Assembly (NCBI RefSeq): GCF_039555335.1
Contig: NC_092646.1
Location: 36,987,911 to 37,051,910, forward strand
Length of the DNA: 64,000 nt
Source of the DNA: Amphiura filiformis
Taxonomy: Eukaryota
Reading direction: 5' to 3'
Shown: one piece after another, positions 1-64,000 of the stretch
Layout of the letters: every line of letters begins with the position of its first letter
Numbering within the stretch: the first letter of the stretch is position 1
Notes under the pieces: generated by a model
What the model was told of the DNA's origin: nothing
Database searches by the model: none
The model's input: the letters and a program-made list of their open reading frames with translations, nothing else
Translations under genes and position numbers: made by a program

Positions 1-506
1 CGTACTGACGCGAGTATAGTCCCACCTTCGAGTAAAGTCCCACCCCAAATTTTCGAACAATTTCAGAAATTTAAAAAAAAAAAAAAAAAAAATTTGTAAA
101 GTTATTATTTTTTCGGCTTTGGAGTGTCCCAGGACCTAGGCCTAAATGCTAGGATCATTCATGGTTGACCTAAAAAAATAAATAAAAAAAATTCAAGATG
201 TTTTGTTATTTTTAATATGAAAATTGATAATTTGTATCAAGTTTTATTTGTTTTCATCTCAATTCACAAAAAGTTATACAATTGGAAATGCAATATAAGA
301 AATTTTCATACTCTATTAATGATTTCAAAATGCATTCAAATTCAATGCATTTTGAAATCATGACATGAATACAAATTATCAATTTTCATATTAAAAATAA
401 CAAAACATTTTGAATTTTTTTTTTTTGAAATTCGAGTATAGTTCCAACACCCAATTTTGAAAAATGTTCACTCAAAAACGGGGTGGGACTATACTCGCGT
501 CAGTAC
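1..506. mobile_element. Foldback-type MITE with 26-bp perfect TIRs.
   Basis: cgtactgacgcgagtatagtcccacc at 1-26 and its reverse complement at 481-506. The interior is itself palindromic around ~335 (aatgcattcaaattcaatgcatttt). The element may extend beyond the window start. Confidence 0.7.
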
Positions 507-880
507 GGTATTTTGCAAGATCTGGATGGGCTCTGTTCAGTACTTACATTTTGTCACTGTGGACCCATGTTGCAGTAGATAGCAAATCAGTACAGGAAAT
601 GAAAATGGGAGAAATGCATTGTGGGAAGTGTAAGATATCTTCACCGGTTGGTCATGCAGTAATCTGTAAATGTCGCTATTTTTAGGGGATGAAAAGCTTC
701 TTATTTTAAGATTAAATTAATGGCTTGTATCATATTTCCGTTTCAATTGAGTAGGCACGTAGGATTTTCCACCTTTGTTACAGGAATATATAGATAATGA
801 GCTTATGGGAGATGATATAAGAATATTGCATCAACAAATTGTGCTCCTGGAGCATTTTAATTTATAGTCTATGCTATAGT

Positions 881-1080
881 CGATTGACCTTTTCGGTAAA
901 TCCCATAACCCTTTGCGAGTACACCTGAGAACTCGTCATTTTACGTCACGCCGACTTGCAATGCGCAGTAATGATGTTCGATAAACGATGTGCGATCGGC
1001 GCAAAAAGCGTGGATTTAAAATGACGAGTTCTTAGGTGTACTCGCAAAGGGTTATGGGATTTACCGAAAAGGTCAATTGA
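881..1080. mobile_element. MITE with ~64-bp TIRs.
   Basis: attgaccttttcggtaaatcccataaccctttgcgagtacacctgagaactcgtcatttta at 882-945 and its reverse complement at 1018-1080. The core is CpG-rich. Confidence 0.75.
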
Positions 1081-1492
1081 TTGTTGATAAATATGAAATG
1101 TGTTATTGCTGAATGCATTTAGTTGAACTTGAAATTATATGTTTATCACAAGAAAAGTGTTCAATAAAATTAATAGTCATGTAAAAAGGTAAATATAATA
1201 ATATTAGTCACATATGTTTTCAGATGCAGCATATCTTGGCATATAATTATAACGAGGGCTGAAATTTGAACAAATCGGGGTTTATTTGTAAATAAGCTAG
1301 TGTATGGGTAAGTGCACTACAGAGAAGTCTAAGAGCATTTGGGCTTAACAAGAACTGTCTTTAAAAAGGATAACGCTTTTGATGAAGATCATGTTTCATA
1401 ATTTTGCATTGACAGGTACTTGGAATTAGAGCATTTAACCCTGCCAACTCTTGAAAATCACTGATCTGAACTGAAATTGGAACATTCAGGTC

Positions 1493-1996
1493 TACACCAG
1501 GCACAAAAAGAAACTCGTCAGTTATATTCATCCTTGTTGTTCAATAACTTGATAATTTTGGATTATTCTGAAACATACATTTTGTTAATTGGACTTTTCT
1601 TTCTCATTTGACACCCTGATCGTGAACATTGAGCAAGAATTGACCAAGATATGCGCCTCCAAACTCTCAAACCCCAAAATGAAAACTTGCAATTTTAACG
1701 ATTCAATTGTGCTTGTTACACTGTGTGCTTTTATTGATTGGCCCGTGGTGCTTGTATGCAATACAACGATGCGTTCACATTGAAAATCGTTGAAAATGCA
1801 ACTTTTGATTTTGGGGTTTGAGGCTTTGGAGGCGCATATCTTGATCAATTCTTGTTTGTTTTTCATGAACAGGGTGTCAAATGAGAAAGCAAAGTCCAAT
1901 TAACAAAATGTATATTTCAGAATAATCCAAAATTATCAAGTTATTGAACAGCAAGGATGAATATAACTGACTAGTTTCTTTTTGTGCCTGGTGTAG
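1493..1996. mobile_element. Long foldback (palindromic) element of ~500 bp.
   Basis: The arms 1493-1740 and 1790-1996 are reverse complements (tacaccaggcacaaaaagaaactcgtcag ... ctgactagtttctttttgtgcctggtgta). The mirror ORFs 1585..1899 (-) and 1589..1783 (+) are artefacts of this palindrome. Confidence 0.8.
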
Positions 1997-2718
1997 TGTT
2001 TTTTGAAGAGTTGGTATGGTTATCACTAAGGCCTGGCAAATTCTCGCTATTAACCAACTATATCTTGCTTTTTAAAAAAGTTTCCAAGCAGTGCACTTAC
2101 TATAAAAATGTTGCTCTATGACATAAACATTCGCCAAATTCCATTAAAATGCAGTTCCAACTTCGTCAAAGTGCAGAATTCAACAGCATTGCAAGCACAA
2201 GGTCGAGTGAAAAAGCCATGCTTTACTCAATAAAAACTGACATTTCATTTCAAATGAGTTCAAGTTTAGGCCAAATATCATTATATTTATTGAATTACTG
2301 GAATATTTTGACTATAAAACATAATTCAAGGTCAAATTTTTGTCACTATTTTCTTCGACACCGGCCGGCCGCGTCGGCAGGTTTGTTTATTTATTGTTCT
2401 GGACAATAGAGGGCAGCAAATTTTTGGATTTTTTTTTTTTTTTTTGATTTTTCACATTTTCGGGCGTTTTGAAAGCTTCTTATGCCATTTTTCGTGGAAA
2501 ATCTCGCCTTTCTCGCTTTTCAACATTTTGGATCTCGTTTTTTACTTCAAAAAAATTGTTTTTTTTTTGCCGGGGCCTAGTTATCACTAATCTATCAATT
2601 ATTTACACATTGCATCTTTAATTCAACTGTATTTTTTTCAAACATAACAGGAATAGGTTTTATATTCATCTTCGTTTAAATATTTGTTTGTTTCCCTTTT
2701 TTTTTTTTTCATTTCTAG

Positions 2719-2905
2719 GTCAGAAGACGTGCCTTCACATCCACGGTGTATTCCCGTACATTTACATTCCCTACAATGGCACAGAACCATTGGATAAATA
2801 CACATTGCAGTTTGCAAACAGCTTAGATTTAGCCATCCAGGTATCCTTAGGGAGGGCATCATCAACAACGGAACATGTTTTCAAAGTATCCCTCGTCACT
2901 GGAAT
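2719..2905 (+). CDS. REV3L: REV3L-like exon (partial gene). Encodes GQKTCLHIHGVFPYIYIPYNGTEPLDKYTLQFANSLDLAIQVSLGRASSTTEHVFKVSLVTG-.
   Basis: Acceptor tttcatttctag|GT at 2717-18 and donor GGAAT|gtaagt at 2906. The peptide closely matches the N-terminal region of human REV3L as I recall it (GQKTCLHLHGIFPYLYVPYDG...STAQHVFKVSLVSGM). The exon ends in phase 2 and the next exon completes the ATG codon. Confidence 0.85.
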
Positions 2906-2930
2906 GTAAGTATGAACCATCAAATCAGCC

Positions 2931-3135
2931 TTAACCCCATGAGAACTACCTGCCGATTGGCCAAAAATAAGTTTACATTATCAATTGACCCAATCAGCAA
3001 CATTGTTAGAATAATTTCACCACACAAAAAAATTGAGGTGAATTATTTCAAAGCTCCATTCTGATTGGTGATAAAAAGTGAAAATATCATGTAATTGACC
3101 AATCAGAGGCAATGTTAGATCGGCAGGTAGTTCAG
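2931..3135 (+). mobile_element. TTAA-flanked MITE (piggyBac-like), copy 1, 3'-truncated at the duplication junction.
   Basis: Begins ttaaCCCCATGAGAACTACCTGCCGATTGG. Contains internal ccaatcag/ctgattgg motifs. Ends ...gatcggcaggtag. Family TIR is ~24 bp: TTAACCCCATGAGAACTACCTGCC / GGCAGGTAGTGCTCAAGGGGTTAA. Confidence 0.8.
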
Positions 3136-3236
3136 TTTGCAAACAGCTTAGATTTAGCCATCCAGGTGTCCTTAGGGAGGGCATCATCAACAACGGAACA
3201 TGTTTTCAAAGTATCCCTCGTCACAGGAATGTAAGT
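3136..3236 (+). pseudogene. Pseudo-exon: a duplicated 95-nt 3' portion of the 2719-2905 exon, including an intact gtaagt donor.
   Basis: Near-identical to 2811-2911 (QFANSLDLAIQVSLGRASSTTEHVFKVSLVTGM plus gtaagt). It is preceded by ...gtagttcag|, a potential acceptor. Its length of 95 nt is not a multiple of 3. Confidence 0.8.
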
Positions 3237-3255
3237 TTGAACCATCAAATCAGTC

Positions 3256-3460
3256 TTAACTCAATGTGAACTACCTGCCGATTGTCCAAAAAGAAGTTTT
3301 CATTATCAATTGGCCCAATCAGCAACATTGTTAGAATAATTTCACCAGGCAAAAAAGTTGGGGTGAATTATATGCAAAGATCCATTCTGATTGGTGATTA
3401 AAGTGAAAATATCATGTAATTGACCAATCAGAGGCAATGTTAGATCGGCAGGTAGTGCAG
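3256..3460 (+). mobile_element. Same MITE, copy 2, inside the tandem repeat.
   Basis: cttaactcaatgtgaactacctgccgattg ... gatcggcaggtagtgcag. Confidence 0.75.
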
Positions 3461-3561
3461 TTTGCAAACAGCTTAGATCTAGCCATTGAGGTGTCCTTAG
3501 GGAGGGCATCATCAACAACGGATCATGTTTTCAAAGTACCCCTCGTCACAGGAATGTAAGT
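3461..3561 (+). pseudogene. Second pseudo-exon copy, again with the donor retained.
   Basis: Third unit of the 325-bp tandem repeat, slightly more diverged (gatctag, cattgag, ggatcatg). Confidence 0.8.
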
Positions 3562-3580
3562 ATGAACCATCAAATTTTCC

Positions 3581-3802
3581 TTAACCCATGAGAACTACCT
3601 GCCGATTGGTCAAAAAAAAGGTTTTCATTATCAGTTGGCCCAATCAGCAACATTGTTAGAATAATTTCACCACACAAAAGAATTGGGGTGAATTATTTGC
3701 AAAGCTCCATTCTGATTGGTGATTAAAGTGAAAATATCATGTAATTGACCAATCAGAGGCAATGTTACATGTGTAGATTGGCAGGTAGTGCTCGGGGGGT
3801 AA
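3581..3802 (+). mobile_element. Same MITE, copy 3, with a complete 3' TIR.
   Basis: ttaacccatgagaactacctgcc ... gattggcaggtagtgctcggggggtaa. Confidence 0.8.
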
Positions 3803-6459
3803 GCCAGAAAGCAACATGCTTGAATTAAAGAAAAAATTCTACTGTTTGTATACTTATCATATGAAAAACTAAGCCTGATACTGTATCAGTATCAGTTGGC
3901 CGTTATAATAAAAAAAAAACACTGGAGGTTCACTGTTTTGGATCCTATGAGTAACAATCCATTATGGAGGATTTCCCATCATACACCTGGCTATGCAGAC
4001 TATTTACCCTAATGCCCCAGACAAGCGCACAGACACACTTTGCCACGGGGGTCTAGCTTGGCTGGCCAAGTTTCTGTGACCATGACTGTTTGCATGATGA
4101 TGCAATCGCATCACATGGGATACCTGCATGTGCAGATACTTTGTGAATTGAGCTCTTTTGATACTTGTTACGGTTAGGGTTAAAAAATGCAAAAACAAAG
4201 AAAGGCAAACCTTTTTTATGAAAGCAGTACCATTCGTCTAGCTTTGAGTTTCTTACATAAACCAAGACATCAGACTTGATGAGCACAAAAAGCACAAAAT
4301 CAATGTTACGTGAAAATTGTCATTTCTATAGTACGGTATATACTCTACATATCAAGATATGCCTTGCACTAGGGCTGCACGACACACACCGACACCGCCT
4401 GGCTAATAATTATTTGGTGGAGCAGAGACACTAAAATGAATACACGGGATCGATACACGTGAATTGCTATGCACGATTTTGATATCAAACGAAAATCGTC
4501 CGATACTGGGTTAGAAATTGATGAATATCTCCATAAATGAATTTTTCTCAAGAAACCAGATGTGGTCTCATACACTTGAAAATACGTGTTGAACAGATAT
4601 GATAGTCGCTAGAATGCGCTTTGAAAATTGGCCGTGCGCTTTGAACTCAAAATTTGACCATTTTATATTGCGTTGGTCCTACAGCGTGCAGCGTGTAGTA
4701 CAGCTGCACTCACTGTAGGCAGTATAAAAGTCGATGACCATTGAACTCAATGGGGTATACAAGCTTATTCACGCACAACCAAGATCGATTACCCGGCTAT
4801 TGTGAGTAGCCTTAGTTATGTCCCTCGACTAATTATTAGTTTTAAAGAGCTTTAAAGGTTTGAACCAAATGGCTAATCGTGGCTGTGGATTCAACCTACC
4901 ATGGTGATTCCTGCCATGAAGATATAGGGTCGATGACACTGTGCGGCATAGGCTTTTTTAGTAGTTGACTATTCGCCACCCAAATAGTCGCGGTTACGAC
5001 TATGGCCAACTATCAAAGGTCAAAATGTCCTAAAGTTCAAGCTTACTTTTTTTGTTCAGAATACACTTAAAAACACATTCACTGCATTGGTGTTCCTGTC
5101 GAAATGAGGGTTCTTCATAACCATAACAAATGAATGCAAATGGCGAACGTCACTAGTACGATCAGCACATCGGAACATTTTATTCACAACAATAAGGCTG
5201 TACGTATTTAAGCAAAAGGACAACATGACATTGAATATATACAGGAAGGAGTAATAGGTAAAGTTATAATTAACTTTCACAAAGATTTTCAAGGTGGTAG
5301 CACAAGTTCTTAGACAATTTTTAGCACCTTTAGTACCTGTCTTTACTTCAATTTTGTTGCTTGTAAGTTGTTGAACGTTCAGGAATAGTCGCCAATTGAC
5401 AATTATTAGTCGTAAGTCCCGACTATCGCCAAATAGTCACAACCTTCACTATTGGCGACTTAGTCATTCAGGCCTAGCTTGCACAACATGATGAAAAGCA
5501 CTGAACAAATTTTAAAGGCACTGCAAACTGTATCAAATTAAGTAATTGAAACCGAGGTATGTGACATTTTCTAAAAATATTAAAAATATAAAATCGCTAT
5601 TTAATTTACATTTTTGTGCTACTAATGGAAAGGGGCTTATGTGAACTTCGTAAAAGATAATCTGAAGCCAATAGCTTGTTGGATCTAGGTCTGTAATAGA
5701 CACATAATTTCTAATTCAACACTTCATCAGGGAAAAAAATATGACAATTGACACGTGTCGAAACTCGTAATGAGTTTTAAAAATGCTGAAAAAGTCAATA
5801 GATAAGCTTGAAATAACGCCGATATGAGTTAAGATTCGTTCTACTTCCGGGTTCTGGTCAACTTTGGGAGGTAATTTTCGACTTACCGATGAAAACATGA
5901 TCATACGGTAAGCTTATTTGGACAAAATAGCATTAGAAATTTCATTTTCTTCTCTTTTGATATGTGTCCTAAAGTGTTGAAGAAGGACAATTTATTTTGA
6001 CATGTCGGATTTAGGGTCATATCGACGATAATACGACAGTCGATAACAGGCATAGTTGGATCTGGGAGCAAGGCATTAGTCAGACGGGTGGCTTTAGGGT
6101 GTCCAAAATGGTCAAAAATACCTTATTTTTCAAAATCAGGGTGTCCACTTCCTATTCACTCCATTATAAAAATCAAAATTTTAGGGTATCCAAATTTAAA
6201 AACAGGGCGTCCAAATGACACCTGGACACCACTCTGGCTAATGCCTTGTCTGGGAGCTATTGCCAGCAGCCATTCCAATGAAGATCAACTTATTTATAGT
6301 TTATAAGTTGAATAGCCTCACTGCTCAAAATATTTATTGCATCATGCATGTGCTCTCAATCGATATCTCACTTCCTCTAAAAGCGTGTTCACATCTAAAT
6401 AGAATGTGCTATCTTCATGTAAATACTTAGGAATATTACTAGATACTAACGAAGGTATA

Positions 6460-6850
6460 AAAAGAGTAAGATTTAAAGCCTTAATGTATGATTTCCGTTG
6501 AATTTTAATTTTGTTATTCTTTATTCAAAATGTTGAAATAATATTAGTAATAACTTAGGAAGGGTTGATGTCCATTTAAAGTTGAAATAACAAGGTAAAG
6601 TGAAAGAAACCCCACTGGTTATTTTGGCTATTTAACATGCAGTTCTATGGGCGGACATATTATCATAATTTTTAAATTATGATAATATGTCGAACTTTGC
6701 TCTGTTTACCTACAAAGACAACACATTTGGCCGATTCCATTTAGGTGCAAGTTGGGACATGTGTAAACATTACAAATATGCAAAACAATCAGGTTTGAAA
6801 AAAATAAACCAATTTCATATTATAAGATCGTACATTATGGCTTTAATCTT
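6460..6850 (+). mobile_element. SINE/MITE-like dispersed repeat, family X, copy 1.
   Basis: ~80-85% identical to 27860-28350 and, in reverse, to 57940-58300. Shared blocks include gtgaaagaaacc(a/c)cactgg, ccatttaggtg(c/t)aagttgggacat and gtaaacattacaaatatgc. Confidence 0.7.
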
Positions 6851-7346
6851 TCCCTAGAGAAGTCCTTTTCAAAAAGGACTTTCTCTAGGGAAAGATTAAA
6901 TCTTACTCATGTTTACTGACCTAGAGTACCAAGTAATTTCAACTCGAAGATATAAAAAGATTGTCTAGCAATAGCATCATATAATCACCTCAAACAATTT
7001 CTGCAATGCAAAAGAGCAAACATTACAACAAAAATGAGAATTTTTTAATGCTTATGTACATTTTTTTGTAGGGTCCATTTTTCTTCACAACAGTGAATTA
7101 TGGACACTGACAACAAAGTTAGAACACAGAGTACCTAGATGTTTTTCAAAGAACTCTTCTTAGAACAATATCCATCACAAAATTAGACAAAATGGCAAAT
7201 GCTGATCTATATACAAACACAAATACTGAACCATGGAGCAAAACCATCAAAAGAAGACGACTAAACTGGGTACTGGGTAGGTCATCTATACAGACTCCCA
7301 GACGAATCTCCAACAGTCAAGCCCTAATTGGCAAATAGGCTTACAT

Positions 7347-7962
7347 TTTAAAGGGGTACTACACCCCTGGCCAATTTTGTGCCTATTTTTGCAATTTTCT
7401 CATTGATGACAAGTAAGATATGTATATTATAGGGGCAAGGATTACAACTACTGCACTGGAAATTTTATTTCAGCACAGACAACACTTGTGGAGTTACAGT
7501 CAAAAATGAGGGAAAACCACTATTTGATCAATAAATCAATAACTACTTGTCTTGAGTTGCTGAATTTTCAGTGCAGTAGTTATATCTTAAGCGCTTCAGA
7601 CTCCGAGTATTATGCGTACAATATTGTATGTACAATATATGCGTTATTTAATCTATTGCCATTCTATTTCCAGTAATGTTTAAGTTCTAACGAATGTTTG
7701 ATGACGAAAAATCGATAATATGTTACATACAATATCTAGCAGAAATATATTATCGATTTTACGTCATCAAACATTCGTTAGAACTTAAACAGTACTGGAA
7801 ATAGAATGACAATAGATTAAATAACGTACATATTGTACATACAATATTGTACGTACAATAAAAAGTCTGTATACTGCTTTACTTGTCACCAATGCGCTAT
7901 AATTTTTGAGAAAAATGCAAAAATAGGCACAAAATTGGCCAGGGGTGTAGTACCCCCCTTAA
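7347..7962. mobile_element. TTAA-flanked foldback element of ~615 bp.
   Basis: ttaaaggggtactacacccctggccaattttgtgcctatttttgca at 7347-7392 and its reverse complement at 7917-7962 (...cccccttaa). The inner palindrome is 7640-7870. A terminal fragment ggtgtagtacccccttaa also occurs at 54433-54455. Confidence 0.8.
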
Positions 7963-8124
7963 ATCGGGATATATAATAATCACAGAATCAGCTATAAGTT
8001 AATGTCACCATAATAAAATGTTAACTCCACAGATCTCCAATCATATTAACTAACTACTGAGCTCTACTGGTTGATACAAATGATACTTTTACATAATAAT
8101 ATAATTAGAATACATTGTATCAGT

Positions 8125-8480
8125 ACCGTATTTCGTCAAATAAACGCCCCTGGGGGTGTTACATTTTCCCAAGGGGGGGGGGGGCGTTTATTCAAGGTCA
8201 ATTATAGAGCGATAATTCCCGTTAAAATCATTAGGTAAAGTAAAAACACACGATAAAATGACGAACTATGAACTAGAAACACTGACTTCTGGCTCACTTC
8301 CGAGTTTCTGATCCAGATTTTCGCCAATTATTGACACTATTATCGACCATGTGCGCAACTTGGTAAGTTTACTACACAAGATAGCATGGAAATATCGGCA
8401 TTTTTGAAACATCTTGGTTGAAAAAAGTGGTGGGGGCATTTATTTGAGGGGGGGGGGGCAACTATTTGACGAAATACGGT
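8125..8480. mobile_element. MITE of ~355 bp.
   Basis: TIR accgtatttcgtcaaata...gcccc at 8125-8150 and its reverse complement at 8455-8480. The subterminal G/C homopolymers are mirrored. Confidence 0.7.
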
Positions 8481-9469
8481 ATGTGTGGGAGTAAGAGATG
8501 GGTCTCACTCTGATTGTCCCAAAAGGTTATGGTATGTGAGTAGGAACAACAGCTACCTGTCTATGTATGACATGGCCTAGAAGAAAGTGTGATGGTCATT
8601 GGTACAGGGTTATGCGGGGTTATGCATTTTTTTGATGATTCTGAGACATCACTCATGTCTTGAAATCAGACAATAGTACATGGCAATGTTCAATTAATGT
8701 AATGTTAATTACGGATGCACTGCAGTGGAGAACTTAATACATATGTATAAACAGCTTTTAACAATTTTTTTATAATAAAACATTGTCTTCAGAGAAAGTC
8801 ATACACCTACATATAATTTAGTATAATGACTCTTGTGATAGTATGTTAGCACACCCATTCTTTTCCCCAGTCTCTCGACAACAATGCATAAATCTGATTT
8901 AACGAATCACTGGTGGAGCCTGCAATTGCATTCTATTGATGAGCTCATTACAAATGGCATTAACCCATCTATAAATACTATTATAATGGAAGGTATTGTT
9001 TGGTTTGAGCTCTAAAAGGTTTGGCATTTTAGAGCAAGAACAAAATGCTGGGGAAGTCATCTGCTTGGGGAATATTTATTTACTCCATTCAGAGAATGGT
9101 GCTGGAATTTAAATTAATAGTCATATTGTACAAAATGTACCGTCTTAGATATGAAATTGGTTAATTTTGTTCAAACCTGATTTTTTTGGGCATATTTGCA
9201 ATTAATTTTTACATATGTCCGAAACGACACCTAAATGGACTGAAGGTATACAGAGCAATGATTAAGACATCAAATTCCCAATAAAACTCCACTTTGATGA
9301 GGCAAATTAGCCAATGTGTGCGGTTTCTTAAAAATACCTTTTTATTTTTGCATACATTTGACCTGATTTGACAGAAACATTTTCTGACAGTTATATATAA
9401 ACTATTATTTCAGCATTTTGAGTGTAGAATGACAAAATTAAAATTTGATGGAAATTTTACATTGCTATA

Positions 9470-9640
9470 ATGATCAACTCTAAGTTGTGGCACCAGGATT
9501 TATTTTTTTTTGGGGGGGCAAAGTGAATTTCTGGGGCGGGGTAAAATCAACAAATTTTGCCCAAAATTGCCGCAAAAAGCGGAAATTTACATAATTTGGG
9601 GGGTTTTGCCTCGAAACAGGGGGGAGGGGGCAAGAAGAAT
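9470..9640 (+). repeat. Dispersed repeat. A second copy lies at 16290-16450 in reverse orientation.
   Basis: ggcaccaggatttttttgggggggcaaagtgaatttc...ttgccgcaaaaagcggaaat matches the reverse complement of 16300-16445. Confidence 0.65.
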
Positions 9641-9789
9641 ATCCACGTAATGACTGCATATAATAAATGTCTTTGAGGTTCAGACCAGGAATTCAGACAG
9701 TGCATGTAGTCTTCAATTTGGAGATCATTGTGCACTGCATAATAATAACTTTCAGTCACACCAATTTTCAAAAAAATATTTTAAATCTA

Positions 9790-10060
9790 GATGATTTGTG
9801 TGGAGGTGTGTGTGTTCTTTCCCCTCAAAGAGGCTAAAAAACCAATCACTAAAAGCTTGACAAATTAAAAAAAATATATCTGACATTGCAAATATATTTT
9901 GAAAATTTTAATTTTTCCCCCTCAAAGAGGCTAAATGTTTTTGAAAAAATTAATCACCAAAAGCTTGCAAAATTGGAAAAAAATCTGACATTTATTGTAC
10001 AAACATATTTTGAAAATTTTTCCCCCTAAACATTTCAGTCAAAATTGATCTACTTTGGCC
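9790..10060. repeat. Tandem repeat, ~110-bp unit x ~2.5.
   Basis: ttttgaaaatttt..ccccctcaaagaggctaaa..aatcaccaaaagcttg(a/c)caaattgg(a)aaaaaa..tctgacatt recurs at ~9830, ~9900 and ~10010. Confidence 0.7.
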
Positions 10061-10502
10061 AAAAAACGGCTGATTTTAATTTCACACAGCTAAATAAATT
10101 CCCCATAATGTAAAATTGGGGTCAGTCGGGCCCGTCGAATAGAGTTTTTTCCATCACCAAATGCAAAAATACACACAGTAACCTTTGGATTTTCTCTGCA
10201 TTTTGCATCTGCAACTCTCTTCATTTCATTTTGCCCATTTCTCCATTGTGAGTGTTTTTGTTGCGTGCCGGTTTCCAAGATACAGAAAAATAATCAAATC
10301 AGTCTGAGCTATATGAAAATGCCTTGTTGATTGAATGTTGATTGAGTTGTGACACGCAACTTGCTATTCAAATTGTAAGCAAGCTATATCATACAACTAT
10401 ACAAGACAATGAAAGGTCTTGTGGATCTAGCGGACTTGCTGCTCTTGTTTATCCAGTACTGTCAAAATGGGAATTTTTTGGGAACACTAATTTTCATGCT
10501 AA

Positions 10503-10660
10503 AGGGATCAGATAGCAACATTTGCACAGTATTTTTTGTGGGGCTGAGAGCACATCAAATTGCATTCTGAATACGAGGAATGTCCTTCTTATATCAAATA
10601 ATTTTGATTTTTTTTTTTTAATTTGTGATATTTTGTGACATTTTATGGTATTGCTCTTAT
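10503..10660. mobile_element. Truncated (left-arm-only) copy of the long-palindrome FB family.
   Basis: cagtattttttgtgggg.tgagagcacatcaaattgcattctgaatacgaggaatgtcc..atatcaaataattttgatttttt matches the left arms at 29010, 45143 and 51104. Confidence 0.65.
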
Positions 10661-11231
10661 ATGTTTTATGGCCACTTTTGATCGATCATTGGAAAAGGGA
10701 TGTGTAGTCAATGAATTAGCCATCTTCTGATTTTTGGTGATTTCTTCCCAGGATTTCTTTACTACTAAATTCAGTGAAATAACCCAAATTACAGCTATTT
10801 TGGGTGCTCCAATTGGACATCTTCTGATTTTGGGTGATTTCTTTTACATCAATTTTAGGTGCCTTTTAACTGTTGTCGCCACTTCGCGAGAATCTGTGAA
10901 TGAAAATATTAATTTGCAGCTTCGCGCGAAGGCATTCATGTATACTTCCATCAAAATATCGCCGAGTATGGCAAAGAATTGTTGCCCGCACTGTGCTTTC
11001 TTATAGAACTTCTCTGGCCTACACCCCAAGTTGAACCAAATACAACTCTCCGCAAAGCGAAGAAACCTGGTCCGCGAAGTTATAAAATTTCAGCTAAAAT
11101 TTCTTCACAGCCTGCAAAATTGCAGCCTCGAAGTGGAGTATACATCAGACTTTACAGCTATTTTGGGTGAATTATTTACTTCTATGTACTACAAATTACC
11201 CAACTATATTTTGGGTGCCTTTGATTGGTAA

Positions 11232-11447
11232 GGAACAAGCCAAAAGATCGATGACGTCCTATAAACGTAACTAGTTTAGTTTCTCAGCCGACCCCCTCCC
11301 TCCCTGCCAGAAACATAATAAAGAAATGTTGAAAATTATTCTTCAGACCGATGTTTTTGTACAAACGTAATCAAGTATTTTTACCCCCTCCCCCCTAAAT
11401 GAAACTAGTTTCGTTTATAGGACGTCATCGATCTTTTGGTTTGTTCC
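11232..11447. mobile_element. MITE with ~38-bp TIRs.
   Basis: ggaacaagccaaaagatcgatgacgtcctataaacg and its reverse complement (11232-11270 / 11405-11447). The same TIR (ggacgtcatcgatcttttggtttgttccctaa) recurs at 52426-52458. Confidence 0.7.
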
Positions 11448-11760
11448 CTAATTGGGCTACTTTCTCATCACCCACCACCCACTCTTTTGATGATGTGATG
11501 CTTGGCTGTATCTTTACATACACGACTGTAGACACAAAGTCATGGCAACCCTTTTATTATGTACTTCTGTACTACAAGTTCAATGAAATTACCCAACTAC
11601 ATTTTGTGTGCCTTTGATTGGTAATTGGGTGCATTTTTATGGTAATTGGGCTACTTTCTCCTCACCCACCACTCCCTTGATGATGTGATGCTTGCTGTAT
11701 CTCATAGACTACAAACGCAAAGTCATGGCAACCCTTTTTATTATCAATACAGTACCTTTC
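11448..11760. repeat. Tandem duplication, ~185-bp unit x2.
   Basis: taattgggctactttctc.tcacccaccac.c..cttttgatgatgtgatgcttg..gtatct....aca..c.caaagtcatggcaacccttttt occurs at 11448 and 11640. Confidence 0.75.
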
Positions 11761-12430
11761 CTTGTCTGCTTCATTCAGTGTAAACCTCTTTGTTGATTGA
11801 GCATCGATCACAACCACTTTAGGCTTTGAAGTACATGTAGCGTGTTAATACTGAGATATTTTATTCACTTTTTACATCACATGGATGGGGATATTATTAG
11901 TTTGCATGTCACTCATTATTAGCATTTGGCTGTGGTGTACAAATGTACATGGCATGTAATACAAACAATACTAGCATAACATTTTGAATTTTATCTTGAA
12001 ATTTTGAATTTTATCTTAAAATTGTGAATTTAACCATAAAATTATAGATTTTATCTTAAAATTATGAATGTTACCTTAGATTATGGGGGAGCCCCTAAGG
12101 TACTTGGGTCCTGACCAAAATTATTATTGCACCCCTCCCCTCCCCCATTTTGACATTATCACATTGACACTCCTTTTTTTTTCACCAAAAGACCAAATGC
12201 AAAGCATTTTTGGGCTTTGGACCCTAATCTGCTACATGTACATGTTAAATATTTTTTTTTTTCAGCTCAAACATTTTTTTTTTAAATCAGGGTTTTCTCA
12301 ATCCTGAAAAATGATGGCAGCCCTAGGCATACAGGTTCGCAATAAAGAGTTAGAATTATGAACAGAAAATGTATGGTCATGTAAATCATACTTGAAAGTA
12401 TACAGTATCAAAATGAATAATGATGCATGC

Positions 12431-12797
12431 CCTTAAGGTGGTTTTGGAGGCATTTTCTAGAAATTAGGAAATACTTTGAGCATGTTTTAAACAGATTATT
12501 TGCGTAGGGTAAAGTACATTGATCAATATGCCTTTTGTTTGAAGTAAATCGGACATATTTTCTTTGTATCTCATTGTTTTTATCAATAATCAATATAGTT
12601 AATGAGCTAAAAGGAGTGTACATATAAAGGTTCATTTAAAATATGTAATTTTTGCCAATATTTTGCTAATGTATAAATGTTCACGGTACTTTTATTTTGC
12701 ATACTTTTGCCCTGAAGTCTTTACCCTGCTCAATTAATAGCTGTTTAAAACATGCTCAAAGCATTTTCTAATTTCTAGAAAATGCCTCCACCTTAAG
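12431..12797. mobile_element. MITE of ~365 bp with ~55-bp TIRs beginning cTTAAgg.
   Basis: cttaaggtggttttggaggcattttctagaaattaggaaatactttgagcatgttttaaacag at 12431-12493, and its reverse complement at 12735-12797. Confidence 0.8.
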
Positions 12798-15700
12798 ATA
12801 TCATTTAGTGAATGGATGGGAGATGACTAATGTGAAACCTAATATTTGTATGCCCTATATGTGCAAACAAAACTGAATACGCAAATGCTATTATCAGCCT
12901 TAGATATGATATATTTGGACAAAGAAATGGTCAATCTAATGGCCTATTACAAATGTTTACAGTAAAATGATTGTATAAACAATATGGCCACTTGACTTGT
13001 TATTAAAATAAATTTTTGTTTTTAATCAGGGCTGGAAAAATGTGAATTTCCGGTACCCAATAATTTAGTGAACCATATTTCCTGTGGGAATTTCGCAGCC
13101 CATGCGCCGCCTTAGCTGCACCAGGGAGGTGTCTGAGGGGGGATGTGGCCCCCTAAGAAGCTGAAATATTTATAGAAATGACACCAAATGATGCGATTTG
13201 GTGCATTCTTCATATTTTGGAGCCATGATCAATGTTGTGTGTTTAATTATTTAAAAAAGTTTTTGGCAACTTAGCACATGATCCTAGCACATCAGTATAG
13301 GTCCAGTGGTTCTCCAAATTGCCAAAACTTTGAAAAAAAAACCCCAAAAAACATTTTGTTTATTTTTTTTTAATTTATTTTTAAATTTTTTTTCGGAGAT
13401 CGCCCATGAGCTAATCAAATTTCTCGCCCGCGGCTGATTTACCCAGTTTTTCAAGGCCTGATTTTAATATTGAAATGGCATCTAGGTATATGGCATCAAT
13501 GTAAATGTACATTTGAAATATTATGGGCATAAAAAAAGTGATATCCATCAAAATATATATATGTATGAGAATCAAATTTTTGTTTTTCAATGCCTGAAGA
13601 TGAGAAGGTCCTTTTTTGGCATAGAGGAGCAAATATTTCTTGAATCTGGGTTCATCTGCAACTGCATTGTTTCACAGTTACAGGTGCAAGGCAGTGGCAA
13701 GGTTGAAATGTGTGGCGGTTATCAAAATGTGGGGGCAGCCAAAATACAAATGCACCAAAATTGAAATTAAGCTAGATAAAGAAAAGCATAACCAGAATAG
13801 AAATTCTGTGGATTGTCTATTATCATTATATTTGATCCGATCAAGCAAAATCACTATTCAGTCTGAAATGCCCAGGTCCAATGCTCCACATTAGCGAAAA
13901 CCCGGCTTGTGCATTTATAGACACATCAACATCTCAGTAGAAGTGCATTACTTTCAATCTCATTTAAGTAATACACAGTTATTAACCTATATTCCTTACA
14001 TGTAAATACATTATCTAATGGCCCAGGAGATGGAAGGACAACTAATTTGAGGCCATTTTCAACAAACTCAGAGCAGTTTTCATTTTCAAACCCATGTGGA
14101 GCCAAAATTTGACCTATGATGTCACAATGTTACCTCTTTGTGCCATAACTCCATAACAAAACATTGTAGATAGGACAAACTATACTTATTGTAAATTCTT
14201 ATGACTAGAGGAACGAACGCATGTATAATATTATTTTAAACCAAGTTTGAGCAATTTTGAACTTGACCCCTGTGTAAAGTTCAACAACCTTTTTCCACTG
14301 TGCTGTTGAAATGCTTCCGTCACCTGAAGTGACTTTGCATGTAAAAGTGAGTGAATTTGGGCTGTAAAGCCTCAAAACAGGCTGAAAATAAATGAAAGTG
14401 CAGAAATTTGGAGTAACAAAATGTAGGAAATCAAGCAATGGCCTAAAGGCAGACCTGTATATCACTGCTATTAAAGGATGATTAGTACTACAGGCACTGT
14501 ATCTCTGCCAAATTTAACATTCGGGTTAACATTATTTGCAGGCCTGTAGCAAGGATTTTGTGTGTGTGTGTGGGGGGGGGTGCTGATTTTGAAAAAGTGG
14601 ACTTTTCCAAGGGGGAATTCTGTGTGAAAAGTAGACTTTCTGTAGACGCCTGATTATTTGTACGATAGTTACAGGAATCTATTTCTTGGAATTTTACAAA
14701 ATAAAAAGAACCAACAGATGTGGTGTGCTCGCTGATCAAAATTCAATATATATCATTTTTCAATTGATCACTAACATGTTTACTGAACCATAAATGATAA
14801 CACAGTTTCCATTCATAAATCTGCGAATATTGGTGTTAAAAAAATAGTTTGTTTGGCTTTTTCTCTTGGAATATCTACAGATACTAGTCTTGCACACCAA
14901 GGGCAGCTACATATATGTACAGTACAGGCCTATTTATTTAGAAGACCTTCTCCTTGACTTACAATGTGTACTCTGATTGGCAAACACAGAATCCTGCCAG
15001 TGCTTTTGATAAAAAATGTACAAACGAAATGCAAACTAACTGATTGTGAGATATATACAAATGTATGCTTGTGATAAATATTTTTTTTATATGGCTGCAT
15101 AACAGACAAGGTCAACATAATGTGATGCGATCAAGCAAAATCAGTCAGAACTCGGCAATCCTAGTTTTGAGATATGGGCCAAATAATGTGTGTAGGGGTG
15201 GAAAAAAATAAAAATTGACATTTTGCAAAAATGTGAGGGAAAAACATTCTTCTTTCACTTAAAAATATTTTTTGATGAAATTCCGAAGGGAAAACATTAA
15301 AAAAGTACATATTTTGACCCCTGTCCAACTTCGATAATTGTCAAAAATCGTGAAATTATTCCAAAAGAAGCTCGGATTTTAAAATGTTACAAATTTTACG
15401 AGTGCGATGGATGCATGAAATTCTTACTCTCGCAAATATTTCTGTTTTCTAGGAAATCATCATAAAATTGAAAAATTACACAAAAATTATTTGCTGTAAA
15501 AATGATCATTCAACGTAAAAGTCATGTATGCACGCTTTTGTTGCCTGGTCCAAACGAAAGACCTGTGTTATGTTTAGCGTTAGGGTTAATAAGCCTATAT
15601 TTTCTTTCATTGAGACATGCTTAACCCTAACTCTATGAAATCTTACAAAGCAAAATGACTGTGCATGCATGCATCCCATATGATGCCATGATGCAATCAG

Positions 15701-15944
15701 CCCAATTCATGTATGCAGTTTTATTGGCCGGGCCAGCGAAAGACCTGTGCCTACCGGTCAATGATCTAGTGCTTAGTACCCAAAGGATCTAAGGTTTGAA
15801 TCCCGGGGTGCCAAATAACTTCTTTGTTCATCTTCTCTCCTTTTTTGTTCCTTCCTTCCTTTCCGATAGCCAAAAACTACTTTTAGCGTTTGTTTTAAAA
15901 TTGTTACATTATCATTTTATGCTTTTGTTTTTCTGTTCTTGCAG

Positions 15945-16019
15945 GCCACTATATGGGTATCATTCCAAAGAGCAGCAGTTTCTCAAAATATACTTCTACA
16001 ACCCACTTATGGTCAAAAG
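15945..16019 (+). CDS. REV3L: REV3L-like exon: (M)PLYGYHSKEQQFLKIYFYNPLMVK(R)
   Basis: Acceptor ttcttgcag| and donor AAAAG|gtaagt. Matches human PFYGYHEKERHFMKIYLYNPTMVKR. Phase is consistent with the flanking exons. Confidence 0.88.
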
Positions 16020-16479
16020 GTAAGTTTTTGCATATGGTATCCACATCTAGACTCAAAAGAGACTGAGAATTCTGGCATATTAATTATAGGTTAAGGAGGA
16101 TTTCGTGATCCTAGCACCCTCTTTATAAGACATTTTTCACGAAAAAAGCTTAATCTCAAAATTTCAGTTGAATCCGATTTTGCGTTTGTGAGTTATGCAT
16201 GATTATGTGTATCACACTGCTCCATAGGCCACTGTTGTAATTTCGTTCTGGTATACCAGAACAAAATTCAAAATTTGACGATATTTATGAAAATCCCCTC
16301 CAGTCCGAGCTCTTGCCCCCCCCCCCCCAGTAAAAACCCAAAATTGCAAAAATTGCTGCCAAAAGTGGAAATTGATTTTGTCCACCCTTGAAATTCACTT
16401 TTCCCCCTCAATGCCCCCCTCCCAAAAAAATCCTGGTGCCGCCACTGATAATGCATGCAAAGATTTCATTGAAATTATA

Positions 16480-17130
16480 TTAGACTTGATGTGGAAACCT
16501 TTCCAAAGGGGAAAAAGTTTCAGTTTTGGTTTCTAGCAAGTTACATTGTGATTGTGTTATGAACTAATCAAAGGTCACAAACACTATGGACCACAACGGC
16601 CTCATCCTAATGGTATAGTTCAATAACCTCAATTAAACAATCATAGTGCAAAATTTGACCTCAAGTTACAGAGTATGAGTTTTTGTACTCAAATTTTCAA
16701 AGGTCATTCAATGAATGTACAAATGTATTGGGGTTAAAGAACTGTGCCCTGATAGATGACCATGATGTGGATCCTAGTGAGACTTGATGTGGAAACCTTT
16801 CCAAAGGGGAAAAAGTTTCAGTTTTGGTTTCTAGCAAGTTGTTTTTTTGATTGTGTAACTTATGAACTACTAGTAATCAAAGGTCACAAACACCATCTAT
16901 GATTGATCATGGAAGTATACACTAGGATCCATCGCATGCTCATCTATCAGGGGCACAGTTCTTTAACACCAATACATTTGTACATTCATTGAATGACCTT
17001 TGAAAAATTGGGTATAAAAACTCATACTCTGCAACTTGAGGTCAAATTTTGCAATATTAGTGTTTAATTGAGCTAGGTTATTGAACTACTGTATGCCATT
17101 GGGATGAGGCTATTGTGGTCCATAGTGATA
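16480..17130. repeat. Nested direct-plus-inverted repeat complex.
   Basis: The ~60-bp segment agacttgatgtggaaacctttccaaaggggaaaaagtttcagttttggtttctagcaagtt occurs directly at 16484 and 16783. 16600-16750 is the reverse complement of ~16960-17110. Confidence 0.7.
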
Positions 17131-18599
17131 AAGTTTTGATGGATTGATTTCTGTTGGTTTCTAAATACGATTTGGCCTTGAAACTACAACAAAGCATGTG
17201 CGATCTTTGACCTAGTTTGTTTGTCAACTTATTCGTAACTTGCAGGTATGAGAATTTTTAGGTTTAAACCTGAATTTAGGCACTGTTTTTTTGCCAAAAT
17301 GTATGCATTTTTAGGTTGTCTGAAAGAAAAGACCACTATTATACCATTTGTGCACTTGTTGCAGTCTAAACGGGTACCTTCAAAATAACAATGCACAAAT
17401 ATTTTAAAGGTCAATTTAAAGATCCTGGAATGGCAAATGTAAAAATAAGGGAAATATTTCAAAATATGCAGGCAACCATCGATAAAAATAAATGTAGGAA
17501 GATTCGCGAGACCTTTCGCTATTGTACTATCATGGTTATAATCAATCAGCGATTGAGCTAGGCTGGTTATGAACCACCGTTATTGTGACTTCTGACCAGA
17601 ATGATGTCATTTTTACCCACAATGCATTGCGGCCGTGATCAGAAACAAAGAAAAACAATTCACTTCCAGTAATTTTATAACGCCAGTATTTCTTATGGCA
17701 AAGCTTGGCTGATTGTGAAAATGACATTGCCATTCTCGGAAACCTTTCCAAATCATTTCCACTAGTTTAAAAGTCCTGCAGACCCCCGGAAGTATTTCTA
17801 ATTATGATCAGAAACAATACATTAATTCACCGTAACTTTGGAAGGAAATATGAGGGAATTTGATCAGGTTTTCGCTAATAATAATCAACTCGGACTCGGA
17901 AACACAGTAACACTATCAAAGAACATGTGACCGATACAAATGGGCAGTATTGGGCGCAACAGTCTCTTATACATCCCTTTCCGGTGCGGGTCACTCAGGG
18001 TAACCTTGGTGTCCATTTGTGTGACAATGTCAGTGAATCAATGATCGATGAGCTGTAGCGGAGTTCACATAACCATGCTAAGGCAGTGTTGGAGTGACCG
18101 TTCTCATAAAATCCATGAAGTGATGACTCGCGTTAAATAGCGTAAATGGCTTATCCCTCTCGAGTGGATTAGGACTTTTTTGTTGGCTATCCTTCTATAA
18201 TCTTGATGATTAAACATATCTGAACCTGTGCGATGGTGCATGGGCAGACACACACAATTCTTCACATGTGGGTGGAAATACATCAATAATGCTGTTGTTG
18301 TTGAAGTTATAATAATAGTTGTATGGTTCATAATTTTTCATATATAGAACACATTAAACATGCATGGATATGCACTGTAAGTGTGTACAGACAAAATCTT
18401 ACACTTGTGTGGGAAATATGGTATTTTTAGTACATGTACAAGTGTCAAGGTCGGGGGCACTTAAATTTAGTGCCAAAAATATGAGTAAGAAAGGACGTTT
18501 TTCATTGGCAAGCAATATATTTGCGTATCGTTAAGGTGTCAAAAAAACAACTTACGTATGTTTGACCACAGGGTCTATGGTTTGACAAGACCTCAAACA

Positions 18600-18828
18600 G
18601 GGCTCGAAATAAGGAGGCCCCCAAAAATCAGCGAGGGCCCACAAAAGACACAACTGGCGGGCCCAAATGGCCTGCAAAATTTGTGGCAATTTGCTCACTC
18701 TTTTGTGAGGTTCATAGGTTAAAACCAATGGCCCAAAGTCGGGCCCACAAAAATTATTGTGGGCCCTCAAACATTTAAGATAAATGGCCCTCAGAAATTC
18801 TGGCTTATTTCGAGGCCTGCCTCAAACA
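18600..18828. mobile_element. Short TIR element with a 9-bp target-site duplication CCTCAAACA.
   Basis: cctcaaaca|gggctcgaaataagg ... gcttatttcgaggcctg|cctcaaaca. Interior gggcccacaa repeats. A 9-bp TSD suggests Mutator-like origin (inference). Confidence 0.6.
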
Positions 18829-18892
18829 TGAAACATAAAAAGTACATCATTTATTTAAGGTTTCAAAAATGTCAAAAATCATGAAAAAAATG

Positions 18893-19095
18893 TCAAGGGA
18901 CATGAACATGAAACATAAAAAATGGCATAATATTGACCATTTTTCGCTGTTGTATAAACTTGTAGGGAGTAAACTCAAAAATGTCAAAAATCAGAAGAAA
19001 ATGTAAATTTGAAGGGACATGAACATGAAACATAAAAAATGGCATTATATTGACCATTTTCCGCTGTTGTAACTTGTAGGGAGTAAACTTGAACA
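18893..19095. repeat. Tandem duplication, ~120-bp unit x2.
   Basis: gggacatgaacatgaaacataaaaaatggcat(a/t)atattgaccattttt..gctgttgta...cttgtagggagtaaact. The supplied ORF 18893..19243 (-) is an artefact of this repeat. Confidence 0.8.
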
Positions 19096-19789
19096 AAACA
19101 TGTGTTAAAGGTAGGCCTATAATGGTAGACCTGTAAAAATACTTGTTTAGAGTCGGTTTTGAAAGTACGGTACCATAAAAGTGGAAAATTTTGCGCTCAA
19201 TTTTTTGATCTAAAATTTTTGTCATCCAAAAATGGAGACCCAAAATTTTCCAAATGTCTGGTCAGTCGGGTAAGGGCAACACAAAAATTTTGTTTGGGCC
19301 TAAAATTGTAACAGTCATCTGTATTGCTTGTAAAGTACATGTAGCACATTAAACATACATGAATGTGTGCGACAGTGCACATGCCGACAGAAGGGGTGTG
19401 TGTGCATATGTGTGAAATTGATTGCTAAATTAATGTGAATTTCCATGCAAGAGATCATTGATGATTCAATGAAGCTCTCTAATTTTGCATTGTTGGTAGT
19501 CGATTGTATCGGTATTTTGTCCATTGTGCAGAGTATATAAATATTGTACTGTAGATGCAGGTGATAAAATTAATTGTTTTCTTTGCCAATTTGAAGGAAA
19601 AAAATTTCATTTTTCATAGTATTTCATTCCAGAATATTTTTAAATTTTGTTAAATTTTAAGTGCTGTGATCTAATCCTATGTATGGTATTACAAACCGGG
19701 CTATTATGAGTCTCAGAGCCATGAATCTGTATTATTTCATTTCAGCATTTTTTACTTAATGTTGTAAATATTTGTTTGTTTGTTTTTAG

Positions 19790-19871
19790 AGCGGTTGATT
19801 TACTACAAACTGGGGCTGTTATGAATAACGTCTTTCAACCATATGAAGCACACGTTCCTTTCATCCTACAG
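19790..19871 (+). CDS. REV3L: REV3L-like exon: (R)AVDLLQTGAVMNNVFQPYEAHVPFILQ
   Basis: Acceptor tgtttttag| and donor CAG|gtgagt. Matches human ICELLQSGAIMNKFYQPHEAHIPYLLQ. Confidence 0.85.
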
Positions 19872-19890
19872 GTGAGTAGCTATTACACTT

Positions 19891-20150
19891 AAAATCCACA
19901 CTCCCCCTTTGGAAGATTTTGGAAATATCTACCACAGGGGGAGTATGAATTTCAAATGGAATGAACATTTTAGGCAATTCCATTTGAATTTCATACACCC
20001 TCTAAGAAAGAGTCAACCTGTATCTTTCACAGAGGGAGGGTGAATTTCAAATAGATCTACTAATGTGTTCATTCCATTTGAAATTCATACTCCCCCTGTG
20101 GAAGATATTTCCAAAATCTTCCACAAGTGGAGTGTGGATTTTAAGTGGAA
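19891..20150. repeat. Hairpin-repeat family H, 3 units.
   Basis: Each unit has the form attccatttgaaattcatactccccctgtggaagat - loop (atttccaaa) - atcttccacagggg.agtgtg.atttcaaatggaat, giving a ~35-bp perfect stem. The locus starts 20 bp after the donor of exon 19790-19871. Confidence 0.85.
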
Positions 20151-20670
20151 AAGCATGTCTTCCCAAATTCCTTTGAAAGTTTTAAGAACAAAAAGGGTGA
20201 CATGCTTGAACCTTCAAAGACCCTTGTTGATTCAACTTTGCAAAAGATTCAGAAATAAAAAACCCTCCCAAATATCTTATTTGGAGTACACCGCTTGTGT
20301 GGGAGTTTTATAAAGTCACATCTTCCATTGGACATGCTTCACTAGCCTCACCTGAACCAGGGACTGTCTTTTGGAATTTGAAGGAGAGCATTAAATAGCT
20401 CTTCTGGAGCCTTCAAGGAGAGCTGTTTCGAGCATTTACAATAGAATGTAAGGGGAGAATGGTCAACTAAGGAGAGCTAAAAATCACTCACCTATGTCAG
20501 ATTTAAGGAGAGCAGTAGAGTAATGATTGCTATCGCTCTCCTCAAAAGGCAGTACCTGCTGAACACAGTCAATTCAGTTGTACAATTTTCCAAGAGACAT
20601 ACTCATATTCAACAAAATCTACTTATCATCATGATCATTGAGCACAATAAATTATAAACATGTTCAACAG

Positions 20671-20950
20671 GCTATTCCATTTCAAATTCACACTACCCCT
20701 GTGGGAGATTTAGTTTAAGTCTGCTACAGAGGGAGTATCAATTTTGAATAGAATAGGCAGTTCACAGTTGGGTAACTTCCATTTGAAATACTCACTCCAG
20801 TTGTGGAAGATATAAGTAAAACCATCATATGGGGGAGTAAGCATTTCAAAATAATTAACTCTGACCAATTACTTTTGTAAAACATACTCCCTCTGTGGAA
20901 GATATTTCCAAAATCTTTCACAGGGGTAGTATGGATGTCATATGGCATAG
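20671..20950. repeat. Family H, 3 units.
   Basis: Same ccctgtggaagat / atcttccacaggg core. Confidence 0.8.
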
Positions 20951-22039
20951 TGTATTGGACAGGCAGGTGCTGGGAAAATAGATGGACTTCCAGGTATTCA
21001 CTCAGCACTTTACAGAACTAATTTTAGCCAGAAACCTTTTGAAAAAATATTATTTTCAACACGACTGCTTGGATGTAAAACCAGCCACTAAAAGCAAAAT
21101 TGATAAAGACTAGTAACTTGTGATGCTATTTGGAATGGTGTTATCTGTGGCAAAATAAAATGAAATCCTCACAAAAAGAAAGTCCCCCACTTCCAGCAAA
21201 ATGTGTTAAATTATATATTAATTTGAGCCAAACTGAACCATTTTGAAAAAAAAAAAGGAATTCAAATTGTCTATGTATTATACATAGACCATTTTGAAAA
21301 AAAAAAAAATCAAATTGTCTATGTATTTTATATTTCTACATAGCTCAATCCTAATCGTTTATTTAGTACTAACTGGAGATAACAGAAAAAGTTCACTATT
21401 CGACTTAATTTCTTGAAAAAAGAGTCAAAAACATGCATTTTCAGCATGTTTTCTGACAACCGAGTTACAAATATCAAAGGCTTGGGACACTTTTTTGTGT
21501 TACTTTAATTAAATGATTGGTTATAAGAATGGAAGATGTCTTTTCCAAAAATTAGTGCCAAGTTTTTAGTTGTTGGACCAATTGAAGTACTACATTTCTG
21601 TAGAGTTCAACACAGTCTCAGACCTGCCAACTGTCCGCATTTTGCGGGACAGTCCCGCAAGATTCGAAGTTTAAAACCCGAAAATGCGGGCGCCCCGCAT
21701 TCCGCATTTCCGTCCATTGAAAAAAATCATTAAAAAAACCAACAAATTGTCCGATATCGTCTGGCACGAAAGAATTGCGGCGGCGCTATACCTATTTAAA
21801 TGCATTGAAAATGTGGTGGCGCTATTAAAAGCCTGATTAGCACGTGCTTGCGTGTTAAATTCACGTTGCCCATTGTAAATACATTGGATATGTATGAGCG
21901 TTGCCATTAAAAGGAGGCTATTATTTTAGCCTCATCGCTTGGTGCATGGTTCATTGATGCAACATTGTATAACCGATGAATTGCGTATCTTTTTCGGATT
22001 GGTGAAGAGGTTATTTTCAGCTTTTCACTGTGTCAATGT

Positions 22040-22130
22040 TTCCGAATTCGGAAGGTTCGTCGTAATTTCGTTGGAATTTTGGAAGAATTTCGTTGGAATT
22101 TTGGAAGAATTTCGTTGGAATTTAATTCAG
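22040..22130. repeat. 22-bp microsatellite-like tandem repeat x ~3.5.
   Basis: (gaatttcgttggaattttggaa)n. Confidence 0.85.
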
Positions 22131-22444
22131 AATGGCTACCAAAGCAAGCAATAAGAGAGGTTGCAGTTATACGAAAGACTATTCTGTGCAATTTCCGTGC
22201 ATGAATACCATTTCGTAACATGTTTACAAGTGCCAAAACCCATCAGCTTCCCCTGGACCCCCACCAGGGGCCCTAAGGCGGGCTCCTGGACCCCAACCGT
22301 TCGCCGTGCGTGCTTCGCACGCGCACATTGTCACTAAATTTTTAGTGTCCCGCATTTGGACTTTCAGGGGTTGGCAGGTCTGCAGTCTGTTTGTTTCTGA
22401 TCACCATTTTTTAAACATTCATATTGTATTGCTTTCCTCCACAG

Positions 22445-22529
22445 TTTTTAATGGACTACAATTTGTATGGCATGAACATGCTCAATGTAGCTGCTGTCAA
22501 GTTCAGGAAAACAGAAGAAGATAAACAAG
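22445..22529 (+). CDS. REV3L: REV3L-like exon: FLMDYNLYGMNMLNVAAVKFRKTEEDKQ
   Basis: Acceptor ttcctccacag| and donor CAAG|gtatat. Matches human LFIDYNLYGMNLINLAAVKFRKARRKSN. Ends in phase 1. Confidence 0.85.
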
Positions 22530-22537
22530 GTATATAA

Positions 22538-22755
22538 TTAACCCCATGAGAACTACCTGCTGATTGGTCAAAAAGAAGTTTTCATTATCAATTGGACCAA
22601 TCAGCAGCAACATTGTTAAAATAATTTCACCACACAAAATAATTGGGGTGAATTATTTTCAAAGCTCCATTCTGATTGGTGATTAAAATGAAGATATCAT
22701 GTTATTGACCAATCAGAGGCAATGTTAGATCGGCAGGTAGTGCACAGGGTGTTAA
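22538..22755 (+). mobile_element. Same MITE family, full length, flanked by TTAA on both sides.
   Basis: ttaaccccatgagaactacctgctgattgg ... gatcggcaggtagtgcacagggtgttaa. It starts 9 bp after the donor of exon 22445-22529. Confidence 0.85.
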
Positions 22756-24662
22756 ACACAGATTTATCTGGTTTGTAGATATTTAATTATAATTTGGAAT
22801 TTTCATCTTTCAAAACCAAAATATTGACACTGACCACAGTTTTGTACGTCTTGGACGACACACTTCTTCAGAGTAATTATTGGTATCCCATCCTCAATGC
22901 TGGTGGTAACAGCTCCATCCTGAGAGTGCATGGGTTTTGAGGGTGCAGCACCAAAGGGGCTCCAAAAATATAATCTACTTATTCCACAGGAATATTTGTA
23001 TTATAAAAGGAATTTCAATATTTTGTAGCTTCCAAATTCTCTTTCAGATATGTAAATTTTAATATTTTTGTGTGTGTGGAAGTTAAATGTTTATGATAAG
23101 AGTAATAGTAACTAGGAAAAAGCAATAGACCTTTTCATACTAAGTAATCCCGATAAAACCCGAAGCATGAAATAATTTCCTCAATCGCGCGCGCATAAAC
23201 GTACCTCTTCAGCATCATGTACAGTGCAAAGGTCCAATGTGTAACAGGCATCATAAACTACGACGAACTTTCGACGGTCAATCTATGGAAGAGGGAGGTA
23301 CTTTTGCCAAGGATACTCAACGTGCAATCAAGCGTGTGGGGGTAGTGTTGTGTAAGAGACTGACTGTGGAAGAGGTGATACACATAAGCAAAACGTTCTG
23401 TAAAAAAATTAACTGACGAAAATGACGGAGATTTGTCCATTTCTTTCCATTAGTATCTTATTGTGAAAAACCAAGTACCTGAGGTGTTAGCTCAATATGC
23501 TAGGAAAATATATCTATATTTCCCCATGTTCACATTGGCTTAATAAGCTGTATTTTCGCACAAAAGGGTGTCGTAATTCATGACATTTCTTGTCCGCCAG
23601 TTTGGGTACAATTTGACCCCCTAGCTTACTGAATAAATAGCGCGGTTTTCCGAACTTTTCCGATCTTGATTTGAAAAGTCTTTGGCATATTGGCTAAATA
23701 ATAATGAGCATATGATTGGAATTTCATTTTTAACCACAAATAGCTGCATTAAAACATGGAGAAAATAATATTAATGAAAAGAAGTGAATGAGAATGGACT
23801 GGACATAAAAGTAATTAAACCAAACATATTCTACTAAAACCAATTACATAAATTGACATTTTATACCAATAAATAGCAGTGGCAATGAAGCGTATATCTT
23901 TTCTGGTGTTTTTCTGTTGAACATCATTCACAGCATATTATAAAAATTAGAATTGCATAATGAAATTCATGCTGAATTGTTTTAAACAATTCAGCTTAAA
24001 AGCCATATGTAATGTACATCTGTTTAAAAATAAAATTGTTTTAAACCTGATGTTTTGGCATATTTGAAATGTTTACACATGTCCGCACTTTACACGTAAT
24101 TGAAATATACCAAATTCATTGGGTTTGTAGTACGCAGGTCATTAACATCATCATGATTTTGTGGAGCTTACATACTTTTTGATTCCTTGTCCATTCTCAT
24201 TGTGTAATATGTTTGTTTAGAACTGTGCCCATTGGAATGATTTTAAAATTGCGACCTGATTGACAAGTGTCACCAAACCATCAGTCGAAAGTGTGACAGT
24301 ATAAAAATTAGGGAATTAAAAGAGGATATATCATAGCTACCAGGGATCGTTATTTTGCTGAGCGATGCTCGCATTTATGCAATGAAATACAAGCTTATAA
24401 TCTTGGTGAAATATGCATGTAATTTGGTCTAGGTAATTTTTCCAAGTTGTAAGTGTTAATTTATGTATAAAAATACCCTCTAAATGTGCCCAAAACCAGG
24501 AGCTTCGACTAGAATCCCCTGCACCCCCACCAGGGTCCCCGGCCTTTGTATGGATTGTCTCCGAGTAGCTTCCAGATTTTTTAGAAATCCTCAATCACAC
24601 CCCTGTGTAAATAACCATAAAGCAATTCAAAGTCTCAATTTTTTTTCCATGTCCACATGTAG

Positions 24663-24798
24663 AATCATCAGAACCCCTGTCAGGAAGTAGCAAGCATTCT
24701 GGGAGTAGTGATGATACATTGAACCAATCCACCCAAGGCAGTGGGTCATCGAGGTCAAGCGTAAACAGGCATGTGTGGACCAAAGACACCATACCCAG
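24663..24798 (+). CDS. REV3L: REV3L-like exon: ESSEPLSGSSKHSGSSDDTLNQSTQGSGSSRSSVNRHVWTKDTIP-
   Basis: Acceptor ccacatgtag| and donor CCCAG|gtaaga. Phase 1 in and phase 2 out are consistent. Weak similarity to human ...LFRWEQDEIPS. Confidence 0.7.
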
Positions 24799-24830
24799 GT
24801 AAGAGCTTCAACCTCTTTACTGTAACGGGA

Positions 24831-25235
24831 CTATTCCAGTTGAAATCCTGACACCCATAGGAAGACATGACCTTAATCTCCCACACAGGGGGTGTAGATT
24901 GAAATTCACACAAGCTGTATGGGAGATTAAAGGCATTTCTTGCATAGGGGTTGTATTGATTTCAAGTGGAATCTCTTTGAAGGAACTAAAGTAAATTCTA
25001 AAAACTTGGTCAGTGATGTAATGAAACACTTGCCCGATGGCCCCAATGGCTCACCACCCAGTTCAAATCCATACACCCTCTAAGGAATACAAGACCTTAA
25101 TATTCCAAGTAGGGGAGTGTAGATTTCAAACGGAGTCACCCATTCTGGTAACCCAATTTGAAATTCACACTCCCTCTGTGGAAGATAAAAGCCATGTCTT
25201 CCATAGGGGGTGTAAAGATTTCAACTGGAATAGCA
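24831..25235. repeat. Family H, ~5 units, of the atgaccttaat-loop subtype.
   Basis: Starts 33 bp after the donor of exon 24663-24798. The ORFs 25037..25420 (+) and 24817..25029 (-) are artefacts. Confidence 0.8.
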
Positions 25236-26076
25236 TCAAGTGTGTAAAATTACAGGTTAATCCGGACAGAGGTGTAGGGCTGTTACTCAGAAACTCCTAT
25301 CCATGTTTAGGGGCTGATTTGACAGTTCGGGACCCATGTTTAGGGATTTTCTTTACCCAAAAAACGGCCGAGTTGACAGTTTTTGACCATTTTTTATCAA
25401 ATTTGGACCCATATATATAGGTATTTATCTTCTCAAATCTGGACCCATGTTTAGAGTTTTCTTCAAAAAAGTAACCCTCTAGAGCGAGCGGCACATCCCT
25501 GTATACCTTACTTACATGAGTACCCCACCCCCGGTTAATATGCCCAACAATAGGGTGATTGTCATTTTGAAGCCTACCATTAAAAAAATCAAAGAAGAGG
25601 TGAAAGAAAGATTTATGAAAGCAGTATCCTGAATTCCCCATATGCTTCTCCAGTTGAATAAAAATCAGCCAAGATGATCAGGTGTCCCACATCTACTAGT
25701 ACCAGTGCAATCATTTCCTGTGAAATTTACATTATCTTTTTGTAAATTTTGCATTTTCTTTCATTCCAATATACCACTGGATACCAGTTTTGTCATAATT
25801 TAAAGACCATAGGCTGAATAAACCAAGATGATCAGGTGTCCCATATCGACTAGTACCAGTGCAATAATTTCCTGTGAAATTTATACATTATCTTTACGAA
25901 AATTTGCATTTTCATTCATTTCAATATATACCACCGGATACCAGTTTTGTCATAATTTAAAAGACCATCGGTTGAATTACTAAATAATTGGATATGTTAG
26001 TGTTAGTCATTTTTAATTTTGTTATTTTTCTGAGTATTTTCATTTGCAGTTTCAAACAGCTGCACACACACATCGG

Positions 26077-26257
26077 GCTATTCCAGTTGGAATCCATACA
26101 CCCCCTATTGAAGACATGACCTTAATCCGCCACATAGGGAGTGTGAATTTTAGATAGGGTTACCTGAATGGGTGACTCCATTTGAAATCTACACCCCCTG
26201 TGTTGGAGATTACAGTCATGTCTTCCATAGGGGGCGTGTGGGTTTCAACTGGAATAG
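26077..26257. repeat. Family H, 2 units forming a larger palindrome.
   Basis: gctattccagttggaatcc ... ggtttcaactggaatagtc. Confidence 0.8.
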
Positions 26258-26339
26258 TCCATATATCTTATGAGGCAATCATTTTTGCAGGCTTCCACAT
26301 CCTGAAATTAACTGTTAAAGGTCTTTAAAATAAATAAAT

Positions 26340-26645
26340 GTTGTTTGATTTAACGTGCGCTTCAGCTAGGCATGACCTAATTATCAGCACACTTCAACAA
26401 TCTGCCATTAGGATATATCAGAATCATTTCCGCTTCACCAAGTCCGCAACTGATGCGCAGGTACTCTCAGCGACTTAGATTGTGATTACTCCCAGCAGCT
26501 CCCCATTTTACACCTGGGTGGAGTGAAGCAATTGGGAATTAAGCTTAAGGGTGCAACACACTGGCTGTGGTGGGGCTCGAACCCGCAACCTTTCGATTAT
26601 GAAGCTCGTGCCCTAACCATTGGGCCACCGTGCTGACACAATCAA
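26340..26645 (-). mobile_element. tRNA-derived SINE, or a tRNA pseudogene plus tail.
   Basis: Minus-strand 26535-26610 reads GGTGGCCCAATGGTTAGGGCACGAGCTTCATAATCGAAAGGTTGCGGGTTCGAGCCCCACCA. It has a D-arm, a GTTCGAGCC T-loop and a CCA end, but imperfect stems. The body continues to an A/T-rich tail near 26340. Confidence 0.55.
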
Positions 26646-27859
26646 CAGACTCGTACCCCATTTTTCTTCATCAAAACTGAAATTTTGGTATTAAAATAAA
26701 GCTTATTAACCCAGAAAATTTAATGCCCAAGATATTTGTCTACATGGTGTTAAGAAAAATGTGGTAAAGTGTGGTAACCACGCCGGAAGTATGTACTATC
26801 CTATGGGGCATTGTTATACACGTTTTTGCTTTTCATATCAAAACCGCTGGAGCAATACAACTCCAAATTGAGAGTTTTTAATGGTATGCTTCACACACAA
26901 GATAGAACACAGAGCATGAAAAATTGGGCCATGCCCTTTAAAAACGTGCAACTAAAACATTCACTAATTCAGAAAGTATGCATTATGAGAATTTTCAACT
27001 GTTAAAGGTCTTTAACCCGATCAACAGTCTCATACCCAACTTAATGTATTGCACCAGCTAATTTTCACAGTAAGACCAACTGATGGTATGTCATATTGGT
27101 TGAATATAGATTTACTAAAAATAACTCTCAAATTAATATTTGTGTCCTTTTTTTGTCAATATTGTGGTGGGTCACCTTTTTCAACAATAGAAACAGCAAC
27201 TACATTCAGAGTGAAGTACTCTTATAATTTTGTGTGGTTACAAGGCTTGGACCAACAAAAAAAAGAAAAGAAATATAAATAAATCAACATCCAGTACCAA
27301 CTTTGATTTGTCATCATTAGTGCCCCCTCTAATTAGCCCCCCCCCCCCATTATAATGTACACATTGTAAGCACCCCCTGTTAGCATGCAAGTGGGTAAAA
27401 AGTGTTATCAAATCACTGGTACCGGTGATTTAAACCATCTGGCCTGTGTTTTTATGCCTGTGACATATGCGTCCAGTTTTTATTTCTATTATTGTGAATT
27501 ACAACACTGCTTTGCATAGAAATGGCCATTGTGACTTTTCAGAATATACATATATATACTATAGAAGTAGTTATTTTCACATGCAGAAGTTTTTTTGCAA
27601 TTTCTAACAAAGGGGAGCTTTATGCATGATCATATTTTTATGCCATAACAATGTTATTATATATATGACAATTTAAGTTAATGTTCGAGTGTTGATTAAA
27701 TTTGTGGCCTCGCCTCTACTGGTTAAATTTGTGAAAAATAACCCCCTTGAAAATTACCACTTGTACTTGTACCTGTAGTACATTTAGAACAAGTATCCAT
27801 ATGAAATGGCTTTATAAATGCCTAGTGTGCAAAATTCCAAATGCCTGGTGTGCAAAATT

Positions 27860-28350
27860 AGGTTTAAAGCCATACTGTATGATTTCCGGCAAATTTTAGT
27901 TTTGTTATGCTGAAATAATATTAGTAATTAACAACCAGGAAGGTTTTCTTTCCATTTAAAGCTTAAAAAAAGGAAAGTGAAAGAAACCACACTGGCTACA
28001 GTTTGTCCACTCTGAAGTACAAAGTGACAACGCGAGCGTATACAGCGCGTAAACAGTGCACGGTGCTGCGTCTCTGCTGCAGATATGCGTGCCTTCAAAG
28101 TCGGCACAATGTGTGCGTCCGCGTCGGTACTTTGTACTTCAGAGTAGACTGACTGTATTTTGGTCATTTAACATGGAGCTCTATGGTGGACTTTATATCA
28201 AAATTGCTCTGTTGACCTACAAACACAACAAATTTTGCTGATTCCATTTAGGTGTAAGTTGGGACATCATTGTGTAAACATTACAAATATGCTAAAAAAA
28301 TCAGGTTTGAAAAAACAAAATTCATATTAAAGATCGTACATTATGGCTTT
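27860..28350 (+). mobile_element. Family X copy 2, carrying an extra internal ~150-bp hairpin (27985-28145).
   Basis: Same blocks as copy 1. The insert ctctgaagtacaaagtgacaacgcg ... cgcgtcggtactttgtacttcagag forms a stem. Confidence 0.7.
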
Positions 28351-28668
28351 AATTATGGTAAGTACTAGCAGGAGACAATGAAAGATCAGATTCATTGTCA
28401 AAGTAGTGCATAGCAGAATTATAATTTGTAGAAGATGCTGCAAGATGAGGAACACCTTGAGGAAAGCATGTGAAAAAAACACTGAAATTGAGCTTAAATT
28501 GAAAATTGTATGTGTGTTTCTTGCATTTTTGTTGGTAAAGAATATCTCTACAGTGCCTGATAAAAATAATGTCATTAAGCAGTAGATCAAAGTCATTTGA
28601 AACCATAGTGATCCAGGCCAAGTTTATTATTATGCTGGATAATTTGACATGCACTTGCTCTGGCAATG

Positions 28669-28852
28669 CGCTATTCCAATTAAAATCCTTACACCCTACG
28701 GAAGGAAGACATCGCCTTAATCTCCCACACAGGGGGTGGATTTGAAATGAAGTCACCCTTCATGTAACAACATTTAAAATCTACAACCCCTGTGTGTGGA
28801 AGATTAAGGTCATATCTTCCATAGGGGTGGATGGACTTCATCTGGAATAGCC
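28669..28852. repeat. Family H, 2 units.
   Basis: Same structure. The ORF 28349..28756 (-) is an artefact. Confidence 0.8.
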
Positions 28853-29009
28853 TAATACCCTGATCTTTTTTAGTAAAAATAATGTCGCATGAAAGACGGA
28901 AACCACTCAGCCTTGTAGTATATAAGAAATCGTTAGATCCTATTTTCTTTTAATATTTGCTGTAGATATCGTCTCTGACTTCTGATTTAAGGAATCAGAT
29001 AGTAAGGTT

Positions 29010-29600
29010 TGCACCGTATTTTTTGTGGGATCTGAGAGCAAATCAGACATATCGAATTACATTCTGAATACAAGGAATGTCCTGATATTAAATAATTTTT
29101 GATTTTTTGAAATTCGCGATACAATACAAATTTTATGGTAAATTAATCAAATTTGATATTTTTGATATTTAACAGTCCTCGAAGTAAACATTATAAATCT
29201 AATGATATGTACTTAAAGTGTATGTTGCTGGGATGAAAAGCTGACCATCAATTGAAAATTTTGACCTTTCATATTGAAGATATACATTTTTTTCCCCAAA
29301 AGACCTCAATTATTTTGGTGGATTTGGAAAAAATGTTATATCTTCGATACGAAAGGTCAAAATTTTCATAAGATGGATGGTTTTTCATCCCAGGTCCATA
29401 TACTTTAAGTACATATCATTAGATTTATACAATTACTTTGAGGACTATTAAATTAAAAATATCAATTTTAATCATTGCCATAAAATGTAATATATCATAA
29501 ATTTGACAAAATCTAAATTATTTGATATCAGAAGGACATTTCCTTGTTTTCAAAATACAATTTGATATGTCTGATGTGCTCTCAGCTCCCACACACACAA
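29010..29600. mobile_element. FB-family perfect palindrome of ~590 bp.
   Basis: The left arm 29010-29300 is the reverse complement of the right arm 29310-29600, centred at ~29305. Confidence 0.85.
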
Positions 29601-30404
29601 AAAAACAAAAACAATGTGAACACATGACTTTCTTGTGTGTCTTTTTGACCCGACGGACATGTGACAGACGCCTGTTGTTTTTGTTGTTCAGACTGGTTGT
29701 TGCTTGTGTGTCTTTTTCAATACCTTTAAAAATGACATCTACACCCCCTCTATACCCCTCTGCAAGATCTTTCTTGTGTGCCTAGACACACAAGAAAAAA
29801 TTGACATACAAGCTAGTTTTGTACTAAAAAAAAGACACACAAGCAAAGCCTTGTGAGAACATCACTACCCAAGCCCTTAAAAGGATAATACAGGCTGTAT
29901 CAAAATGATTGGTACCCATTGGTTTTGGTGTTTATTGAAAAGCCAGCTTTTTTCAAAGGCGACATTGGAGTGACCAGAAATTATATTTCATAACCTTTAA
30001 TCACTAAAATGTATTCATAACCTCATTAATATACGCAGCAAGTGCGATCCAATCACAGATAATAACTTTTAAATATGCGGACGCAAATGCAGGTCATTGA
30101 AAAAGTATAATGACCGCGTCTCATCGGAAGAAAAACGTGGAGGGAAAGAGTGTAGATCTCGGGGGACGCCGTGCCATTGAACAAAATAAGCGGACGCTGG
30201 CCGCCGTATTTGGACATCGCATGATTGCGTGCTAGTGTGATTGGTCGCTAGCGGTATTTCCGTAATGGGCTATTCGATTTTTTACAGGAAAAACGACAGA
30301 TAGGTTAAAATTTTGTTCAGTTTTCAAATTAAAAGAAGAAAATGTGATGTAAATTGATTTAAAAAATGAAAAGTGACAGTTATGAATGAGGTTTTATGAC
30401 TTTG

Positions 30405-30545
30405 CATCAGTTATTTTTCGGGTATTGTGAAATACCTAAACATTTTGCTTGGACCTCGGAATATCCCTCAGGGATGCGCCCCTCGGGATATTCCTCGGTG
30501 CCAAAGCACAATGTTTAGATATTTCACAATACCCGAAAAACAACC
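30405..30545. repeat. ~140-bp hairpin-forming inverted repeat.
   Basis: gttatttttcgggtattgtgaaatacctaaacatt ... aatgtttagatatttcacaatacccgaaaaacaac. Confidence 0.7.
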
Positions 30546-30730
30546 GATGCGCCGTCATTAACCTCTAAACAAGTATTGGTGGATCTTATGTTGCACTTTG
30601 CTGATGAGGCAGTCTAGTCCATAATCTGAAAACTGATGGATATCAATCATTTTGATAGCTTATTAGCATATCTCTTTTAAAGCATACTATTTTTTCTGGT
30701 GGGTCTTTAGCTGGCTAATGGGCTGTTTAA

Positions 30731-30980
30731 TATAAAATCCACACTACCCCTGTGGAAGATTTTAGAAATCTTTTGGGTGAGCATGAATTTCAAATAGAAT
30801 GAGCACATTTGCAGCTCTATTTGAAACTGGCCCTCCCTCAGTGGAAGATTCAGATTGAATCTTTCTCAGAGAGTGTATAAACTGCCTAATGTGTTCATTG
30901 TATTTGAAATTCATACTCCCCCTGCGGAAGATATTTCCAAAATCTCCCACAGGGGTAGTGTGTATTTTAAATTGAATAGC
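30731..30980. repeat. Family H, 3 units.
   Basis: Same structure. Confidence 0.8.
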
Positions 30981-31289
30981 ACAATATTCATGGATTCAAG
31001 ATTTTTTTCTATTGAGATGTACTCTCTGGAAAATACCTGATGATACCAACTTCCCATCACATCATTCATGCACAGCTGCACGGGCAATTTATAGCAATTT
31101 CCGACATGTGTCCCTGTAATAGGTTTTCAGCTATCTGTGTTTCTATTGATAGTATTTATTGATGTAATCCAATTTTTTTCCCATTCTGATGAACATGTTA
31201 TCTACTGATGATAGTATTTACTTCATACAAGATATATAACATGAATTTATACAAAGCATTTCATTAACAGGGGTAGTAGAAATATTTGT

Positions 31290-33720
31290 GTTAAAATAGG
31301 TGTACTACATAGCATTATCTACTGATAGTATTGAATAGTAAGTCCTGAAATATGTGCGATGAAGTGGGTTACAATTTATCTACTGGAGGTAGCATTGAAA
31401 ACTTCAGTGGAATGTGTGTAATAAATTGGACATGCTATGTACTGAAGATAACACTGAAAACTTAAATGGAATATGTGTGATGAAATGTATTACACAAACT
31501 TTAAATAGACATGCTACAAAAACAATGTATCTACTGAAGATAGCATTGAAAACTTGATTGGAATATGTGTAATAAAACAACAAAGATACTATCTAGTATC
31601 TACTGAAGATATAGCATTGAAAACTTGACTTAAATATGTGTGATGAAATGTATTACACAATTTAAAAAAAAAGGCATGCTAGAAAAACAATGTATCTACT
31701 GAAGATAGCATTGAAAACTTGACTTGAATATGTGTGGTGAAATGTATTGAATGCAAACTTTAAAATAGACATGCTATCTACTGAAGATAGCACTGAAAAC
31801 TTGACTTGAATGTGTGTGGTGAAATGTATAAATGCAAACTTTAAAATAGACATGCTATCTACTGAAGATAGCATTAAAAACTTGACTTGAATATATGTGA
31901 TGAAATGTATTACACACATTTTAAAATAGACATGCTATCTACTGAAGATAGCACTGAAAACTTAACTTGAATATATGTGATGAAATGTATTACACAAATT
32001 TTAAAATAGACATGCTATCTACTGAAGATAGCACTGAAAGATTGACTTGAATGTGTGACAAATTATATTAAATGCAACTTAAAAATGGACATGCTATCTT
32101 CTGAAGATAGCATTAAACACTTGCCTGGAATGTGTGTAATAAAATGGACATGCTATCTACTGAATATAGCATTGAAAACTTGACTTGAATATGTGTGGTG
32201 AAATGTATTACACAAACTTTAAAATAGACATGCTATCTACTGAAGATAGCACTGAAAACCTGACTTGAATCAACATTGTGACGAATTGTATTAAATGCAA
32301 ATTTAAAATGGACATGTTATCTTCTGAAGATAGCATTGAACATTTGACTGGAATGTGTGTAATAAAATGGACATGCTATCTACTGAAGATAACACTGAAA
32401 ACTTAACTTGAATATGTGTTATAAAATGTACATGCTATCTACTGAAGATATAGCATTGAAAACTTGATTTATGTATATTTGGTGAAATGTATTACACAAA
32501 CTTTAAAATAGACATGTTATCTACTGAAGATAGCACTGAAACATTGACTTGAATGTGTGACAAATTGTATTAAATGCAACTTTAAAATGGACATGTTATC
32601 TTCTGAAGATAGCATTAAACACTTGACTGGAATGTGTGTAGTAAAATGGACATGCTATCTAAGAAGAAAGCACTGAAAACTTGACTTGAATATGTGTGGT
32701 GAAATTTATCACACAAACTTTAAAATGAACATGTTATCTACTGAAGATAGCACTGAAACATTGACCGAAACATGTGAAAGGAAAATGGATGTATGCTATC
32801 TACTAAAGGAAGCACTGAATTCTTGAAATATATTATGCCAACTTCAAAATAGATATGCTATCTACTGAAGATAGCACTGAAAACTGGAATATGTGTGATA
32901 AATTGGACATGCTATCTTCTGAAGATACCACTGAAACCTTGACATGAATATGTGCAGTTAGATGTATTACACCAACTTTAAATTGGACATGCTGTCTACT
33001 GAAGATAGCACTGAATGCTTGAATGAAACGTGTGTAATGAAATGGATATATGCTATCTACTGAAAATAGGAATTCTTGACATGAATATGTGTGATGAAAA
33101 TTATCACACAAACTTTAAAATGAACATGTTATCTACTGAAGATAGCATTGAATGCATGACTGAAACATGTGTAATGAAAATGGATGTATGCTATCTACTG
33201 AATTAAGGAAGCATTGAATTTTTGAAATATATTACACCAACTTCAAAATGGATATGCTATCTACTGAAGATAGCACTGGATGCTTGACTTGAAAGATGTA
33301 TGATGAAATGCTATCTACTGAAGATAGCACTGAAAACTTGACTGCTATCTTCTGAAAGATACCACTGAAACCTTGACATGAATATGTGCAGTTAGATGTA
33401 TTACACCAACTTTAAAATGGACATGCTATCTACTGAAGATAGAACTGAATGCTTGACTGAAATATGTGTAATAAAATAGTCACATTAGACATTCTATCTG
33501 CTGAAGGTAGCACTGATTCTTGACTTACAGATTCATGATGAAATGCTATCTACTGAAGATACTAAAATTTTAACTGGAATATGTGTAATAAATTGGATGT
33601 GCTGTCTACTGATGATAGCACTGAAAACCTTGGCTTGAATATATGTTTGATGAAATATATTACACAAACTTTTGCTATCTACTGAAGGTAGCAAGCAGTC
33701 AAAACTTGACCTGACACTCA
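31290..33720. repeat. Satellite array, ~82-bp unit x ~30.
   Basis: The unit is gacatgctatctactgaagatagcactgaaaacttgacttgaatatgtgtgatgaaatgtattacacaaactttaaaata. The core gctatctactgaagatagc is itself a near-palindrome. The ORFs 31662..31919, 32833..33111 and 33533..33721 are artefacts. Confidence 0.9.
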
Positions 33721-34184
33721 TCTCCAGTTTTGAACCAGAGCTCCCCCCACTTGACTTTCTTCACATAAACTTTGATGAAAATATTATGTGTTTTCTCACA
33801 ATTTAAGATCAAAACTACCCAAGAAAGCTCTATATCATGCATAAAACATCAACATTTTCACAGAGATGCCAATTTTCCAAATAAATTTGGAATTTTTTGC
33901 AATTTTTACAAAAAAAGTCTGATAAAAAAATGCACATTTCGCTTAAAACAATATTGCCGTCCATTTCTAATTGTCACCCCCATAGGCTTTACATGTAAAA
34001 TAAAAAGGCTCGTAAAAATTTAATAGCCTCTAGTAAGGATGTAAAATTCACACCAAATGCTTTTTGAGTGATTACAAAGATAATTAAATACTTTTCATTC
34101 GGGGGCTATGTGGAATTTTTTTTTATGTATTCCTTGTACAATGACATTTCACAATAAAATGTCCATTGGAAACAAAGGTGTGAA

Positions 34185-34900
34185 GGAAGCACTGAATTCT
34201 TGAAATATATTACACCAACTTCAAAATGGATATGCTATCTACTGAAGATAGCACTGGATGCTTGACTTGAAAGATGTATGATGAAATGCTATCTACTGAA
34301 GATAGCACTGAAAACTTGACTGCTATCTTCTGAAAGATACCACTGAAACCTTGACATGAATATGTGCAGTTAGATGTATTACACCAACTTTAAAATGGAC
34401 ATGCTATCTACTGAAGATAGAACTGAATGCTTGACTGAAATATGTGTAATAAAATAGTCACATTAGACATTCTATCTGCTGAAGGTAGCACTGATTCTTG
34501 ACTTACAGATTCATGATGAAATGCTATCTACTGAAGATACTAAAATTTTAACTGGAATATGTGTAATAAATTGGATGTGCTGTCTACTGATGATAGCACT
34601 GAAAACCTTGGCTTGAATATATGTTTGATGAAATATAATACACAAACTTTTGCTATCTACTGAAGGTAGCAAGCAGTCAAAACTTGACCTGACACTCATC
34701 TCCAGTTTTGAACCAGAGCTCCGGCAGCTCCCCCATTTGACTTTCTTCACATAAACTTTGATGAAAATATTATGTGTTTTCTCACAATTTAAGATCAAAA
34801 CTACCCAAGAAAGCTTTATATCATGCATAAAACATCAACATTTTCACAGAGATGCCAATTTCCCAAATTAATTTGGAATTTTTTGCAATTTTTACAAAAA
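34185..34900. repeat. ~715-bp segmental duplicate of 33195-33910, covering the satellite's 3' edge and its unique flank.
   Basis: The two blocks are near-identical (~99%) and separated by ~275 bp of unique sequence. The ORF 34511..34828 (-) duplicates ORF 33533..33721. Confidence 0.85.
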
Positions 34901-34985
34901 CATTTTACAAAATTCAGTGCCTAAATTCAGCGTATTGATACCCTAATTTAATGGTTTATAACATTGTTATTTTTGTGTTTTTCAG

Positions 34986-35083
34986 GTCTCAATGGTTGGA
35001 TGAGGATGTAACAAGACAAAGTACCTGTGACTTAGAGGCAGATGCCGTCGCTGTCGATATATTAAATAGATTGGAAATAGAAG
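34986..35083 (+). CDS. REV3L: REV3L-like exon: (R)SQWLDEDVTRQSTCDLEADAVAVDILNRLEIE-
   Basis: Acceptor tgtttttcag| and donor GAAG|gtgagc. Matches human PQSTCELDVDAVAADILNRLDIEAQ. Confidence 0.82.
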
Positions 35084-37305
35084 GTGAGCATTGAATGATG
35101 TACACTGCAGATTTTACCTTTTTTGTTAACCCCATGGACTCCACTGCATTTCTTACCACGCCCCGATTGGTTAATCACATTATATATGATAATCTGGGTA
35201 ACCAATCAAAATAGAGCTTTTATATGTGACACGATCTGGTCCATGGGGGGCCAAAGGCGGCATTTTTGAAAATTTAGTTACTGTGATTATTATATTATAC
35301 ATAGGCTATCATTTACTGAAAACACCAAAGGTCTAGCATACTTGGTTCTTAAGTTATAAAGTTTTTTGATGTCTATTTTCTTATGTATTTTATTGTTTTT
35401 TGTTAAATATTTTTACCTTTACCTCAGTTTCAAATTTGCCGCCTTTGGCCCCCATGGACCAGATCATGTCACATATCTCTCTGCATTTTTAAGCTTAATC
35501 CCTTTCAGCCTGACGGGCTATTCTTACCATATGTGACCGTTCACTACGATTGAGCCGTAAATTCCTCCCCTGGTCAATTTAGTTTTATTTCATGTTTAGA
35601 AAATATATATATCATAAGCTTTAAAATGGTATATCATTTGACTTCAAACGATATCCAGAAGCAGGGTTATGGTTTGTTGAACTTTGCTCTTTCTACATGT
35701 GTCTCTTTTTCCATATTGCTGGTAAAAATATCAAACAGTCATAATTGGCGGTCATTTCAAATCATCCCCAAGTCAACGAGGTCCTCTCACCACTTGAACA
35801 GGATTTAGCCAAAGCAAACAAAGACCAGAGCTATTTAAAAATTCTATAGAAATAGGTAGAAGCTTATTATCCTCTTCAGCAATATGATTATTGATTGCTT
35901 TAAAAGATGTTTGACTAGCGCAATTAAAATCAGATACTTGTCACACCAACTTGAGGTACGTATGAATATGACCTTCATGCACATTTTACACTATAACTCG
36001 GAATACAATTTAGGACATTTACGGCTCATTCGTCGTGTACGGTCACATATCTGATATCCCTGATTGGCTCAATACATGATATAATCCACTTTTTAACCAA
36101 TCAAAATAGTTCTTCAGGTAATCTGGTCGGTAATGCCATGGGGTTAAAGCCTATAGTTTGCGTCTGACAATCAACTTCCTCACAGCCCATGATTGTTTAG
36201 TGGTATGTAAAAGGAAGGTTGATTCATCTGGTGCCTTCATCGAAGAAAAGGAATTGCAGAAAATGGCCAAAAATGATGGTACTTTAAATAGGCATTGTTG
36301 ATATGGTGGTTCAGGAAAGAAAGTTTCCAATTTACGACTAGGTGCAAAATTAAGCATAGAGCACAATGTTTTACCGTTGCATTCAGAAATTTCAATCATC
36401 ACAACAAGTTGTAAACTCTACACCCCCGGGATGATGTGTTTTGCGACACTCAAAAGGGGGAATGAGGTGGAAGTACCCTCTTGGAATAGTGCTTGGGGAA
36501 GTTGGGAAAAGGTTGATTGCCTTGTGCACTTTTATAGACAACATACATGTAGACTTGCAAAGTTGTGAAAAAACACTAAAAAAATGAAAAATGCACCTGA
36601 ACTATTTCATACAATTTGTGCATGATATTTTCAAAGATGCAGGTATCTCATTCAATGGTTTATGTAATAATATGTACCAGTTCTTTGAATAATGTAATCA
36701 GTAACAAAGGCTTTAAAGCCTAAATAATGATCACAAAATGGTTAAGTTAATCAGCAATGAATGAAACTAATTGGTATCTAACATATATTATGTTCCCTGC
36801 AAGCAAATCTTGTACCCTTCCCAGAATCCTTTGCAACATGATATACGGGCCTCATTTCACGTAACTTTGTACAGGTTCCCTTTGTTTTTATGTTGAGATT
36901 AGAATGGTTCAATATGGGTCAATAAGGGATGCACCATAAGATATTATCAGGGAAAATGTGCCTCACTGATGAGTAAAAAAATGTTTTCCCTACCCAGCTC
37001 TGTATGGACCCCATTGGAAATAAGTTGGCATATTTAGCCAACTTTATGGGTTATCCTGGCTCATTGACTTGGTTGTGTGTTTCTTGTGATGATGATTGAT
37101 TGCTTATTTGTTATTTTCTGTATTGTTGTCAATTTTGCCAAATAAATAATAAATAAATAAATATACATTAACATTGAAAAAAAAAATTGCCCCCAAAGGC
37201 AGTGAAAAAAAAATATGCCGCCTTAGGCGGCGAAAAAAAAAAATTCCGCCTGACACTAACTCCCTAGCCCCCAATAATATTTAATGGTGCGTCCCTAATA
37301 AAAAA

Positions 37306-37640
37306 AGCAATATTTTGCAACATCTGGATGTACTCTGTTCATTGCAGTACATTTCATCACTATTCGCTACTTGCACGGTTCCGCCATTATGCACTATGTG
37401 CGGGGAGAGCCTCGAACTGGCAGCATACATGAATGGGAATTGAACTAGGCATAACGTTCTGTGTAAGGTTACATAATTCTTCCTTTCATGTATGCTGCCA
37501 GTTCGAGGCTCTCCCCGCACATAGTGCATAATGGCGGAACCGTGCAAGTAGCGAATCAACCAATTTTCCACTAGATAGCAAATCAGTACAGGAAATTAAA
37601 GTGGTTGAAATGCATTGTGGGAAGTGTAAAATATCTATCT
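37306..37640. repeat. Dispersed repeat (homologous to 508-640) carrying a ~190-bp insertion that is a 70-bp perfect inverted repeat.
   Basis: The inverted repeat is 37367-37436 / 37490-37559 (tcgctacttgcacggttccgccattatgcactatgtgcggggagagcctcgaactggcagcatacatga) with a ~53-bp loop. Its flanks align with 508-640, which lacks the insert. Confidence 0.75.
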
Positions 37641-37787
37641 TCTCTGGCATTATTTTATCAGCTTTTGTAGTTTGTTATGCTTCAGGAAATATCCAGATAT
37701 CTAAAAATAACATTTTTATATCTAATGTATTCATTTTATTATAATCTAACCATGGATGTTCAGTGGAGGATGGTGAGGACATGGTGC

Positions 37788-38270
37788 TGTTCCATTTGAA
37801 ATCTATACACCCCCTGTGGAAGACATGACCTTAATCTTCCACACAGGGAGTGTAAATTTCAAATGGGATTGCCTGAATGGGCGATTCCATTTGAAATGGG
37901 ATTGCCTAAATGGTGATTCCAGTTGAAATTTACACCCCCTGTGGAAGACATGACCTTAATCTCCTACACAGGGAGTGTGAATTTCAAATGGGATAATCTG
38001 AATGGGTGATTCCATTTGAAATCTACACCCCCTGTGAAGGACATGACCTTAATCTTCCACACGGGGAGTGTGAATTTTAAATGGGATAGCCTGAATGGGC
38101 GATTCCATTTGAAATCTACACCCCCTGTAGAAGACATGACCTTGTCTTCCACACAGGGAGTGTGAATGGGGTAACCTGAATGGGTGGCTCCGTTTGAAGT
38201 CTACACCCCTTGCGCAGGAGAGAAAGATCATGTCTTCCATAAGGGGTATGGATTTCAACTGGAATAGCAC
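37788..38270. repeat. Family H, ~6 units with internal tandem duplication.
   Basis: Repeated gattccatttgaaatgggattgcct.aatgg. The ORFs 37964..38152 and 38049..38306 (-) are artefacts. Confidence 0.8.
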
Positions 38271-38425
38271 AATTGTCTGTTTTTTATGTTTCCTTCCTTG
38301 TTTCACAAAATTTTACTGACTTACTGTAATCGGTTTTCAACTAACACTGAAACACAAGTTGTCTTAGTTTGTTTTGTTTTCTGGCATACTAAAATTTATA
38401 TAAAAAAAGAATAAGCTAAAGTGGG

Positions 38426-38700
38426 TTATTCCATTTAAAATCCACACTACCCCTGTGGAAGATTTAGCTCAAGTCTGTCACAGAGGAAGTATCAATTTTG
38501 AATAGAATTGACAATTGGGAAACTTCCATTTGAAATACTCACTCCAGCTGTGGAAGATATTGGTAAAGCCATAATACAGGGGAAGTATGGGTTTCAAAAT
38601 GATTATCTCTGGCCAATTACATTTGAAAAACATACTCCCCCTTTGTACGATATTTCCAAAATCTTCCACAGGGGTAATGTGGATTTCAAGTGGAATAGCC
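38426..38700. repeat. Family H, 3 units.
   Basis: Same structure. The ORFs 38478..38723 (-) and 38508..38894 (+) are artefacts. Confidence 0.8.
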
Positions 38701-40367
38701 CAATACATGTACACAAAGTACAACTGGGAATGAATACTGTAAAACTACTTTTTTTTAATTTAATTTTTAATTTAATTTTTTTTATTTATTTGTTCGGGAT
38801 TTTGACAACCCTGGATAACCCAAGCTCTATTGAAGCTTATTTCCATTGGGGTCCATTTGAATACCGGGACGGGTTGGGAACAGTCAGGGGTTAACACCCT
38901 ACTCTTTTCGAAATTGGCTGTGAGATACATGTACAGGTATGGCTCTCTGCCACTTAATTTCGCTGGGGATATAATTTCGCTAATTTAATACACACTAATC
39001 TGACAGTTTTACATGTTTTGTTTGCTGAATTAGTGAAATTAAATATCAATGAAAATGGTAGTCCTTGGAAATGAGCAAAATCAAGAACTAGCAAAATTAA
39101 ATAGCTTTACAGTATATGTGATCTTATTGCACATTTAATGTGGAAGGGTGAGGTTATTGTCTGTTTGTTTGATGCTTGCTGTGATCAGTTGTCAACAGAA
39201 ATATTGTTTGATAAATTAGAATGTGAACTAAAGGGTGCAAACCACCAAATCAAGTTCCTATTCTTCTATGTGTTAAAAGGTATAGATAAATTGATAATTT
39301 TCTCATGATTAAAACTCCCTGGTTCATTCAAAACACCATTTTGCCTAATGTTTATGATATCTTCTACCATATAACCAATAATTTTTTGGTAGGTAAGCAG
39401 TAGTGGTGCACCATTTTGCCTAATGTTTATGATATCTTCTACCTTATAACCAATAATTTTTTGGTAGGTAAGCAGTAGTGGTGCATTGAAAACTACGTAA
39501 ACCCTATCAATCTTACAGCACACTGTCTTTATGAAGTGACATCATATGGTGGCGTAGATCCAATAACATACCTCAAATTTCAGAATGTAATCTTTTTATG
39601 CTTAGATGTTGAGAAAACCATCCACTAAAGTACAGTTATCACAAAAAAAATCAGGCATATCAGCATTCTTTTCAATTTTTTTTGTCATGAAATCAAGCCA
39701 GTATGGTTCTCAGAATGAAAACACTGTATTTTTTGGTATCAGCCATTTAGCTCTGATCCAATTTGGTGTTGTGAAATCTAAACATTTGGAAAGACTTCAC
39801 TAAATATGTGTACACAAAGTTGAAGCTGAAATAAATCAATAGGGCATCGCACATTGTAAGTTAGAAATAATATTGTCTGTTCTATGTTTGTTTGCTTGCT
39901 TTATGACTTGCTGTGTTAAGTTTTAATATTAACACAAGTAAAATGACCTGTACTCAATTTTTCAGAAAATAAATCTTGAATATTATTTACATATATACCA
40001 GTATTCAGATCATTACTTTATGTGAATTTTTTTATATGCCCATAAGGTACTTTTATGGGAAATGCACCATTGGGCACAATCAGGGTTGTAGCGACGGTGG
40101 CGGCGCTGGTCGGCAATAACCAGTTCAGCCTGACTGACCGGCACTCATGGGAATTAATGGGTCTTGCCGACCAGCACTAAAATGACAAATTGTCCTCAAA
40201 ACAGCTGTCAAATGCCATTACTGTCTTGAAGTAATTGGCATTCTGATTCAATTTTCTCTTAATTTTAGCCGGCACTAAACTTTGACTAGCTACAGCCCTG
40301 GCTGCACAATTTGACCCGATTTGTTTTTATGGGCACAATTTGACCCAATTTGTTTTTATGGTTGCAG

Positions 40368-40472
40368 GGGCAGTGGGTGCGAATCCTGGCTTGGTAGCTA
40401 TCTGGGAAGATGAGAAACAAAGGAGAGAGTTGCTGGGACAATTGGATGACTTAGTGCCGCCATCCTCACCAG
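40368..40472 (+). CDS. REV3L: REV3L-like exon: GAVGANPGLVAIWEDEKQRRELLGQLDDLVPPSSP-
   Basis: Acceptor tggttgcag| and donor CACCAG|gtgaga. Matches human GGNPGLQAIWEDEKQRRR. Confidence 0.82.
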
Positions 40473-40994
40473 GTGAGAAAACAGTTACGGGAAGAATCAT
40501 GGTGTAAATCAAGGCTTTGTGCTGTTTATACTTTGCTTAACTTTAGACTCATAACTTTGTGAAGATAGTGTGCACACAGTTTGGCGCAGCACCTTGCACG
40601 CAGTTGGGCGCAGGAATATGTATGTGACCAGATCTGATCCAATTTGGCTAAAGTCAGCAATAATGAAACTGAGATATAGGCAAAAAGTACTAGTGTGGAG
40701 GGATAAAAACCCAATAAGAAACATAAAAATAGACATATAAAATGTTCATAATTTTGCAACCAAATAGTCAAGAGATCTGGGGATTCAACATCAGTAAGTG
40801 TACTTAGGTACTGTGCAAGTTGGTAATTTTCTGACTTTGGCCTGAGTGGATCAGGTTGGGTCACATATTTTAGGAATGGTTATAAGAAGAGAAATAGGAG
40901 AGCCAGTAAGGAAGCCCTCATCCCAACCCTAAACCTATTCCTAAACATAACTTTGACGTAATCCTAATTCATATCCTAACCATGACCTAACCCA

Positions 40995-41232
40995 GGGGTT
41001 CTCGATTATATTTGCTCACAGGCCATAGGAGGGTCAAAATCATTGCAAAGATTGTCTTTTTGGGCCAAATACACATTGGTTTGCTATGTTTACTGTACAT
41101 TTCAGAACTGATAAAGGGCCAACCAAAAACCAAGGCCAAATACACATTGGTTTGCTATGTTTACTGTACATTTCAGAGCTAAAGGGCCAACTGCAATTAG
41201 TCAGTGGGCCGCCTATTGAGAACTCCTGACCT
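40995..41232. mobile_element. MITE-like element with an internal ~70-bp tandem duplication.
   Basis: TIRs caggggttctcgat / ctattgagaactcctg. The unit ggccaaatacacattggtttgctatgtttactgtacatttcaga is duplicated at 41062 and 41137. Confidence 0.55.
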
Positions 41233-42190
41233 AAACGTATCCCTAATATTAACGGTAACCCTAACCTGAAATGCCCCAAACACTATCTTTAACCCTTTTA
41301 GGACTAATGACCTTTTGGATAAATAGTGTGTTTCCATCCATTGCAGTGTACCAATATTTGGGGAAGACTCAAAGATGCAGACAGATAGTGACTAAAAAGT
41401 CACAACAATATAGAAGGAACTAATCTTGAATTAATAAATAAACAAATAAATAAAAACATTCTAAATTAAAATTGGTCATGGAAAAACATTCCCGCTTCAA
41501 ATGAAATATCATAATATTGATAATCATATTTAGTTAGTAAAGTAAAAAAAAGGGTCATCAACATGAATAAAATATAAAGACGATTGAAAAAAAAACCACA
41601 CACAAATAACCATTACCGTGTTAAAGTGACAGGTCAATAGCTGTCAATAGATAACCAAATAAAGATACTGTGTCTTTTTGAAGTGTGCCAAATACAAGCA
41701 TGGTTGCTTGAATACGGTATAGTTAATTTTTCACGCTGGGTTAATTTTTGACGATTTTATCAATTCTGGACAGTTTAGTAGTTGTTTAATTTGTGTTTCC
41801 AAATTTTTTCACGTTATGTACTATGTGTAATAAATATTTTTGTGTGAATAAAAATTCGCGGCTGCCTGTTCGACCGCGAAAAGCACGAAAATTAAACTCT
41901 GCGAAAATTTCCGGCTAGACAGTAGTGGCTCAAATTACTGAAGTCGTCCAATTTTTCTTTCAAATATTGGTTTCTATGGGACAGGAAACTATTGGAAATC
42001 ATGGTGTGACGATATTAGAAAGTCACCCAATTATTTTCATAACATTGGTTTCTATGGTAAAGAAATGGTAACAAGTCACTAAAAATCTTCAAAATTCACC
42101 CAATTGGGCTATAAAATTATGCATTTGGCAACCTTGACATATAGTGATAATCCAAATCTGACCTGTACTGTACACACACACAATCATGGG

Positions 42191-42393
42191 GCTATTCCAG
42201 TTGACATCTATACACCCCCTATGAAATTAAAGGACATGATCTTAGTCTCACAGTCACACACAAGGGATGTAGATTTCAAATGATTAAGTCGCCCATTCAG
42301 ATTACGGTAACCCCATTTGAAATTCACACTCCCTGTGTGGAGGATTAACATCATGTCTTCCATGGTGTGTGTATGGATTTCAACTGGAATAGC
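42191..42393. repeat. Family H, 2 units.
   Basis: Same structure. Confidence 0.8.
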
Positions 42394-43239
42394 TAATTGC
42401 AAAAGTTACCTGGTGTAGGTTTTGTTATTGATTGCTAAGATTGACCCGACTTAGAAAATGGCATATTTGTGTGACCCTTAAGGGTATCCGTAGGGAGAAC
42501 ACTAAGTGATACGGCCAGGTCTGGCCAGGTGCATGTTTGTTCGCAGTCTACAGGTGTAACTAGGTTGTTGTATATTCTATAATTTTCCTGGCGTGTTAAC
42601 TGTGATTACATCTAGACACCAGTTTATTTTTTATTTGAACGGGACCCTAATTTAATGAGAAAAACGCCGAAAAAGAGAGGCCCGGCAAAAGCCGATTTGC
42701 AGACAATTTTGTAGCTACAGACAGCTCGTATTCCATATAACAACTACGGAAACCAATCAGTGCCAGAAGTGTTGATTTATATTTCATCCACTTAGGTTTG
42801 GCTTAACCCACTAAAAGGTAAAACTTTAAGGCTGATCATTTTAATTATAAATGTAGTGTGTGTGTAAAAGTATATTTCTCAAAATGGAGGAGCGCGCCTA
42901 TGACTATTGTCCGTTCTGTCTACATGGTCTATGATAATTGTTTTCTTACCGAAATATATTCACTTAACACAGACCACGGTTGCCAAACAAATGAGGGCAA
43001 ACCGCATGGTCAAATCATTGAAAAGTCGCCCAATATTTTTTTTATCAACCGTTGGTTTCTATGAGATAAAAAACTACCAGAAGTCGCGTAAGCCAATGTT
43101 GCGAAGTCATGCAATATTTTTCTTAACCATCAATTGGTGTCTATAGGACAGGAAATTGTCGCGAGGAAAATCTTCAAAACTCATCCTATTGACCTAGGCC
43201 TATTACATCGCGGGTTTGGCAACCCTGCAATCGCACCGC

Positions 43240-45110
43240 ATTGTGAGGTGAACGAACTGAATGTTGACATTGTATTCAGGATTTAAAACAAGAACTGTCT
43301 TTAAACAGACAATGCGGTTGGTATAAAACATAGCGTGTGATATCATGATATCAACTTCAAAATCTAAAAACAAAAGTAAAGAAATAATTTAGGGCGAAAT
43401 AAATAAACAGCGTACAGCAGGTGCTATCTTGTCAATAATGATAAGAGGAACATGAAAATAACCAGCAGAGAGCATGCACCCCAGTAAAGAGTTAAATAAA
43501 GCAAGGAAAAATCATAATGTGCAGAAGGCCTACTTTTCGGATGATATTCACAGAAACAAAAATAAAGAACTAAAGATCTAAAAACAAAAGTAAAAAAAAT
43601 GAAGGCGAAATAAATAAACAGCGTACAGCATGTGCTGACTTGTCAATAACGATAAGAGGAGCATGTACCTCAATAAAGAGTTTAAATAAAACAAGGAAAA
43701 TCATAATGTTCAGAGGCCTACTTTTAGGATGATATTCACTGAAACAGAAAAAAAGAAATAAGTTTAAAGAATTATATATTTTAAGATTAGATAATGAACA
43801 ATCATACATAAAAATGTGACATGTGTCTGATGATATTTATACACTTGAGCAAAAAATAAAGAACTACTTAACACGCGACATAAATAAATAGCCATATTTT
43901 ATGAGCGAACTGCATGTTGACATTGCGGACCAGGATTTGAAACAAGAACTGTTATCAAAAAGAAAACGCGGTTGGTATAAAAACATAGCGTGTGCTATCA
44001 TTATATAAACTTCAACATCTAAAAACACAAGTAAAGAAATAATTTAGGGCGAAATAAATAAACAGCGTACAGCAGGTGCTATCTTGTCAATAATGATAAG
44101 AGGAACATGAAAAACCCAGCAGAGAGCATGCACCCCAATAAAGAGTTAAATAAAGCAAGGCAAAATCATAATGTGCAGGAGGCCTACTTTTCGGATGATA
44201 TTCACAGAAACAAAAATAAAGAACTACGTTAGTACGTTTAAAAAATTATATAATTTGAAATTAAATAATGCAAAATCATACATAAAAATGTGACATGTGT
44301 CTGATGATAATTATACACTTCGACCAAAAATTTAAAAAATACTTAACACGCGACATAAATAAACAGCCATCTATCAAGAATGACAAGAGGAACATGAAAA
44401 AAAACACCTAATATATGAGAGCATGCACCCCAATAAAGAATTGCTTTAAAATAAAACAATGAAAAATCATGACATGTGAAATGTATGTTGATACACTTAT
44501 ACATAATACTCAAGGGTGAAATAAAAAACACCTTATCTACCGATATTTCCACAGTTAAACATACTCAGTGATCACTTGTACTAAAACAAAAATAAAGAAA
44601 TACTTCACAAATGATAAGAGGAACACATAAAAAATAAATAAGCGAGCATGTCCCAAAAAGAATTAGTAAAAGATAAAATAATGATAAAACTTACAAGAAG
44701 GGGCAAAAATATTTGTCGCAAAAACTTATTAAATGCTCATTTGCTCTAAGATATTTAATGTTTGCAATTTACTCCTAGTTTATCATTTATTTATTATTTA
44801 TCTAGGCTTATATATCTTTTATTTATTTATCTATTAATTTATCTATTTATCAATTTATTTCAATATCATTATTATTAAGTGCCTATTTATAATGATATTT
44901 AAATCTATCAACATTATGCTTACGTCATCCAGGAGTTATTATCCCACTTGAAATCGCCATATAAACACAAATTAATAAAGAAATACACAATGGGTGAAAT
45001 AAAAAGCATGATCTATCTTTTCAAGAATGAAAAGAGGATATAAAAATATAACAGAGCATGTCCTATAAACATGATAAAGAATTATTTAAAATCGTACAAA
45101 TGTGAAACAT
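43240..45110. repeat. A-rich minisatellite: ~215-bp subunits in a ~650-bp higher-order arrangement that decays towards 45100.
   Basis: aaaaacaaaagtaaagaaataatttagggcgaaataaataaacagcgtacagcaggtgctatcttgtcaataatgataagaggaacatgaaaa...gcatgcacccc.ataaagagttaaataaagcaagg.aaaatcataatgtgcag recurs at ~43365, 43580, 44015 and 44330. Confidence 0.8.
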
Positions 45111-45142
45111 GTAATATGGAATAAGCGTTTTGAGCGTTTCGA

Positions 45143-45771
45143 CAGTATTTTTTGTGGGAAATGAGAGCACATCAGACATATCGAATTGCATTCTGAATAC
45201 GAAGAATGTCTTTCTCATATCAAATAATTTTCATTTTTTGAAATTCACGATATAATGCAAATTTTATGACAAATTATTAAAATTTGATATTTTTCACATT
45301 TTCGATATATAACAGTCCTCGAAGTAAATTTTATAAATCTAATGACATATTCTTAAAGTGTATGTAGCTGGGAGGAAAAGCCGACGATCAATTGAAAATT
45401 TTGACCTTTCATATTGAAGATATGGATTTTATTTCCCAAAAAGACCTATTTTGGGGGGGAGGGGGGGAAATCCATATCTTCAATACGAAAGGTCAAAATT
45501 GTCAATTGATCGTCGGCCTTTCCTCCCAGCTACATATACTTAAAGAATGTATCATTAAATTTATAAAATTTACTTCGAGGACTGTTATATATCAAAAATA
45601 TCAATTTTTAATGATTTGTCATAAAATGTGTATTACATTGCAATTTCAAAAAATCAAAATTATTTGATATCAGGACATTCTTAGTATTCAGAATGCAATT
45701 CGATATGTCTGATGTGCTCTAATGTCCCACAATAAATACTGTCCAAACGTTCACACCCCAGCCCTTAACAT
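45143..45771. mobile_element. FB-family perfect palindrome of ~630 bp.
   Basis: Centre at ~45462 (ttttggggggg|agggggggaaa). The right end is ...cgttcacaccccagcccttaac. Confidence 0.85.
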
Positions 45772-45802
45772 AAAACAAAATAAAAGCGGTCATGATAATA
45801 CG

Positions 45803-46892
45803 GGTGTCCCAAAAGTAACTTAACATTGTGAATTTGCCATAACTTGCGTTGGGTTAATAGTGTTGTTACAAAAATTGCACAGAATGTAGATAATATTTTT
45901 AGAAATGTTATGATACCAAACATCCATATGTGGTCATGATCCTTTAACATGAAATTAGCGAATATTTACCGTACCGTAAAACCCACTTTTATAAACGCAA
46001 AATAAGTCTCGTCATTTGAGACGTGATAACACGATATATAACGTGTTATTGTTTTAAAATCTGTTTTGTTTAAGTTGGCTGTGTTTGTTTGTTTGTTTGT
46101 TTTCAATGCGTAATCTTCATTTTCTGGTTTATCTGGATTTTATATGGAAACTGCTTTTCTTTTCTGCGGATTTGATGAACAGTTGTACGCGGTACATAAT
46201 TGGAAGTCGACGTACTGATCGTCTTGGGCTTTTCGCCACCGCTCTTCGTATGACATCGATGTTTGTAGCCGATCTTCCTGTTCTTCCACGTCCTGCCGAG
46301 GTAGATCATGAACAGATCCAGTTGATAGGAATTTATGCACTAGTTGCTGGATTGTATTTCGGCTGGGTGCATAATTTACATTAAAATTTTCCTTAAACTT
46401 TGCTTGAATGAGTTTGTCCGACTTTGTCTCGGCTCGGCAAAGAACCATACGATCTGAATCCGTTGATCTATAGGAAATTCATCTTCACTTCAACTGTTTT
46501 AAAGTAAAGTTTAATATTGTCAATATATCCTAATTATAATCTAAAACAGCAGTCACGCTTATGCTAGGCCATGTAATCCATGAATGTTCATACCTAAATG
46601 TAGCGTGTGCAGTGAGTGAACCAACTCTATTGTTCAGGAAAGCACATTATAATGAATAATTATTCATGTGCTTGAATAAAAAACATATGAGCTTGCTTTT
46701 GTGGGTTTGATACACACATGTGTACACCCCTACAGTAGGTCAAGGGGTCGTCAATAATGCTGTTTTTGGTATCAGAATAATTCTAAAAGATCAATCTATG
46801 TGAATATGTTCTCCATTTTGGTATGAAGTAGGAAATATTTGAGATATGGCAAATTCACAATGTTAAGTTACTTTTGGGACACGCTGTATGAC
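45803..46892. mobile_element. Non-autonomous Tc1/mariner-like element with 38-bp TIRs.
   Basis: gtgtcccaaaagtaacttaacattgtgaatttgccata at 45804-45841, and its reverse complement at 46853-46890. Confidence 0.8.
46140..46448 (-). pseudogene. Remnant of the N-terminal HTH of a Tc1-like transposase.
   Basis: The ORF peptide ...SRNTIQQLVHKFLSTGSVHDLPRQ... resembles the Tc1 motif (S.QTIVRKYKHHGTT...RSGR). There is no DDE domain and the frame decays afterwards. Confidence 0.5.
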
Positions 46893-49800
46893 ATTAAGGG
46901 CGAACACCACTAATGAAGCGTCTTGGTTGAAATGCACGTGAAAATTAATGTCTTTCTTTGCTCAATTTGAGGCCTTTTTGGCTCTCATAGTTGCCTGCTG
47001 TACCCCGTTACATTTTATTAAGAAACAAGGTAGTATAGTTTCTCTCTATTGATTTTGCAATGGCGTCTCCAGGAGGGGGGCTCAGAGGGGCTTTCAGATT
47101 TATGCGGTGGGGGGGGGGGCTTAATGGCTAAAATCGCCAAAAACCGCCTGATTTTACATATCCCTCTAGCGTTGGTTGTCAGCACATTGCAGTCACTCCT
47201 CATCAAGTGTTGACAAAGACAACAGTGGTTGTTGAAACGTACACAGTAAGTGCATTTTCTTGGATCAGATACTACGAACTCTGGTTTACTAGTTTACTCT
47301 ACCGATCCTGATGAATTTGTTCAATCAATAACGATATATGGGGACCAATCACAAGCCAGATTCATTTAAAGATGCATTACATCATGACCAATTTTAGTTA
47401 GGCCCTGGCCTAACTCTCCATAGAATCCCGTGTTAAAAATGTTATCCGTAATCCAAAGTCAGTAGTCCACTTGGGAAGCTAACAAACAGAGGGAGTACGG
47501 TGACTGAAAAGATTAGATGTGAAAATCTATCAATTGTGCACAAATAATAATCAAGAGTTTTAAGCTTAAATGCAATAGCCAGAAGCACAATTGGCAAGTG
47601 GAGTACGGAGAAGTCTAGCTACACCCTGGAAGGAAAAAAAAACCAGTATTTGAAACGAGGAAATGTGCAATATGACTTAATGTAATACATTAGAAAAGGC
47701 TTAAAAGGCAACTATTAGGCTCTGATTCATATTTAATCCTCATTTAGGCCTGTAAATTAGATTGTCTGTGTAAATTTAGCAGGATCCGACTTTTTATGAC
47801 GACTTTCAAAATGTGTTACATTTCAGAAACACCAAGCTGTTTGTGAGGTGGCGTTAGCTGTATGGGTTATAGGTTGAACTTTTACAATATTTCTGGGAAA
47901 AAATCCTGAAATCCATATATATTAATTTTTACAATGGATGTCGTCATCTGACCTTCTGCTTGCAGAAAGGGAAGTTTTGAAGAACTGAGTTGTTTTCCGG
48001 CCCCTGTCTGTACAGAAAGTCAGTGGGGGTTATTTACTGGTGTGCACCCTAAAAGGCCCTTGTCATAACCAATGGTGGCGGCATGATTTTTCCGTGCATG
48101 AGGGTTTAGGCCAAATTAAATTATATGTCTAAACTTGAGGTTGCATGTGTAAAACATGGTCTTTTTTTAACGCATGTTTGGGGTATTGAAATGATATTCT
48201 TTTGGCTTGCACAATCATGGTAAAGATCCATGTCATACATAAGAGATTATAGGACATACAATACTTGGTAGGCCTAATGATAATGCGTAAACTTTGTACC
48301 TATTAGGGAACTGAAATCAGACTGAAAACACAAACGTCATTCGGAGGCTCTGTCTCACCAGTTGCATTTACAAGGCCCTTGTTATAACCAGTGGTGGCGG
48401 ATGATTTTTTTCTTGTTGTGGGGGGAAGGGTCACACAAGGTTCTGAACAGAAACGTCACATACGGACCAACCCACACTACCGAGAACCGCGAATGCCGAG
48501 AACCGCGAAAGCCGAGAACCGCTCTAGTTTTCTTTAAAAATCAACAGACTTCAGAAGTAAACATGGTAAACAAGTCTCGCTCATATAACTATTCTGTGTT
48601 GCCAAATCCTTTTCAATCATAGTCGTCTTGTAGTATGCGTGATCCGTCAAGCATGCACATTAACATCACATGCGGGGATGAGGGGTTAGTGCATGTATGT
48701 AATATGCTTAATACAGCACTAATTTTGTTGGGTTAAACTTAGAACTTAAAAACTGTTTCCCTTGTTTTTACAATTTGTGATTTTAAGTTTCCGTACATTG
48801 ACCTGAACACAAAAGGAATATATACGGCAAACTATGTGCGTTGTCATTTTTGCGGTTGCAGCTTGGAACGCAAAAATAAATGTAGCGCAGTAATTTCCAC
48901 TTTCACAGTAGTTACTGGTCTCGGATACCCACTGTATTTGACTTTCGCTGTCCTATATTTGTCCTAAATTTTCATTCAAAATAGTCCTATATTATTACTA
49001 TGTAGATGCAAGGACTGGCCTGAAGCCCTGTATAAATTGAAAGTCCCATTATATAAATTGCCCCATTGAAATTGTTTGCTGTAGCTTAAAGCCATGCTTG
49101 GTTACATAATATATATGGTATAGTCCAGATATAAGAGATATGAAGTTTTGTTGTGTATTTTGCATGAATGCATTTTTGAAATAGGATGACTTTATTTGAC
49201 CTACATAATAAGGCTAAAGAAATTGTTATTTTGTTGGAACCTACTTTTGAAACGAGTTGTATTGCCTACTTCATGCACTAGTTGTTGTTTTTTTGTTTGT
49301 TTGTTTGCTTTGGTAAAAATGCAATTCTCTTGTGGAATTTATGTGAAATTTTTTAATTTAATTTCTGAAAAGCAAAGCGCATCTTTACATCAAAGTTATC
49401 TAAGCATTGAGTTGCAATGGCAGTGACATTGATTAAAGTTACACAACAATACTCAAAAACTGTCAAAAGGATCAGAAACTGTCAATCGGGATTTTATTCT
49501 TTTGTTGTCTGTCATGGTGCTGACCACAGTGATTTTCAGTGTCATAGGACTTCAGTACTTGGTAGTGTTGCCTGAAAAATATTGAAGGAACTGCCACTCA
49601 TCTGATTTACAATGTTAACACTGATATTTAAAAAAATAATGAAGAAACGAGACGGCCAATATGCTTCACCCTGGCAGGGCATACATAAGACAATGCGAGA
49701 CGCAATTAATATGTGAGGATCGGAAATAAATGATGTAAGCCCAAGAAATTATGATTAAATGACTTTATAAAGCTTGGACAAACTGACATGTATAAATTTA

Positions 49801-50117
49801 GAGAGCAGAAAAAAATCAGGACTCAGCATGGTTGGAACCCCAGACCTCATCACTAGGGTGTACGCTTCTTAGCTGCATGTCCCTGTGTTGTTGTTTAATG
49901 GTTTATGGAATGATGTGGGGCCGTAGTGGTCAGTGACAACCTATAAAGTATGCTGAGGCTTATGGATCAACGTCAAGGCGTTCTGCCTGTGCGTAGCGCA
50001 CTATACCACCGCACTTAAAAAACATTTGAGTAGCATACTTTATTCACTTTAAAATTTAACATATATATGTTGGTTGGTATCACGGCAGGTTAAAATTATT
50101 TTCATTGTTTTTTCCAG

Positions 50118-50202
50118 ACCGTGTTGATTTGCCCGATGTAGAGAGTGAGCTGCGTGGCAAGGCTAGACTACAGGAAATAATCCAAGACCACATGAATCAA
50201 CT
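50118..50202 (+). CDS. REV3L: REV3L-like exon: DRVDLPDVESELRGKARLQEIIQDHMNQ-
   Basis: Acceptor tgttttttccag| and donor CAACT|gtaagt. Similar to human ...KKFQKRLQEILKQ. Phase consistent. Confidence 0.75.
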
Positions 50203-50823
50203 GTAAGTGGATGGTAAAATGTTAGAAATGACAGAAATGTGCATATAGTTCAACCACTTTTATAAGGACTTCTTTTAAACAGATATCTCCATTATCTGGC
50301 TGACCAGTTGCCTTGGGGTCAGTGGTTTGAACTATCTGATTGGTAATAAGTTAAGGGGTCAGTGGTTTGAACTAAGTAAAGGGGTCAATCCTATCTGATT
50401 GGTGATAAGTAAATCCACACCTGCAAAGGGCATTTGAATGAAAAAACCATGCTGAACAATATGTACTCTTTAAATTTGAGGAGCTCATAATCAACAGGAA
50501 TTGTTGGGCTTTTTACCACTGCACCAAAAAGTAAGAGTGATATTAATAGTTGACCTGTCTGGTCTACATTATGTGTGTTAAAGAAAGTAGACAAAAGACT
50601 AGTTTGTGATACTTATTGGTAGATGTCGCAAGACAATTCTCGAAGTAAAATATATTGATATTAATCCGCGATGTCACAAGTCCCGCCGATTGCAAGCTGA
50701 TCAAACAATATTTCAATCCCATTTATCTCCATCATCTGGCTAGCCACTGGCCCTATGGCCAGTGGCTACAAGTGTCTGATTATAATTAGTGATAAGTAAA
50801 TCCACGCCTGCAAGGTGTTTGAA

Positions 50824-51037
50824 TTAACCCCATGAGAACTACCTGCCTATTGGTCAAAAAGGAGTTTTCATTATCAATTGGACCAATCAGCAACATTGTT
50901 AGAATAATTTCACCATGCAAAAATGGGGGTGATCGAATTATTTGCAAAACTTCATTCTGATTGATTAAAATGAAGATATCATGTAATTGACTAATCAGAG
51001 GCAATGTTAGATTGGCAGGTAGTGCTCAAGGGGTTAA
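50824..51037 (+). mobile_element. Same MITE family, full length, flanked by TTAA on both sides.
   Basis: ttaaccccatgagaactacctgcctattgg ... gattggcaggtagtgctcaaggggttaa. Confidence 0.85.
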
Positions 51038-51103
51038 CAATATATTCACTAGCAGACTATGGTAATTATAGTCTAATGGGAACCTGCAGACATGGTTGTT
51101 AGG

Positions 51104-51740
51104 TTAAGGGCTGGGGTATGAACGTTTGGACAGTATTTATTTTGGGACATTAGAGCACATCAGACATATCGAATTGCATTCTGAATATGAAGAATGTCAT
51201 TCTGATATCAAATAATTTTGATTTTTGAAATTCGCAATTTAATACACATTTTATGGCAAATCATTAAAATTGATATTTTTGATATTTAACAGTACTTGAA
51301 GTAAACTTTATAAATCGGATGATTTATACTTAAAATGTATGTAGGTGGGATGAAAAGCCGACGGTCAATTGAAAATTTTGACCTTTCATATTGAAGATAT
51401 GGATTTTTTCCCCCAAAACACCAAAAAAATTAGGTCTTTTGGGAAAAAATCCATATCTTCAATATGAAAGGTCAAAATTTTCAATTGACCGTCGGCTTTT
51501 CCTCCCTGCTACATACACTTTTAGAACATATCATTAGATTTATATAATTTACTTCGAGGACTGTTATATATCAAAAATTTGAAAAATATCAAATTTTTAT
51601 AATTTGTCATAAAATTTGTATTATATTGTGATTTAAAAAAATGAAAATTATTTGATATCAGAAAGACATGCTTCAGTATTCAGAATGCAATTCGATAGGT
51701 CTGAGGTGCTCTCATGTCCCACAAAAATACTGTATTAAAC
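51104..51740. mobile_element. FB-family perfect palindrome of ~640 bp with a TTAA terminus.
   Basis: The left end ttaagggctggggtatgaacgtttggacagtattt is the reverse complement of the 45740-45771 right end. Centre at ~51425. Confidence 0.85.
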
Positions 51741-52516
51741 GCATAATAACGCTTCATTTTGGATCCCTTAAGCGGTCAAAACCATTTTGTCCACAAAGCG
51801 GTTAAAACCAGGTTCAACAGAAGTTGATATTATGGACCAATGGGCACTTACAGAAGGATATGCTTTATAAAAAAGAAGGATTTACGGGGGAGGGTTCTTC
51901 AAAATATTTTTGTATGGGGATGTGCCACACAGACTTGTGGATGCTGACTTTCTCTACTTAAAAATATACTTTTTGCTGTTTTCACACAAAAAAAACACAA
52001 AAAAAACAAAATTTGTCATAATTGGGAACTTTTAAGCCCCTTTTTCCCAAATGTGCCCGCATTGGGCGCAATGGTCTCCACTGAAAACGCACCCATCGAT
52101 ATAGCCCAAAACGGTGACACATACCCCAAAATGGTTGCACATACCTGTATACCTTCAAACATTGAGACAGCCTCCCCCCATCCTGGATTTACTTTTGCTC
52201 ATTGATAAAATTTTGGTTCAGTTATGGGACAGACCAAAAGATTGATAATATCCTACATGTAGAAATAAAACTTGGATTCACTTGGGAAGAGAGGTCAAAA
52301 AGTGATCATGTTTGTTAAAAGGATTAAACATAGATACAGAAAATGATGAATTGGCAACAATTCACAATTATGTTTCAAGCAGGGAGGGAGGGTGTGAGCC
52401 TTCTAAAAAACCTAGATTTGTTCTAGGACGTCATCGATCTTTTGGTTTGTTCCCTAAAGGCGGTCGTGCTAAATATATCATGGCTCTTACCCGTTTCTTA
52501 TTTTTCACCTTAACAG

Positions 52517-52665
52517 GAAAGAAGCTGGTTGTGAAATGTTGACCCAGTCTATACTGGATGAAGAGTCACAGACCGATGATGACCTTAAATCACCATCTCA
52601 ACCCCAGGGTGCCGAATCACCTATTCCAAGCAGCCAGATAGATTTCCACCTGTCTCAAGAAAGAG
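52517..52665 (+). CDS. REV3L: REV3L-like exon: LKEAGCEMLTQSILDEESQTDDDLKSPSQPQGAESPIPSSQIDFHLSQER-
   Basis: Acceptor caccttaacag| and donor AAGAG|gtaaca. The frame stays open and the phase is consistent with its neighbours. No direct homology check was possible. Confidence 0.65.
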
Positions 52666-54739
52666 GTAACATAATTGATATGATTTAAAGTTTTATTCAT
52701 GTATAAAGGATCTGTTCACCTAGCGGAAGCTTCAAAACTTGACTGGCGGTCAATCGGGGGTTCGGTGCAGTTTCCATTGTTCAGAACAATAGAAATGGGA
52801 CGGAACCAGCAGTTGACTGCTGGTCGAGTTTTAGTTTCATCCCCTAGTGTCTATTTGATATCACAACAATCTGTAACATATGGCCGGGGGAGGGTATTCA
52901 GTACAAATGACCATACAGGGATGTGCTGCAAACATGAGTCTCATTTTTGGCCATTTTGCATATCAATGACCCATTTTTTCCCTATTTCCCCCAAAATAGC
53001 ACAATTTTGGAAACTGTTGACTGTGGATGGGTCCACTTTTAAAATACTGCTCTTTCCCATTCACCACCACAACAGAAATCTTTCACTCAGAGGAAGTTTG
53101 AGGAATAGCTAAGGAATTAACAGCACATTGATCGACAGAATTTTGGCGGCTATAAAATGGTCTGATGTTGCCAAAATTTGATCTTGACTTTTGATATCTG
53201 TGTATCCCATTATTATAATCACTGGAAAAACACACTTAAAAAAGAATTGAAAGTCACTTTAATAAATAATTAAGGGGGAATAATACCCTGATTTTCATCA
53301 GTACCCCTCTTCTTCTTTTTCTTGCAAATTTATAAAGTACATAAATATGTTCATCACCTCATGTCATGAACTTATAAAATACATCTACATACAAAGTGTT
53401 TTTAAACCATTTTAGTAAGTCATTTTAGCCCTATATATTTTTTGTTTACTGTATCCTAGGTACTGAGATGTGTGTTTCATAACAAACCATAATTTATTCT
53501 ATTGAACATGTCCAAGTAGAATACATGAATAGAATACATTAAATCCTTCGTTATACTATCTATAGAAATGCACTCACTGATTATAACACTGAATAAATTA
53601 AATACGCCTAATCTCTTCCACATAGACAATTTAATACTACTACATGTATGTATCTTCTATAATGTGTTGTTAGGAAAAGAGATTAAAAAAGGCTATAAGG
53701 TCATCAAAGGTCAGGTGAATACATGTGATAGTCTGTGATATCATACATGTCATAATGAGGCATCAATTTTGATATTTTATCTGTTACTGGATATATAATG
53801 GAAATGTGTGAGGTGGATATACTAAAATACCTTGGGATGTAAATGGTGAGTACAATTTAGATTGCCTAGTTGAGATGGATTGGGCAAATAAATATAAAAT
53901 AGTTACCAAAATCACAAAAATGAAGCTTACGGAAAACTACCTAATATGGTGGTATAGGTGACAAAAAATGCAATCTATTTCAACATTGCTGTAGTGTGGT
54001 TGTGGTAACCTGTTACCTATGGCTTAATTAAGTTTCAGTGAAATAGTGTCATGAAGTTCAAAATACAAAATATAGCTCAACATTGAAAATAGAAGCATTT
54101 TAACCGGTTCGTTTTTTGATAGTTGTGGAGCACCAAGTTCATGAAGTCATAAAAGAAATCAGGAACCACTTATTCCCATTTTACATATCAACATTATTTC
54201 CCTAATGTGTTAGCAACACATATCCAACATTTTAACGAAATCAGTTGATAGTAAGCTTTCCAAAATGAAGTGAATTTAAAACATCAGTGATGTACCACTT
54301 TTTGGCTTATGTCATTGATACTGATCCACCAATTGAACGAGAAGATTTGCCCCTTCATTTTGCATACCACTTTGTCCAATTTCTTTTCTCATTTCTTCAC
54401 AAAATGCAAAAAAAAACAAAAAAAATGCAATGGGTGTAGTACCCCCTTAATATTAATAGAGTGGAATTAAAATTTGCACTTAAGTTTACTCTTACTATAG
54501 CTAAAATTCTTAGCTAATTCTTGATCATGAGAGCCAACTTGGTGTACGCACAGATATTTGCATCGAGCGTACTATGCAGAGGCCACATGCTTACGGCGCA
54601 AGCACATCTTTTGAGAATCACAGTCTTTGGTCTTGCGATGGTGTTTTTCTCTACAAAAAGTACGCTGACACAACAATACGCAGAAGGTACATCCATCCTC
54701 TCATGACCGAGAATTAGATATTTAGTCAATAATAATTTA

Positions 54740-54895
54740 ACCTAATCAATTTACACATAATTTTGCTATTGCAAATGATTTTCCTACCAATTTGCGTTTG
54801 ATTTTACTCTTACAAATAATTTTACCTATCCAAATATTTTCACTTTTGTCTCAAACAGATGAAGATGGTCCACCAATGTCATTAACAATTGTAAA
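54740..54895 (+). repeat. Local duplicate of the exon-55215 acceptor region plus the first 23 nt of that exon (decoy acceptor).
   Basis: 54740-54885 is ~80% identical to 55095-55237, including ttttgtctc.aacag|ATGAAGATGGTCCACCAATGT. The copy then diverges and reaches a TAA within 30 nt. Confidence 0.8.
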
Positions 54896-55214
54896 TTTGT
54901 ATGTGTAACAATGAAAAGAATAAAAAGAAATTAAAGTCGGTTTAGTAAAGAAATTAATATTAGTAGTGTGGAAGTCCAATTTGCACTGAATTGGCTCTTT
55001 TAAGAGCAAAATTAAGTGCAAATTGGACTACACAAATTGGTCATTATAAGTGCAAATTCTTTAGGTAAAATTATTGAAAAAATTATTTTACCTTAACAAT
55101 TTACGTGTAATTTTGCTCTTGCAAATAATTTTCCTACCAATTTAATTTGCATTTGATTTTGCTCTTACATATTAATTTCACCTATCAAAATATCATCTCT
55201 TTTGTCTCCAACAG

Positions 55215-55328
55215 ATGAAGATGGTCCACCAATGTTAGTAAGAGAAGATACAGAGCCTGTGGTTGATGAAGATTTAGTGTATTCCTTTCTGGATTCTTCA
55301 CAGCCTTCAACAGCATCTCTGAAAAAAG
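55215..55328 (+). CDS. REV3L: REV3L-like exon: DEDGPPMLVREDTEPVVDEDLVYSFLDSSQPSTASLKK-
   Basis: Acceptor ttgtctccaacag| and donor AAAAAG|gtattg. Phase consistent. Confidence 0.65.
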
Positions 55329-56057
55329 GTATTGTGCTTTGTATATATGTGTAATGGTCATGTCATAGTAAGCAGTCACTCCTACTCTTTTCACCTTGAG
55401 GTTGAGACGTTACTGCATGTTTTATTTTAGGTCCAGTGGCAGCGCAACAGGGGGCATTGGGGGCAATAGCCTCCCCAAATTATAAAAATTTACACTTTTG
55501 GTACCAAAAAACAAATTCCTGCCACTGCCACTGTTAAGGTTGCCTAGCATTGAAACGTGTGCTGTTCTTGGAATCACAGTATAATAATTATGCTCACATG
55601 TAAAGGCAGCACAATTATTGTAATGATCTCTCGCATACAGAAATGCATTTTAACATCATATCAAATCACAAAGTGAGATGAGCTATAGTGTAGTGTATAT
55701 AGCTGGGACAAATATGCAGAAATCTGGTACCTGCTCACCCCTTAGGCATCCCTGGTCTGAATTTAAGGTACAGGTTACTTGAAAGACATTATTTGATATG
55801 TTCATAAGCTTTGTCGTAGTTCACTAAGCTTGAGTGGTAAGTTTCATGGCACCTATGAAGTGGTCCCAGCCAGACAATCGAGTTACAAGAGGCCAGAGTT
55901 GTATTATATCGCATGAATTAAAGATGTGCTCTCAGGTCCCACAAAAATACTGTACACACATTGTTATCCGATTCCTTGAAGTTCTGATTTTTATAATAGC
56001 TGATTAATATTTGACTTTGTTTATATTTTTCTGTCATTCTTAATATCTCATGATCAG

Positions 56058-56224
56058 ACCAAGAACTTGTTGATCTGCTACTTGAGCTTGCGCACGGTGA
56101 CACCCAAATGGAAGAACCAGAAGAAGGAAGCATCCTCTCCGCCAAGCTGCCAAGGATGATGGCGACACCCCTCTGGCAGCTAGCCAGGTGGCAGGAGGCG
56201 AGAGACGAAGAGGACAATGAGGAG
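56058..56224 (+). CDS. REV3L: REV3L-like exon part 1: DQELVDLLLELAHGDTQMEEPEEGSILSAKLPRMMATPLWQLARWQEARDEEDNEE
   Basis: Acceptor ctcatgatcag|. This frame runs into a TAA at 56228-30 unless the 38-nt GT..AG segment 56225-56262 is removed (see findings). Confidence 0.6.
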
Positions 56225-56262
56225 GTGTAATGGATGCCTTGGAGTCACTACACATGTCACAG

Positions 56263-56375
56263 GCCTGGGACGATGAGACACCAAAGAATGAGATGGAAGA
56301 TGGAGATGATGATGACGAGGAGGAGGTGGAGGATGAAGGGGGAGAGGAAGGAGATTTGTATAATACCCCAAATAG
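56263..56375 (+). CDS. REV3L: REV3L-like exon part 2: AWDDETPKNEMEDGDDDDEEEVEDEGGEEGDLYNTPN-
   Basis: Acidic open frame that ends at the classic donor AATAG|gtaagg. It joins in frame to part 1 only through a 38-nt excision. The alternative is a frameshift in the assembly. Confidence 0.55.
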
Positions 56376-57564
56376 GTAAGGTGATATTGAAGAGGTTAGA
56401 CTACTCCCTATTCCATAAAAATACAGCACTTTTTTGAGACTAAAAAGATATTATCCTGTTTTGCCAAATGAAACATAACTAAATCCCAATCCTTTAGCTA
56501 GTTCTAACTGGCAATTACAGTCAAATTTGAATATTTTTCCAATTTGAGGGAAAATGGACAAAATTGTGCAATTTTGCATGTTTTCTTACAAATGTAGTCC
56601 CAAATTCTAAGACTTGGCACAAATCTAAGCATTCAAAATCTTGAGCATAGGCCAATAATTAGCTAAAAATTTAAATATTTTGTGTTATTTTTGATAATTG
56701 GTTATGAAAAAGATTAGAAAATATGCTTTCCAAAATTTAGAATGAATTAGTCTTTGTACAAGTTTTTTGTTTTGATTGTCACAACATACGAAAAAAAAAC
56801 CTAAAACACATGTTGAGCAATTTAAAATTATTTGTGCTCAATTGTCGTCAGTCTTCCTTGTCTAACTGGGACATCATTACCACAGGCAATTTCTGTGCTT
56901 GGGAAATTTGAATAACATGTGGTGAGAGACGGCTGTGGTTATTTGTTTTTAAGGTCAATATGAGTTTGTTGTAATAAAACCATGTGATTTGTGCTTGATA
57001 AGTCATAATGTTGTGATTGCTTGAGACTCCCTTTAATAGTTAAGAGAGTATGACATGAACACAAATTATCACTGCATATTAAAAACGCAAACTTTGTTTG
57101 TAAGTCAACCATGAATGATCCTAGCATTTAGCTTTAAGTCCAGGGACACGTCAAAAAAAAATACTTTGGAGGAGGATTTTTTTGTTCAATAGAAAGCTAA
57201 ACATAAAGGATGTGTGTACTTAGTGTGTGATGTTGGTGATGTATTTTACATTGTAAAACCCTATAAAAAGATGTCAAATAGCTTGTTTTGGGCACTGTTT
57301 AATGGCTTAAACCCAGGAGCTTGGGGCAGTGCCCCTGGACCAGAGGCCCTAAGCTGAGCCCTTGGACCCCTGCTGCTAAATCGCCCCCCTAAACTCGCTT
57401 CGCTCTATTGGACTCAGTTTCCTAGGTTTTTAATGTTGGAAGGTATGCCACACTTACAAAACAAAATAACACATAATTATGCTCATCAACTGTATTAATT
57501 TTAATGTGAATGGAGCATTGCTATTATTAGATGAACAAATCTCTGACATTATGATTTCTTACAG

Positions 57565-57677
57565 TACTCTAGAAGAACTTGAAGATGCCTTGATATCAAT
57601 CACCAATGCTGATGAAGCACAGAAGTCTGCTTTACCTCAGTATGATGGACCTGGTGATGAAGAAGAAGAACCAGCAG
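57565..57677 (+). CDS. REV3L: REV3L-like exon: STLEELEDALISITNADEAQKSALPQYDGPGDEEEEPA-
   Basis: Acceptor tgatttcttacag| and donor GCAG|gtaggg. The same frame appears in the supplied ORF 57479..57730. Phase consistent. Confidence 0.7.
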
Positions 57678-57939
57678 GTAGGGTTCAAACTTCAAGCCAT
57701 AATGATTTTGATCCAAACACAAGGAATTAATTCCTACCTAGGAATTTTCAGATGATACTCCATCTTTCATCAGCAAGTGAGTGACTGTATCAGGTTGTGA
57801 ACTTTTTGACCTTTGACCTGATAACAGACCTGATAACAGACCTGATAACAGACCAATTAATTAATTCCTTGTGTTTGGATCAAAAGTTTAAATCAAAATC
57901 ATGTTTATACCAACACAGAAGAACTTTCATGAACGTTAA

Positions 57940-58300
57940 GTCCACAATCTTATGATATGAAATTTGTTAATTTTGTTCAAACCTGATTTTGGCATATTTG
58001 TAATGTTTATGCATGTCTCATCTTGAACCTAAATGGAATCAGCCAAATTTGCTGTGTTTGTAGGTTAACAGGGCAATTTCGACATACATGTAAAGTCATA
58101 TTATAACTTTAAGTCCCCCCATAGAACTTCATATTAAGCGGCCAAAATAACCAGTGGGGTTTCTTTCCCTTTACCTTGTTATTTCAGCATAATATGGACA
58201 AAAACCCTTCCTGTCAGTTATTCCTAATACATGTATTATTTCAGCATTTTGGTAATAATAACAAAATTGGAAGGAAATCGTACATTACAGAGTTCAGCTG
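57940..58300 (-). mobile_element. Family X copy 3, reverse orientation.
   Basis: ggtttctttccctttaccttgttatttcagc is the reverse complement of the gtgaaagaaacc block. Partial relatives occur at 9120-9220 and 24040-24100. Confidence 0.65.
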
Positions 58301-58426
58301 AATTGATTTCAATTTTCTGGATACACATACATCATTGTAATCTTTAATCTTTTGGGAGAATTTGTCAGATGAGTATTTTAGATAAACAAATTTTCCAATT
58401 GTAAGGGACAGTCATATTATTTAGGT

Positions 58427-58545
58427 ATTCCAGATGAAATCCATACACCCCCCATGTGCATTTCAAACAGAGTTACCTCAATGGATGAATCCATTTGAAA
58501 TTGACACCCCCGGATATATATATGGATATCAACTGGAAGAGCCCA
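58427..58545. repeat. Family H, degenerate ~1.5 units.
   Basis: ccatacaccccccatgtgc...ccatttgaaattgacaccccc. Confidence 0.6.
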
Positions 58546-59963
58546 TTGGTTTTTCCGTCCTGGTCCTCTAACCTGTCTTATTGTAAGTTCAGTGTGTTCT
58601 CGTTAATAACGTTACTTGAGTGCGTGTACATACTTTTACTGGCAGCGATCAACGTGCCGCATATGTACACGCAAGAAACTATGTTAAGCCAACGCAGCAC
58701 ACGCTGAACTTCAAAGCTAGTGCCGGTGACTCGAGGTAGATATACAGACTATAACCAATTAACCATGTTCACGCCAGAAAAGGTTATCATCCGATGAACA
58801 TTGGTTGATCTTTATTATACCATTTTCACCGATGTGGCAGTGACAGCAGTGTGCATTTCATTGGGTGCAGCTTCAAATGGCTGGTGTTTGCTCACAGTGC
58901 TGACGTACACATGCACATGATTAAAGATGCTGCATAGATGCGCAGACGAAACAGCTGCCTAAATGTGTTGACCTCACTGCCACACCAGGGTGAAAAATGG
59001 TATAGGTAATTACGTGTAATTATGATCAAATGAAGATATAGTTCCATTCACTTATGCACAAGCCTGTTATTAGTGGTTGCTTAGCAACAAAGTATACTCC
59101 AGGTGGGAACATATGGTCATTAGGCTGCTTGTTACTCGGTAATGAATTTAATTTGAATGAAGCTTCATTCACTTGATAAGCTTGCTTAATTCGATTAAGC
59201 AATCACTTAATCAAATGAATTTCTGTATGAATGACGATTAGTTAATAATGATCAATGAATAGATGTGCGTTCACGTCGGGAAGAACTCAGTTTATAATCT
59301 TCATGAAAAGGAAATCCCTTTGTGCGATCGGGGATACATGCAGAGGTTTTTTGATTGGCAGTTTGGGCCACAGAGGCAACTGAGCAGAGAAGTATAACGA
59401 TAAAACATAAATCTCATAATGCTATATAACCTTTTTTTTATATGCATAAATAGCACAAACGTTTGGAAAAGGTCTCAAACAAATAATGAAGACACTGATA
59501 CGATGATGAAATTGCATTAGTTGGGAAATATCTGCGTCGCAATGTGTTGTTTTGGTTTTTGGAATTTGACTTCAAAATTTACGACTTCATGACATTATCA
59601 TTGGAAAGCAACAAAAGATTTCAACAGTTTATATGGCATCATTCTTTAACTAGAGTTTGTTAAGCTTGTATGTGAAATAGCTTGAAAACAGCCTTGACCT
59701 AAAAAAAGGCGAGAGGTGCCATATTCAGGCTAAATTCAAAATTGATATAAAATGTTTGTTTTTTGATCGATTACAAAAATTAATTTTTGTAGTTAAAGGA
59801 AATTGTGTCTGTCAATCATTACACTACAATTTTTATTACTTGGGCTTTTTAATTTCTTTAAATAGTTTTTTACAATGATAGAGTGAATCCCCTGGCCCTC
59901 TATAATTACGCACAATGATCTCGCCACCTTAATGATTTCCTTATGTTTTTTTTCCTCACATAG

Positions 59964-62900
59964 CACTGGTACCAGTAGTGGAAGTGGAAACCAAGAGAAG
60001 AAGAAATATTCAAAAGCCAAGCAGGTACCTTGAAGATGATGACTTCTACTTTGTACCCAGTATTAAACCAAAATCAGCACAAGGCAAGAAGAAGCAGCGA
60101 AAGAAAAACATCAAGAAAAGCAACTTTGATACACCATCAACTAGCGGTACTGATGCAAGCAATAACAGCCCAAAAGATAAACTTTTGAAAGAGTTTGTGA
60201 TCAAGATAACGGATCGATTCGATGAGGAGATGATCAAAAAGATCCCGTACTGGAATCCAGTTTTAGAAGTTAGAAAATTGAGTCATGATTCAATCGATGA
60301 GTTTGTAGGGTTTGGACGTGCGAAGGAAGGGCAGGACAAGGACGACGGAACAATATGGGGTGTAAAACAGGATTCTTTAAGCAAAGGAATGGTCAAAAAG
60401 ACTCTGGGTATAAAAAGCATCAATGCAACAACTCAAGACTTGTTGAGTAAAGCGCCACCTTCCCATAAGAATCAGACATCTTCTAGCAAGAAAGTGCCAG
60501 TGAAAAGAACTCTAGGTATTAAGCGTAGAAGAGAACCTAGCGGCGACGCCAGCGATTCAAGCAACACAAGCGCCGCTAGCCACTACTACAGCATGCGCAC
60601 AAAACGGGAACGAGTCATGTACAGGGAAGATGATGACTTTGACGAGATATTGGAGCTGACTGATTATAGCAGGACACGCGGCGATGAAGTCGACGATGGG
60701 GATGATGATGATGATTCCGATGTCGATAGGGACTTGAAGTCCTGGAAGACGTACGATAGCCCAATGCGATATAAGCAACCTTTGGTGATTTTGAACAAAG
60801 CAACATTGTCGCAAACAATAAATTCAGGAAAAGGTAGAAAAAGCACGATACAGCATACAAAATTCATATCGAAACTGTCTAGCGGTAGAAAACATCAACA
60901 AAAGGAAGAGAGCGTTCTTTCCGATTTGTCTATGGAAACCGATAATGATAGTGCAGTTGAGGTTATCGAAGAAACCACCTCGGATGAAGATGAAATTACA
61001 GTACCTGAGGATGATATGGCTATGAATAATGTACCATTAGTTGGATCAAAAGAGATGGTAGATAGTGACCCAGTTAGCACTGGAAGTGAGGAGTGTGATG
61101 TTGTGTCGCCCACATTGTTCGAAGATACAATCATTTCCCCTCAAAGTACTGCTGAAGCTAGCAGGGGCGAGCAGGAAGAGTCGATGGGTGTAAGCTCACT
61201 ACCGGAGAAAAAGGACGGTGGAAATGCTGCAGCACCAAGCCAAGATACCAGCGATATAAATGATAGCAAATTATATCCCATCCATATGGGAGATAACGCT
61301 CGTAGTCGTATTTACAGCTCGTTGCCTGCAAGTCCAACGAGAGAAGGAATGCCGCCATTCCGTCGCGGTTGCAGGACTCGCGGTGGTAAACGACACTTTG
61401 GACAAGCGCCATCTAGGGCCAGCTCTTACTCGCCGGATCAGTGGGGTCCACCAATGTTCAGAATAGGTACGGATGAAAGTAAAGAAGAATATTGTGATGT
61501 TATGTGGAGGCTGTCGTATTTCTCCCCGCTTCGCCCGGATCCAGAGCCCTCTCCACCGCGGGCTTGGTCACCAACGCGCCTAGCAATGAACTCAGAAGAC
61601 AACGTGCCTTGGATTAGTGGAAATAATTACGATGCAAAGAAAAATGGTGACATCCTGACAACCCTTTCTTGCTTTGACAGTGATCAGATGATGCAAGAGA
61701 TGGCCGAATTTGGACGAGATCATGATCTCTTCCAGTCCTTCACTTGTCAACCCAACGAGAACATTGAAGTGACTGGAGAGGGCGCTAGTAAGATTGTGCC
61801 TGAAGATTCAGAGGCGACGAGGAGTAAAGACACAGCAGAAACATCGATGGAATTTGATGCGGTACCTGAATCGCAATCTGAAGAGGATGAGAGCACAGGA
61901 GGAGAAGTTAAAACAACTACTCTATCAGTGGGTGAACCAAATAACAATATCGGTTCTGGCTGTGATGAGAAGAATCCATCAACTTACGCTGGAGAGTCTA
62001 AAGTGTCTGATCTGACATCGCAGCAAGATGACGATGCTGCAGCTAAGAAATATGAGCCCATTAAGCCTCTTGAAATGAGAGGGGACCCATCGAAGAAAGT
62101 CGTCGGGACAGTGCATCCAACTCAACATGTGAAATCAACAGAGAATGAACTTGAAAGGCAATCTTCAGAAGAAAGTGATAAAGTACTGTTTGATTTAGAC
62201 CAAGGTAAAATTGAAACGGCAGCGATAAAAACGAGGGCAGACAGTCTGTCTGCTGGACTGAAGTCGCCACTTGATGCGGATCCAAATGTCTCTATGGTGC
62301 CATCTTCTAATCCGATGAGTTTGATGTCGCCGACAGGTCATCCATCGAGATTCTTTCCAGTACTAAAACAAAATGATGCTATTGCACCAAAAGACTCAAC
62401 TTCTTTAAATGACATTCATGACACAAATACCTCTGTAAGTGGAGGAGAAATGAAAATGAGTTTACAAGAAGATGAAGTTCAGAATCGGACAGATCCACCA
62501 GCAACTACAGATAGTCAGCAAAGTGATTCCTCATCACCTTTGACCCCAGGTCAAAGGCAACAGGAAACAAGACACTCACCGACCCCCAACTCCCCATCAG
62601 ACTCTGAGGATTCTTCTAACGAAGGCAAGAGCACCTCAAGCACTCCTGTAGACTTTGACTTTCTGTCTACCCTAGATGAGAAGACGGACAAAACCAGTGA
62701 TGAAATAATGAGTAATGTTGGTAGTACTTCAGTAGGCAATGAGTTGTCCACCGAACCAGCATCTGGTGATTTAAGCGAGGTAGCAGATGTGGAGCATTCT
62801 GATGGGACTGAAACTCCAGCAAGTAATGTTGTTACACCTTGGAAGACTTTCTCCAGCAACTTCATGACACCAGTTAAAGCTGCTAATGGGGATTCATTGT

Positions 62901-64000
62901 CTTTCGGATCAAATGAGGGAGATAGTATCGCAGGATCTAAAAGTATTAATTCGGGTATAGCGCAAGGTGACGATCAAAGTAAACCTTCAGAAACATTTAC
63001 AGGTGATGCTTTGACCTCAGCGAAAGCAGATGAAGGTAGCTTGAACAAAGATGTTGCCACTTTTGAAAGACCTCAAGCAGGTCTGTCAGATATGGAATAT
63101 AGCAGTAACTCAGGGTGCCAGACATTCTCATCAACTGACGACATCATGACGCCAGTGAAAACTCCTTTGGAAACATGTGCAGATGATGTTTTGACCACAG
63201 TGAAAGCAGATGAAGGTAGCTTGAACAAAGATGTTGCCACTTTTGAAAGACCTCAAGCGGGTCATTCGGAAATGGAAGATAGAGGTAACTCAGGGTGGGA
63301 GACATTCTCCTCAACTGACGACATCATGACACCAGTGAAAACTCTTTTGGAAACATGTGCAGATGATGTTTTGACATCACTGAAAGCAGATGAAGGTAGC
63401 TTGAACAAAGATATTGCCACTATTGAAAGATCTCAAGCTGGTCAGTCGGAAATGGAACATGGAGGTAACTCAGGGTGGGAGACATTCTCCTCTACTGATG
63501 ACATCATGACGCCAGCAAAAACTGCGCTAAGTAGTGAACAGACTGCTGTAAATCGTGAACAATCCTTACCGGATTCAGACGAGGAAAATGCTGTATCACA
63601 AAGTACTAAATTAGATGTGGTGGAAGAAACAACTCTAACATGCAGCTCCAATATCAGCGATAGCAAGGATACAGTGCTAAAGTCATCATTGCCTATTTCT
63701 GAAATTTCGAAAGTTGAAATTACAAATGATGCTGTTGCCATGGAGAATGATCCAAGTGGCAAATGTGAAAATGTATCAGAGTCATTATTACCAAGTTCTG
63801 GTAAAACACAGGAAGTTTGTGCTGTGGAGATACATGAGGAAGGTCAATTGGACAAAGGGTCCTCTTTGTTAGGTTTAGACTCTAAAATTCAAAAACCTGA
63901 GATGCCAAATTCGGAACCCTTACAGGAGGCATCAGAAAGTGATGATTTTAGTCAAGAAAAAATTGCTGCAAGTGAAAAGGATCTGGATCCAGCAGGCATG
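59964..64000 (+). CDS. REV3L: REV3L-like giant exon, 3'-partial. More than 1340 codons are open to the window end. The product is a Ser/Asp/Glu-rich, low-complexity central region.
   Basis: Acceptor tttttttcctcacatag| at 59962-63. A single frame stays open for ~4.04 kb in sequence that is otherwise stop-rich. It joins in phase 1 to the previous exon. This is the counterpart of the ~4 kb exon known in vertebrate REV3L. The only minus-strand ORFs here are short antisense shadows. Confidence 0.85.

Follow-up and report, generated by a model that had tools for sequence, protein, structure and literature searches.

A REV3L orthologue with a giant central exon and one frame break in the brittle star Amphiura filiformis

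Results

Exon structure and identity of the gene

Reconstruction of the coding sequence within the analysed window (a stretch of 64,000 nucleotides of A. filiformis DNA) yielded 13 exons on the + strand, extending from position 2719 to position 64000 and bordered throughout by canonical AG acceptors and GT donors (12 introns, 24 splice sites; Table 1). Together these exons comprise 5584 bp of coding sequence in an AT-rich genome (35% GC), and their entry phases run 1,2,2,0,1,2,1,1,2,1,1,2,1. The initial annotation of this DNA had proposed 13 to 14 GT..AG exons on this strand in one continuous frame, the first of them starting at 2719 in phase 1. This start and the canonical borders were recovered in our reconstruction, but the frame is broken by an in-frame TAA within exon 11, so that the 429 codons of exons 1 to 11a form one uninterrupted frame, while exons 11b to 13 make up a second one.

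Table 1. Features of the REV3L locus in the window. Phase is the entry phase of the exon.
Feature	Positions	Strand	Length (nt)	Phase	Sequence, support or remark
Exon 1 (REV3L coding exon 2)	2719..2905	+	187	1	GQKTCLHIHGVFPYIYIPYNG...KVSLVTG(M)
Tandem triplication	2806..3767	+			Period 325 bp, 92% matches
Exon 2	15945..16019	+	75	2	PLYGYHSKEQQFLKIYFYNPLMVK; tblastn with orthologues
Exon 3	19790..19871	+	82	2	(R)AVDLLQTGAVMNNVFQPYEAHVPFILQ; tblastn with orthologues
Exon 4	22445..22529	+	85	0	FLMDYNLYGMNMLNVAAVKFRKTEEDKQ; tblastn with orthologues
Exon 5	24663..24798	+	136	1	Ser-rich linker, ending in ...VWTKDTIPR
Exon 6	34986..35083	+	98	2	SQWLDEDVTRQSTCDLEADAVAVDILNRLEIE; tblastn and profile search
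Exon 7	40368..40472	+	105	1	GAVGANPGLVAIWEDEKQRRELLGQLDDLVPPSSP; tblastn with orthologues
Exon 8	50118..50202	+	85	1	DRVDLPDVESELRGKARLQEIIQDHMNQ
Exon 9	52517..52665	+	149	2	Variable acidic linker; canonical sites, phase-consistent
Exon 10	55215..55328	+	114	1	...EPVVDEDLVYSFLDSSQP...
Exon 11	56058..56375	+	318	1	Part 1 DQELVDLLLELAHGD...DEEDNEEV; part 2, in the other frame, MDALESLHMSQAWDD...LYNTPN
Frame break GTG TAA TG	56225..56232	+			In-frame stop TAA 56228-56230 overlaps ATG 56230-56232
Exon 12	57565..57677	+	113	2	STLEELEDALISITNADEAQKSALPQYDGPGDEEEEPA
Exon 13, giant central exon	59964..64000	+	at least 4037	1	Open at window end
DUF4683/KIAA2022-homology weak island 1	60575..60886	+			YSMRTKRERVMYREDDD ... 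PLVILNK...INSGKGRK
DUF4683 island 2	61421..61594	+			EYCDVMWRLSYFSPLRPDPEPSPPRAWSPT; EYxDVMxxLxYxS...SPPRxWSP conserved
In-frame tandem repeat in exon 13	62990..63523	+			Three copies of 180 bp (60 residues), 90% matches; visible in translation

Exon 1 was matched by tblastn with nine REV3L orthologues, at E-values down to 5e-23, and by the Pfam POL3_N model. All possible exons with the phases needed at this point were compared, and exon 5 scored highest among them; it lies at the conserved intron positions and shows the W-x-x-[DE]-x-IP motif known from the orthologues. Its acceptor is the least certain of the model, with alternative in-frame acceptors at 24672 and 24684. Further downstream, exon 8 gave a profile match (E = 0.17) that was collinear with the other exons, exon 9 has an intron position common to the snail gene (see below) without sequence conservation, and exon 10 gave a weak collinear profile match that fits the VVDEEAILxLLExSQ motif of the orthologues. 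Exon 12, which contains the conserved PQ[FYLV]DG motif, is identical to residues 49–86 of the RefSeq model XP_072019148.1, and the tblastn stretch extends to residue 89 at 95%.

When the concatenated translation was searched against 5.8 billion proteins, its N-terminal ~200 residues matched REV3L/Pol zeta from vertebrates, amphioxus, insects, cnidarians, sponges and plants, with 45–59% identity and E-values down to 1e-79. The remaining matches consisted of the A. filiformis RefSeq model, which is 100% identical, and another brittle-star ORF spanning the giant exon; the matches outside brittle stars were almost all REV3L/Pol zeta. The Pfam model POL3_N (PF24055, the B-family N-terminal domain) was matched over profile positions 1–81 of 81 (E = 4.5e-27, 94.8 bits). 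The POL3_N fold signature is shared by both yeast Rev3 (PDB 6V8P, 7LXD), which was the best solved match with 68.5 bits, and human Pol delta (POLD1; PDB 6S1M), which lacks a central insert and reached 46.5 bits. A Pol delta paralogue was rejected on the grounds that the named non-ophiuroid matches are REV3L/Pol zeta and that Rev3 outscored POLD1. The earlier identification of a partial REV3L/Pol zeta orthologue therefore stands, with the best hits belonging to this family and not to another polymerase. However, the accompanying statement that the first four exons match human REV3L nearly residue for residue was too strong, as these exons are identical to mammalian REV3L at 87 of 138 positions (63%), with a single one-residue gap.

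The Pfam model of the extreme N-terminus, REV3_N (PF24065; MFSVRIVT...VPVxRxFG), found no match in window positions 1–2718. Because of this, and because the first coding exon of both reference genes described below is a separate upstream exon of 139 nt, we place the first coding exon (residues 1–46) upstream of window position 1.

Intron positions shared with a goby and a snail

The REV3L genes of the goby Mugilogobius chulae and the snail Lymnaea stagnalis served as references for gene structure. For all window exons, the snail gene has the same intron positions and an identical phase series, and the goby gene agrees as well except for one missing intron, leaving the counterparts of window exons 3 and 4 fused. 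Exon lengths of 187, 75, 82, 98, 105 and 85 nt recur exactly in the snail, and those of 75, 105 and 85 nt in the goby, whose exon 1 has the same phase; the linker exons 9–12, in contrast, differ in length between the brittle star and both references. At the place of exon 11, goby and snail each have a single uninterrupted exon that is entered in phase 1 and left in phase 2. The earlier observation that the exon order is that of REV3L thus holds for both order and phases in a teleost and a snail. The analysis as a whole establishes the orthology of the gene, its exon structure and the conserved positions of its introns.

The giant central exon

Exon 13 lies in a stop-free stretch of 1355 codons (59936–64000) and begins 9 residues after a PQYDG motif. 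An ORF listing made with bacterial start rules contained no frame of at least 150 residues, and the giant exon is absent from it because it runs off the end of the window. Exon 13 is 100% identical to XP_072019148.1, which extends the giant exon by at least 64 codons beyond the window before its own 19-residue tail, bringing the exon to at least 4.2 kb. In goby and snail, the giant exon likewise starts in phase 1, but 6 residues after the PQxDG motif; it is shorter in the goby (2.7 kb), and at the corresponding position in the snail an ORF of at least 8.6 kb runs without interruption and includes both DUF4683 islands. In an amphioxus draft locus, the giant exon is broken over several frames.

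Human and mouse REV3L also have one giant exon of similar size that is entered after PQxDG, which in human is exon 14 with 4162 bp (4.16 kb) and 1386 residues (PMC4699697). The central insert of REV3L is indeed known to be encoded by a single exon and to differ in size between species, with yeast Rev3 carrying a short insert instead of a giant exon (PMC6895278). The brittle-star product is rich in S, D, E, T and K, with its first ~200 residues net basic and the rest mostly acidic, and this strongly acidic insert differs from that of human and mouse, which has a long positively charged domain. Its 60-residue repeat, present in three copies, is lineage-specific to the brittle star when compared with human and mouse REV3L. 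In a second brittle-star assembly (GCA_013332995.1), the giant ORF shares 48% identity with exon 13 over ~960 residues. The human and mouse exon cannot be aligned with exon 13 outside two short islands.

These islands were recovered with a custom DUF4683 profile made from four vertebrate REV3L proteins, which matched the giant exon in two collinear segments with 24.9 bits, compared to 9.7 bits for the best of 500 shuffles. Island 2, with the EYxDVM...SPPRxWSP motif kept from human and mouse, also matched whale-shark REV3L by BLASTP (E = 8e-6). Island 1 covered profile positions 7–95 with 7.5 bits, collinear with island 2, and its BLASTP match to whale shark and amphioxus (E = 1.9) is suggestive only. 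The Pfam DUF4683 model (PF15735) had no match on the giant exon at E ≤ 1, and BLASTP at default settings, with SEG filtering, gave no match to it outside ophiuroids; such matches appeared only without SEG or by profile. Judged by these profile and pairwise matches, a DUF4683 island is present in the giant exon, in a domain that is degenerate. The homologous phase-1 start and the conserved island support the earlier proposal that this exon of over 4 kb corresponds to the giant exon of vertebrates.

The REV7-binding consensus phi-phi-x-P-x-x-x-x-P-S-R (PMC6895278) was not found among the 1345 giant-exon residues within the window. Past the window end, the RefSeq model contains a candidate REV7-binding sequence, VIKPKVVPTGR, conserved in the second brittle-star contig as AIKPKMVPS; further on, that contig also has LLRPMKPALDPP.

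Non-coding sequence

The sequence surrounding the exons had been described as a remaining ~64 kb of intronic repeats, but the non-coding part amounts to ~58 kb, and sequence that recurs inside the window accounts for 25.5% of its length. The initial annotation had overlooked a tandem triplication of the 3′ end of exon 1, each unit of which contains the last ~98 nt of the exon with its GTAAGT donor, as well as ~26 nt of intronic sequence and a MITE of ~200 bp, with copies 2 and 3 representing pseudo-exon ends. Scans of the window for tRNA genes and Rfam families gave no matches, and a Pfam scan of intronic ORFs returned nothing significant except a transposase-type helix-turn-helix fragment. 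As far as these scans reach, they agree with the earlier view that the window holds no other gene.

A frame break in exon 11

Across the break in exon 11, the assembled sequence reads GAGGAGGTGTAATGGATG, and the conserved coding sequence past the TAA (MDALESLHMSQAWDD...) sits in a different frame from the incoming one. Joining to exon 12 in phase would require an exon 11 of 319 or 316 nt instead of the 318 nt observed, and a sea-urchin-like orthologue reads straight through this region. XP_072019148.1 covers the post-break part only, under the name "uncharacterized protein"; it starts at the ATG that overlaps the in-frame stop, and ends in apparent read-through sequence. RefSeq has no protein model over exons 1 to 11a, and the protein database searched held neither a model covering the N-terminal-domain exons nor an A. 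filiformis transcript-derived protein spanning the break.

The published A. filiformis assembly was built from R9.4.1 nanopore reads and has a QV of 31.6, or 6.8e-4 errors per base (PMC11310086), which predicts about 4 residual errors in 5584 nt of coding sequence. Because the break is the sole disruption in these 5584 nt, because the splice sites are intact and both halves conserved, and because this error rate is sufficient, the break most likely reflects an error in the nanopore-based assembly, either the loss of 1 nt or the gain of 2 nt, or else a variant of the sequenced haplotype. We do not think that it is a feature of the gene.

A real break could instead mark a pseudogene, i.e. a decaying or non-functional REV3L copy that has lost its full-length protein. 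Such a copy might explain the in-frame TAA and subsequent frame change, the RefSeq model that is limited to the post-break part and ends in apparent read-through, and the pseudo-exon triplication adjoining exon 1. However, decay appears quite improbable for a locus that shows a single disruption in its coding sequence, keeps a 4-kb exon open despite 35% GC, has 24 out of 24 splice sites canonical, and has kept conserved residues and intron phases in common with snail and fish. Moreover, the giant exon has conserved islands amid an overall identity of 48% with the second brittle-star assembly, which indicates purifying selection on motifs, and the assembly error rate is enough for one indel.

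It is very unlikely that exon 11 hides a small unrecognised intron, for example from a donor at 56096 (ACG/GTGACA) to an acceptor at 56222 or 56225, which would leave a gene of 14 exons without any defect. The exon count of "thirteen to fourteen" in the initial annotation hints at such an intron, and the frame could formally be restored by 86 GT/GC..AG combinations, among them two that retain MDALESLHMSQAW. Nevertheless, the pairs that restore the frame either use a purine-rich acceptor (GAAGAGGACAATGAG up to the splice point) that lacks a pyrimidine tract, or lose the conserved MSQxW motif. The segment to be excised is itself coding-like, with the acidic DEEDNEE run that precedes E-x-E-L-S-x-x-MSQ in all orthologues, and goby and snail have one uninterrupted exon there.

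Equally doubtful is a genuine break in which the overlapping stop-start UAAUG (56228–56232) would join two consecutive ORFs, making Pol zeta a naturally split enzyme. Either an internal start or termination-reinitiation would then yield the remainder of the polymerase as a polypeptide distinct from the N-terminal domain, and the two would reassemble afterwards; the assembled sequence and the RefSeq start codon are all that speaks for this arrangement. That the giant ORF is a separate gene downstream of a short Pol zeta/delta-like N-terminal-domain gene, as the solitary RefSeq model XP_072019148.1 and short "Pol zeta-like" N-terminal models in other genomes (e.g. one of 338 residues in Lytechinus) might hint, is barely credible given that the first exons of the RefSeq model (56230–56375 and 57565–57677) align inside full-length REV3L (MSQxW, PQxDG), that the giant-exon junction shares its position and phase with full-length goby REV3L, that DUF4683 islands are present in the giant exon, and that the short models elsewhere are fragments of draft annotation.

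Discussion

The gene in the window is very probably the REV3L orthologue of A. filiformis, a single-copy gene of which the 5′ half is present, and its exon 11 frame break would most likely be an assembly indel or haplotype variant. Apart from one frameshift in the assembly and a split, misnamed public annotation, there is nothing unusual about this deeply conserved gene.

As its catalytic subunit, REV3L belongs to DNA polymerase zeta, a B-family polymerase that extends mispaired or damaged primer ends in translesion synthesis, and the N-terminal domain of REV3L packs against the catalytic core, as it does in Pol delta. From this knowledge of the family, the brittle-star protein would be expected to serve as the catalytic subunit of Pol zeta. 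Window exons 1–7 encode the conserved N-terminal domain, exons 8–12 a fast-evolving acidic linker, and exon 13, the counterpart of human exon 14, an insert that is for the most part disordered and includes a degenerate region of the DUF4683 (KIAA2022/NEXMIF-like) type. The inactive-exonuclease domain, the polymerase domain and the Cys-rich C4 zinc/Fe-S C-terminal domain (PF03104, PF00136, PF14260) would follow downstream of the window, just as the first coding exon would precede it.

The main value of these findings lies in annotation, because RefSeq calls the middle of A. filiformis REV3L an "uncharacterized protein". Since REV3L is annotated in part and its N-terminal exons are unmodelled in the protein database searched, orthology surveys of DNA-damage-tolerance genes in A. 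filiformis, a model of regeneration, would miss or mis-size Pol zeta.

In addition, the ultra-long central REV3L exon and its exact phase-1 junction are common to an echinoderm, a teleost and a mollusc. It follows that the insert has been encoded by a single exon since the bilaterian ancestor, and the teleost and snail gene structures thereby support, to that depth, the earlier suggestion of an ancient architecture. The giant exon has been kept single while its sequence and length drifted, from 2.7 kb to at least 8.6 kb, which makes it a useful data point on the maintenance of ultra-long exons that extends, rather than alters, what existing reviews state.

The REV3L fragment and its gene model

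The concatenated translation of the window exons matched the catalytic subunit of DNA polymerase zeta (REV3L) of vertebrates, amphioxus, insects, cnidarians, sponges and plants, with matches covering the N-terminal ~200 residues at 45–59% identity and E values down to 1e-79. A Pfam POL3_N match (E = 4.5e-27) and the ranking of solved structures, in which yeast Rev3 (68.5 bits) came ahead of human Pol delta (46.5 bits), likewise confirm the REV3L / Pol zeta identity proposed in the initial annotation. The first four exons were 63% identical to a mammalian REV3L with one single-residue gap, so that the likeness to human REV3L is not "nearly residue for residue" as had been claimed; orthology is nevertheless clear. 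The window holds a fragment of an ordinary, conserved housekeeping gene.

GC content is ~35% across the window (AT-rich, eukaryotic) and climbs to 43–45% in the last 4 kb, and a single stretch stood out in a scan for stop-free sequence, extending on the + strand for 1355 codons from 59936 until the window ends. Exons were reconstructed via tblastn with nine database REV3L proteins and a profile of their N-terminal 500–650 residues, while an exhaustive phase-constrained search was used for the single exon without sequence conservation. The resulting 13 + strand exons have GT at every donor and AG preceded by a pyrimidine-rich tract at every acceptor, in agreement with the earlier start at 2719 in phase 1 and count of 13–14 exons. 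As coding sequence totals 5584 nt, the non-coding part is smaller than the ~64 kb initially stated. Outside the window, a complete REV3L would be predicted to have a 139-nt first coding exon (MFS/AVRIVT...) upstream and, downstream, the end of the giant exon with a REV7-binding motif and a YQxPFCSxPxD motif, followed by about 19 exons for PF03104, PF00136 and PF14260. The initial identification of the gene fragment was correct, holding for gene identity but not for the unbroken frame, the degree of identity to human or the amount of non-coding sequence.

Exons of the A. filiformis REV3L fragment reconstructed in the window
Exon	Position	Strand	Length (nt)	Remark
1	2719-2905	+	187	
2	15945-16019	+	75	
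3	19790-19871	+	82	
4	22445-22529	+	85	
5	24663-24798	+	136	acceptor alternatives 24672, 24684
6	34986-35083	+	98	
7	40368-40472	+	105	
8	50118-50202	+	85	
9	52517-52665	+	149	
10	55215-55328	+	114	
11	56058-56375	+	318	
12	57565-57677	+	113	
13	59964-64000	+	at least 4037	giant exon, open at window end

A frame break in exon 11

The reading frame, initially described as continuous, contains one break. Counting from exon 1 to nucleotide 170 of exon 11, 429 codons run uninterrupted up to a TAA at 56228–56230. Beyond it, the remaining exon 11 sequence (MDALESLHMSQAWDDETPK...) shares one frame with exon 12 and the giant exon, a frame different from that of the upstream part. The assembled sequence at the break includes GAGGAGGTGTAATGG. 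In the goby Mugilogobius chulae and the snail Lymnaea stagnalis this region is one homologous exon, entered in phase 1 and left in phase 2; linking these phases requires 319 or 316 nt, instead of the 318 nt present. Orthologues, including a sea-urchin-like protein (...SDSDDEDSPELEAQAEKEMSQAW...), show no interruption at this point.

Repair by splicing, for instance through an extra intron joining 56096 to 56222, is very unlikely after enumeration of all frame-restoring GT/GC..AG pairs, each of which either deletes the MSQxW motif, conserved from sponge to human, or has a purine-rich acceptor without pyrimidine tract. The break takes the shape of an overlapping stop-start, TAATG (56228–56232), and the RefSeq protein XP_072019148.1 ("uncharacterized protein [Amphiura filiformis]") begins at the overlapping ATG (56230–56232), exactly the start that a longest-ORF rule would pick should the transcript model contain the frameshift. 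No protein covering exon 1 to the pre-break part of exon 11 was found among 5.8 billion proteins searched. R9.4.1 nanopore reads underlie the published assembly, which has a QV of 31.6 (6.8e-4 errors/base) and 3.2% heterozygosity (PMC11310086), so that about four residual errors are expected in 5.6 kb of coding sequence. We infer that the frame break is most likely caused by an assembly or haplotype indel.

Antiquity of the giant exon

For comparison of gene structure, the annotated REV3L proteins of goby and snail were placed exactly on their DNA. The snail exons preceding the giant exon measure 139, 187, 75, 82, 76, 139, 98, 105, 85, 80, 177, 214 and 143 nt, and the entry phases, giant exon included, are 0,1,2,2,0,1,2,1,1,2,1,1,2,1, the same series as in the brittle star from the second coding exon on. 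The sole structural difference of the goby gene is one intron fewer. In a three-way protein alignment, introns of the conserved region fell in the same columns or at most 3 columns apart, and in each of the three species the giant exon was entered in phase 1, 6–9 residues past a PQ[YFV]DG motif. These comparisons support the earlier suggestion that the giant exon is ancient, at least as old as the protostome-deuterostome ancestor.

Its size differs widely: 2.7 kb in the goby, 4162 bp encoding 1386 residues in human (PMC4699697), at least 4037 nt in A. filiformis within the window, to which the RefSeq model adds at least 64 codons, at least 4.5 kb with one in-frame TGA in a second brittle-star-like contig, and at least 8.6 kb (at least 2876 codons) in the snail, where one open frame runs off the locus (20665–29292; GCA_964033795.1). 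That the central insert of REV3L is encoded by a single exon of species-dependent size has already been stated in a review (PMC6895278), and the present finding extends the known facts on this exon.

In the recorded gene table, the snail giant exon is broken up as six or seven successive "genes"; residues 1 to ~200 of its product form an extreme Q/S/P/Y-rich low-complexity tract. The giant-exon region of the amphioxus Branchiostoma belcheri (23001–28437 of the locus; GCA_025402995.1) has been divided into four or five genes in the annotation, and its open stretches overlap one another and occupy all three frames, suggesting that this draft is also frameshifted there. In the second brittle-star-like contig (GCA_013332995.1, JAAUXV010182626.1), the homologous exon (370–4968; 48% identity to A. 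filiformis) is divided by the TGA at 3355–3357 into 995 + 537 codons; its distal part shares FQSQTSAFT[AV]IKPK[MV]VP with A. filiformis, and it also carries LLRPMKPALDPP...HQRAFWSRPQD, similar to the vertebrate REV7-binding region. Annotation of the giant exon in pieces seems to be widespread among invertebrate genomes.

Content of the giant exon

The translation of the giant exon is 100% identical to XP_072019148.1 and rich in S, D, E, T and K, with the first ~200 residues net basic and the remainder mostly acidic. A Pfam scan of this product revealed no domain, DUF4683 (the KIAA2022/NEXMIF-homology region of the vertebrate giant exon) included, and default BLASTP gave no match outside ophiuroids. 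Without low-complexity masking, EYCDVMWRLSYFSPLRPDPEPSPPRAWSPT showed similarity to REV3L of vertebrates (whale shark, E = 8e-6). A custom profile of four vertebrate DUF4683 regions aligned with two collinear segments (60575–60886, a weak match, and 61421–61594), scoring 24.9 bits overall, against a maximum of 9.7 among 500 shuffles; the giant exons of snail and amphioxus contain both islands as well. The REV7-binding consensus does not occur in the window part of the exon; candidate motifs are located past the end of the window, both in the RefSeq model and in the other brittle-star contig.

An in-frame tandem repeat of 180 bp (60 residues) x 3 with 90% matches occupies 62990–63523 (unit ...ADDVLT[ST][VL]KADEGSLNKD[VI]AT[FI]ER[PS]QAG.SEME..GNSGWETFSSTDDIMTP.KT...) and appears lineage-specific. 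The first ORF of the second contig stops before this repeat region.

Repeats and non-coding sequence

Consistent with the initial annotation, no second gene was found in the window: it contains no tRNA genes or Rfam families, and the only significant Pfam domain among the longer intronic ORFs was a DUF4817 fragment in the exon 7–8 intron (46143–46478, – strand; 112 open codons; E = 1.8e-7). The DUF4817 helix-turn-helix is typical of transposases, and this fragment is a transposase remnant.

Within-window repetition makes up ~25% of the window and is densest at 30–36 kb (satellite-like 59–80 bp arrays), where a block of nested 59-, 80-, 137-, 161- and 223-bp tandem repeats with core TATCTACTGAAGATAGCACTGAAAACTTGAC (31436–33377 and 34287–34355) fills the exon 5–6 intron. 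An interspersed family of at least 12 copies on both strands (19894–20960, 25163, 26092, 30737–30990, 38440–38700), one copy beginning ~20 nt past the exon 3 donor, retains the pseudo-peptide (F/L)(E/K)IHTPPVEDxxxIFHRGSxNFKWN, for which no Pfam match was found; related units form a 93-bp tandem array at 37889–38167. A 29-bp x 2 tandem duplication that looks perfect (40304–40361, 96% matches) directly adjoins the exon 7 acceptor on its 5′ side and spans the likely branch-point and pyrimidine-tract region.

A ~215-bp MITE occurs at 22538–22755, 50822–51037 and 2931–3131, the last with two tandem copies. It looks piggyBac-like, being flanked by TTAA and carrying four CCAAT/ATTGG boxes as well as imperfect terminal inverted repeats of the CCC...GGG type (CCCCATGAGAACTACCTGC / GCAGGTAGTGCACAGGG). 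Two of the three independent insertions lie 9 and 26 nt past REV3L donors (exons 4 and 1), a post hoc observation on small numbers. Across the exon 1 border, a tandem triplication (2806–3767, period 325 bp, 92% matches) has units made up of the last ~98 nt of exon 1 with its GTAAGT donor, followed by ~26 nt of intronic sequence and then a ~200-bp MITE. The second and third copies can still be translated as QFANSLDLAI[Q/E]VSLGRASSTT[E/D]HVFKV[S/P]LVTGM and keep the donor (3230, 3555); inclusion of a copy via the immediately preceding CAG would insert 95 nt and cause a frameshift. The repeat junction falls exactly where the MITE is truncated at its 3′ end, suggesting a transposon-associated duplication.

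Implications

The value of these results lies in annotation repair of A. filiformis REV3L and in the clean case they offer of conserved position for an ultra-long exon since the bilaterian ancestor.

Follow-up and report, generated by a model that had tools for sequence, protein, structure and literature searches.

Tandem triplication of an exon end, its splice donor and a piggyBac-type MITE in the REV3L gene of Amphiura filiformis

INTRODUCTION

Tandem repeats can arise by a described general route in which microhomology first mediates a tandem duplication that then expands (bioRxiv 10.64898/2026.02.28.708716; PMC8639346). Where such an event falls on a gene, splice signals can be copied along with the coding sequence, and tandem segmental duplication across an AGGT motif has been described as a way of creating introns (Hellsten et al. 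2011, PMC3265369). Two further kinds of sequence bear on such loci. Transposable elements of the piggyBac superfamily are recognized by their TTAA target and C-rich terminal residues (PMC5381638). Decoy exons have been described in long introns (PMC6097662; PMC7373989), and those described depend on both of their splice sites (PMC7373989).

Here, we describe a tandem triplication in the brittle star Amphiura filiformis that touches on all of these systems. It lies in a 64,000-nt stretch of contig NC_092646.1, hereafter the window, and each of its units combines the end of an exon, the splice donor of that exon, a short piece of intron and a miniature inverted-repeat transposable element (MITE).

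As in the microhomology-mediated duplications of S. pombe (PMC8639346; bioRxiv 10.64898/2026.02.28.708716), the copies stand head-to-tail without spacer, and a short motif flanks the segment that was once single copy. The route from one copy to two and then three, with one and the same junction, is common to both. The unit, at 325 bp, exceeds most of the duplications described so far in length, and the microhomology is only 3 to 4 nt. The event is also old (6 to 7% diverged), with its mechanism read from a scar, and one of its breakpoints lies in a hairpin-forming transposon. The likeness to the case of Hellsten et al. (PMC3265369) is that the duplicated material would be spliced out, leaving the mRNA unchanged, and that splice signals were copied together with exon sequence. 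In that case, however, an exonic segment was duplicated and a new intron formed between the copies, whereas the segment described here spans an existing exon-intron boundary, its copies land in the intron, and no new intron results.

The transposon shares with piggyBac-superfamily MITEs, among them those of corals (PMC5381638; PMC2872659), the TTAA duplication, inverted repeats of the CCC...GGG kind, a length of ~215 bp, the absence of coding capacity and the presence of several dispersed copies. Unlike the usual members of that group, it contains three CCAATCAG octamers, and in two of the three array units it is present as a copy truncated by the duplication. The copied exon ends resemble pseudoexons and decoy exons (PMC6097662; PMC7373989) in that they are exon-like, carry a strong donor, lie in a long intron and would cause a premature stop on inclusion. 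The described decoys have two functional splice sites and are tied to the retention of introns; the copies here have no 3' signal, and its place is probably masked.

RESULTS

The host gene

Judged from its sequence, the host gene is REV3L, the catalytic subunit of DNA polymerase zeta, an assignment that follows from a POL3_N match, matches to yeast Rev3 structures, domain-bearing relatives and a collinear set of exons. The peptide encoded by the joined exons 2719-2905 and 15945-16019 matched the Pfam domain POL3_N over its full length (E = 1.1e-28, profile positions 1-81 of 81) and also matched structures of yeast polymerase zeta (7lxd and 6v8p, Rev3). A protein search with the exon peptide returned six distant REV3 fragments that bear REV3_N and POL3_N (PF24065, PF24055); no Amphiura protein was among these matches, and no protein in the collection spans exon 2719-2905. 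With the N-terminus of human REV3L as the tblastn query, which served as a probe only, collinear exons were found on the + strand at 2719-2905, 15945-16019, ~19743-19874, 22445-22529, 34987-35088 and 40361-40486, with a further match within a giant exon.

This giant, low-complexity central exon begins at ~59963, within a stretch that stays free of stops for at least 1,355 codons, from 59936 to the end of the window. Over 99% of its length, this stretch (59936-64000) matches XP_072019148.1, an "uncharacterized protein" of A. filiformis, at 100% identity. The RefSeq gene model at this locus is fragmentary and does not contain exon 2719-2905. A brittle-star match (P0008, GCA_013332995.1) is a 5.3-kb contig with the giant exon only.

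The exon end is single copy in three distant REV3 loci, L005 and L006 (both from an ENA assembly) and L007 (JGI metagenome), which share 55 to 68% protein identity with the locus studied here. In L006, the exon ends at the same boundary and GTAAGTATGA comes next, which indicates that the boundary at 2905 is ancestral and the duplication probably derived. For this reason, and because the copies lie in a pre-existing intron, we dismissed intron gain by segmental duplication (Rogers; Hellsten). An exact 22-mer of the exon fragment found no match among the metagenome contigs.

Architecture of the array

TRF reported a single array at 2806-3767 (period 325, 3.0 copies, 92% matches, score 1653), and alignment placed the unit starts at 2811, 3136 and 3461, in agreement with the three tandem units proposed in the initial annotation (Table 1). 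Every unit contains, in this order, 95 nt of exon end, the donor AAT^GTAAGT, 25 nt of intron, TTAA and the MITE, and the contents first attributed to the units were confirmed. The exon part of each unit is identical or nearly identical to 2811-2905, although the homology truly begins at the AG of 2809-2810 and thus covers 95 to 97 nt. The period had been given as exactly 325 bp; this is correct for units 1 and 2 but not for unit 3, the extra 8 nt of which derive from an 8-bp insertion (TACATGTG) together with one +1 and one -1 indel. The previously given array end, 3785, is nominal only: the homologous breakpoint lies at 3791, and the MITE itself ends at 3799.

BLAST of the exon and intron part against the window recovered two extra copies only (E = 2e-55 and 2e-49), and beyond the array no other copy of the exon fragment was present in the 64 kb. 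The MITE part, searched in the same way, gave E = 1.7e-76.

Table 1. Features of the array, its host exons and the related MITE insertions. Positions are those of the window; a caret marks a splice site.
Feature	Positions	Strand	Details
Authentic REV3L exon, 187 nt	2719..2905	+	encodes (G)QKTCLHIHGVFPYIYIPYNGTEPLDKYTLQFANSLDLAIQVSLGRASSTTEHVFKVSLVTG(M); acceptor ttcatttctag^G
Authentic 5' splice site AAT^GTAAGT	2906..2911	+	opens the 13,039-nt intron 2906-15944
Next REV3L exon	15945..16019	+	encodes (G)PLYGYHSKEQQFLKIYFYNPLMVK(R); joined to donor 2906 in normal splicing
TGC at the left, exon-internal breakpoint	2806..2808	+	seen when the three junctions are aligned with the end of the array
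Unit 1, 325 nt	2809..3133	+	authentic exon end and donor; TTAA 2931-2934; MITE 2935-3133, minus its last 8 nt
Unit 2, 325 nt	3134..3458	+	exon copy 3136-3230; donor copy 3231-3236
Unit 2, transposon part	TTAA 3256-3259; truncated MITE 3260-3458	+	from alignment
Unit 3, 333 nt	3459..3791	+	exon copy 3461-3555 (3 amino-acid changes); donor copy 3556-3561
Unit 3, transposon part	TTAA 3581-3584; MITE from 3585	+	MITE with 8-bp insertion; from alignment
Sole complete MITE of the array, 215 nt	3585..3799	+	27-nt terminal inverted repeats CCCATGAGAACTACCTGCCGAT and ATTGGCAGGTAGTGCTCGGGGGG
Independent MITE copy	22538..22755 (element 22542-22751)	+	TTAA on both sides; 88% identity to the unit-3 copy
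Second independent MITE copy	50824..51037 (element 50828-51033)	+	TTAA on both sides; 85% identity to the unit-3 copy
Pseudo-acceptor before copy 2	before 3136		41% pyrimidines at -20 to -4; percentile 18.5 of 632 intronic AGs
Pseudo-acceptor before copy 3	before 3461		35% pyrimidines at -20 to -4; percentile 7.6 of 632 intronic AGs
Four real REV3L acceptors			82-94% pyrimidines; percentile 98.7-100 for the two ranked, 2719 and 15945

The transposon component

By its hallmarks, the repeated element is a MITE of the piggyBac superfamily: it has a TTAA target, CCC and GGG ends, a length of ~215 bp and no ORF, and it forms a long hairpin. The family occupies three independent insertion sites within the 64 kb, with elements of 211 to 215 bp that start with CCC(C) and end with GGG(G). 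The inverted repeats of the unit-3 copy are 81% complementary over their 27 nt (inverted pair I2). All three array copies have TTAA on their 5' side, and the 3' target-site copy of the unit-3 element has degenerated to TAAG (3800-3803). Units 1 and 2 lack the last 8 nt of the MITE (TCGGGGGG), because the duplication junction cuts the element there. As single-stranded DNA, the unit-3 MITE folds at -40.3 kcal/mol, and the z-scores of the MITE hairpins against shuffled sequences were -6.0 (unit 3) and -7.7.

No transposase ORF was seen in the 64-kb window. A scan of 2400-4300 against Rfam gave no match, and the repeat is accordingly neither a known RNA gene nor a SINE of such descent. An exact 20-mer of the MITE had three matches among the metagenome contigs; with only 20 to 31 nt aligned, we attribute these to chance and do not regard them as true relatives.

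Only 8 nt separate the independent copy at 22538 from the donor of REV3L exon 22445-22529 ahead of it, and two of the three insertions of the family in the window thus sit shortly behind REV3L donors, at 8 and 25 nt. Such donor-proximal insertions would be unexpected if insertion were random and could reflect a bias of insertion or of retention near donors; with uniform insertion, fewer than 1% of copies should fall within 30 nt of a donor.

Junctions between units

Alignment of the junctions showed that TGC at the exon-internal breakpoint recurs at the right breakpoint in the 3' inverted repeat of the MITE (3789-3791). At the internal junctions it is retained at 3456-3458 and now reads TTC at 3131-3133. 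The exon at the breakpoint reads ...ACATTGC^AGTTTGC..., with the caret here marking the breakpoint, and the intact MITE end reads ...GGTAGTGC^TCGGGGGG. Both internal junctions (3131-3135 and 3456-3460) are alike in structure and read ...GGTAGT(G/T)C AGTTTGC..., the junction 26-mer being GGCAGGTAGTGCAGTTTGCAAACAGC. The microhomology is therefore TGC and not the GCAG proposed at first, or else TGCA, should the A of the copy at 22538 have been present in the ancestral MITE. By our own calculation, at least 3 nt of microhomology are expected at a random junction with a probability of ~0.05. Three nucleotides are thus barely above chance, which leaves classical end joining as a possible route.

The same MITE-to-exon junction in all units, with the MITE cut 8 nt short in units 1 and 2, bears out the earlier proposal that the MITE inserted before the duplication took place.

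Divergence of the units

In pairwise comparisons, the units differed by 19, 20 and 23 mismatches plus gaps, or 6 to 7%; units 1 and 2 are separated by 19 mismatches plus 2 gap positions. The units had been described as differing by a few substitutions and hence as no assembly stutter; the differences proved more numerous than that and include indels, and a divergence of this size makes stutter very unlikely. The expectation that the units would not be exactly identical was likewise borne out. With the two independent MITE copies as outgroups, ~9, ~11 and ~15 private events could be assigned to units 1, 2 and 3, respectively, and one site only was clearly common to units 1 and 2 and derived when judged against the outgroup MITEs. 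Because the units share hardly any differences, the three copies appear to be of about equal age, each having drifted by 3 to 4.5% since. This star-like pattern would fit one event or two alike, and it gives no support to unit 2 as a chimera of units 1 and 3, the signature of unequal exchange.

Within the exon part, unit 1 has two private changes, both synonymous, unit 3 has five, three of which change an amino acid, and unit 2 has none that changes an amino acid. These small numbers are consistent with selection on copy 1 only.

The published A. filiformis genome was sequenced with nanopore reads at ~100x and first assembled as diploid, with a consensus error of ~0.07% and a heterozygosity of 3.22% (PMC11310086), figures that belong to the published assembly, which may not be the one that contains the window. 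Measured against them, the divergence between units far exceeds the error rate and is comparable in magnitude to the divergence between alleles of the species. Taken together, these data indicate that the tandem duplication is old.

Splice signals around the copies

Donors were scored with generic splice-site frequencies, and the scores rank sites within the window only. The three donors of the array scored equally (PWM score 7.56, 8 of 9 consensus positions). Among the 653 GT sites of the intron, 12 scored at least as high as the authentic donor, including the two array copies; the other ten indicate that orphan donor-like sites are common in this intron.

The pseudo-acceptors present a different picture (Table 1). 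Each copy had been reported to be preceded by cag and followed by a strong donor, and the donors indeed equal the authentic one, but the cag (junctions read cag^TTTGCA) comes without a polypyrimidine tract; the acceptor of exon 2719-2905 has 94% pyrimidines. Each pseudo-acceptor also has another AG 5 nt ahead of it. In both minimum-energy and centroid RNA folds, the 16 to 18 nt before each of them are predicted to make up the 3' arm of the MITE stem and to pair with the 5' inverted repeat. No GT follows directly after the pseudo-acceptors, and a recursive splice site was dismissed on that basis.

By the description of decoy exons in Parra et al. 2018, the copies have the 5' splice site, by sequence, and lack a functional 3' splice site. 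The absence of a polypyrimidine tract, an AG that is not the first after any branch region and the predicted pairing within the MITE stem would make them poor exons. The initial annotation regarded them as decoy exons that the spliceosome must ignore; given acceptors at the 8th to 18th percentile, the upstream AG and the predicted pairing, they seem better called orphan donor copies. The frame shift that it expected on inclusion was confirmed: inclusion of either copy, or a switch to either downstream donor, leads to a stop within 0 to 5 codons, and for inclusion the stop comes after 5 codons.

DISCUSSION

Origin of the array

We infer the order and mechanism of events from the junctions. A piggyBac-type MITE of ~215 bp would first have entered a TTAA situated 25 nt beyond the exon's donor. 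A 325-bp segment, reaching from the exon interior (after the TGC at 2806-2808) to 8 nt before the 3' end of the MITE, would then have been duplicated head-to-tail, with the join made at 3 to 4 nt of microhomology by template switching, slippage or microhomology-mediated end joining. The hairpin-forming MITE may have favored this duplication, for example by promoting fork stalling. The breakpoint falls 8 nt within the element, away from its TTAA/GGG boundary, which makes a transposase-made break at the junction unlikely.

Slippage or unequal exchange, as initially suggested, is plausible overall, but homologous unequal exchange is ruled out for the first duplication, for which only 3 to 4 nt of homology were available. 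For the step from two to three copies it is likely. As the second junction is the same as the first, the third copy would have arisen from the first duplication, soon after it, by homology-driven slippage or unequal exchange. Each unit would then have drifted by ~3 to 4.5% to give the divergence now seen.

Probable consequences for splicing and alternative explanations

In our reading, to which we assign a probability of roughly 80%, the array is a lineage-specific intronic structural variant that follows the exon of the REV3L N-terminal domain, and its extra copies are inert passengers. The exon has a single 5' part, and the first donor is in its normal place, so that 2905 should still splice to 15945; the two extra units would leave with the 13-kb intron and are most likely ignored passively. 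Rare use of the extra exon fragments would give a premature stop and mRNA decay. The copied donors may see low-level use, being of equal strength and having the same 95 nt of exon sequence upstream. If such use were regular, the copies would act as decoy or poison exons, or as competing 5' splice sites, that tune the level of a mutagenic polymerase, with three donors and an exon-derived enhancer context recruiting U1 and yielding REV3L isoforms with a premature stop or a retained intron. The equal donors, the near-identical 95 nt ahead of each, the stop that any use would bring and the precedent of decoy exons in long introns (PMC6097662; PMC7373989) all speak for this possibility. We nevertheless consider it unlikely, since described decoys need both splice sites (PMC7373989), and the pseudo-acceptors here rank low, have an extra AG just upstream and are predicted to be base-paired. 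Moreover, copy 3 has gathered amino-acid-changing and other substitutions at about the rate of the MITE, with no sign of constraint, and ten further GT sites in the intron equal the copied donors in score.

The reading of inert copies in an intron also has to be weighed against two explanations that concern the array itself. One is that the locus in truth contains only one or two units and was expanded in the assembly by stutter or by the merging of haplotypes. The copy number does rest on one assembly, and the species is highly heterozygous, with an assembly begun as diploid from nanopore reads (PMC11310086). Yet the differences are spread along the units and far exceed the consensus error, the 975-bp array is much shorter than nanopore reads, and haplotype merging would not yield two junctions at which the inside of a MITE meets the inside of an exon; an artefact is accordingly very improbable. 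The other regards the array as a composite mobile element in the making, in which a piggyBac-type transposase could move a 540- or 865-bp Pack-MITE-like unit together with pieces of the REV3L exon. What makes this conceivable is that intact 5' inverted repeats with TTAA stand at 2931, 3256 and 3581, that one intact 3' repeat ends at 3799, and that host exon fragments and donors lie between a MITE 5' end (2935 or 3260) and that repeat. Within the 64-kb window, however, neither the exon fragment nor the junction recurs elsewhere and no transposase gene was seen, the MITE copies are 12 to 15% diverged, so that the family looks old, and the 3' TTAA is degenerate. We hold the chance of such mobility to be very slight.

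It is similarly quite improbable that the array is anything beyond a scar, whether as a U1 donor sink that diverts REV3L pre-mRNA or as a nascent vehicle of the Pack-MITE-like kind. Were the former true, part of the REV3L pre-mRNA would be sent to unproductive splicing or intron retention; were the latter true, an exon piece bearing a splice donor would be able to spread.

Implications

The array is an ordinary structural variant and a well-documented instance of known processes, namely, MITE insertion, microhomology-mediated tandem duplication and expansion, here combined within one intron, and it leaves current understanding unchanged. A breakpoint inside a MITE, as found here, can put host exon sequence between transposon ends. 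For gene prediction, the locus is a trap. It also provides a natural example of a tolerated tandem duplication across an exon-intron boundary, in which the unique 5' half of the exon fixes the copy in use and the extra copies land in an existing intron. With three identical donors in the same upstream context, the REV3L locus of A. filiformis is a natural test of 5' splice-site choice.

MITE insertions and splice donors

The TTAA-flanked, piggyBac-type MITE carried by each unit of the 325-bp array has two further independent copies in the 64-kb window (22538-22755 and 50824-51037). Given the 8-nt and 25-nt spacings between element and donor in REV3L, the DNA polymerase zeta catalytic subunit gene, a splice donor is found within 30 nt of the MITE at two of the family's three independent insertion sites. 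Were insertion uniform, the chance of such proximity would be ~1e-4, a rough and post hoc estimate. The MITE 3' end also forms, together with a degenerate target site, a donor-like sequence (GGG/GTAAGCC, 3796-3806), which scored 9.42 against 7.56 for the authentic donor, using generic splice frequencies that serve for ranking within the window only.

Similar 5' flanks were observed at both copies outside the array (50806-50827 and 22522-22541), reading GCAAGGTGTTTGAA/TTAA and ACAAGGTATATAA/TTAA. A preference for certain targets could explain this likeness, as could chance or flanking sequence copied along with the element; no open reading frame was found upstream of the 50824 copy. Each array MITE contained three exact CCAATCAG octamers, on both strands (2990-3756), giving nine in the array, with four in the 22538 copy (22560-22716) and 19 across the whole window versus 2.3 expected. 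As a motif, the octamer is CCAAT-box- or Y-box-like.

Features of the window
Feature	Position	Strand	Remark
Donor 2906 to the TTAA before the array MITE	2906-2934 region		MITE 25 nt 3' of donor 2906
MITE copy of the array's family	22530-22755 region		8 nt 3' of donor GTATAT (22530), REV3L exon 22445-22529
Palindromic MITE-like element	1-507		arms 26 nt, 100% complementary
Palindromic MITE-like element	880-1080		arms 64 nt, 97% complementary
Palindromic MITE-like element	1492-1996		arms 212 nt, 92% complementary
Dispersed repeat	~20044-20310, 20727-21017, 24820-25417, 28352-28949, 30765-30995, 37967-38312, 38481-38891	both	
Intronic satellite block	31436-33377 and 34287-34355		motif TGCTATCTACTGAAGATAGCACTGAAAACTTGAC
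Stop-free fragment	46143-46478	-	DUF4817 helix-turn-helix domain match, E 1.8e-7
In-frame tandem repeat, 180 bp x3	62990-63523		inside giant REV3L exon

Other repeats and transposon remnants

Three more palindromic MITE-like elements were seen just 5' of exon 2719-2905. The dispersed repeat probably represents a family of unclassified transposable elements; it has a stop-free frame reading ...IHTPxVEDxxxxFHRGxxDFKWNS..., for which a Pfam search returned no significant match. The DUF4817-matching fragment is probably the leftover of a transposase N-terminus, and the satellite block is built on its motif with nested periods of 59, 80, 137, 161, 223 and 279 nt.

REV3L gene model

The in-frame repeat encodes three 60-residue units (ETCADDVLT..KADEGSLNKDVATFERPQAG..SEME..GNSGWETFSSTDDIMTPVKT), and the same 180-bp-encoded 60-residue repeat is found in XP_072019148.1, a RefSeq uncharacterized protein of A. 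filiformis to which the stop-free stretch of the giant exon (59936-64000) is 100% identical over 99% of its length. This protein (1515 aa) begins at 56230 and spans the central part of REV3L only (56230-64000), and exon 2719-2905 occurs in none of the proteins searched. The publicly available gene model for the REV3L locus thus appears to be fragmented.

Follow-up and report, generated by a model that had tools for sequence, protein, structure and literature searches.

Why should short non-autonomous DNA transposons lie within a few nucleotides of splice donors in the brittle star Amphiura filiformis, and do so again and again in one gene? The window analysed here, a 64-kb stretch of contig NC_092646.1, carries on its + strand the 5′ half of REV3L (DNA polymerase zeta catalytic subunit), amounting to 12 exons and 11 donors. 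A first-pass annotation of this DNA had placed elements directly downstream of four donors in a row. All four pairs of element and donor exist, with two of the elements closer to their donors than it had given, but they are not consecutive, because the donor of exon B (16020) falls between those of exons A and C and has no element within 70 nt. We found a fifth case that the annotation had missed, in intron J, so that an element begins at +8 to +29 in five of the 11 introns (A, C, D, E and J), while the other six donors (B, F, G, H, I and X) have no close element.

The gene product is 100% identical to RefSeq protein P0040 of A. filiformis and 56% identical to REV3L of Lytechinus, with nearest homologues reaching at most 56%; these homologues contain PF24065/PF24055 (REV3_N/POL3_N; best match 1.5e-101). 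Exons were located by tblastn with the REV3L N-terminus combined with a stop-free joined coding sequence, which stays open as far as exon X, where it meets one apparent frame break (56228). Homology of the N-terminal exons and exon boundaries matching those of Lytechinus identify the gene as REV3L. Exon A (2719-2905, +; protein …GQKTCLHIHGVFPYIYIPY…SLVTGM), supported by tblastn, the joined coding sequence and the Lytechinus boundaries, ends at the donor AAT/GTAAGT with its GT at 2906-2907. Exons B (15945-16019, +; protein PLYGYHSKEQQFLKIYFYNPLMVKR; donor GT at 16020), C (19790-19871, +; donor CAG/GTGAGT at 19872) and D (22445-22529, +; weak donor AAG/GTATAT at 22530) are supported by tblastn and the joined coding sequence, exon E (24663-24798, +; donor CAG/GTAAGA at 24799) by the joined coding sequence, and exon J (57565-57677, +; donor CAG/GTAGGG at 57678) agrees with RefSeq protein P0040. 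A weak tblastn match at 2328-2372 was rejected as an upstream REV3L exon.

Three unrelated kinds of element occupy the five donor-proximal sites (piggyBac-type, hairpin and a further element with terminal inverted repeats), and comparison of the five insertion sites revealed no common motif. In intron A, a piggyBac-type MITE (copy A; 2931-3131, +) lies where it had been annotated, with TTAA at 2931-2934 and a body from 2935 (CCCCATGAGAACTACCTGCCGAT…) corresponding to +26; its 3′ end is truncated at a tandem-duplication junction. Intron C holds a hairpin MITE of type 1 (19879-20155, unstranded), which starts at +8 rather than at 19891 as previously annotated, and whose 95-nt outer arms (19879-19973 and 20060-20154, 92% complementary) are accompanied by nested hairpins of ~38 nt. 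As RNA, this element folds at −175 kcal/mol (z = −24). The weak donor of exon D is followed by a complete piggyBac-type MITE (copy D; 22538-22755, +), whose target TTAA lies at +9, as first described, and which is laid out as TTAA (22538-22541), a CCCC…GGGTG body (22542-22751) and TTAA (22752-22755). Intron E carries a hairpin MITE of type 2 (24827-25236, unstranded) from +29. Its start is 24827 by the family terminus GGGACTATTCC and 24831, the position given earlier, by the inverted-repeat arm, with an end at ~25236; terminal inverted repeats at 24831-24856 and 25208-25233 are 92% complementary, and an unrelated insert of ~85 bp interrupts the element at 24974-25057. The intron J element, of the third kind (57706-57885, unstranded), measures 180 bp, starts at +29 and has perfect 27-nt terminal inverted repeats (TTTTGATCCAAACACAAGGAATTAATT). 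Intron F offers a possible further case (35126-35251, +), in which TTAA followed by CCCCATGGAC…GTCCATGGGG begins at +43 from the donor at 35084 and abuts a second inverted-repeat element (35222-35476). Downstream of exon B the nearest detectable repeat is at +71; intron B also has an 18-nt inverted repeat at +17, which is no more than chance would produce and does not enter the count.

The piggyBac-type MITE is ~210 bp long, has no ORF and occurs at three loci (five copies) in the window at 86-91% identity, copies A and D being 91% identical to each other and each 86-87% identical to the distal copy L3 (50824-51037, +), which lies 621 nt downstream of the exon-H donor. Its termini (CCCCATGAGAACTACCTGCCGAT … ATCGGCAGGTAGTGCACAGGGTG) form CCC…/…GGG inverted repeats, and TTAA is duplicated on both sides at 22538/22752 and at 50824/51034, the latter as had been claimed; at 2931 the 5′ TTAA is intact, and the 3′ site, after the third tandem copy, has degenerated to GTAA. 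Flanking TTAA, CCCC…GGGG/GGGTG termini, the lack of an ORF and the presence of several copies are shared with MITEs of the piggyBac superfamily, from which this case differs in that the brittle-star family is unnamed and the exon-A copy was later caught in a tandem triplication. A search for a transposase ORF in the 64-kb window found none, and no autonomous partner was seen there; a partial match to the MITE is present in metagenome contig L007. The triplication (2807-3790, +; TRF period 325, 3.0 copies, 92% matches, with the units aligned) repeats a 325-bp unit made of the last ~99 nt of exon A, its donor, 25 nt of intron and the MITE, leaving two extra copies of pseudo-exon, donor and MITE inside intron A, with pseudo-exon matches by tblastn at 3133-3231 and 3458-3556 and duplicated donors at 3231 and 3556. 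At its junction the 3′ repeat of the MITE and the exon share 2-3 nt of microhomology (tGC). The sequence 5′ of the MITE at 50824 does resemble the exon-D donor context, and the first-pass annotation rightly took this for coincidence: the flank caaggtgtttgaat is supplied by copy 2 (50720-50823, +; by alignment) of another repeat, ‘Z’ (copy 1 at about 50285-50440), whose second copy reads caaagggcatttgaat. A paralogous or transduced flank was therefore rejected.

The hairpin family is represented by ~10 loci in the 64 kb, with copies also in other contigs. Seven further loci, all unstranded, lie far from donors (20668-20950, 26063-26260, 28670-28852, 30716-30986, 37779-38280, 38422-38705 and 42175-42399), and a fragment at 58455-58511 falls outside the 20668-42399 span. 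Among nine hairpin copies the intron C element is the best-preserved palindrome, with arms at ~91-92% compared with 63-78% elsewhere. Long near-perfect inverted arms, nested hairpins and an absence of coding capacity align the family with foldback or hairpin MITEs; we left its superfamily unplaced, as a search for a target-site duplication beside the recovered termini (GGGCTATTCC…GGAATAGCCC) gave agreeing flanks (AAT) in only two of nine copies. Rfam and tRNA searches of the hairpins returned no matches, and a reading as structured RNA genes was rejected on that ground.

Whether five donors are too many depends strongly on the null against which they are set. Under uniform placement of all self-similar intervals, five donors were matched where 0.485 would be expected (P = 6.7e-5), and for the two families alone (13 loci) four donors were matched against 0.098 expected, a result equalled in none of 200,000 permutations. 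A neutral simulation of intron growth, in which once-short ancient introns are inflated by insertions, predicted that 1.1-4.2 donors would have an element by +35; the probability of five or more was 0.003-0.42 if every insertion was detectable and 0-0.04 if half were. Donor clustering is thus strong relative to uniform placement and only borderline relative to neutral growth. At the acceptors no repeat comes nearer than −60, and a repeat end lies between −41 and −100 in four of 12 cases, compared with 0.78 expected (P = 0.0046). This pile-up at −60 to −100 is the mirror image of the donor side, suggesting a property of intron ends generally rather than of donors. The annotation's proposed preference for donor-proximal, AT-rich TTAA sites does not survive: the 55.8 kb of intron contain 496 TTAA sites, or ~1 per 112 bp, and TTAA availability was rejected as the cause on that ground. 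Only one of the three families uses TTAA.

These introns are older than the elements in them. REV3L intron positions are common to Lytechinus, Branchiostoma, Nerophis and Actinostola, that of intron E being common to pipefish and sea anemone, and exons that fit into 5.9 kb in Lytechinus are spread over >55 kb in A. filiformis. Introner elements, as treated by Huff, Zilberman and Roy in 2016, are reportedly transposons that create introns. The REV3L elements are likewise short non-autonomous DNA elements directly beside splice sites; unlike introners, they fill only a small part of each intron without providing its splice sites, and the antiquity of the intron positions led us to reject an introner reading. 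The A. filiformis genome consists of 59.3% repeats (PMC11310086). In human and mouse introns every transposon class is depleted in the 50-100 bp next to exons, donors included, and those mammalian transposons that do come within 20 bp of an exon mostly lie beside its donor, the acceptor being protected over a longer stretch (PMC3088655). As in these mammalian underrepresentation zones (Zhang, Romanish & Mager 2011, PMC3088655), splice-signal footprints shape element positions in the window, where acceptors are clear to 60 nt; unlike in mammals, protection on the donor side is almost nil, with elements at +8 to +29 of 5/11 donors.

Further DNA was available from five ENA metagenome contigs (ERZ25070167; 90 kb in total) of the same or a close species, reached with a profile built on spurious peptide translations of the hairpin family (A2), which retrieved 23 ORFs. 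They carry the same element families and a single recognisable gene, too small a sample for a tally. Of their 12 element loci, 11 have no donor-like site nearby and one is near a real donor; donor-like hexamers beside the 12 loci number one, against 0.8 expected. In the recognisable, RIN-like gene (contig L008) no element starts within +35 of any of the five donors, and one donor is followed by a hairpin element at +40.

Three other accounts of the pattern may be weighed against simple tolerance. Tentatively, the elements might have a genuine integration preference for exon flanks, with insertions into acceptor signals then purged by selection. Such a preference could perhaps arise through linker DNA left by an exon-positioned nucleosome or through local hopping within a transcribed gene, routes that we offer with equal reserve, and, were it real, which we think somewhat unlikely, would leave a hot spot immediately downstream of donors, with a weaker counterpart at −60 to −100. 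The strong excess over uniform placement favours it, and under the growth model with partial detection that excess still stands at the 1-4% level. Three unrelated families fit a property of the site better than one transposase; donor-proximal copies are no older than distal ones, the enriched zone lies on both sides of exons, the RIN-like gene supplies a donor with a hairpin element at +40, and the clustering of the hairpin family at 19.8-42.4 kb suggests local hopping. Against this, the case rests on one window, chosen post hoc; all five RIN-like donors are free of elements as far as +35, the external hexamers show no excess and the five sites share no target motif. Nor do insertion distances, by arithmetic from the exon lengths, follow the nucleosome-edge prediction of (147 minus exon length)/2, which was rejected. 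A broader statement, that exon flanks genuinely collect short derivatives of DNA transposons from several families, channelled there either at integration or by selection, strikes us as doubtful, and the same doubt attaches to its supposed targets, the first ~30 nt past 5′ splice sites and the 60-100 nt upstream of 3′ splice sites.

Deletion bias in introns provides the general reasoning for a preferential-retention account, in which insertion is uniform and copies beside exons escape the large deletions by which the interior of an intron is worn down, since large deletions there would remove the exon. The two-sided pile-up and the unusually good preservation of copy C would fit; one-sided shielding, however, yields about two-fold at most where 5- to 10-fold over uniform is observed, and it predicts old proximal copies when those present look young, making this account improbable. 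Least plausible to us, and with a very small chance of being right, is recruitment, whereby stable hairpins or G/C-runs just past the 5′ splice site would help or regulate the donors of very long introns. Positions of +8 to +29 would suit such a role, the extremely stable intron C hairpin (−175 kcal/mol, z = −24) is the best kept of its family, and a MITE at +9 accompanies the weakest donor (exon D, GTATAT). Yet the elements at the five sites are related neither in sequence nor in fold, donors of perfect consensus (C, and A for the six intron positions, GTAAGT) carry elements when the weak donor I has none, six of 11 donors are without close elements, and the elements match no Rfam family. The mirror pattern at acceptors, moreover, needs no donor function. 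The recruitment suggested in the first-pass annotation thus found no positive evidence, with unrelated families, six bare donors and acceptors that repeat the pattern, whereas the tolerance it offered in the same breath fits elements at +8 to +29 in five introns of a conserved gene whose exons are open until exon X.

We therefore favour tolerated insertion: the elements are probably, on balance, ordinary non-functional insertions of short non-autonomous DNA transposons into ancient REV3L introns, and they look like residents tolerated where the splice-signal footprint ends, and not like a novel splicing device. Repeats would have inflated the introns roughly ten-fold, with insertions tolerated everywhere except in the splice-signal footprints, which may take in positions ~+1 to +6 on the donor side and, on the acceptor side, ~60 nt that would cover the branch point and polypyrimidine tract. 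Elements adjacent to exons would stay pinned, as later insertions would spread the intron interior and could not dilute its ends; element edges would in consequence accumulate at the limit of tolerance, +8 to +29 and −60 to −100. The anatomy of the elements, the antiquity of the introns and the pile-up on both exon sides are matters of observation; to produce the pattern, we infer, neither integration bias nor function is needed. Old inflated introns, the absence of a common targeting signal, the two-sided pattern, a neutral model that comes close, the external sample and the donor-side precedent in mammals all support tolerated insertion, which is weakened by the large excess over uniform placement and by the growth probability of ~0-0.04 with half detection. 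Pinning also leads one to expect old donor-proximal copies, which are not seen in copy C, element J or copies A and D: the terminal repeats of the intron J element are perfect and the intron C arms are the best kept of their family. Likewise, the pipefish REV3L ortholog is equally repeat-laden (77% self-similar), yet every repeat in it is at least 58 nt from donors, indicating that growth alone does not force proximity.

If the elements are tolerated junk, they show how far the requirements of a 5′ splice site reach, with insertions accepted from +8, and illustrate how repeat insertion inflates ancient introns, from 5.9 kb in the sea urchin to >55 kb here. If channelling were true, the situation would be the opposite of the vertebrate depletion and would imply that transposition is targeted through exon-linked chromatin or in a manner coupled to splicing. 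Should the enrichment prove real genome-wide, it would contrast with the depletion of mammalian exon flanks and would provide a handle on how DNA transposons integrate in transcribed genes.

Exon A (2719-2905) encodes the N-terminal sequence GQKTCLHIHGVFPYIYIPY…SLVTGM of REV3L (DNA polymerase zeta), and protein search recovered REV3L N-terminal fragments, the best from Lytechinus variegatus (56% identity; Pfam REV3_N/POL3_N). Our gene model, based on homology, splice signals and the Amphiura filiformis RefSeq protein P0040, which is 100% identical to the large 3'-end exon of the window, continues on the forward strand with exons B (15945-16019), C (19790-19871), D (22445-22529), E (24663-24798), F (34986-35083), G (40368-40472), H (50118-50202), I (52517-52665), X (56058-56375), J (57565-57677) and K (59964 to the window end), and therefore places 11 donors in the window. 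When joined, the exons are open throughout, save for a single frame break within exon X (56218-56232), where the upstream frame stops at TAA 56228-56230 (after …DEEDNEEV) and the downstream frame opens at an overlapping ATG at 56230, the start of P0040, itself annotated as an 'uncharacterized protein'. The cause is an assembly indel or else a true frameshift that divides REV3L. In L. variegatus, the N-terminal 338 aa are annotated as a gene separate from the 2909-aa remainder. The large coding exon also carries an in-frame tandem repeat of 180 bp (60 aa) in three copies (62990-63523, 90% matches).

The first-pass annotation had described four donors 'in a row' with elements close downstream, and all four pairs are present. 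The MITE of intron A starts with a TTAA at 2931 (+26, counting the donor G as +1), that of intron D is a complete copy between TTAAs at 22538 (+9) and 22752, and the hairpin element after exon E starts at 24827-24831 (+29 to +33). The hairpin element after exon C, originally placed at 19891, begins nearer to its donor, at 19879 (+8). These donors are not consecutive, however, because exon B and its donor (16020) come between A and C, with no detectable repeat before +71. A fifth case had gone unlisted: a 180-bp element in intron J, starting at +29, with perfect 27-nt terminal inverted repeats. The original observation was therefore largely correct, if incomplete and overstated. In intron F, a TTAA|CCCCATGG… element starts at +43.

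The MITEs are of piggyBac type, with a TTAA duplication, CCCC…GGGG termini, a length of ~210 bp and no ORF; the three loci in the window share 86-91% identity and an identical orientation. The foldback family has termini GGGCTATTCC…GGAATAGCCC and nested ~38-nt hairpins (the intron C copy folds at -175 kcal/mol, z = -24), and a search for a target duplication in this family established none. Nearly all of its ~10 loci lie at 19.8-42.4 kb; full loci are all inside 22.5 kb (19879-42399) of the 64-kb window, with none in the first 19.8 kb, including the 13-kb intron A, a concentration that suggests local hopping or a regional burst. The intron J element is of a third kind, unrelated to either family, and Rfam and tRNA models gave no match to the elements. 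On the reverse strand of intron G, an ORF (46140-46448) with a match to helix-turn-helix domain DUF4817 (E = 1.5e-7) may represent the N-terminus of a decayed transposase. The 5' flank of the MITE at 50824, caaggtgtttgaat, is part of another repeat, whose second copy ~400 bp upstream reads caaagggcatttgaat; its likeness to the exon D context caaggtatataa is therefore due to chance, as first supposed.

At exon A, a 325-bp unit comprising the final ~99 nt of the exon, the donor, 25 nt of intron and the MITE occurs in three tandem copies (2807-3790; TRF, 92% matches), joined at 2-3 nt of microhomology between the MITE 3' repeat and the exon. Two of the copies are consequently pseudo-exons inside intron A, each with an intact ORF and the same GTAAGT donor; copy 2 has synonymous changes only and copy 3 three amino-acid changes. 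MITE insertion preceded duplication, and the site was therefore scored as one insertion event. A second example of such partial exon-plus-donor duplication occurs in a RIN-like gene on contig L008 (ENA ERZ25070167, ~7600-7860), where an exon 3' end and GTAAGT donor recur, diverged, ~150 nt downstream.

With uniform placement in introns, the two families, with 13 independent loci, hit four donors against 0.098 expected (0/200,000 permutations), and among all 68 self-similar intervals, defined within the window and blind to exons, interval starts fell within 35 nt of five donors against 0.485 expected (P = 6.7e-5). That null is ill suited to introns that grew by insertion. In Lytechinus these exons cover 5.9 kb, here >55 kb, and REV3L intron positions are common to amphioxus, pipefish and sea anemone; old, once-short introns were therefore inflated, which rules out introners. 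(Lytechinus lacks the intron splitting '…IPR|SQW…', intron E here, which is present in pipefish and sea anemone; in amphioxus, the gene model seems to run straight across one.) Where introns grow in this way, their terminal window is never diluted. Simulated growth from 300-1000 bp by inserts of 200-500 bp gave 1.1-4.2 donors followed by an element no farther than +35, with P(>=5) of 0.003-0.42 when all inserts can be detected and 0-0.04 when half can. The latter is about right, since the window is 27% self-similar against 59% repeats genome-wide (1.57 Gb, 36.7% G+C, 59.3% repeats; PMC11310086). Under a realistic neutral model the donor-side excess, a pattern picked post hoc, is thus borderline.

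With the window and a further 90 kb of sequence as the repeat library, no repeat ended within 60 nt of any of the 12 acceptors, and four of the 12 had a repeat end at -41 to -100 (0.78 expected, P = 0.0046). Element edges thus accumulate where the splice-signal footprint ends, on the donor and the acceptor side alike, as predicted by tolerance plus pinning, in which exon-adjacent insertions stay put while later ones enlarge the intron interior, and also by a general exon-flank integration bias. Other features near acceptors include a tandemly duplicated 29-bp unit with a polypyrimidine stretch (40304-40361), ending 6 nt upstream of the exon G acceptor; a 3.5-kb satellite-like array (31371-34900; periods ~59, 80 and 160 bp) that largely fills intron E and ends 85 nt before exon F; and a common G+C-rich motif, CCCCTGGACCCCCACCAGGGGCCC, ~120-200 nt upstream of the exon D and E acceptors (22248-22295 and 24516-24546), probably another repeat family.

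Pinning predicts old donor-proximal copies, and those here are not obviously old. The intron C hairpin (19879-20155) is the best kept of nine copies (arm identity 91% vs 63-78% elsewhere), and the perfect terminal repeats of the intron J element run counter to old age. MITE copies A and D are 91% identical, and each is 86-87% identical to the distal copy. The predicted fold of the intron C hairpin, 7 nt from the donor, extends weakly into GUGAGU. Introns of the pipefish ortholog are just as bloated (77% self-similar), but none of that gene's seven donors has a repeat within 58 nt; that donors here have next to no protected zone is therefore particular to this locus or species.

A profile of peptides spuriously encoded by the hairpin family (IPFEIHTPPVED…FHRGSV.FKWN) retrieved 23 ORFs, most on ENA contigs. 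The five contigs fetched (L005-L009; 90 kb, 34-38% G+C) all belong to one metagenome assembly, ERZ25070167, and contain the hairpin family and part of the TTAA MITE; they presumably derive from the same animal or a close relative. The assembly holds eukaryotic contigs of up to 120 kb at low coverage (2.7-5x); their RIN-like gene and the same brittle-star repeat families mark them as DNA of a host or animal, not of microbes. Only one of 12 element loci on these contigs adjoins a real donor, that of RIN-like exon r5 (11945, element from +40). The gene's other four identified donors have nothing within +35, and donor-like hexamers beside elements on these contigs show no excess (1 vs 0.8 expected). 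Pooling the window with the RIN-like gene, elements start no later than +35 at five of 16 donors, and the outside sample is compatible both with a general bias and with its absence.

On the best-supported reading, the donor-side elements are tolerated, functionless insertions, lying as close as splice signals allow in ancient, repeat-inflated introns; in mammals, the few elements very near exons tend to lie on the donor side (PMC3088655). No positive evidence favours recruitment as splicing elements, and the two-sided pile-up is contrary to what a donor-specific splicing function predicts. A genuine bias of integration or retention at exon flanks is possible, if rather unlikely, and would, if true, be the interesting outcome.

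Follow-up and report, generated by a model that had tools for sequence, protein, structure and literature searches.

Hairpin repeats in the REV3L introns of the brittle star Amphiura filiformis: probable remnants of a foldback-type MITE

A DNA-repair gene whose introns are studded with conspicuous hairpin-forming repeats raises the question whether these hairpins are RNA genes, as the original prediction proposed, or whether they are debris of a more commonplace kind. We met this question in a stretch of 64,000 nucleotides of Amphiura filiformis DNA (hereafter, the window), which is occupied entirely by the orthologue of REV3L. Most probably the repeats are what remains of a non-autonomous DNA transposon of the cut-and-paste type, namely dead copies of a foldback-type MITE, and the family belongs to an ordinary, already known sort of genomic parasite.

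Host gene and anatomy of the repeats

Collinear REV3L exons run across the whole window, as seen by tblastn and by comparison with the PDB Pol zeta. The human REV3L query in tblastn served as a lead only; the identity of the gene is confirmed independently by the comparison with PDB Pol zeta and by a match of 100% to an A. filiformis protein. As predicted, the repeats occupy ten loci in introns of a single gene (11 elements, 24828-24977 and 25048-25236 being two elements at one locus; Table 1). Every locus is intronic within REV3L, which is trivial, because the exons of this gene extend across the entire window. The element at 19877-20156 begins 6 nt past the GTGAGT donor of the REV3L exon ending at 19871.

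The repeat family itself is real. An nhmmer profile recovered 27 full and 2 degenerate hairpin units of about 72-93 bp each, with matches confined to 19880-58512 and none in the region 1-19.8 kb, and the motif CATTTGAAAT....AC.CCCCCTG occurs 29 times, against 0.03 occurrences expected in the window at up to 3 mismatches. Grouped into elements, these units span 19877-58544 and amount to about 2.6 kb.

Table 1 Repeat elements in the window (positions are those of the window)
Element	Positions	Strand	Remarks
B, 3 units	19877-20156		units 19879-19963, 19972-20056, 20069-20157
B, 3 units	20669-20953		nearest copy 38423-38701 (84% identity)
A, 2 units, centre deleted	24828-24977		inner arms truncated and fused
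A, 2 units	25048-25236	-	central spacer oriented TCACCCATTC; AAT before left end
A, 2 units	26075-26260	+	whole-element foldback stem ~88 bp; dG -117.7 kcal/mol, z -14.6
A, 2 units	28668-28853	-	flanks AAT / AAT
B, 3 units, centre unit partly deleted	30720-30982		flanks AAT / AAT
A, 5 units	37784-38270	+	four direct left-unit copies (period 93, 37889-38167) and inverted right unit
B, 3 units	38423-38701		flanks AGT / AAT
A, 2 units	42189-42395	-	small insertions in left unit
A, degenerate, internally deleted	58422-58544	+	both termini recognisable; flanks ATT / ATT

The building block of the family is a terminal module of about 40 bp (GGGCTATTCCAKTTGAAATCCAYACNCCCCCTGTGGAAGA), which is followed by a short loop and then by its own inverted copy to give a palindromic unit of about 85 bp; two or three such units, adjoining with just 2-5 nt between them, form a composite element, whose outermost modules are its terminal inverted repeats (TIRs). 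All elements share fixed ends, GGGCTATTCCAKTTGAAATCC ... GGATTTCAMCTGGAATAGCCC, at which similarity stops in every copy. The larger palindromes noticed earlier, gctattccagttg...caactggaatagc, were correctly observed and represent this terminal inverted repeat, and the two loop subtypes also described are markers of two subfamilies of uniform build, A (about 185 bp) comprising 2 units and B (about 270 bp) 3 units. One copy of subfamily A has grown to 5 units with a period of 93, and this is the only locus with a true head-to-tail tandem array; the number of units per array, described earlier as 2-6, is 2-5. The claim of a perfect stem of ~35 bp per unit is incorrect: the local stems are 72-86% complementary, Watson-Crick pairs are present at only about 62% of stem positions on average, and the near-perfect 36-mer pair quoted in its favour (19927-19962 / 20071-20106) brings together arms from two different units, the first and the third, of the same element.

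In size and content the elements agree with the generic description of MITEs, which are under ~800 bp and non-coding: they are 123-487 bp long, their open frames are repeat-derived only, the boundaries of their TIRs are sharp and common to all copies, and the copies are dispersed (11 in the window and 18 loci in two other assemblies).

Independent insertions and their target sites

Copies of the family are 16-35% diverged from each other and may have an age of between some tens of millions and about 100 million years. Arms within one copy are 63-85% identical, as compared to 65-84% between copies, and this equivalence argues for neutral decay; homogenisation of the arms by gene conversion was rejected, since arm identity is no higher than the identity between copies. 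Among the B elements, the copy at 20669 is closest to that at 38423, and 19877 to 30720. Adjacent copies are thus not mutually closest, which speaks for insertions instead of local duplications, and the flanks of different copies are unrelated, giving no alignment between loci.

The family is also present in two other public assemblies, which derive from other organisms. In contigs of the ENA assembly ERZ25070167 the same 3-unit element can be aligned collinearly for ~280 bp, with an identity of 70-74%; these contigs share almost nothing more with the window, so they must stem from another species; a PIP5K exon is present in the same material. In the WGS project JAAUXV01, ten contigs have the same terminus, among them near-identical copies of a longer element, whose inverted ends match across at least 126 bp and which comprises a subterminal region with the repeated motifs AATTCCAGTTGA and CTGTGGAAGATTT, an (ATGA)n microsatellite and ~200-bp internal repeats. 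A local satellite or a segmental duplication instead of a mobile element could account for the packing of 10 of the 11 elements into 22.3 kb and for the one true period-93 array, and this packing (P about 0.006 for uniform placement) is a point against the MITE explanation. Such a local origin, to which we attach next to no credence, is nevertheless already contradicted by the flanks, by the relationships of neighbouring copies and by family members on unrelated contigs in two other assemblies.

The most informative feature of the insertions is the triplet A-N-T, which directly precedes 26 of 39 outer termini in a flank table covering three species (background 9.7%, p about 1e-17). ATT was counted 13 times, AAT 11 times, ACT and AGT once each, the middle base therefore being mostly A or T and occasionally C or G; inner unit starts are preceded by A-N-T in 7 of 12 cases. 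At a paralogous site, a single case at 79% identity, the element starts with GGGCT and the preceding AAT is host sequence. On account of this site and of the three-species table we favour a host origin of the A-N-T over an extension of the TIR. Three copies in the window are flanked by identical triplets (AAT/AAT, AAT/AAT, ATT/ATT), which is just 3 of about 10 complete copies and could also result from a target preference without duplication. By-eye inspection of all ends showed that neither a TA (Tc1/mariner) nor a TWA (PIF/Harbinger) duplication fits.

The A-N-T flanks would fit the ANT target duplication of Pangu-type transposons within the PHIS (PIF/Harbinger-ISL2EU-Spy) superfamily, a group defined by a 5'-ANT-3' TSD and by TIRs of 11-40 bp starting with GG or AG (Han et al. 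2015, PMC4482050). Neither a transposase nor an autonomous copy turned up in the window or in the retrieved loci of the other assemblies, and the superfamily assignment, which therefore draws on termini and flanks only, is to be read as a putative one. An ISL2EU-type MITE, with a 2-bp AT duplication at A|AT|T, or a MITE of another PHIS group appears unlikely, even if in the young JAAUXV01 copies three 5' ends read AAT|GGGCT and one 3' end reads AGCCC|ATT, the exact ISL2EU pattern of PMC4482050, and GG at the TIR start is common to PHIS groups. An ISL2EU element predicts AAT at all ends when read towards the element; here, AAT does not stand before each terminus, as the triplet counts given above demonstrate, and the directly repeated triplets of the three window copies also disagree with such an origin.

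Non-autonomous Helentron derivatives, i.e. HINE/DINE-1-like rolling-circle elements with stem-loops, internal tandem repeats and microsatellites, were considered as well, given the palindromes and internal repeats of our elements, the microsatellite and ~200-bp repeats of the longer JAAUXV01 relative, and the DINE-1-like elements known from sea urchin (PMC4067079). HINEs possess ~13-bp subterminal inverted repeats, a 3' palindrome and T-rich (TT) flanks, and leave the target unmodified (PMC4067079), a set of features our elements do not display: they terminate in long inverted repeats (from 40 up to at least 126 bp), are palindromic over their whole length and are flanked by A-N-T in place of T-rich sequence. 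A Helentron origin is therefore highly improbable. The MITE with ordinary TIRs and TSDs, which the original prediction had named as the finding that would speak against it, largely corresponds to what we observe, namely fixed TIRs, A-N-T flanks, unrelated flanking DNA and copies in other genomes.

Folding and the question of small RNAs

The units do not behave as independent perfect hairpins; instead, entire elements fold as one long foldback (dG -118 to -260 kcal/mol, z -15 to -23), the best preserved one being 19877-20156 with a dG of -172 kcal/mol, a z of -22.6 and an arm identity of 0.85. Single units fold at up to -45 kcal/mol. Upon transcription the elements would give long duplexes of high stability and therefore are physically plausible substrates of Dicer or ADAR. 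Small RNAs may be produced from them. One could go further and see in them selected hairpin-RNA genes (miRNA-like or endo-siRNA/hpRNA), which are processed from the REV3L pre-mRNA by Drosha/Dicer and silence genes or transposons. The stable folds would suit such genes, intronic palindromes are transcribed with the host gene and give the same fold in either orientation, and a precedent exists in the Made1 MITEs that gave rise to hsa-mir-548 (PMC1784062).

Rfam offers weak, generic miRNA-like matches only: no family reached its gathering score, the E-value search returned sub-threshold miRNA hairpins, and every match lies far under the cut-off (the best scores being 43 bits with a cut-off of 83 and 40 bits with a cut-off of 230). 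Compensatory evolution of the stems was absent in a partner-swap test based on the structure of the best units, an arm pairing with its own partner at 0.62 and with the arm of another unit at 0.65, and RNAalifold found no consensus structure in the alignment of the 27 units. The transcribed strand has no advantage in folding energy or G:U pairs, plus and minus folding equally well, and the arms decay as fast as the copies diverge. Furthermore, both arms carry the conserved segments symmetrically, and these segments are found again as subterminal repeats of the longer JAAUXV01 transposon, as expected for protein-binding sites and not for a mature miRNA. The repeats have so far given no indication of a selected RNA function, and we consider hairpin-RNA genes very unlikely; what stands of the proposed Dicer/RNAi precursors is the stable duplex upon transcription, not the selected function. 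A literature search on brittle-star small-RNA data gave nothing useful.

We may nevertheless speculate, as a distinctly unlikely possibility, that near-continuous intronic duplexes of 90-125 bp, formed on transcription together with REV3L, could yield hpRNA-like endo-siRNAs, silencing active relatives in trans or marking REV3L transcripts. Separately, and with equal reserve, the building of composites might be a general route from a MITE to satellite-like hairpin arrays, in which units enter the A-N-T next to a resident unit, after which the resulting multimer moves as one entity.

Proposed origin and comparison with known systems

Under the transposon explanation, a transposase encoded elsewhere would have recognised the terminal module and inserted the elements at A-N-T sites, which may be taken as a signature of the Pangu group. 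Composites probably were formed when a unit inserted into the A-N-T beside a resident one, and would next have been amplified as wholes, one copy expanding later through unequal exchange (period 93); at present, the copies would be in neutral decay within the REV3L introns. Nothing here is surprising for the transposon specialist. The practical value lies in annotation, the conspicuous hairpins in a DNA-repair gene being accounted for as transposon debris, and caution is warranted, as fold energy alone is insufficient for calling miRNA genes. The family is a clear example of a MITE body made solely of iterated terminal repeats, a structure from which short tandem arrays and long intronic dsRNA can arise, and the Pangu-type assignment, if true, brings a little-studied PHIS group to echinoderms.

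Foldback elements, such as FB of Drosophila and the TU and mini-foldback elements of sea urchin, have long inverted termini composed of repeated sub-motifs and snap back, and this type of element occurs in echinoderms. The present family likewise has long inverted termini of repeated sub-motifs and can snap back as a whole; FB and TU elements of the classical kind greatly exceed it in length and carry arrays of short repeats of 10-31 bp. Made1, by comparison, is a member of the mariner family. Its TIRs of about 37-40 bp and the short loop between them, about 80 bp in total, form a near-palindromic unit giving a stable hairpin upon transcription, as do ours (Piriyapongsa & Jordan 2007, PMC1784062). 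Made1 is a single unit, however, whereas composites of 2, 3 and 5 units form one long foldback here, and it is linked to hsa-mir-548, while no small RNA is known from the present units.

With Pangu the family shares A-N-T at its termini, a TIR start with GG (GGGCT in the window), a module of about 40 bp inside the range of 11-40 bp, which the longer JAAUXV01 relative exceeds, and its presence in AT-rich invertebrate DNA (PMC4482050). It differs in that no transposase or second ORF was seen here, the termini forming the link, and in that the TIR module is iterated into multi-hairpin foldbacks, which are not described in PMC4482050; the survey of Han et al. (2015, PMC4482050) contains no echinoderm report of Pangu. 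DTC84 and pearl of bivalves also are short non-autonomous elements with an interior of variable repeat-unit number, palindromes close to the unit junctions and an array length that varies inside the element, as at 37784-38270 (Satovic & Plohl 2013, PMC3879986). DTC84 has a separate flanking 'cassette' with short inverted repeats, a microsatellite and AA flanks (PMC3879986), whereas in the present family it is the TIR module itself that is repeated, in alternating orientation and between A-N-T flanks.

Units, elements and their folding

The core motif of the hairpin family occurs 29 times in the window (up to 3 mismatches) versus 0.03 times expected, and a unit-based profile recovers 27 full units plus 2 degenerate ones. 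They are confined to 19880-58512, and up to position 19.8 kb the profile search detected none, even with filters off. The units form 11 elements at 10 loci and occupy about 2.6 kb (4%) of the window, which bears out the repeat family of the original prediction. The two loop types described there are genuine as well, and in alignments including the flanks they distinguish subfamily A (2-unit elements) from subfamily B (3-unit elements), both bounded by the common sharp ends GGGCTATTCCAKTTGAAATCC ... GGATTTCAMCTGGAATAGCCC. A subfamily A element measures ~185 bp and consists of a left unit with the loop CATGACCTTAAT, a short asymmetric spacer and an inverted unit; the spacer, found in either orientation across copies, sets the orientation of the element. 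Subfamily B (~270 bp) has a palindromic unit in its centre, between an outer unit (loop TTTTGGAAAT) and its inverted counterpart (loop ATTTCCAAAA). Each element is a palindrome of palindromes, in which 4-6 copies of a ~40-bp module alternate in orientation. The sole true head-to-tail array (37889-38167, period 93, four direct left-unit copies) sits within an otherwise normal A element and is therefore a secondary expansion.

Instead of the perfect ~35-bp stem assumed for each ~80-bp unit, the local arms are 72-86% complementary; single-unit folding energies range from -11 to -45 kcal/mol and are weak for most units. The near-perfect 36-mer pair quoted in its favour (19927-19962 versus 20071-20106) combines arms from different units of a single element: the first is the right arm of unit 1, the second the left arm of unit 3. 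Folded as a whole, an element gives one long foldback, not a series of small hairpins, as calculated for the A element starting at 26075 (-117.7 kcal/mol, z -14.6), the B element starting at 19877 (-172 kcal/mol, z -22.6) and the 5-unit element (-259.6 kcal/mol, z -17.1).

The host gene and its repeats

Collinear plus-strand exons in the window align with the N-terminal part of DNA polymerase zeta (see table); the tblastn queries were the annotated A. filiformis protein and a human REV3L sequence, the latter serving as a lead only. A large open frame (59936-64000, +) is 100% identical to an A. filiformis NCBI 'uncharacterized protein', and the joined window peptides match the yeast Pol zeta catalytic subunit (E = 5e-19) better than Pol delta. 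Given exon matches across the window, its entire length is contained in the REV3L orthologue. The intronic location of all loci in a single gene is thus correct but uninformative, since that gene holds the whole window. Ten of the 11 elements fall inside 22.3 kb (19877-42395; P about 0.006 under uniform placement), which local hopping or a regional preference could explain.

Coordinates of REV3L exons and of hairpin elements with identical flanking triplets
Feature	Position	Strand	Method	Flanks
REV3L exon	2718-2906	+	tblastn	
REV3L exon	~15940-16020	+	tblastn	
REV3L exon	19768-19871	+	tblastn	
REV3L exon	22442-22510	+	tblastn	
REV3L exon	35002-35088	+	tblastn	
REV3L exon	40361-40486	+	tblastn	
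REV3L exon	56230-56373	+	tblastn	
REV3L exon	57563-57685	+	tblastn	
REV3L exon	59963 onward	+	tblastn	
Element, identical flanks	28668-28853			AAT/AAT
Element, identical flanks	30720-30982			AAT/AAT
Element, identical flanks	58422-58544			ATT/ATT

At 19872-19880, the element at 19877 starts 6 nt into its intron, immediately after GTGAGT, the donor of an exon with its last base at 19871; a 125-bp foldback is therefore placed beside a splice site. At 2806-3767 a 325-bp unit is present in triplicate, so that a REV3L exon has its final 33 codons and its GTAAGT donor in three copies; each copy of this exon end (QFANSLDLAIQVSLGRASSTTEHVFKVSLVTGM; 2808-2906, 3133-3231 and 3458-3556) keeps an open frame. 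Duplicated exons used alternatively, or an artefact of assembly or expansion, could account for them. The 325-bp unit includes a ~200-bp repeat recurring at 22538-22741 and 50824-51023. The large REV3L exon contains three in-frame copies of a 180-bp (60-codon) unit (62984-63523, 86-90% identity).

Further foldback families are also present in the window. A ~600-bp foldback element has three copies (29004-29593, 45120-45776 and 51095-51758; arms of 137-150 nt, 87-92% complementary), into one of which the top sub-threshold Rfam match, MIR7504 (29253-29368), falls. An inverted repeat just upstream of the 5-unit array (37362-37556) has 75-nt arms that are 99% complementary and separated by 45 nt; it resembles a young MITE or foldback of a different family. 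A tandem array at 31371-33377 (~2 kb; 59/80-bp units, palindromic core TGCTATCTACTGAAGATAGCA) is unrelated to the hairpin family and adjoins a ~710-bp direct duplication (33205-33914 and 34183-34900, 98% identity, about 1 kb apart).

Copies in other genomes and sequence decay

The flanks of different copies fail to align, and the nearest relatives are not neighbours: among the B elements, the one starting at 20669 pairs with that at 38423 (84%), and 19877 with 30720. The translated hairpin (peptide PFEIHTPPVED...FHRGSVDFKWNS), used as query, matched ORFs on contigs of the ENA assembly ERZ25070167, and the family was present in the eight loci examined from it. The 3-unit elements there are collinear with subfamily B over ~280 bp (70-74% identity); these contigs have almost no other sequence in common with the window and therefore derive from another organism. 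That organism also carries a second repeat of the window (12560-12716, 72-75% identity), whose copies at one locus, L002, form an inverted pair (6120-6275 and 6460-6613).

A pattern scan of metagenome contigs yielded ten contigs of the WGS project JAAUXV01, some with single units and one with two tandem units. Three of these are near-identical 5' ends of a longer element; they open with the same terminal module, after which come the reiterated motifs AATTCCAGTTGA and CTGTGGAAGATTT, internal repeats of ~200 bp and an (ATGA)n stretch. The corresponding 3' end lies, inverted, on a fourth contig and is 95-98% identical over 126 bp. Since this longer element shares the module, the hairpin arm is the terminus of a transposon family. 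The conserved sub-motifs behave like reiterated protein-binding sites.

On the question of a selected RNA function, Rfam returned no family at gathering thresholds, only generic miRNA matches below them. The fraction of stem positions at which a left arm pairs is 0.62 for its own right arm and 0.65 for that of another unit, with the same outcome inside each unit class, and this partner-swap test revealed no copy-specific compensation between arms. Neither folding energies nor G:U counts gave a consistent advantage to the transcribed strand, and the arms of one element are as alike (identity 0.63-0.85) as separate copies are (0.65-0.84). Taken together, these results indicate that the hairpin copies are under neutral decay. 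Pairwise differences among copies (16-35%), combined with the neutral rate of 1.885e-9 per bp and year used for the A. filiformis genome (PMC11310086), suggest as a rough estimate that the insertions took place tens of millions to some 100 million years ago. Repeats, among them many DNA transposons, make up 59% of this genome (PMC11310086). Small-RNA production by the long intronic duplexes, as originally proposed, would be physically plausible, with Made1/mir-548 as a precedent (PMC1784062).

Target site, array origin and superfamily

In a paralogue of a JAAUXV01 flank (a single case, 79% identity), similarity extends to ...GGTAAT and stops at GGGCT, so that the element starts there and AAT is host sequence. 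Such an A-N-T triplet precedes 26 of 39 outer termini versus 9.7% in the background (p about 1e-17, three data sets pooled), the middle base being mainly A or T, sometimes C or G. Identical triplets on both sides are found in three window copies (see table), a pattern that a preferred target motif could produce even if nothing was duplicated; most remaining copies differ by one base between their triplets, as expected at their age. Neither a TA nor a TWA duplication fits the flanks.

Adjacent units are separated by only 2-5 nt (2-3 nt between units 2 and 3 of the ERZ25070167 3-unit copies: GT, AGT, AGA), and A-N-T precedes 7 of 12 inner unit starts. This is the outcome expected if a unit inserted into the A-N-T flanking a resident unit, which would create an abutting multimer; the multimer might then move via its outermost modules, and such movement would explain dispersed families of both 2-unit and 3-unit architecture.

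HINE/Helentron elements are characterised by 13-bp subterminal repeats and T-rich flanks (PMC4067079), which the hairpin elements do not show. Within the PHIS (PIF/Harbinger-ISL2EU-Spy) superfamily, the hallmarks of the Pangu group are a target site duplication of 5'-ANT-3' and TIRs of 11-40 bp starting with GG or AG, and that of ISL2EU is AT at A|AT|T (PMC4482050). ISL2EU would demand AAT at every terminus, yet ATT is at least as frequent, and Pangu therefore fits better; as no transposase was found in the window or the loci examined, this assignment is the best-fitting rather than a proven one. The hairpin elements constitute a decayed family of foldback MITEs, most probably of the Pangu/PHIS kind, and their structure is genuine but ordinary.

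Follow-up and report, generated by a model that had tools for sequence, protein, structure and literature searches.

Several large inverted repeats of about 650 bp lie within a 64-kb window (the whole stretch of DNA analysed here) of the genome of the brittle star Amphiura filiformis, and they raise two questions: what these structures are and which enzyme moved them. This genome comprises 59% repeats and has experienced bursts of DNA transposons (PMC11310086). The repeats sit in introns of a DNA-polymerase-zeta-like gene, and the product of an open frame at 59981-64000(+) matches an Amphiura filiformis protein at NCBI with 100% identity; the POL3_N exon had no counterpart in a PDB sequence search. 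Our analysis indicates that they are five relics of one non-autonomous class II family, foldback and MITE-like in form, which probably inserted at TTAA, was most likely mobilised by a Kolobok transposase and is now immobile.

Five copies of one foldback family

The copies are listed below in plain coordinates of the window.

10500-10649, plus strand: truncated copy retaining ~150 bp from the outer part of one arm; its A-type tip reads TAAA/GGGATCAGATAG
28987-29636 (right limit approximate), no strand assigned: full copy c1, the most diverged, centre near 29310
45118-45768, minus strand: full copy c2, inverted relative to c3, centre near 45449
51104-51771, plus strand: full copy c3, which alone has kept both ends and defines the reference orientation ('B' end left, 'C' end right)
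55923-55979, minus strand: solo terminal fragment, ~57 bp long, whose tip is of the A type

The boundaries of c3 are clear on both sides. TTAA at 51104-51107 is followed by GGGCTGGGGTATGAACG..., and the left arm reaches about 51426; the right arm extends to 51767 (...GGATCCC) and is followed by TTAA at 51768-51771, with GGATCCC/TTAA occupying 51761-51771. The right end of c2 is likewise intact (...CGTTCACACCCCAGCCC, then TTAA at 45765-45768), while its left ('C') end is eroded, with the final ~13 nt unrecognisable and the start placed at about 45118. A mariner-like element with TA flanks adjoins this copy. c1 starts with TTAA at 28987-28990, then GGAATCAGATAG..., an 'A'-type tip; its right tip is eroded by intruding (TG)n/A-rich runs, and CACATGACTTTCTTGT at 29621-29636 is its tentative end. 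The truncated copy carries a 9-nt internal deletion (nhmmer E = 1.7e-27), and the solo terminal fragment (nhmmer E = 1.7e-07) reads TCAA/GGAATCGGATAAC...GTGGGACCTGAGAGCACATC in reverse complement.

All six arms and both fragments can be aligned with one another. By blastn, c2 and c3 share 89% identity over 663 bp in reverse orientation and 84% in direct orientation, and an arm-derived 30-mer occurs six times in the window versus zero expected. Together, the three full copies and two fragments amount to about 2.2 kb, or 3.4% of the 64 kb. These results support the proposal of an earlier, sequence-only reading that the repeats are foldback-type mobile elements of one family. Three two-armed inverted elements of ~650 bp do exist at about the sites it named, and the left-arm-only copy that it placed at 10503-10660 is real, at about 10500-10649. 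Its limits were roughly right in position but needed revision: c1 runs from 28987 to ~29636 rather than 29010-29600, and c3 starts at 51104 as described but ends at 51771, not 51740. The centre of c2, given as ~45462, was found near 45449, and the terminal fragment at 55923-55979(-) was missing from its list.

The elements have no coding capacity. The longest ORF within a copy has 91 aa and spans the centre of c2; the other copies do not conserve it. A Pfam search of the open segments of at least 70 aa in the window, up to about 57.7 kb, detected no transposase domain; its only matches were to POL3_N, in exons of the host gene, to DUF4817, in the remnant of an HTH, and, below threshold, to the Hermes DBD. 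A three-frame pseudo-protein of the consensus foldback matched nothing in a set of 5.8 billion proteins, and 30-33-mers conserved in the arms had no exact match among metagenome, GTDB genome or viral contigs. In size (under about 800 bp), lack of coding sequence and possession of TIRs and a putative TSD, the elements have the structure of MITEs.

The arms are imperfect and the foldback is ancestral

Each full copy consists of two inverted arms of ~320 bp separated by a spacer of 14-38 nt, for a total of ~650 bp. The identity between the two arms of c1, c2 and c3, respectively, was 79.3%, 84.8% and 84.1% by blastn, 73%, 81% and 78% by global alignment over all columns, and 84%, 90% and 87% when only substitutions were counted. 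Within a copy the arms differ by 30-47 substitutions plus 35-47 gap columns, and the longest perfect runs are 28, 37 and 58 bp. The arms had been described as almost perfect, which is not what we observed (73-81% over all columns, many indels, perfect runs of 28-58 bp). Concerns about cloning, deletion and assembly had been attached to that perfection, and they fall with it. As single-stranded DNA the copies fold well, as a check of folding energies bore out: -171.7 kcal/mol for c1 (z = -21.7), -244.2 kcal/mol for c2 (z = -48) and -225.9 kcal/mol for c3 (z = -29.7), compared with about -57 kcal/mol for shuffled sequences.

Two explanations that do not involve transposition bear on this architecture, and we consider them extremely improbable. 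The first is that the palindromes are assembly artefacts made from fold-back reads. Since a chimera of this kind would give identical arms, the divergence of the arms rules it out; in addition, three loci that each have unique flanks show this same architecture, and there are two fragments besides. The sequence-only reading had named such an artefact as its own possible undoing, and it is excluded by these observations. The second is that the host maintains the hairpins under selection, for example as small-RNA precursors. Their very favourable energies would fit this explanation, as would their intronic position on the transcript of the host gene, from which a hairpin RNA could form. However, Rfam gave no match over the whole window, uncompensated mismatches have accumulated in the arms at a roughly neutral level, and the copies occur in both orientations. 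We saw no sign of function.

We compared arms within and between copies over their gap-free core. Identity within a copy was 83.7% for c1, 90.9% for c2 and 88.0% for c3, and that between arms of different copies ranged from 78 to 93%, with the left arm of c2 and the right arm of c3 at 92.8%. The two arms of one copy thus resemble each other no more closely than they resemble the arms of other copies, which means that the foldback predates the copies: the ancestral element already had it, and the arms have not been homogenised.

The divergence of the arms also bears on the age of the copies. Arm-to-arm K2P distances range from 0.076 to 0.26, and a neutral rate taken from the literature (1.885e-9 per bp per year) converts them to about 20-68 Myr, which suggests insertions of roughly that age. 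Among the full copies, c1 and c2 have each lost a tip. The best reading is that the copies are old and now immobile and that each arm has diverged on its own. What the window contains is ordinary, decayed transposon DNA; long perfect palindromes, with the risk they would pose to assembly or to the stability of the genome, are not present here.

The termini abut TTAA and begin with GG

The ends of the elements were examined next to their flanks. Only c3 retains both ends, as TTAA/GGGCTGGGG...GGATCCC/TTAA, and it alone has TTAA on both sides. Its left tip is shared with the right end of c2 (TTAA/GGGCTGGGG), and its right tip reads inward as TTAA/GGGATCC. The left tip of c1 is TTAA/GGAATCAG, and those of the fragments are TAAA/GGGATCAG and TCAA/GGAATCGG. 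TTAA therefore adjoins all six recognisable ends, exactly at four and with one mismatch at the two in the fragments (TAAA and TCAA), which bears out the earlier proposal of TTAA ends. All six tips begin with GG (GGGCT, GGGAT or GGAAT), so the opposite strand finishes with CC. The two tips of c3 match at only about 9 of the first 15 positions. The pair of termini previously reported for the family, ttaagggctggggtatgaacg ... cgttcacaccccagcccttaa, does not occur together in any single copy: ttaagggctggggtatgaacg comes from the left end of c3 (51104), cgttcacaccccagcccttaa from the right end of c2 (45768). Because c2 is inverted relative to c3, the two quoted termini are one and the same end of the element.

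Outside TTAA the flanks share nothing conserved among copies. Those of c3 (...gttagg/TTAA and TTAA/gcggtc...) have nothing in common beyond the tetranucleotide, and no direct repeat of 8-10 bp surrounds this copy. Rebuilding empty (pre-insertion) sites from the flanks yielded none within the window, and TTAA is therefore a putative rather than a demonstrated duplication of the target site.

A Kolobok transposase is the most likely mobiliser

Kolobok elements combine a TTAA TSD with 5'-RR...YY-3' termini, 'unlike piggyBac' (PMC9587614), and the T2-MITE motif is TTAA plus AGGRR (PMC6004289). The elements in the window have the TTAA flanks and the 5'-RR...YY-3' termini of this signature; the exact AGGRR motif of T2 is absent. 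Since they start with 5'-GG and end with CC-3' beside TTAA, Kolobok is the likeliest enzyme family and piggyBac is not, and the two terminal bases, a weak indicator by nature, thus point to Kolobok as the transposase superfamily. The six-frame translation of the window gave no match to a Kolobok core HMM, which was built from the published alignments in the supplement of PMC9587614.

We propose that the ancestor was an element of about 650 bp with two inverted ~320-bp arms placed nearly head to head, lacking a middle domain, a gene and tandem subrepeats. An autonomous relative would have supplied the transposase in trans. This enzyme may have bound terminal and subterminal sequences of the arms and excised the element, which would then have reinserted at TTAA with duplication of the tetranucleotide.

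The sequence-only reading attributed the same non-autonomous foldback to a piggyBac/PGBD-type transposase. We regard this as unlikely, although several observations fit it. All recognisable ends abut TTAA, the subterminal inverted repeats of some piggyBac-like elements are long and can reach 400 bp (PMC5381638), and the window contains 215-bp MITEs with piggyBac-style ends (TTAA/CCCC...GGGG/TTAA), one of them 66 bp from c3, so a piggyBac-type transposase was probably once active in this genome. However, C is highly conserved as the opening base across 157 piggyBac-like elements, whose TIRs start with the motif C[C/A/T][C/A/T]..., and excision requires the 3' terminal G and is abolished when this base is lost (PMC5381638). 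Every intact tip examined here has G first and C last, against this C-first/G-last rule: the elements start with G-G-G/A after TTAA and end with C-C before TTAA, which leaves a mobiliser of the piggyBac type unsupported. In addition, DDE_Tnp_1_7 (PF13843) had no match among the open segments of at least 70 aa in the window up to about 57.7 kb.

The grouping of these elements with the 215-bp MITE is likewise not supported, as the tips of the MITE are CCCC...GGGG and those of the elements GG...CC. Another foldback in the window, at 7347-7962, has the tips TTAA/AGGGG and TTAA/GGGGG in the AGGRR style of Kolobok/T2. The differing tips of this foldback and the 215-bp MITE show that two kinds of TTAA element are present in the window, and the T2-type tip on the former indicates that this genome has non-autonomous elements of the Kolobok style. 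A TTAA flank by itself is thus no sign of piggyBac; it is the first and last bases that separate the two kinds.

It is also conceivable, but in our view quite unlikely, that a different superfamily was responsible: Tc1/mariner (TA target, tip starting with AGGG), Sola (4-bp TSD) or a TTAA-specific group that has yet to be described, for example. The full TTAA would then be partly element sequence or a target preference. Sola elements generate 4-bp TSDs; for Sola3, no statement on the TSD was found in the literature checked. TTAA is palindromic and contains TA, so the border between element and target cannot be fixed without empty sites, and the mariner-like element with TA flanks lies beside c2. 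On the other hand, T precedes TA at four of four intact ends, for which we calculated a chance of ~0.3 each and ~0.01 jointly, and c3 lacks a flanking direct repeat of 8-10 bp. PIF/Harbinger (Tourist-like elements with a 3-bp direct TWA TSD) was rejected: with symmetric GGG/CCC tips assumed for c3, its left flank would be TAA and its right flank TTA, and these two do not form a direct repeat.

With Kolobok as the preferred mobiliser, one may speculate further that brittle stars harbour a classical TTAA-type Kolobok lineage consisting entirely of foldbacks, in which ~35-nt tips (A, B and C) are swappable on a shared arm core and imperfect intronic hairpins of ~300 bp are transcribed as part of the host pre-mRNA and may enter small-RNA or RNA-editing pathways; we consider this extended scenario very unlikely. 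Followed across the whole genome, the family could provide a record of classical Kolobok-type activity in ophiuroids and contribute to the dating of a wave of DNA-transposon activity, a modest gain in annotation rather than a new kind of biology.

Comparison with known systems

According to the literature, different lineages of transposons have each acquired the foldback form on their own (PMC4079207). The elements resemble the classical foldbacks (FB, Tetris and Galileo of Drosophila, TU of sea urchin) in their very long arms, which form most of the element, and in the predominance of non-coding copies. Classical foldbacks have tandem subrepeats in the arms, a middle domain and TSDs of 8-10 bp (PMC4079207), whereas the elements described here have almost no middle domain, TTAA flanks and no subrepeats in the arms, where TRF at a minimum score of 30 reported only two-copy runs of 8 and 9 nt. 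An FB/TU-type foldback was rejected on these grounds, the long arms being the one feature in common; subrepeats and an 8-10-bp TSD were not seen.

With piggyBac-derived MITEs (the coral CMITEs, PMC2872659, and the 215-bp MITE of the window) the family shares TTAA flanks, small size, the lack of coding sequence, multiple copies and an inner sequence that is more conserved than the extreme tips. The terminal bases, however, are complementary: G first and C last here, C first and G last there.

A further close resemblance is to the non-autonomous Kolobok elements of Xenopus (T2-MITE, Xmix and relatives), although the two differ in several respects. The T2 tip is AGGRR, whereas GGGCT, GGGAT and GGAAT lack the leading A; the T2-MITEs have short TIRs around a unique core, whereas our elements are one long inverted repeat throughout. 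The link to Kolobok is here through the ends and not through a transposase, and the introduction of PMC9587614 does not give echinoderms among the hosts of classical Kolobok, reporting only the atypical KolobokP lineage. Nevertheless, both groups have TTAA at both ends, a purine start (GG here) and a pyrimidine end (CC), both are short, non-coding and multi-copy, and in both a given element has only loosely similar tips at its two ends, as in the table of full-length Xenopus Kolobok elements (PMC6004289; PMC9587614).

Foldback copies and arm divergence

Blastn of the three foldback copies (c1, c2 and c3) against the window showed that the inverted repeats are real and form a single family, with each locus matching the other two in both orientations; two terminal fragments were additionally matched. 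A profile search with the six arms recovered exactly those six arms and the two fragments, one of which is the left-arm-only copy noted in the sequence-only reading.

28987-29636, foldback copy c1
45118-45768, foldback copy c2
51104-51771, foldback copy c3
10495-10649, plus strand, fragment, six-arm profile match
55923-55981, minus strand, fragment, six-arm profile match

The description of the arms as almost perfect palindromes was not upheld. Arm-versus-arm identity for c1, c2 and c3 was 79.3%, 84.8% and 84.1% by blastn and 73%, 81% and 78% over all columns of a global alignment, in which the two arms of a copy were separated by 30-47 substitutions and 35-47 gap columns. Perfect runs reached at most 28, 37 and 58 bp, respectively. 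Folding energies calculated for single-stranded DNA (-171.7, -244.2 and -225.9 kcal/mol, versus about -57 for shuffled sequences) did bear out the foldback structure. The spacer between arms is 14-38 nt and the palindrome extends nearly to the centre. Within each arm, conservation is high in the core, which reaches from about ACAGTATTTTTGTGGGA to the centre, and lower in the tip, the outermost ~35 nt. No tandem subrepeats were found in the arms, and ORFs in the copies reached at most 91 aa, with none common to different copies.

The terminus pair previously quoted occurs in no single copy. TTAAGGGCTGGGGTATGAACG is found once at c3 left and once, with one mismatch, on the reverse strand at c2 right. 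Since c2 and c3 are 89% identical over 663 bp when reversed and 84% when direct (blastn), they are mutually inverted, and one end had been paired with itself. The right border of c3 had been placed about 30 bp short of its true end, ...GGATCCC-TTAA at 51761-51771. The eroded tips are c2 left, the counterpart of this GGATCCC end, and c1 right.

Arms produced by a chimeric fold-back read would be identical. Here the arms carry dozens of private substitutions and indels at three uniquely flanked loci, as drifted old copies would, and the possibility that the centres are such assembly artefacts was therefore rejected. In the gap-free core, same-copy arm identity was 83.7% (c1), 90.9% (c2) and 88.0% (c3), while arms of different copies ranged from 78% to 93% (c2 left versus c3 right, 92.8%). 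This overlap indicates that no conversion has kept the arms of a copy alike. The ancestor was a slightly asymmetric foldback already, with arms that drifted independently afterwards. K2P arm distances of 0.076-0.26, combined with the published neutral rate (1.885e-9 per bp per year; PMC11310086), would place the copies, roughly, at ~20-68 Myr.

Termini and the candidate transposase

Three recognisably homologous tip types were distinguished.

Type A, GGRATCRGATAR..., c1 left and both fragments
Type B, GGGCTGGGGTRTGAACGTTTGG..., c3 left and c2 right
Type C, GGGATCCAAAATGAAGCGTTATTATGCGTTT..., c3 right and, in part, c2 left

The reported TTAA ends held up: four of six recognisable tips abut an exact TTAA and two a one-mismatch TAAA or TCAA. 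No conserved sequence was found outside the TTAA across these tips, which sets the element border there. No empty, pre-insertion site was found within the window. A PIF/Harbinger 3-bp target-site duplication (TSD) is excluded for c3, whose left (TAA) and right (TTA) flanks do not form a direct repeat, and a bare TA target is disfavoured by the T that precedes TA at all four intact ends.

The inverted pair c2 and c3 (45118-51771) has its B-type ends pointing inward across 5.3 kb, a composite-transposon-like layout. Joint mobility of the pair is unsupported: c2 has lost its outer tip to erosion, and two copies would be inverted by chance in 50% of cases. A 9-mer, AAGCGGTCA, lies just beyond the c3 right TTAA (51770-51778) and about 20 bp beyond c2 right (45786-45794), probably by chance.

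TTAA flanks are common to piggyBac and Kolobok, the latter making TTAA-specific 4-bp TSDs (PMC9587614). The first and last bases tell the two apart. In 157 piggyBac-like elements surveyed, C is strongly conserved as the first TIR base (motif C[C/A/T][C/A/T]...), and excision needs a 3' terminal G (PMC5381638). Every intact tip here has GG first and CC last, in agreement with the 5'-RR...YY-3' Kolobok signature (PMC9587614) and against the piggyBac-type mobiliser previously proposed. Together with c3, the one copy intact at both ends, these two terminal bases tilt the assignment modestly toward a Kolobok-type family, probably mobilised by a Kolobok transposase.

Pfam searches of all open segments of 70 aa or longer found no transposase catalytic domain in the window; they returned only host exons, a Hermes DNA-binding match below threshold and the remnant of a DUF4817 helix-turn-helix. 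Because Pfam has no Kolobok model (PMC5751038), an HMM was built from 13 published Kolobok cores; it had no match in the six-frame translation of the window.

Other repeats and the host gene

22538-22752 and 50824-51034, 215-bp MITE, ends TTAA-CCCCATGAG...GGGG-TTAA, also read TTAA-CCCCATGAGAAC...GGGG-TTAA
2806-3767, three further 215-bp MITE copies, head-to-tail tandem array, 325-bp period
7347-7962, second foldback, ~615 bp, ends TTAA-AGGGGTAC and TTAA-GGGGGGTAC, also given as TTAA-AGGGGTACTACACCCC and TTAA-GGGGGGTACTACACCCC
45798-46890, mariner-like element, ~1.09 kb, directly right of c2, TA flanks
46143-46478, minus strand, DUF4817 helix-turn-helix remnant (Pfam)
31371-34900, satellite-like array, nested periods of 59, 80 and 137-279 bp
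19879-20154, 20670-20950, 25058-25245, 26075-26260, 28670-28852, very abundant palindromic MITE-like repeats, ~180-280 bp
30716-30986, 37780-38270, 38424-38705, 42190-42393, further copies of these
59936-64000, plus strand, giant open exon, >1355 codons, continuing past the window edge
62990-63523, 180-bp x3 coding tandem repeat inside the giant exon
2622-2906, plus strand, host exon, Pfam POL3_N profile positions 1-57, E = 6.6e-11
15793-16020, plus strand, host exon, POL3_N profile positions 54-81, E = 5e-9

The family, the 215-bp MITE and the 7347-7962 foldback had been lumped together; tip styles split them into two classes. The MITE's ends are of piggyBac style, an internal contrast to the foldback family, and its array resembles the tandem MITE arrays of coral CMITEs. 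The second foldback, with an internal palindrome (7608-7860, 90%), is of T2/Kolobok style, carrying the AGGRR tip by which Xenopus T2/Kolobok MITEs are defined. The mariner-like element, which contains the DUF4817 remnant, has 41-bp TIRs that are 97.6% identical (...GTGTCCCAAAAGTAACTTAACATTGTGAATTTGCCATA) and looks much younger than the foldbacks. Within the satellite-like array, a 718-bp segment is duplicated (33205-33914 versus 34183-34900, 97.9% identical). Some palindromic MITE-like repeats lie in 93-bp tandem units (37889-38167); translations of this repeat family give recurrent "...EIHTPPVEDISKIFHRGSVDFKWNS..."-like peptides, which explain several of the longest spurious ORFs.

The window is ~35% G+C and densely filled with short inverted-repeat elements, and its longest reading frame apart from the giant one is 142 codons. 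Positions 59981-64000 (plus strand) match, at 100% identity, a protein from a 60-Mb contig that NCBI lists as "uncharacterized protein [Amphiura filiformis]". POL3_N is the N-terminal domain of family-B DNA polymerase delta/zeta catalytic subunits, and the host gene looks REV3L-type, or polymerase-zeta/delta-like. The POL3_N exons and the giant exon place all the foldback copies in introns of this gene. The published genome is 1.57 Gb with 59.3% repeats and DNA-transposon bursts (PMC11310086).

Comparison with known elements

The feature is real but ordinary: copies, now decayed, of a foldback transposon family that is non-autonomous and inserts at TTAA. The near-perfect long palindromes behind the feature's apparent rarity were not upheld. 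The family is probably previously uncharacterised, in an under-studied genome. Classical foldbacks carry tandem subrepeats in their arms, possess a middle domain and are flanked by TSDs of 8-10 bp (PMC4079207). All three are absent here, and membership among Drosophila FB/Tetris/Galileo or sea-urchin TU elements was rejected. The structure is better described as a foldback-shaped MITE, which fits the independent origin of foldback architecture across transposon lineages (PMC4079207). Among known kinds, the family comes closest to a Kolobok-type non-autonomous element. Xenopus T2-MITEs, relatives of Kolobok, are defined by TTAA and AGGRR (PMC6004289); compared with the T2 group, the present family lacks the leading A of AGGRR and is one long inverted repeat throughout.

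Follow-up and report, generated by a model that had tools for sequence, protein, structure and literature searches.

A local tandem duplication of an intron-exon boundary in Amphiura filiformis, with a probably decaying acceptor upstream of the authentic one

An intron of an Amphiura filiformis gene carries, 356 bp upstream of an authentic 3' splice site, a second copy of that acceptor together with the first bases of the exon that follows. We analysed a stretch of 64,000 nucleotides (contig NC_092646.1; hereafter the window) and found the duplication to be larger than the initial annotation had it: the unit is a tandem segment of ~356 bp, with an upstream copy that starts at ~53239 and a right breakpoint that lies 21-27 nt inside the exon, termed exon B here. 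The reading we prefer, to which we assign a probability of roughly 0.72, is that this is the neutral relic of an old tandem duplication, the upstream copy being a decaying pseudo-acceptor that would act at most as a noisy cryptic site cleared by NMD.

The core of the repeat was recovered by BLASTN of 54300-55400 against the window, with 54728-54885 matching 55078-55241 at 83.5% identity over 164 columns (E 2.7e-44). This agrees with the original description of a diverged (~80%) duplicate of the acceptor and exon start that had arisen by local tandem duplication, and extends its limits, which had been placed at 54740-54885 and 55095-55237. Shared between the two copies are the pyrimidine tract, the AG and, without mismatch, the first 21 bases of the exon, and the acceptor context is the same in both (AACAG/ATGAAG). 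The 24-mer CAGATGAAGATGGTCCACCAATGT has two exact occurrences in the 64 kb, at 54856 and 55212, compared with 0 expected from shuffles. The exon-derived match is identical for 21 bases and agrees at 25 of the first 27, beyond which homology ends in the alignment; a figure of 23 copied nt is therefore replaced, as is a pseudo-exon start at ~54870, the actual start being 54859. The distance of 356 bp between the two acceptors refines an estimate of ~360 bp. As only 21-27 of the 114 nt of exon B were copied, this is not a whole-exon duplication, and mutually exclusive or substitute exons were rejected both on this ground and because the copied frame stops after 16 codons. Recursive splicing was also rejected, since the pseudo-acceptor is followed by AT and not by GT.

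To the left of the core, the upstream copy continues in two further pieces that are separated by insertions (Table 1). The leftmost piece aligns to its counterpart with a score of 35, compared with 18.5 ± 2.6 for shuffles (maximum 28; z about 6), while 54447-54508 matches 54954-55013 at 77% over 62 columns (E 9e-6). Between these two pieces lies a transposon with GGGGG.../...CCCCC inverted termini, the empty TTAA site of which is intact in the downstream copy at 54954-54957. It belongs to a multi-copy family: an element at 7348-7962 (~615 bp) carries this ~50-nt terminus at both of its inverted ends. The TTAA target site of this element is piggyBac-like. The second insertion, of ~210 bp, is bounded by the inverted repeats TAGCTAATTCTTGATCATGAGAG and CTCTCATGACCGAGAATTAGATA and has a relatively GC-rich interior; no second copy was found in the window, and the uninterrupted AAATTC/TTTAG junction of the downstream copy represents its empty site. 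Following removal of both insertions, the upstream copy could be aligned colinearly with 54922-55241. The colinear copies, together with two copy-specific insertions and their intact empty sites, therefore demonstrate an ancestral tandem duplication with a period of ~356 bp. TRF reported no tandem array here, the number of copies being too low and the copies being interrupted. Rfam and tRNA scans of 52000-57000 yielded sub-threshold matches only, and the ~210-bp insert and the hairpin located between the two acceptors were on this basis rejected as known RNAs; the match of the hairpin to Rfam mir-4798 reached 27 bits, below the gathering score of 75.

Table 1. Coordinates of the duplicated segment, its insertions and the exons at either side (positions within the window).
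Feature	Positions	Strand	Details
Leftmost piece of upstream copy	53239-53273	+	Ends in TTAA target site 53270-53273; aligns to 54922-54957
TTAA-flanked TIR transposon, 1.17 kb	53274-54446		Termini GGGGGAATAATACCC... / ...GGGTGTAGTACCCCC; TSDs TTAA 53270-53273 and 54447-54450
Middle piece of upstream copy ('X')	54451-54510	+	One ~42-nt unit inside
~210-bp element, upstream copy only	54511-54720		23-bp terminal inverted repeats, 87% complementary
Upstream duplicate core	54728-54885	+	Two ~42-nt units, pyrimidine tract, AG 54857-54858, exon-derived 54859-54885 (21 identical and 6 partly matching)
Stop in exon A frame on pseudo-acceptor use	54906-54908	+	TAA; from junction translation
Downstream intact copy	54922-55241	+	Ends 27 nt inside exon B; core 55078-55241
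Strong hairpin between the two acceptors	54967-55034	+	Two inverted ~42-nt units; right arm missing from upstream copy
Putative exon A	52517-52665	+	GT 52666-52667; possible ATG 52536; ends in phase 1 (...CAA GAA AGA G)
Putative exon B, 114 nt, phase 1-1	55215-55328	+	AG 55213-55214; GT 55329-55330
Exon C/D	56058-56375	+	5' part (DQELVDLL...EEGSILS) conserved coding; TAA 56228-56230 overlaps ATG 56230-56232

Both copies contain a ~42-nt unit, of which there are 7 copies, one of them inverted, all within 54468-55184 and none elsewhere in the window. It is conceivable, though unlikely, that the two copies form part of a repetitive element (a MITE or foldback with ~42-nt subterminal repeats) from which the acceptor and the first codons of exon B were exonised. 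The direct and inverted orientation of the units and the strong hairpins would suit such an origin, as would the genome itself (1.57 Gb, 59% repeats, with bursts of DNA transposons) and the occurrence of TTAA both at the left edge of piece X (54447-54450) and at the end of the upstream core (54882-54885). However, neither the unit, the 160-bp segment nor the exon 24-mer has further copies in the 64 kb, and no convincing TIRs or target-site duplications were found around the repeated segment. Colinear homology furthermore runs on to the left of the insertion site of the TTAA element, as in a tandem segment, and the shared exon bases display the codon usage of this gene.

The large downstream exon of the gene is 100% identical to an NCBI 'uncharacterized protein' (P0001, 1515 aa), for which Pfam searches with the protein and the N-terminal peptide identified no domains. 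Annotation places the start of the CDS at ATG 56230, downstream of exon B. A donor had been placed at 52666, and the GT is indeed at 52666-52667, so that exon A ends at 52665. Exons A and B and the 5' part of exon C, bounded by canonical splice sites, can be read together in one open frame of 143 codons. Using codon usage trained on the annotated CDS, exons A and B score 0.44 and 0.54 bits/codon respectively, against a maximum of 0.17 among 294 intronic open stretches of >=38 codons, and the remaining frames of both exons have negative scores. Four additional open stretches on the + strand (40358-40504, 32834-32944, 24644-24790 and 34987-35091) also have CDS-like codon usage, at 0.47-0.65 bits/codon in 30-codon windows; these are possible further upstream exons of the gene, or chance occurrences. 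The phase 1-1 arrangement of exon B means that splicing of A to C keeps the frame, and exon B could be a cassette exon.

When the A-B-C peptide was compared with protein databases, the only homolog was P0003, over exon C, with no homolog of exons A or B and no transcript-derived protein of this gene that would reveal the junctions in use; a match to P0004 from an exhaustive protein search was rejected as spurious low-complexity. The homolog, encoded at loci L001/L002 of a metagenome assembly, extends from DQELVDLL...EEGSILS through ...DALESLHMSQAWDD in one frame. This indicates that the ancestral coding sequence extended upstream of the annotated ATG, and that exon C requires an upstream phase-1 exon. 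L001/L002 correspond to ENA ERZ23486772 scaffold_137432 and to NCBI GCA_013332995.1 JAAUXV010119577.1, deposited as 'metagenome', and the ortholog encoded there shares 89% identity with exon C across its first 28 aa. The presence of a clear ortholog of a brittle-star exon identifies these contigs as animal (ophiuroid-like) DNA in a metagenome.

In the window, the A-B-C frame terminates at the TAA that overlaps the annotated ATG (TAATG), upstream of two introns. Relative to the P0003 homolog, deletions of 1, 5 and 1 nt are found within 56139-56232, the last of which is tied to this TAA. An extra G between GAGGAGG and TGTAATG would join the upstream frame to the annotated CDS, giving ...NEEGVMDALESLHM... 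in comparison with ...DDEGLQDALESLHM... in the homolog (...EEGVMDALES... and ...DEGLQDALES... respectively). The A. filiformis assembly was obtained from Nanopore R9.4.1 data using flye and Racon, and has a QV of 31.6 (PMC11310086). Given this quality, and given that one extra G restores ...EEGVMDALES..., the last indel at least may be an assembly error. Exons A and B and the first part of exon C probably belong to the coding sequence, from which the indels beside the annotated ATG separate them in the reference, and the annotated protein is probably truncated at its N-terminus, through either an assembly indel or a real frameshift.

Joining the end of exon A to 54859 would yield ...SQER followed by DEDGPPMSLTIVNLYV and a stop, reproducing the premature termination that had been proposed for use of the upstream copy. 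The frame is closed after 16 codons by a TAA 48 nt downstream of the pseudo-acceptor which, if the A frame is translated, lies >50 nt upstream of the later exon-exon junctions (55328, 56375 and 57677). In sequence terms the two acceptors are almost equivalent, with pyrimidines at 12/16 and 13/16 of positions -20 to -5 and branch-point-like motifs in both; at least 5 further AGs of this intron show an equal number of pyrimidines. A donor-like TAG/GTAAAA (GT 55065), matching crudely at 6/9 positions as do the inferred donors of the gene, could close a pseudo-exon of 206 nt. The near-equality of the acceptors and the presence of this donor-like site make cryptic use possible, and both count against the view that the upstream copy is a mere relic.

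These properties could be taken to indicate a functional 'poison' 3' splice site, the regulated use of which would introduce a premature stop and lower expression via NMD. We consider such regulation possible but improbable. In its favour are the intact acceptor, close in strength to the authentic one, the in-frame TAA with several exon junctions beyond it, the candidate donor at 55065, and the evidence for coding in the region, namely the coding-like codon usage of exons A and B and the conserved exon C with its need for an upstream phase-1 exon. However, comparison of the two paralogous copies did not reveal excess conservation at the upstream acceptor. Differences between the copies occur at 4/43 positions from -22 to +21, versus 23/121 elsewhere (Fisher p=0.16); 4.1 differences would be expected in this interval if the real site alone were constrained, so the 4 observed give no indication that the upstream copy is constrained. 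The pattern of mismatches fits neutral decay of that copy. In addition, the copy is split by two transposons, while the regulated poison exons known so far are strongly conserved (PMC11357089). The exon B frame itself already stops at TAA 56228, with the annotated CDS beginning at 56230, so the 'productive' isoform would not be straightforwardly productive, if the assembly is right. No orthologous intron was found: in the homolog contigs L001/L002, exon B had no match beyond a chance one to a run of poly-T, and scanning metagenomes for related loci returned the same 1.2-kb contig. Exact-ORF look-ups for other haplotypes or assemblies found nothing on record.

The hairpin between the acceptors has a predicted folding energy of -36.3 kcal/mol (z -7.3). 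A further palindrome is located at 55054-55102. Upstream of each acceptor lie direct units to which the inverted unit at 54988-55034 is complementary, and the corresponding duplexes are predicted at -27.2 and -33.9 kcal/mol, compared with -16.2 ± 3.6 for random intron segments. An elaborate version of regulated use would have the choice of 3' site governed by these competing pairings, as a docking/selector switch born by duplication and driving AS-NMD of a fast-evolving acidic protein of an echinoderm; we regard this as very unlikely. Docking/selector geometry is predicted to arise automatically when one arm of a stem-loop is duplicated (Ivanov & Pervouchine 2018, PMC6071210), and the pairing seen here is treated as a by-product of the duplication. 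With its immediate neighbour, the inverted unit is predicted to form a hairpin of -36.3 kcal/mol or a duplex of -41.8 kcal/mol, and this local hairpin dominates the predicted fold; the long-range pairings with the direct units are predicted not to compete with it. The arrangement thus resembles docking/selector structures in that one inverted unit pairs upstream of both acceptors, and differs from them in that the local hairpin is stronger (-36 to -42 kcal/mol) and full, mutually exclusive exons are lacking.

The least credible alternative, a falsely duplicated haplotype or mis-joined read, would be compatible with a Nanopore-based assembly of a highly heterozygous animal (3.22%), but the copies differ by two transposon insertions and by 13-15% substitutions plus indels, 4-5x the heterozygosity and ~200x the error rate at QV31.6, and an assembly artefact is therefore rejected.

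The event can be dated from the divergence of the copies, which show 21 substitutions at 158 aligned sites, corresponding to a JC distance of 0.146, or 0.161 for the intron part alone. A published neutral rate of 1.885e-9 per bp per year places the duplication at about 39-43 Myr, with limits of 20-67 Myr. We propose that an old, probably fixed local duplication of ~356 bp took in the last ~330 bp of the intron and the first 21-27 nt of exon B. Sequence of this kind, made up of direct and inverted ~42-nt units, readily undergoes slippage, unequal exchange or template switching, any of which may have given rise to the duplication. The downstream copy would have retained the role of working acceptor, leaving the upstream copy as intronic ballast that presumably drifted at about the neutral rate and was split by the two DNA-transposon insertions. 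Its 3' splice site would remain plausible although not needed, with a closed reading frame behind it. Most likely this has no effect; at most, the site would act as a low-level cryptic acceptor, with premature-stop products removed by NMD as splicing noise.

On this reading the locus offers a clean, datable case in which a local tandem duplication makes a spare acceptor that later decays and gathers transposons. As it stands it matters little, being an ordinary partial duplication of an intron-exon boundary, and the practical outcome is an annotation flag on the N-terminal exons of the gene. Were regulated use to prove true, it would represent a rare poison splice site caught at birth outside vertebrates and insects.

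Several known systems bear comparison with this arrangement. Letunic, Copley and Bork reportedly described, in 2002, intronic tandem copies of exons that had escaped annotation. Homology between intronic sequence and exons is common, and only a subset of such homologs is expressed (Acta Naturae 2022, PMC9013439). The present case is similar in that a neighbouring intronic homolog of an exon and its flank, of uncertain expression, derives from local tandem duplication, but here the copy consists of the acceptor and 21-27/114 nt only. It has no donor and no open frame, and is therefore no substitute exon. In Drosophila transformer, the alternative 3' splice sites of which were reportedly described by Sosnowski, Belote and McKeown in 1989, two acceptors likewise compete for one donor, with the upstream one leading to a stop codon. 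The choice in transformer is controlled by Sxl binding at the upstream pyrimidine tract, and the two sites are not duplicates of each other. The acceptors reported here, in contrast, are duplicates of one another, and no regulator or binding site can be inferred for them. Decoy exons are said to promote intron retention, as reportedly shown experimentally by Parra et al. in RNA in 2018. Decoys and pseudo-splice sites share with the upstream copy a good intronic splice-site sequence, and decoys are normally not joined into mRNA; the function of those decoys has been demonstrated by experiment. Known poison exons, which bring about AS-NMD of SR-protein and other genes, are highly conserved, and their use and regulation have been shown experimentally (PMC11357089, PMC11387194). 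An alternative splice choice would here, too, add a premature stop upstream of exon junctions. Unlike those exons, the upstream copy shows no sign of constraint, and the host frame is interrupted in the assembly.

It had also been suggested, by reference to a triplication at 2811-3785, that the splice sites of this gene are recurrent substrates for duplication. The tandem array is real, with corrected limits of 2808-3770, and consists of three 325-bp units that are 85-100% identical. No exon-like open frame was found in the array unit, nor any coding signal on the + strand by codon usage, and none of the 7 other exon boundaries of the gene has a local duplicate. The proposed recurrence is therefore unsupported. 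Each of the 325-bp units contains four CCAAT/ATTGG motifs (for example GACCAATCAGAGG), resembling NF-Y sites. A dispersed repeat at 55923-55980, in the intron between B and C, recurs at least 6 times elsewhere in the window, for example near 10502, 28986, 45142, 45711, 51121 and 51703. Directly upstream of exon A, a second dispersed repeat (52367-52457) matches 11229-11451 in both orientations, and a perfect 27-nt inverted repeat (57706-57732/57859-57885) is situated directly downstream of exon E.

Follow-up and report, generated by a model that had tools for sequence, protein, structure and literature searches.

The window analysed in this work, a stretch of 64,000 nucleotides from the brittle star Amphiura filiformis (RefSeq assembly GCF_039555335.1, contig NC_092646.1, positions 36,987,911 to 37,051,910), carries, on the forward strand, the 5' half of REV3L, the gene for the catalytic subunit of DNA polymerase zeta. 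In tblastn searches, Pol zeta proteins were matched by N-terminal exons at about 2718-2906, 15913-16020, 19743-19874, 22442-22510, 35002-35088 and 40361-40486. Joined and used as a query, these exons retrieved 96 proteins, the best of them annotated as DNA polymerase zeta catalytic subunit or as REV3L, with identities among the best matches of 73% for Lytechinus variegatus, 69% for Branchiostoma and 62% for Mytilus. The Pfam domain POL3_N was recognised with a score of 94.6 bits (cut-off 24.1, E=5e-27). The C-terminal polymerase domain and the REV7-binding region would lie past the 3' border of the stretch analysed. The likeness to other animal REV3L genes consists of the POL3_N domain, of N-terminal exons that are 60-73% identical to those of sea urchin, mussel and lancelet, and of the short elements D..LVDLL, ESL.MSQ..W and PQ.DG..DE, which follow one another in the same order. 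The Amphiura gene differs from its relatives by one frame break as assembled, and by a very divergent central exon, for which there are 2 protein matches in 1.84 billion representatives.

Exons were located by tblastn with orthologues, an AG..GT exon finder having given only two useful candidates. A human sequence among the tblastn probes served only to locate exons; the conclusions rest on database proteins. Exon borders were then set by reading the splice sites for 40368-40472, 50118-50202, 52517-52665, 56058-56375, 57565-57677 and 59964 onward, which gives the following exons:

40368 to 40472, forward strand: REV3L exon, GAVGANPGLVAIWEDEKQRRELLGQLDDLVPPSSP, in the phase-checked model
50118 to 50202, forward strand: REV3L exon, DRVDLPDVESELRGKARLQEIIQDHMNQ, in the phase-checked model
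52517 to 52665, forward strand: REV3L exon upstream of the break, reading ..KEAGCEMLTQSILDEESQ..HLSQER and ending in phase 1 with a G
56058 to 56375, forward strand: REV3L coding exon with an assembled length of 318 nt, delimited by translations, the phases of the flanking exons and orthologue alignment of the whole exon
57565 to 57677, forward strand: REV3L exon downstream of the break, reading (S)TLEELEDALISITNADEAQKSALPQYDGPGDEEEEPA
59964 to 64000, forward strand: giant REV3L exon whose frame stays open up to the end of the window, over 1345 codons (4037 nt in the window)

The PQ.DG..DE element of exon 57565-57677 aligns to the vertebrate sequence IPQLDGTADE. Human REV3L also has a giant central exon. 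That of Amphiura maintains an open frame over 1345 codons, from which it follows that selection still acts on the gene and that it is no decayed pseudogene. The spliced peptide and the giant exon, scanned together against Pfam, gave no match. When the first part of the giant exon served as query in an exhaustive HMMER search, 2 proteins came up, one from this very locus (XP_072019148.1) and one from a relative (55% identity, phmmer), and a word-index search with the acidic exon (56058-56375) and the giant exon returned a single fragment (P0001) that does not include the region of interest. The relative is the only one detectable for the giant exon, at 48-55% identity depending on the method. 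Its 5.3-kb contig (L001; GCA_013332995.1, JAAUXV010182626.1), which encodes P0001, extends only 438 nt upstream and does not include the orthologous exon; its giant exon is called as a pair of neighbouring ORFs that share one frame, 439-3357 and 3376-4971, parted by an in-frame stop.

The exon at 56058-56375 cannot be read through as assembled. It is preceded by a CAG acceptor (AG at 56056-56057), enters in phase 1 (G/AC, Asp) and exits in phase 2 (..AAT AG/T, Ser), so that its in-frame length should be 319 nt (or 316 nt) instead of 318 nt. The frames at both ends are imposed by the neighbouring exons: exon 52517-52665 ends in a single G, which forms a codon for D with the AC at 56058 and hence forces frame A (56060+3n) at the start, and exon 57565-57677 begins with a T that makes Ser with the AG at 56374-56375 and hence forces frame B (56059+3n) at the end. 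Frame A reads QELVDLLLELAHGDTQMEEPEEGSILSAKLPRMMATPLWQLARWQEARDEEDNEEV and is terminated by the TAA at 56228-56230; frame B reads ...AWDDETPKNEMEDGDDDDEEEVEDEGGEEGDLYNTPN and runs to the donor TAG/GTAAGG at the exon end, 56375. Our translations thus agree with the first-pass annotation, which had described a gene frame starting at 56058 and meeting a TAA at 56228, and a second frame continuing from 56263 to a donor at 56376. Both flanks of the break align with orthologues as a single continuous exon, and there is only one frame break. The features that surround it are these:

56218 to 56230, forward strand: obligatory frame-change interval, TGAGGAGGTGTAA, between the last frame-B stop (TGA, 56218-56220) and the first frame-A stop (TAA, 56228-56230)
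56225 to 56262, forward strand: GT..AG segment of 38 nt, GTGTAATGGATGCCTTGGAGTCACTACACATGTCACAG, coding in frame B as (G)VMDALESLHMSQ
56230 to 56232, forward strand: start codon of the RefSeq model, an ATG inside the 38-nt segment that overlaps the frame-A stop as TAATG (56228-56232)
56242 to 56268, forward strand: codons for ESLHMSQAW, the window's copy of the REV3L motif E[ST]L.M[ST]Q..W, identified by motif scan and MAFFT

As assembled, the six joined exons contain 76 stops. When the 38 nt at 56225-56262 are excised there are 0 stops in the 1589 codons of the six exons, which bears out the earlier statement that removing this GT..AG piece joins the two frames. Adding one base after 56226 leaves 0 stops in 1602 codons, and dropping one GT from the GTGT at 56225-56228 is an equivalent repair that can be read straight from the sequence. 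It had also been remarked that all remaining exons are intact, and this holds for the exons within the window. Two readings had been offered for the break, namely an ultra-short intron and a frameshift or 1-nt indel. The second is the one that stands, on the strength of the continuous alignment to orthologues, the repair by a single added base and the error rate of the assembly, while the first is at odds with a conserved motif, with the splice signals and with the lengths of the gene's introns.

The RefSeq annotation breaks the gene at the same point. XP_072019148.1 (P0098), named 'uncharacterized protein [Amphiura filiformis]', matches the window at 100% identity in 56230-56373 and in 59963-64000, has MDALESLHMSQAWDDE as its N-terminus, and uses the same junctions, 56375/57565 and 57677/59964, as found here. 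Gnomon thus takes 56230-56375 for exon and cuts REV3L in two where the frame breaks. Being built on the same assembly, the model provides no independent evidence on the DNA sequence. It ends at residue 1515, about 83 residues beyond the end of the window and well before the polymerase domain; its last ~30 residues do not align to the ORF of the relative, which runs for about 200 residues further, suggesting either another break of the frame or a wrongly modelled end. The protein searches made did not bring up a second A. filiformis sequence or a transcript-derived protein spanning the break, but the word-index protein search missed XP_072019148.1 itself despite 100% identity over ~640 query residues, a protein that the exhaustive search did find, and same-species negatives from the word-index search are therefore weak.

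The main evidence on the nature of the 38 nt is what they encode. Frame B is open from 56221, so that the whole segment is open and translates as VMDALESLHMSQ, a point absent from the first-pass annotation. The peptide of the continuous exon was compared by BLAST with the retrieved orthologues, scanned for motif patterns, and aligned with MAFFT to 19 orthologues together with both versions of the window, that is with and without the 38 nt. Scanning for E[ST]L.M[ST]Q..W gave 24 regex matches, 23 of them credible in REV3L orthologues and one (P0055) doubtful, as it looks unrelated. A recognisable D..LVDLL lies 28-72 residues upstream of the motif in 16 of the 23 orthologues, and the order in the window, DQELVDLL ... 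ESLHMSQAWD, is the arrangement of the orthologues. The motif ranges from sponge (Corticium, P0029) to vertebrates (the fish Puntigrus, P0011, and the vertebrate-type P0092), with variants such as ESLEMSQAVW, ETLEMSQVVWD, ETHEMTQAW, ESLAMSQ (sponge Corticium) and LSLVMSQRWD (vertebrate-type, Puntigrus). The codons for ESLHMSQ (56242-56262) fall wholly within the putative intron, and in the MAFFT alignment the version lacking the 38 nt is gapped precisely over the best-conserved columns. The comparison with orthologues that had been proposed as a check thus comes out in favour of a continuous exon whose 38 nt encode a conserved motif. Because the conserved peptide is in the frame of the downstream exon, the segment reads as exon and not as intron, and 56225-56262 is ordinary coding sequence of REV3L.

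As a by-product, these alignments bring out a short conserved motif of REV3L, D..LVDLL ... E[ST]LEMSQ..W, with an SQ site. In the otherwise disordered linker of the protein, both in the window (56058-56268) and in P0008-P0096, one finds D..LVDLL..L, an acidic run and E[ST]LEMSQ..W(D); the pair of motifs, with its SQ site, extends from sponge to vertebrates, and in the scans made neither element fell under a Pfam model.

The 38 nt being coding, the break calls for another cause, and we consider it probable that it is a residual consensus error, in an assembly based on Nanopore R9.4.1 reads whose source genome is highly heterozygous. Under this reading, 56058-56375 is one continuous REV3L exon in which the 38 nt are included and encode VMDALESLHMSQ, with a net deficit of one base within 56218-56230 (TGAGGAGGTGTAA), due either to one missing base or to one surplus GT in GTGT. 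The exon would then measure 319 nt (or 316 nt) in the animal, with the uninterrupted reading ...ARDEEDNEE(x)VMDALESLHMSQAWDDE.... The published A. filiformis genome, which we take to be the RefSeq assembly used here, was built with Flye from Nanopore R9.4.1 reads called with Guppy 2.3.5, and polished with two rounds of Racon using nanopore reads and two using Illumina reads (PMC11310086). Its QV of 31.6 corresponds to 6.8e-4 errors per base, or about 1 per 1,460 bases, and its heterozygosity is 3.22% (PMC11310086). By simple arithmetic, this QV predicts ~0.2 errors for an exon of 318 nt and ~3 for the window's coding sequence, and one residual indel is thus unremarkable. Some observations do speak against a consensus error. 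There is no long homopolymer, the classic context of nanopore errors, at the site, where the local sequence, GAGGAGGTGTAA, offers no more than GG and GTGT; no frameshift occurs in the adjacent 4037-nt exon, so that indel errors are not dense locally; and two rounds of short-read polishing would be expected to clear many single-base indels.

The main rival to a consensus error is a real indel, that is, a sequenced haplotype carrying a true REV3L frameshift, be it a heterozygous loss-of-function allele or a small haplotype-specific indel, in which the 38 nt would still be exon. With a heterozygosity of 3.22% small indel polymorphisms must be common, and the nature of the site, the use of short-read polishing and the otherwise intact gene, which fits a young or heterozygous lesion, are all consistent with it. 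Nevertheless, a conserved single-copy repair polymerase rarely carries a frameshift in any one haplotype, several coding errors in the window are predicted from the published residual error rate alone, and the downstream open frame of 1345 codons bespeaks ongoing selection. The assembled sequence alone does not separate the two; we regard a real allele as unlikely and favour the assembly error.

The ultra-short spliceosomal intron, whose removal would give ...DEEDNEE/AWDDE..., has in its favour its GT (56225-56226) and AG (56261-56262) ends, a length of 2 mod 3 and the stop-free CDS that its excision yields. The GT and AG ends are uninformative. The exon 56058-56375 contains 13 frame-restoring GT..AG pairs of 2 mod 3, i.e. 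12 besides this one, and when 3000 single-base deletions were simulated at random positions of the neighbouring 4-kb exon, a frame-restoring GT..AG piece of 38 nt or less was at hand in 84% of cases and one of 65 nt or less in 99%, which places the GT..AG ends at chance level. Against splicing weighs first of all the loss of the conserved in-frame ESL.MSQ motif that excision would entail. Moreover, the splice signals of the segment look the weakest in the gene. The putative donor, GAG/GTGTAA, looks weak; the real REV3L donors here are of the GTAAG or GTGAG types. A poor polypyrimidine tract had been noticed in the first-pass annotation: the pyrimidine fraction of the putative acceptor (-20..-4) is 0.53, the lowest of seven, the real acceptors having 0.59-0.82. 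By eye, the 38 nt show no clear yUnAy branch site. The length is also out of keeping with the gene, in which the five consecutive introns measured here have 1189, 2286, 2314, 3392 and 9645 nt. Finally, XP_072019148.1 retains the segment from 56230 as exon and no 38-nt splice is modelled. A search for other small introns that would spare the motif yielded only a 20-nt piece and two purine-rich pieces (125 and 128 nt, pyrimidine fraction 0.18), none of them credible. The intron is therefore contradicted by the evidence and the frameshift alternative supported, and we consider it most improbable that this segment is spliced out.

This conclusion is in line with what is known of very short introns in annotations. 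Among reviewed or validated RefSeq records, 170 GT-AG introns do not exceed 40 bp, of which only 15 could be validated, and introns of this size can make up for defects of an assembly (Piovesan et al. 2015, PMC4675715). The present case resembles such annotation micro-introns in that an intact gene has one break whose frame is repaired by a tiny GT..AG excision, and in that the Amphiura genome, a long-read draft, has a residual error rate that can be measured; it differs in that RefSeq split REV3L, with a second model at ATG 56230, instead of introducing a micro-intron. Bona fide ultra-short introns are reported in animals, with 43-65 nt in human (PMC4463651) and sub-30-bp examples in myxozoans (PMC13644364). 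The 38-nt candidate shares with the examples quoted in those two reports its shortness and its GT-AG termini, but it holds a conserved in-frame motif and lies in a gene whose measured introns exceed 1 kb.

A last group of explanations would have the frame change handled during expression, either by -1 ribosomal frameshifting or by termination-reinitiation at TAATG giving two REV3L polypeptides. The frame-A stop at 56228 and the frame-B ATG at 56230 do overlap as TAATG, and in RefSeq the downstream part is annotated as a protein of its own, which this ATG opens. Termination-reinitiation at UAAUG operates in influenza B M1/BM2 and calicivirus VP1/VP2, with the same overlapping TAATG and a start in the -1 frame. 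The Amphiura site differs from these viral ones by the absence of a TGGGA-type motif, by its location in an animal nuclear gene behind a very long upstream ORF, and by a Met that falls in a stretch aligned to orthologues as internal sequence. Indeed, no TGGGA (UGGGA being the core of the 18S-complementary motif) is present in 56100-56230, the 130 nt upstream, and we know of no reinitiation after a long ORF (~470 or more codons) in animal nuclear genes. As for -1 frameshifting, frame A contains no X XXY YYZ slippery heptamer, and the MFE of the downstream 100 nt, -16.5 kcal/mol, is no better than that of shuffled sequences (z = +0.69). Both mechanisms were rejected for absence of their signals. 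By our estimate from composition, a TG is expected after ~6% of TAA, and vertebrate orthologues have a Met near the same alignment position (EEMELSL...), so that this residue may be an ordinary internal one; we regard the TAATG overlap as due to chance, and recoding as scarcely plausible. We attach as little credence to a fixed, real frameshift with two TAATG-coupled polypeptides (TAA 56228 / ATG 56230), or to a regulated exonic intron removing ESL.MSQ.

The feature is thus an artefact-level finding and not a real intron, and its value lies in the caution that it prompts. In a nanopore-derived invertebrate genome, a one-base consensus error can mimic an ultra-short intron in a conserved gene, given that frame-restoring GT..AG pairs are nearly always present by chance. 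The same defect splits REV3L in RefSeq and leaves its downstream part, of 1515 residues, labelled as an uncharacterized protein; correction of the site would give a single continuous reading over the junction.

The window also contains several repeats. A 325-bp tandem repeat at 2806-3767 has three copies with 92% matches and includes, of one N-terminal REV3L exon, the 3' half (QFANSLDLAIQVSLGRASSTTEHVFKVSLVTGM), after which the consensus of the repeat continues with GTAAGT, the exon copies lying at 2718-2906, 3133-3231 and 3458-3556. The end of this exon, apparently with its donor, is present three times, which could be a real duplication with alternative donors or an assembly artefact. In the giant exon, an in-frame tandem repeat of 180 bp (60 residues) at 62990-63523 likewise has three copies, with 90% matches, and translates as ..ADEGSLNKDVATFERPQAG.SEME...NSG.ETFSSTDDIMTPVKT.LETCADDVLT... 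The introns of REV3L carry an interspersed family on both strands, at about 19897, 20086, 26240 (reverse strand), 30912 and 37804, with the translation ..EIHTPPVEDISKIFHRGSVDFKWNS.. and with similar ORFs at 25025-25417, 38010-38891 and 42083-42280; it is probably the remnant of a transposable element. Two further intronic ORF fragments upstream of exon 56058-56375, at 54741-54905 (..SPTDEDGPPM..) and 55157-55351 (..SQTDEDGPPM..), are similar to each other and are probably copies of another repeat.
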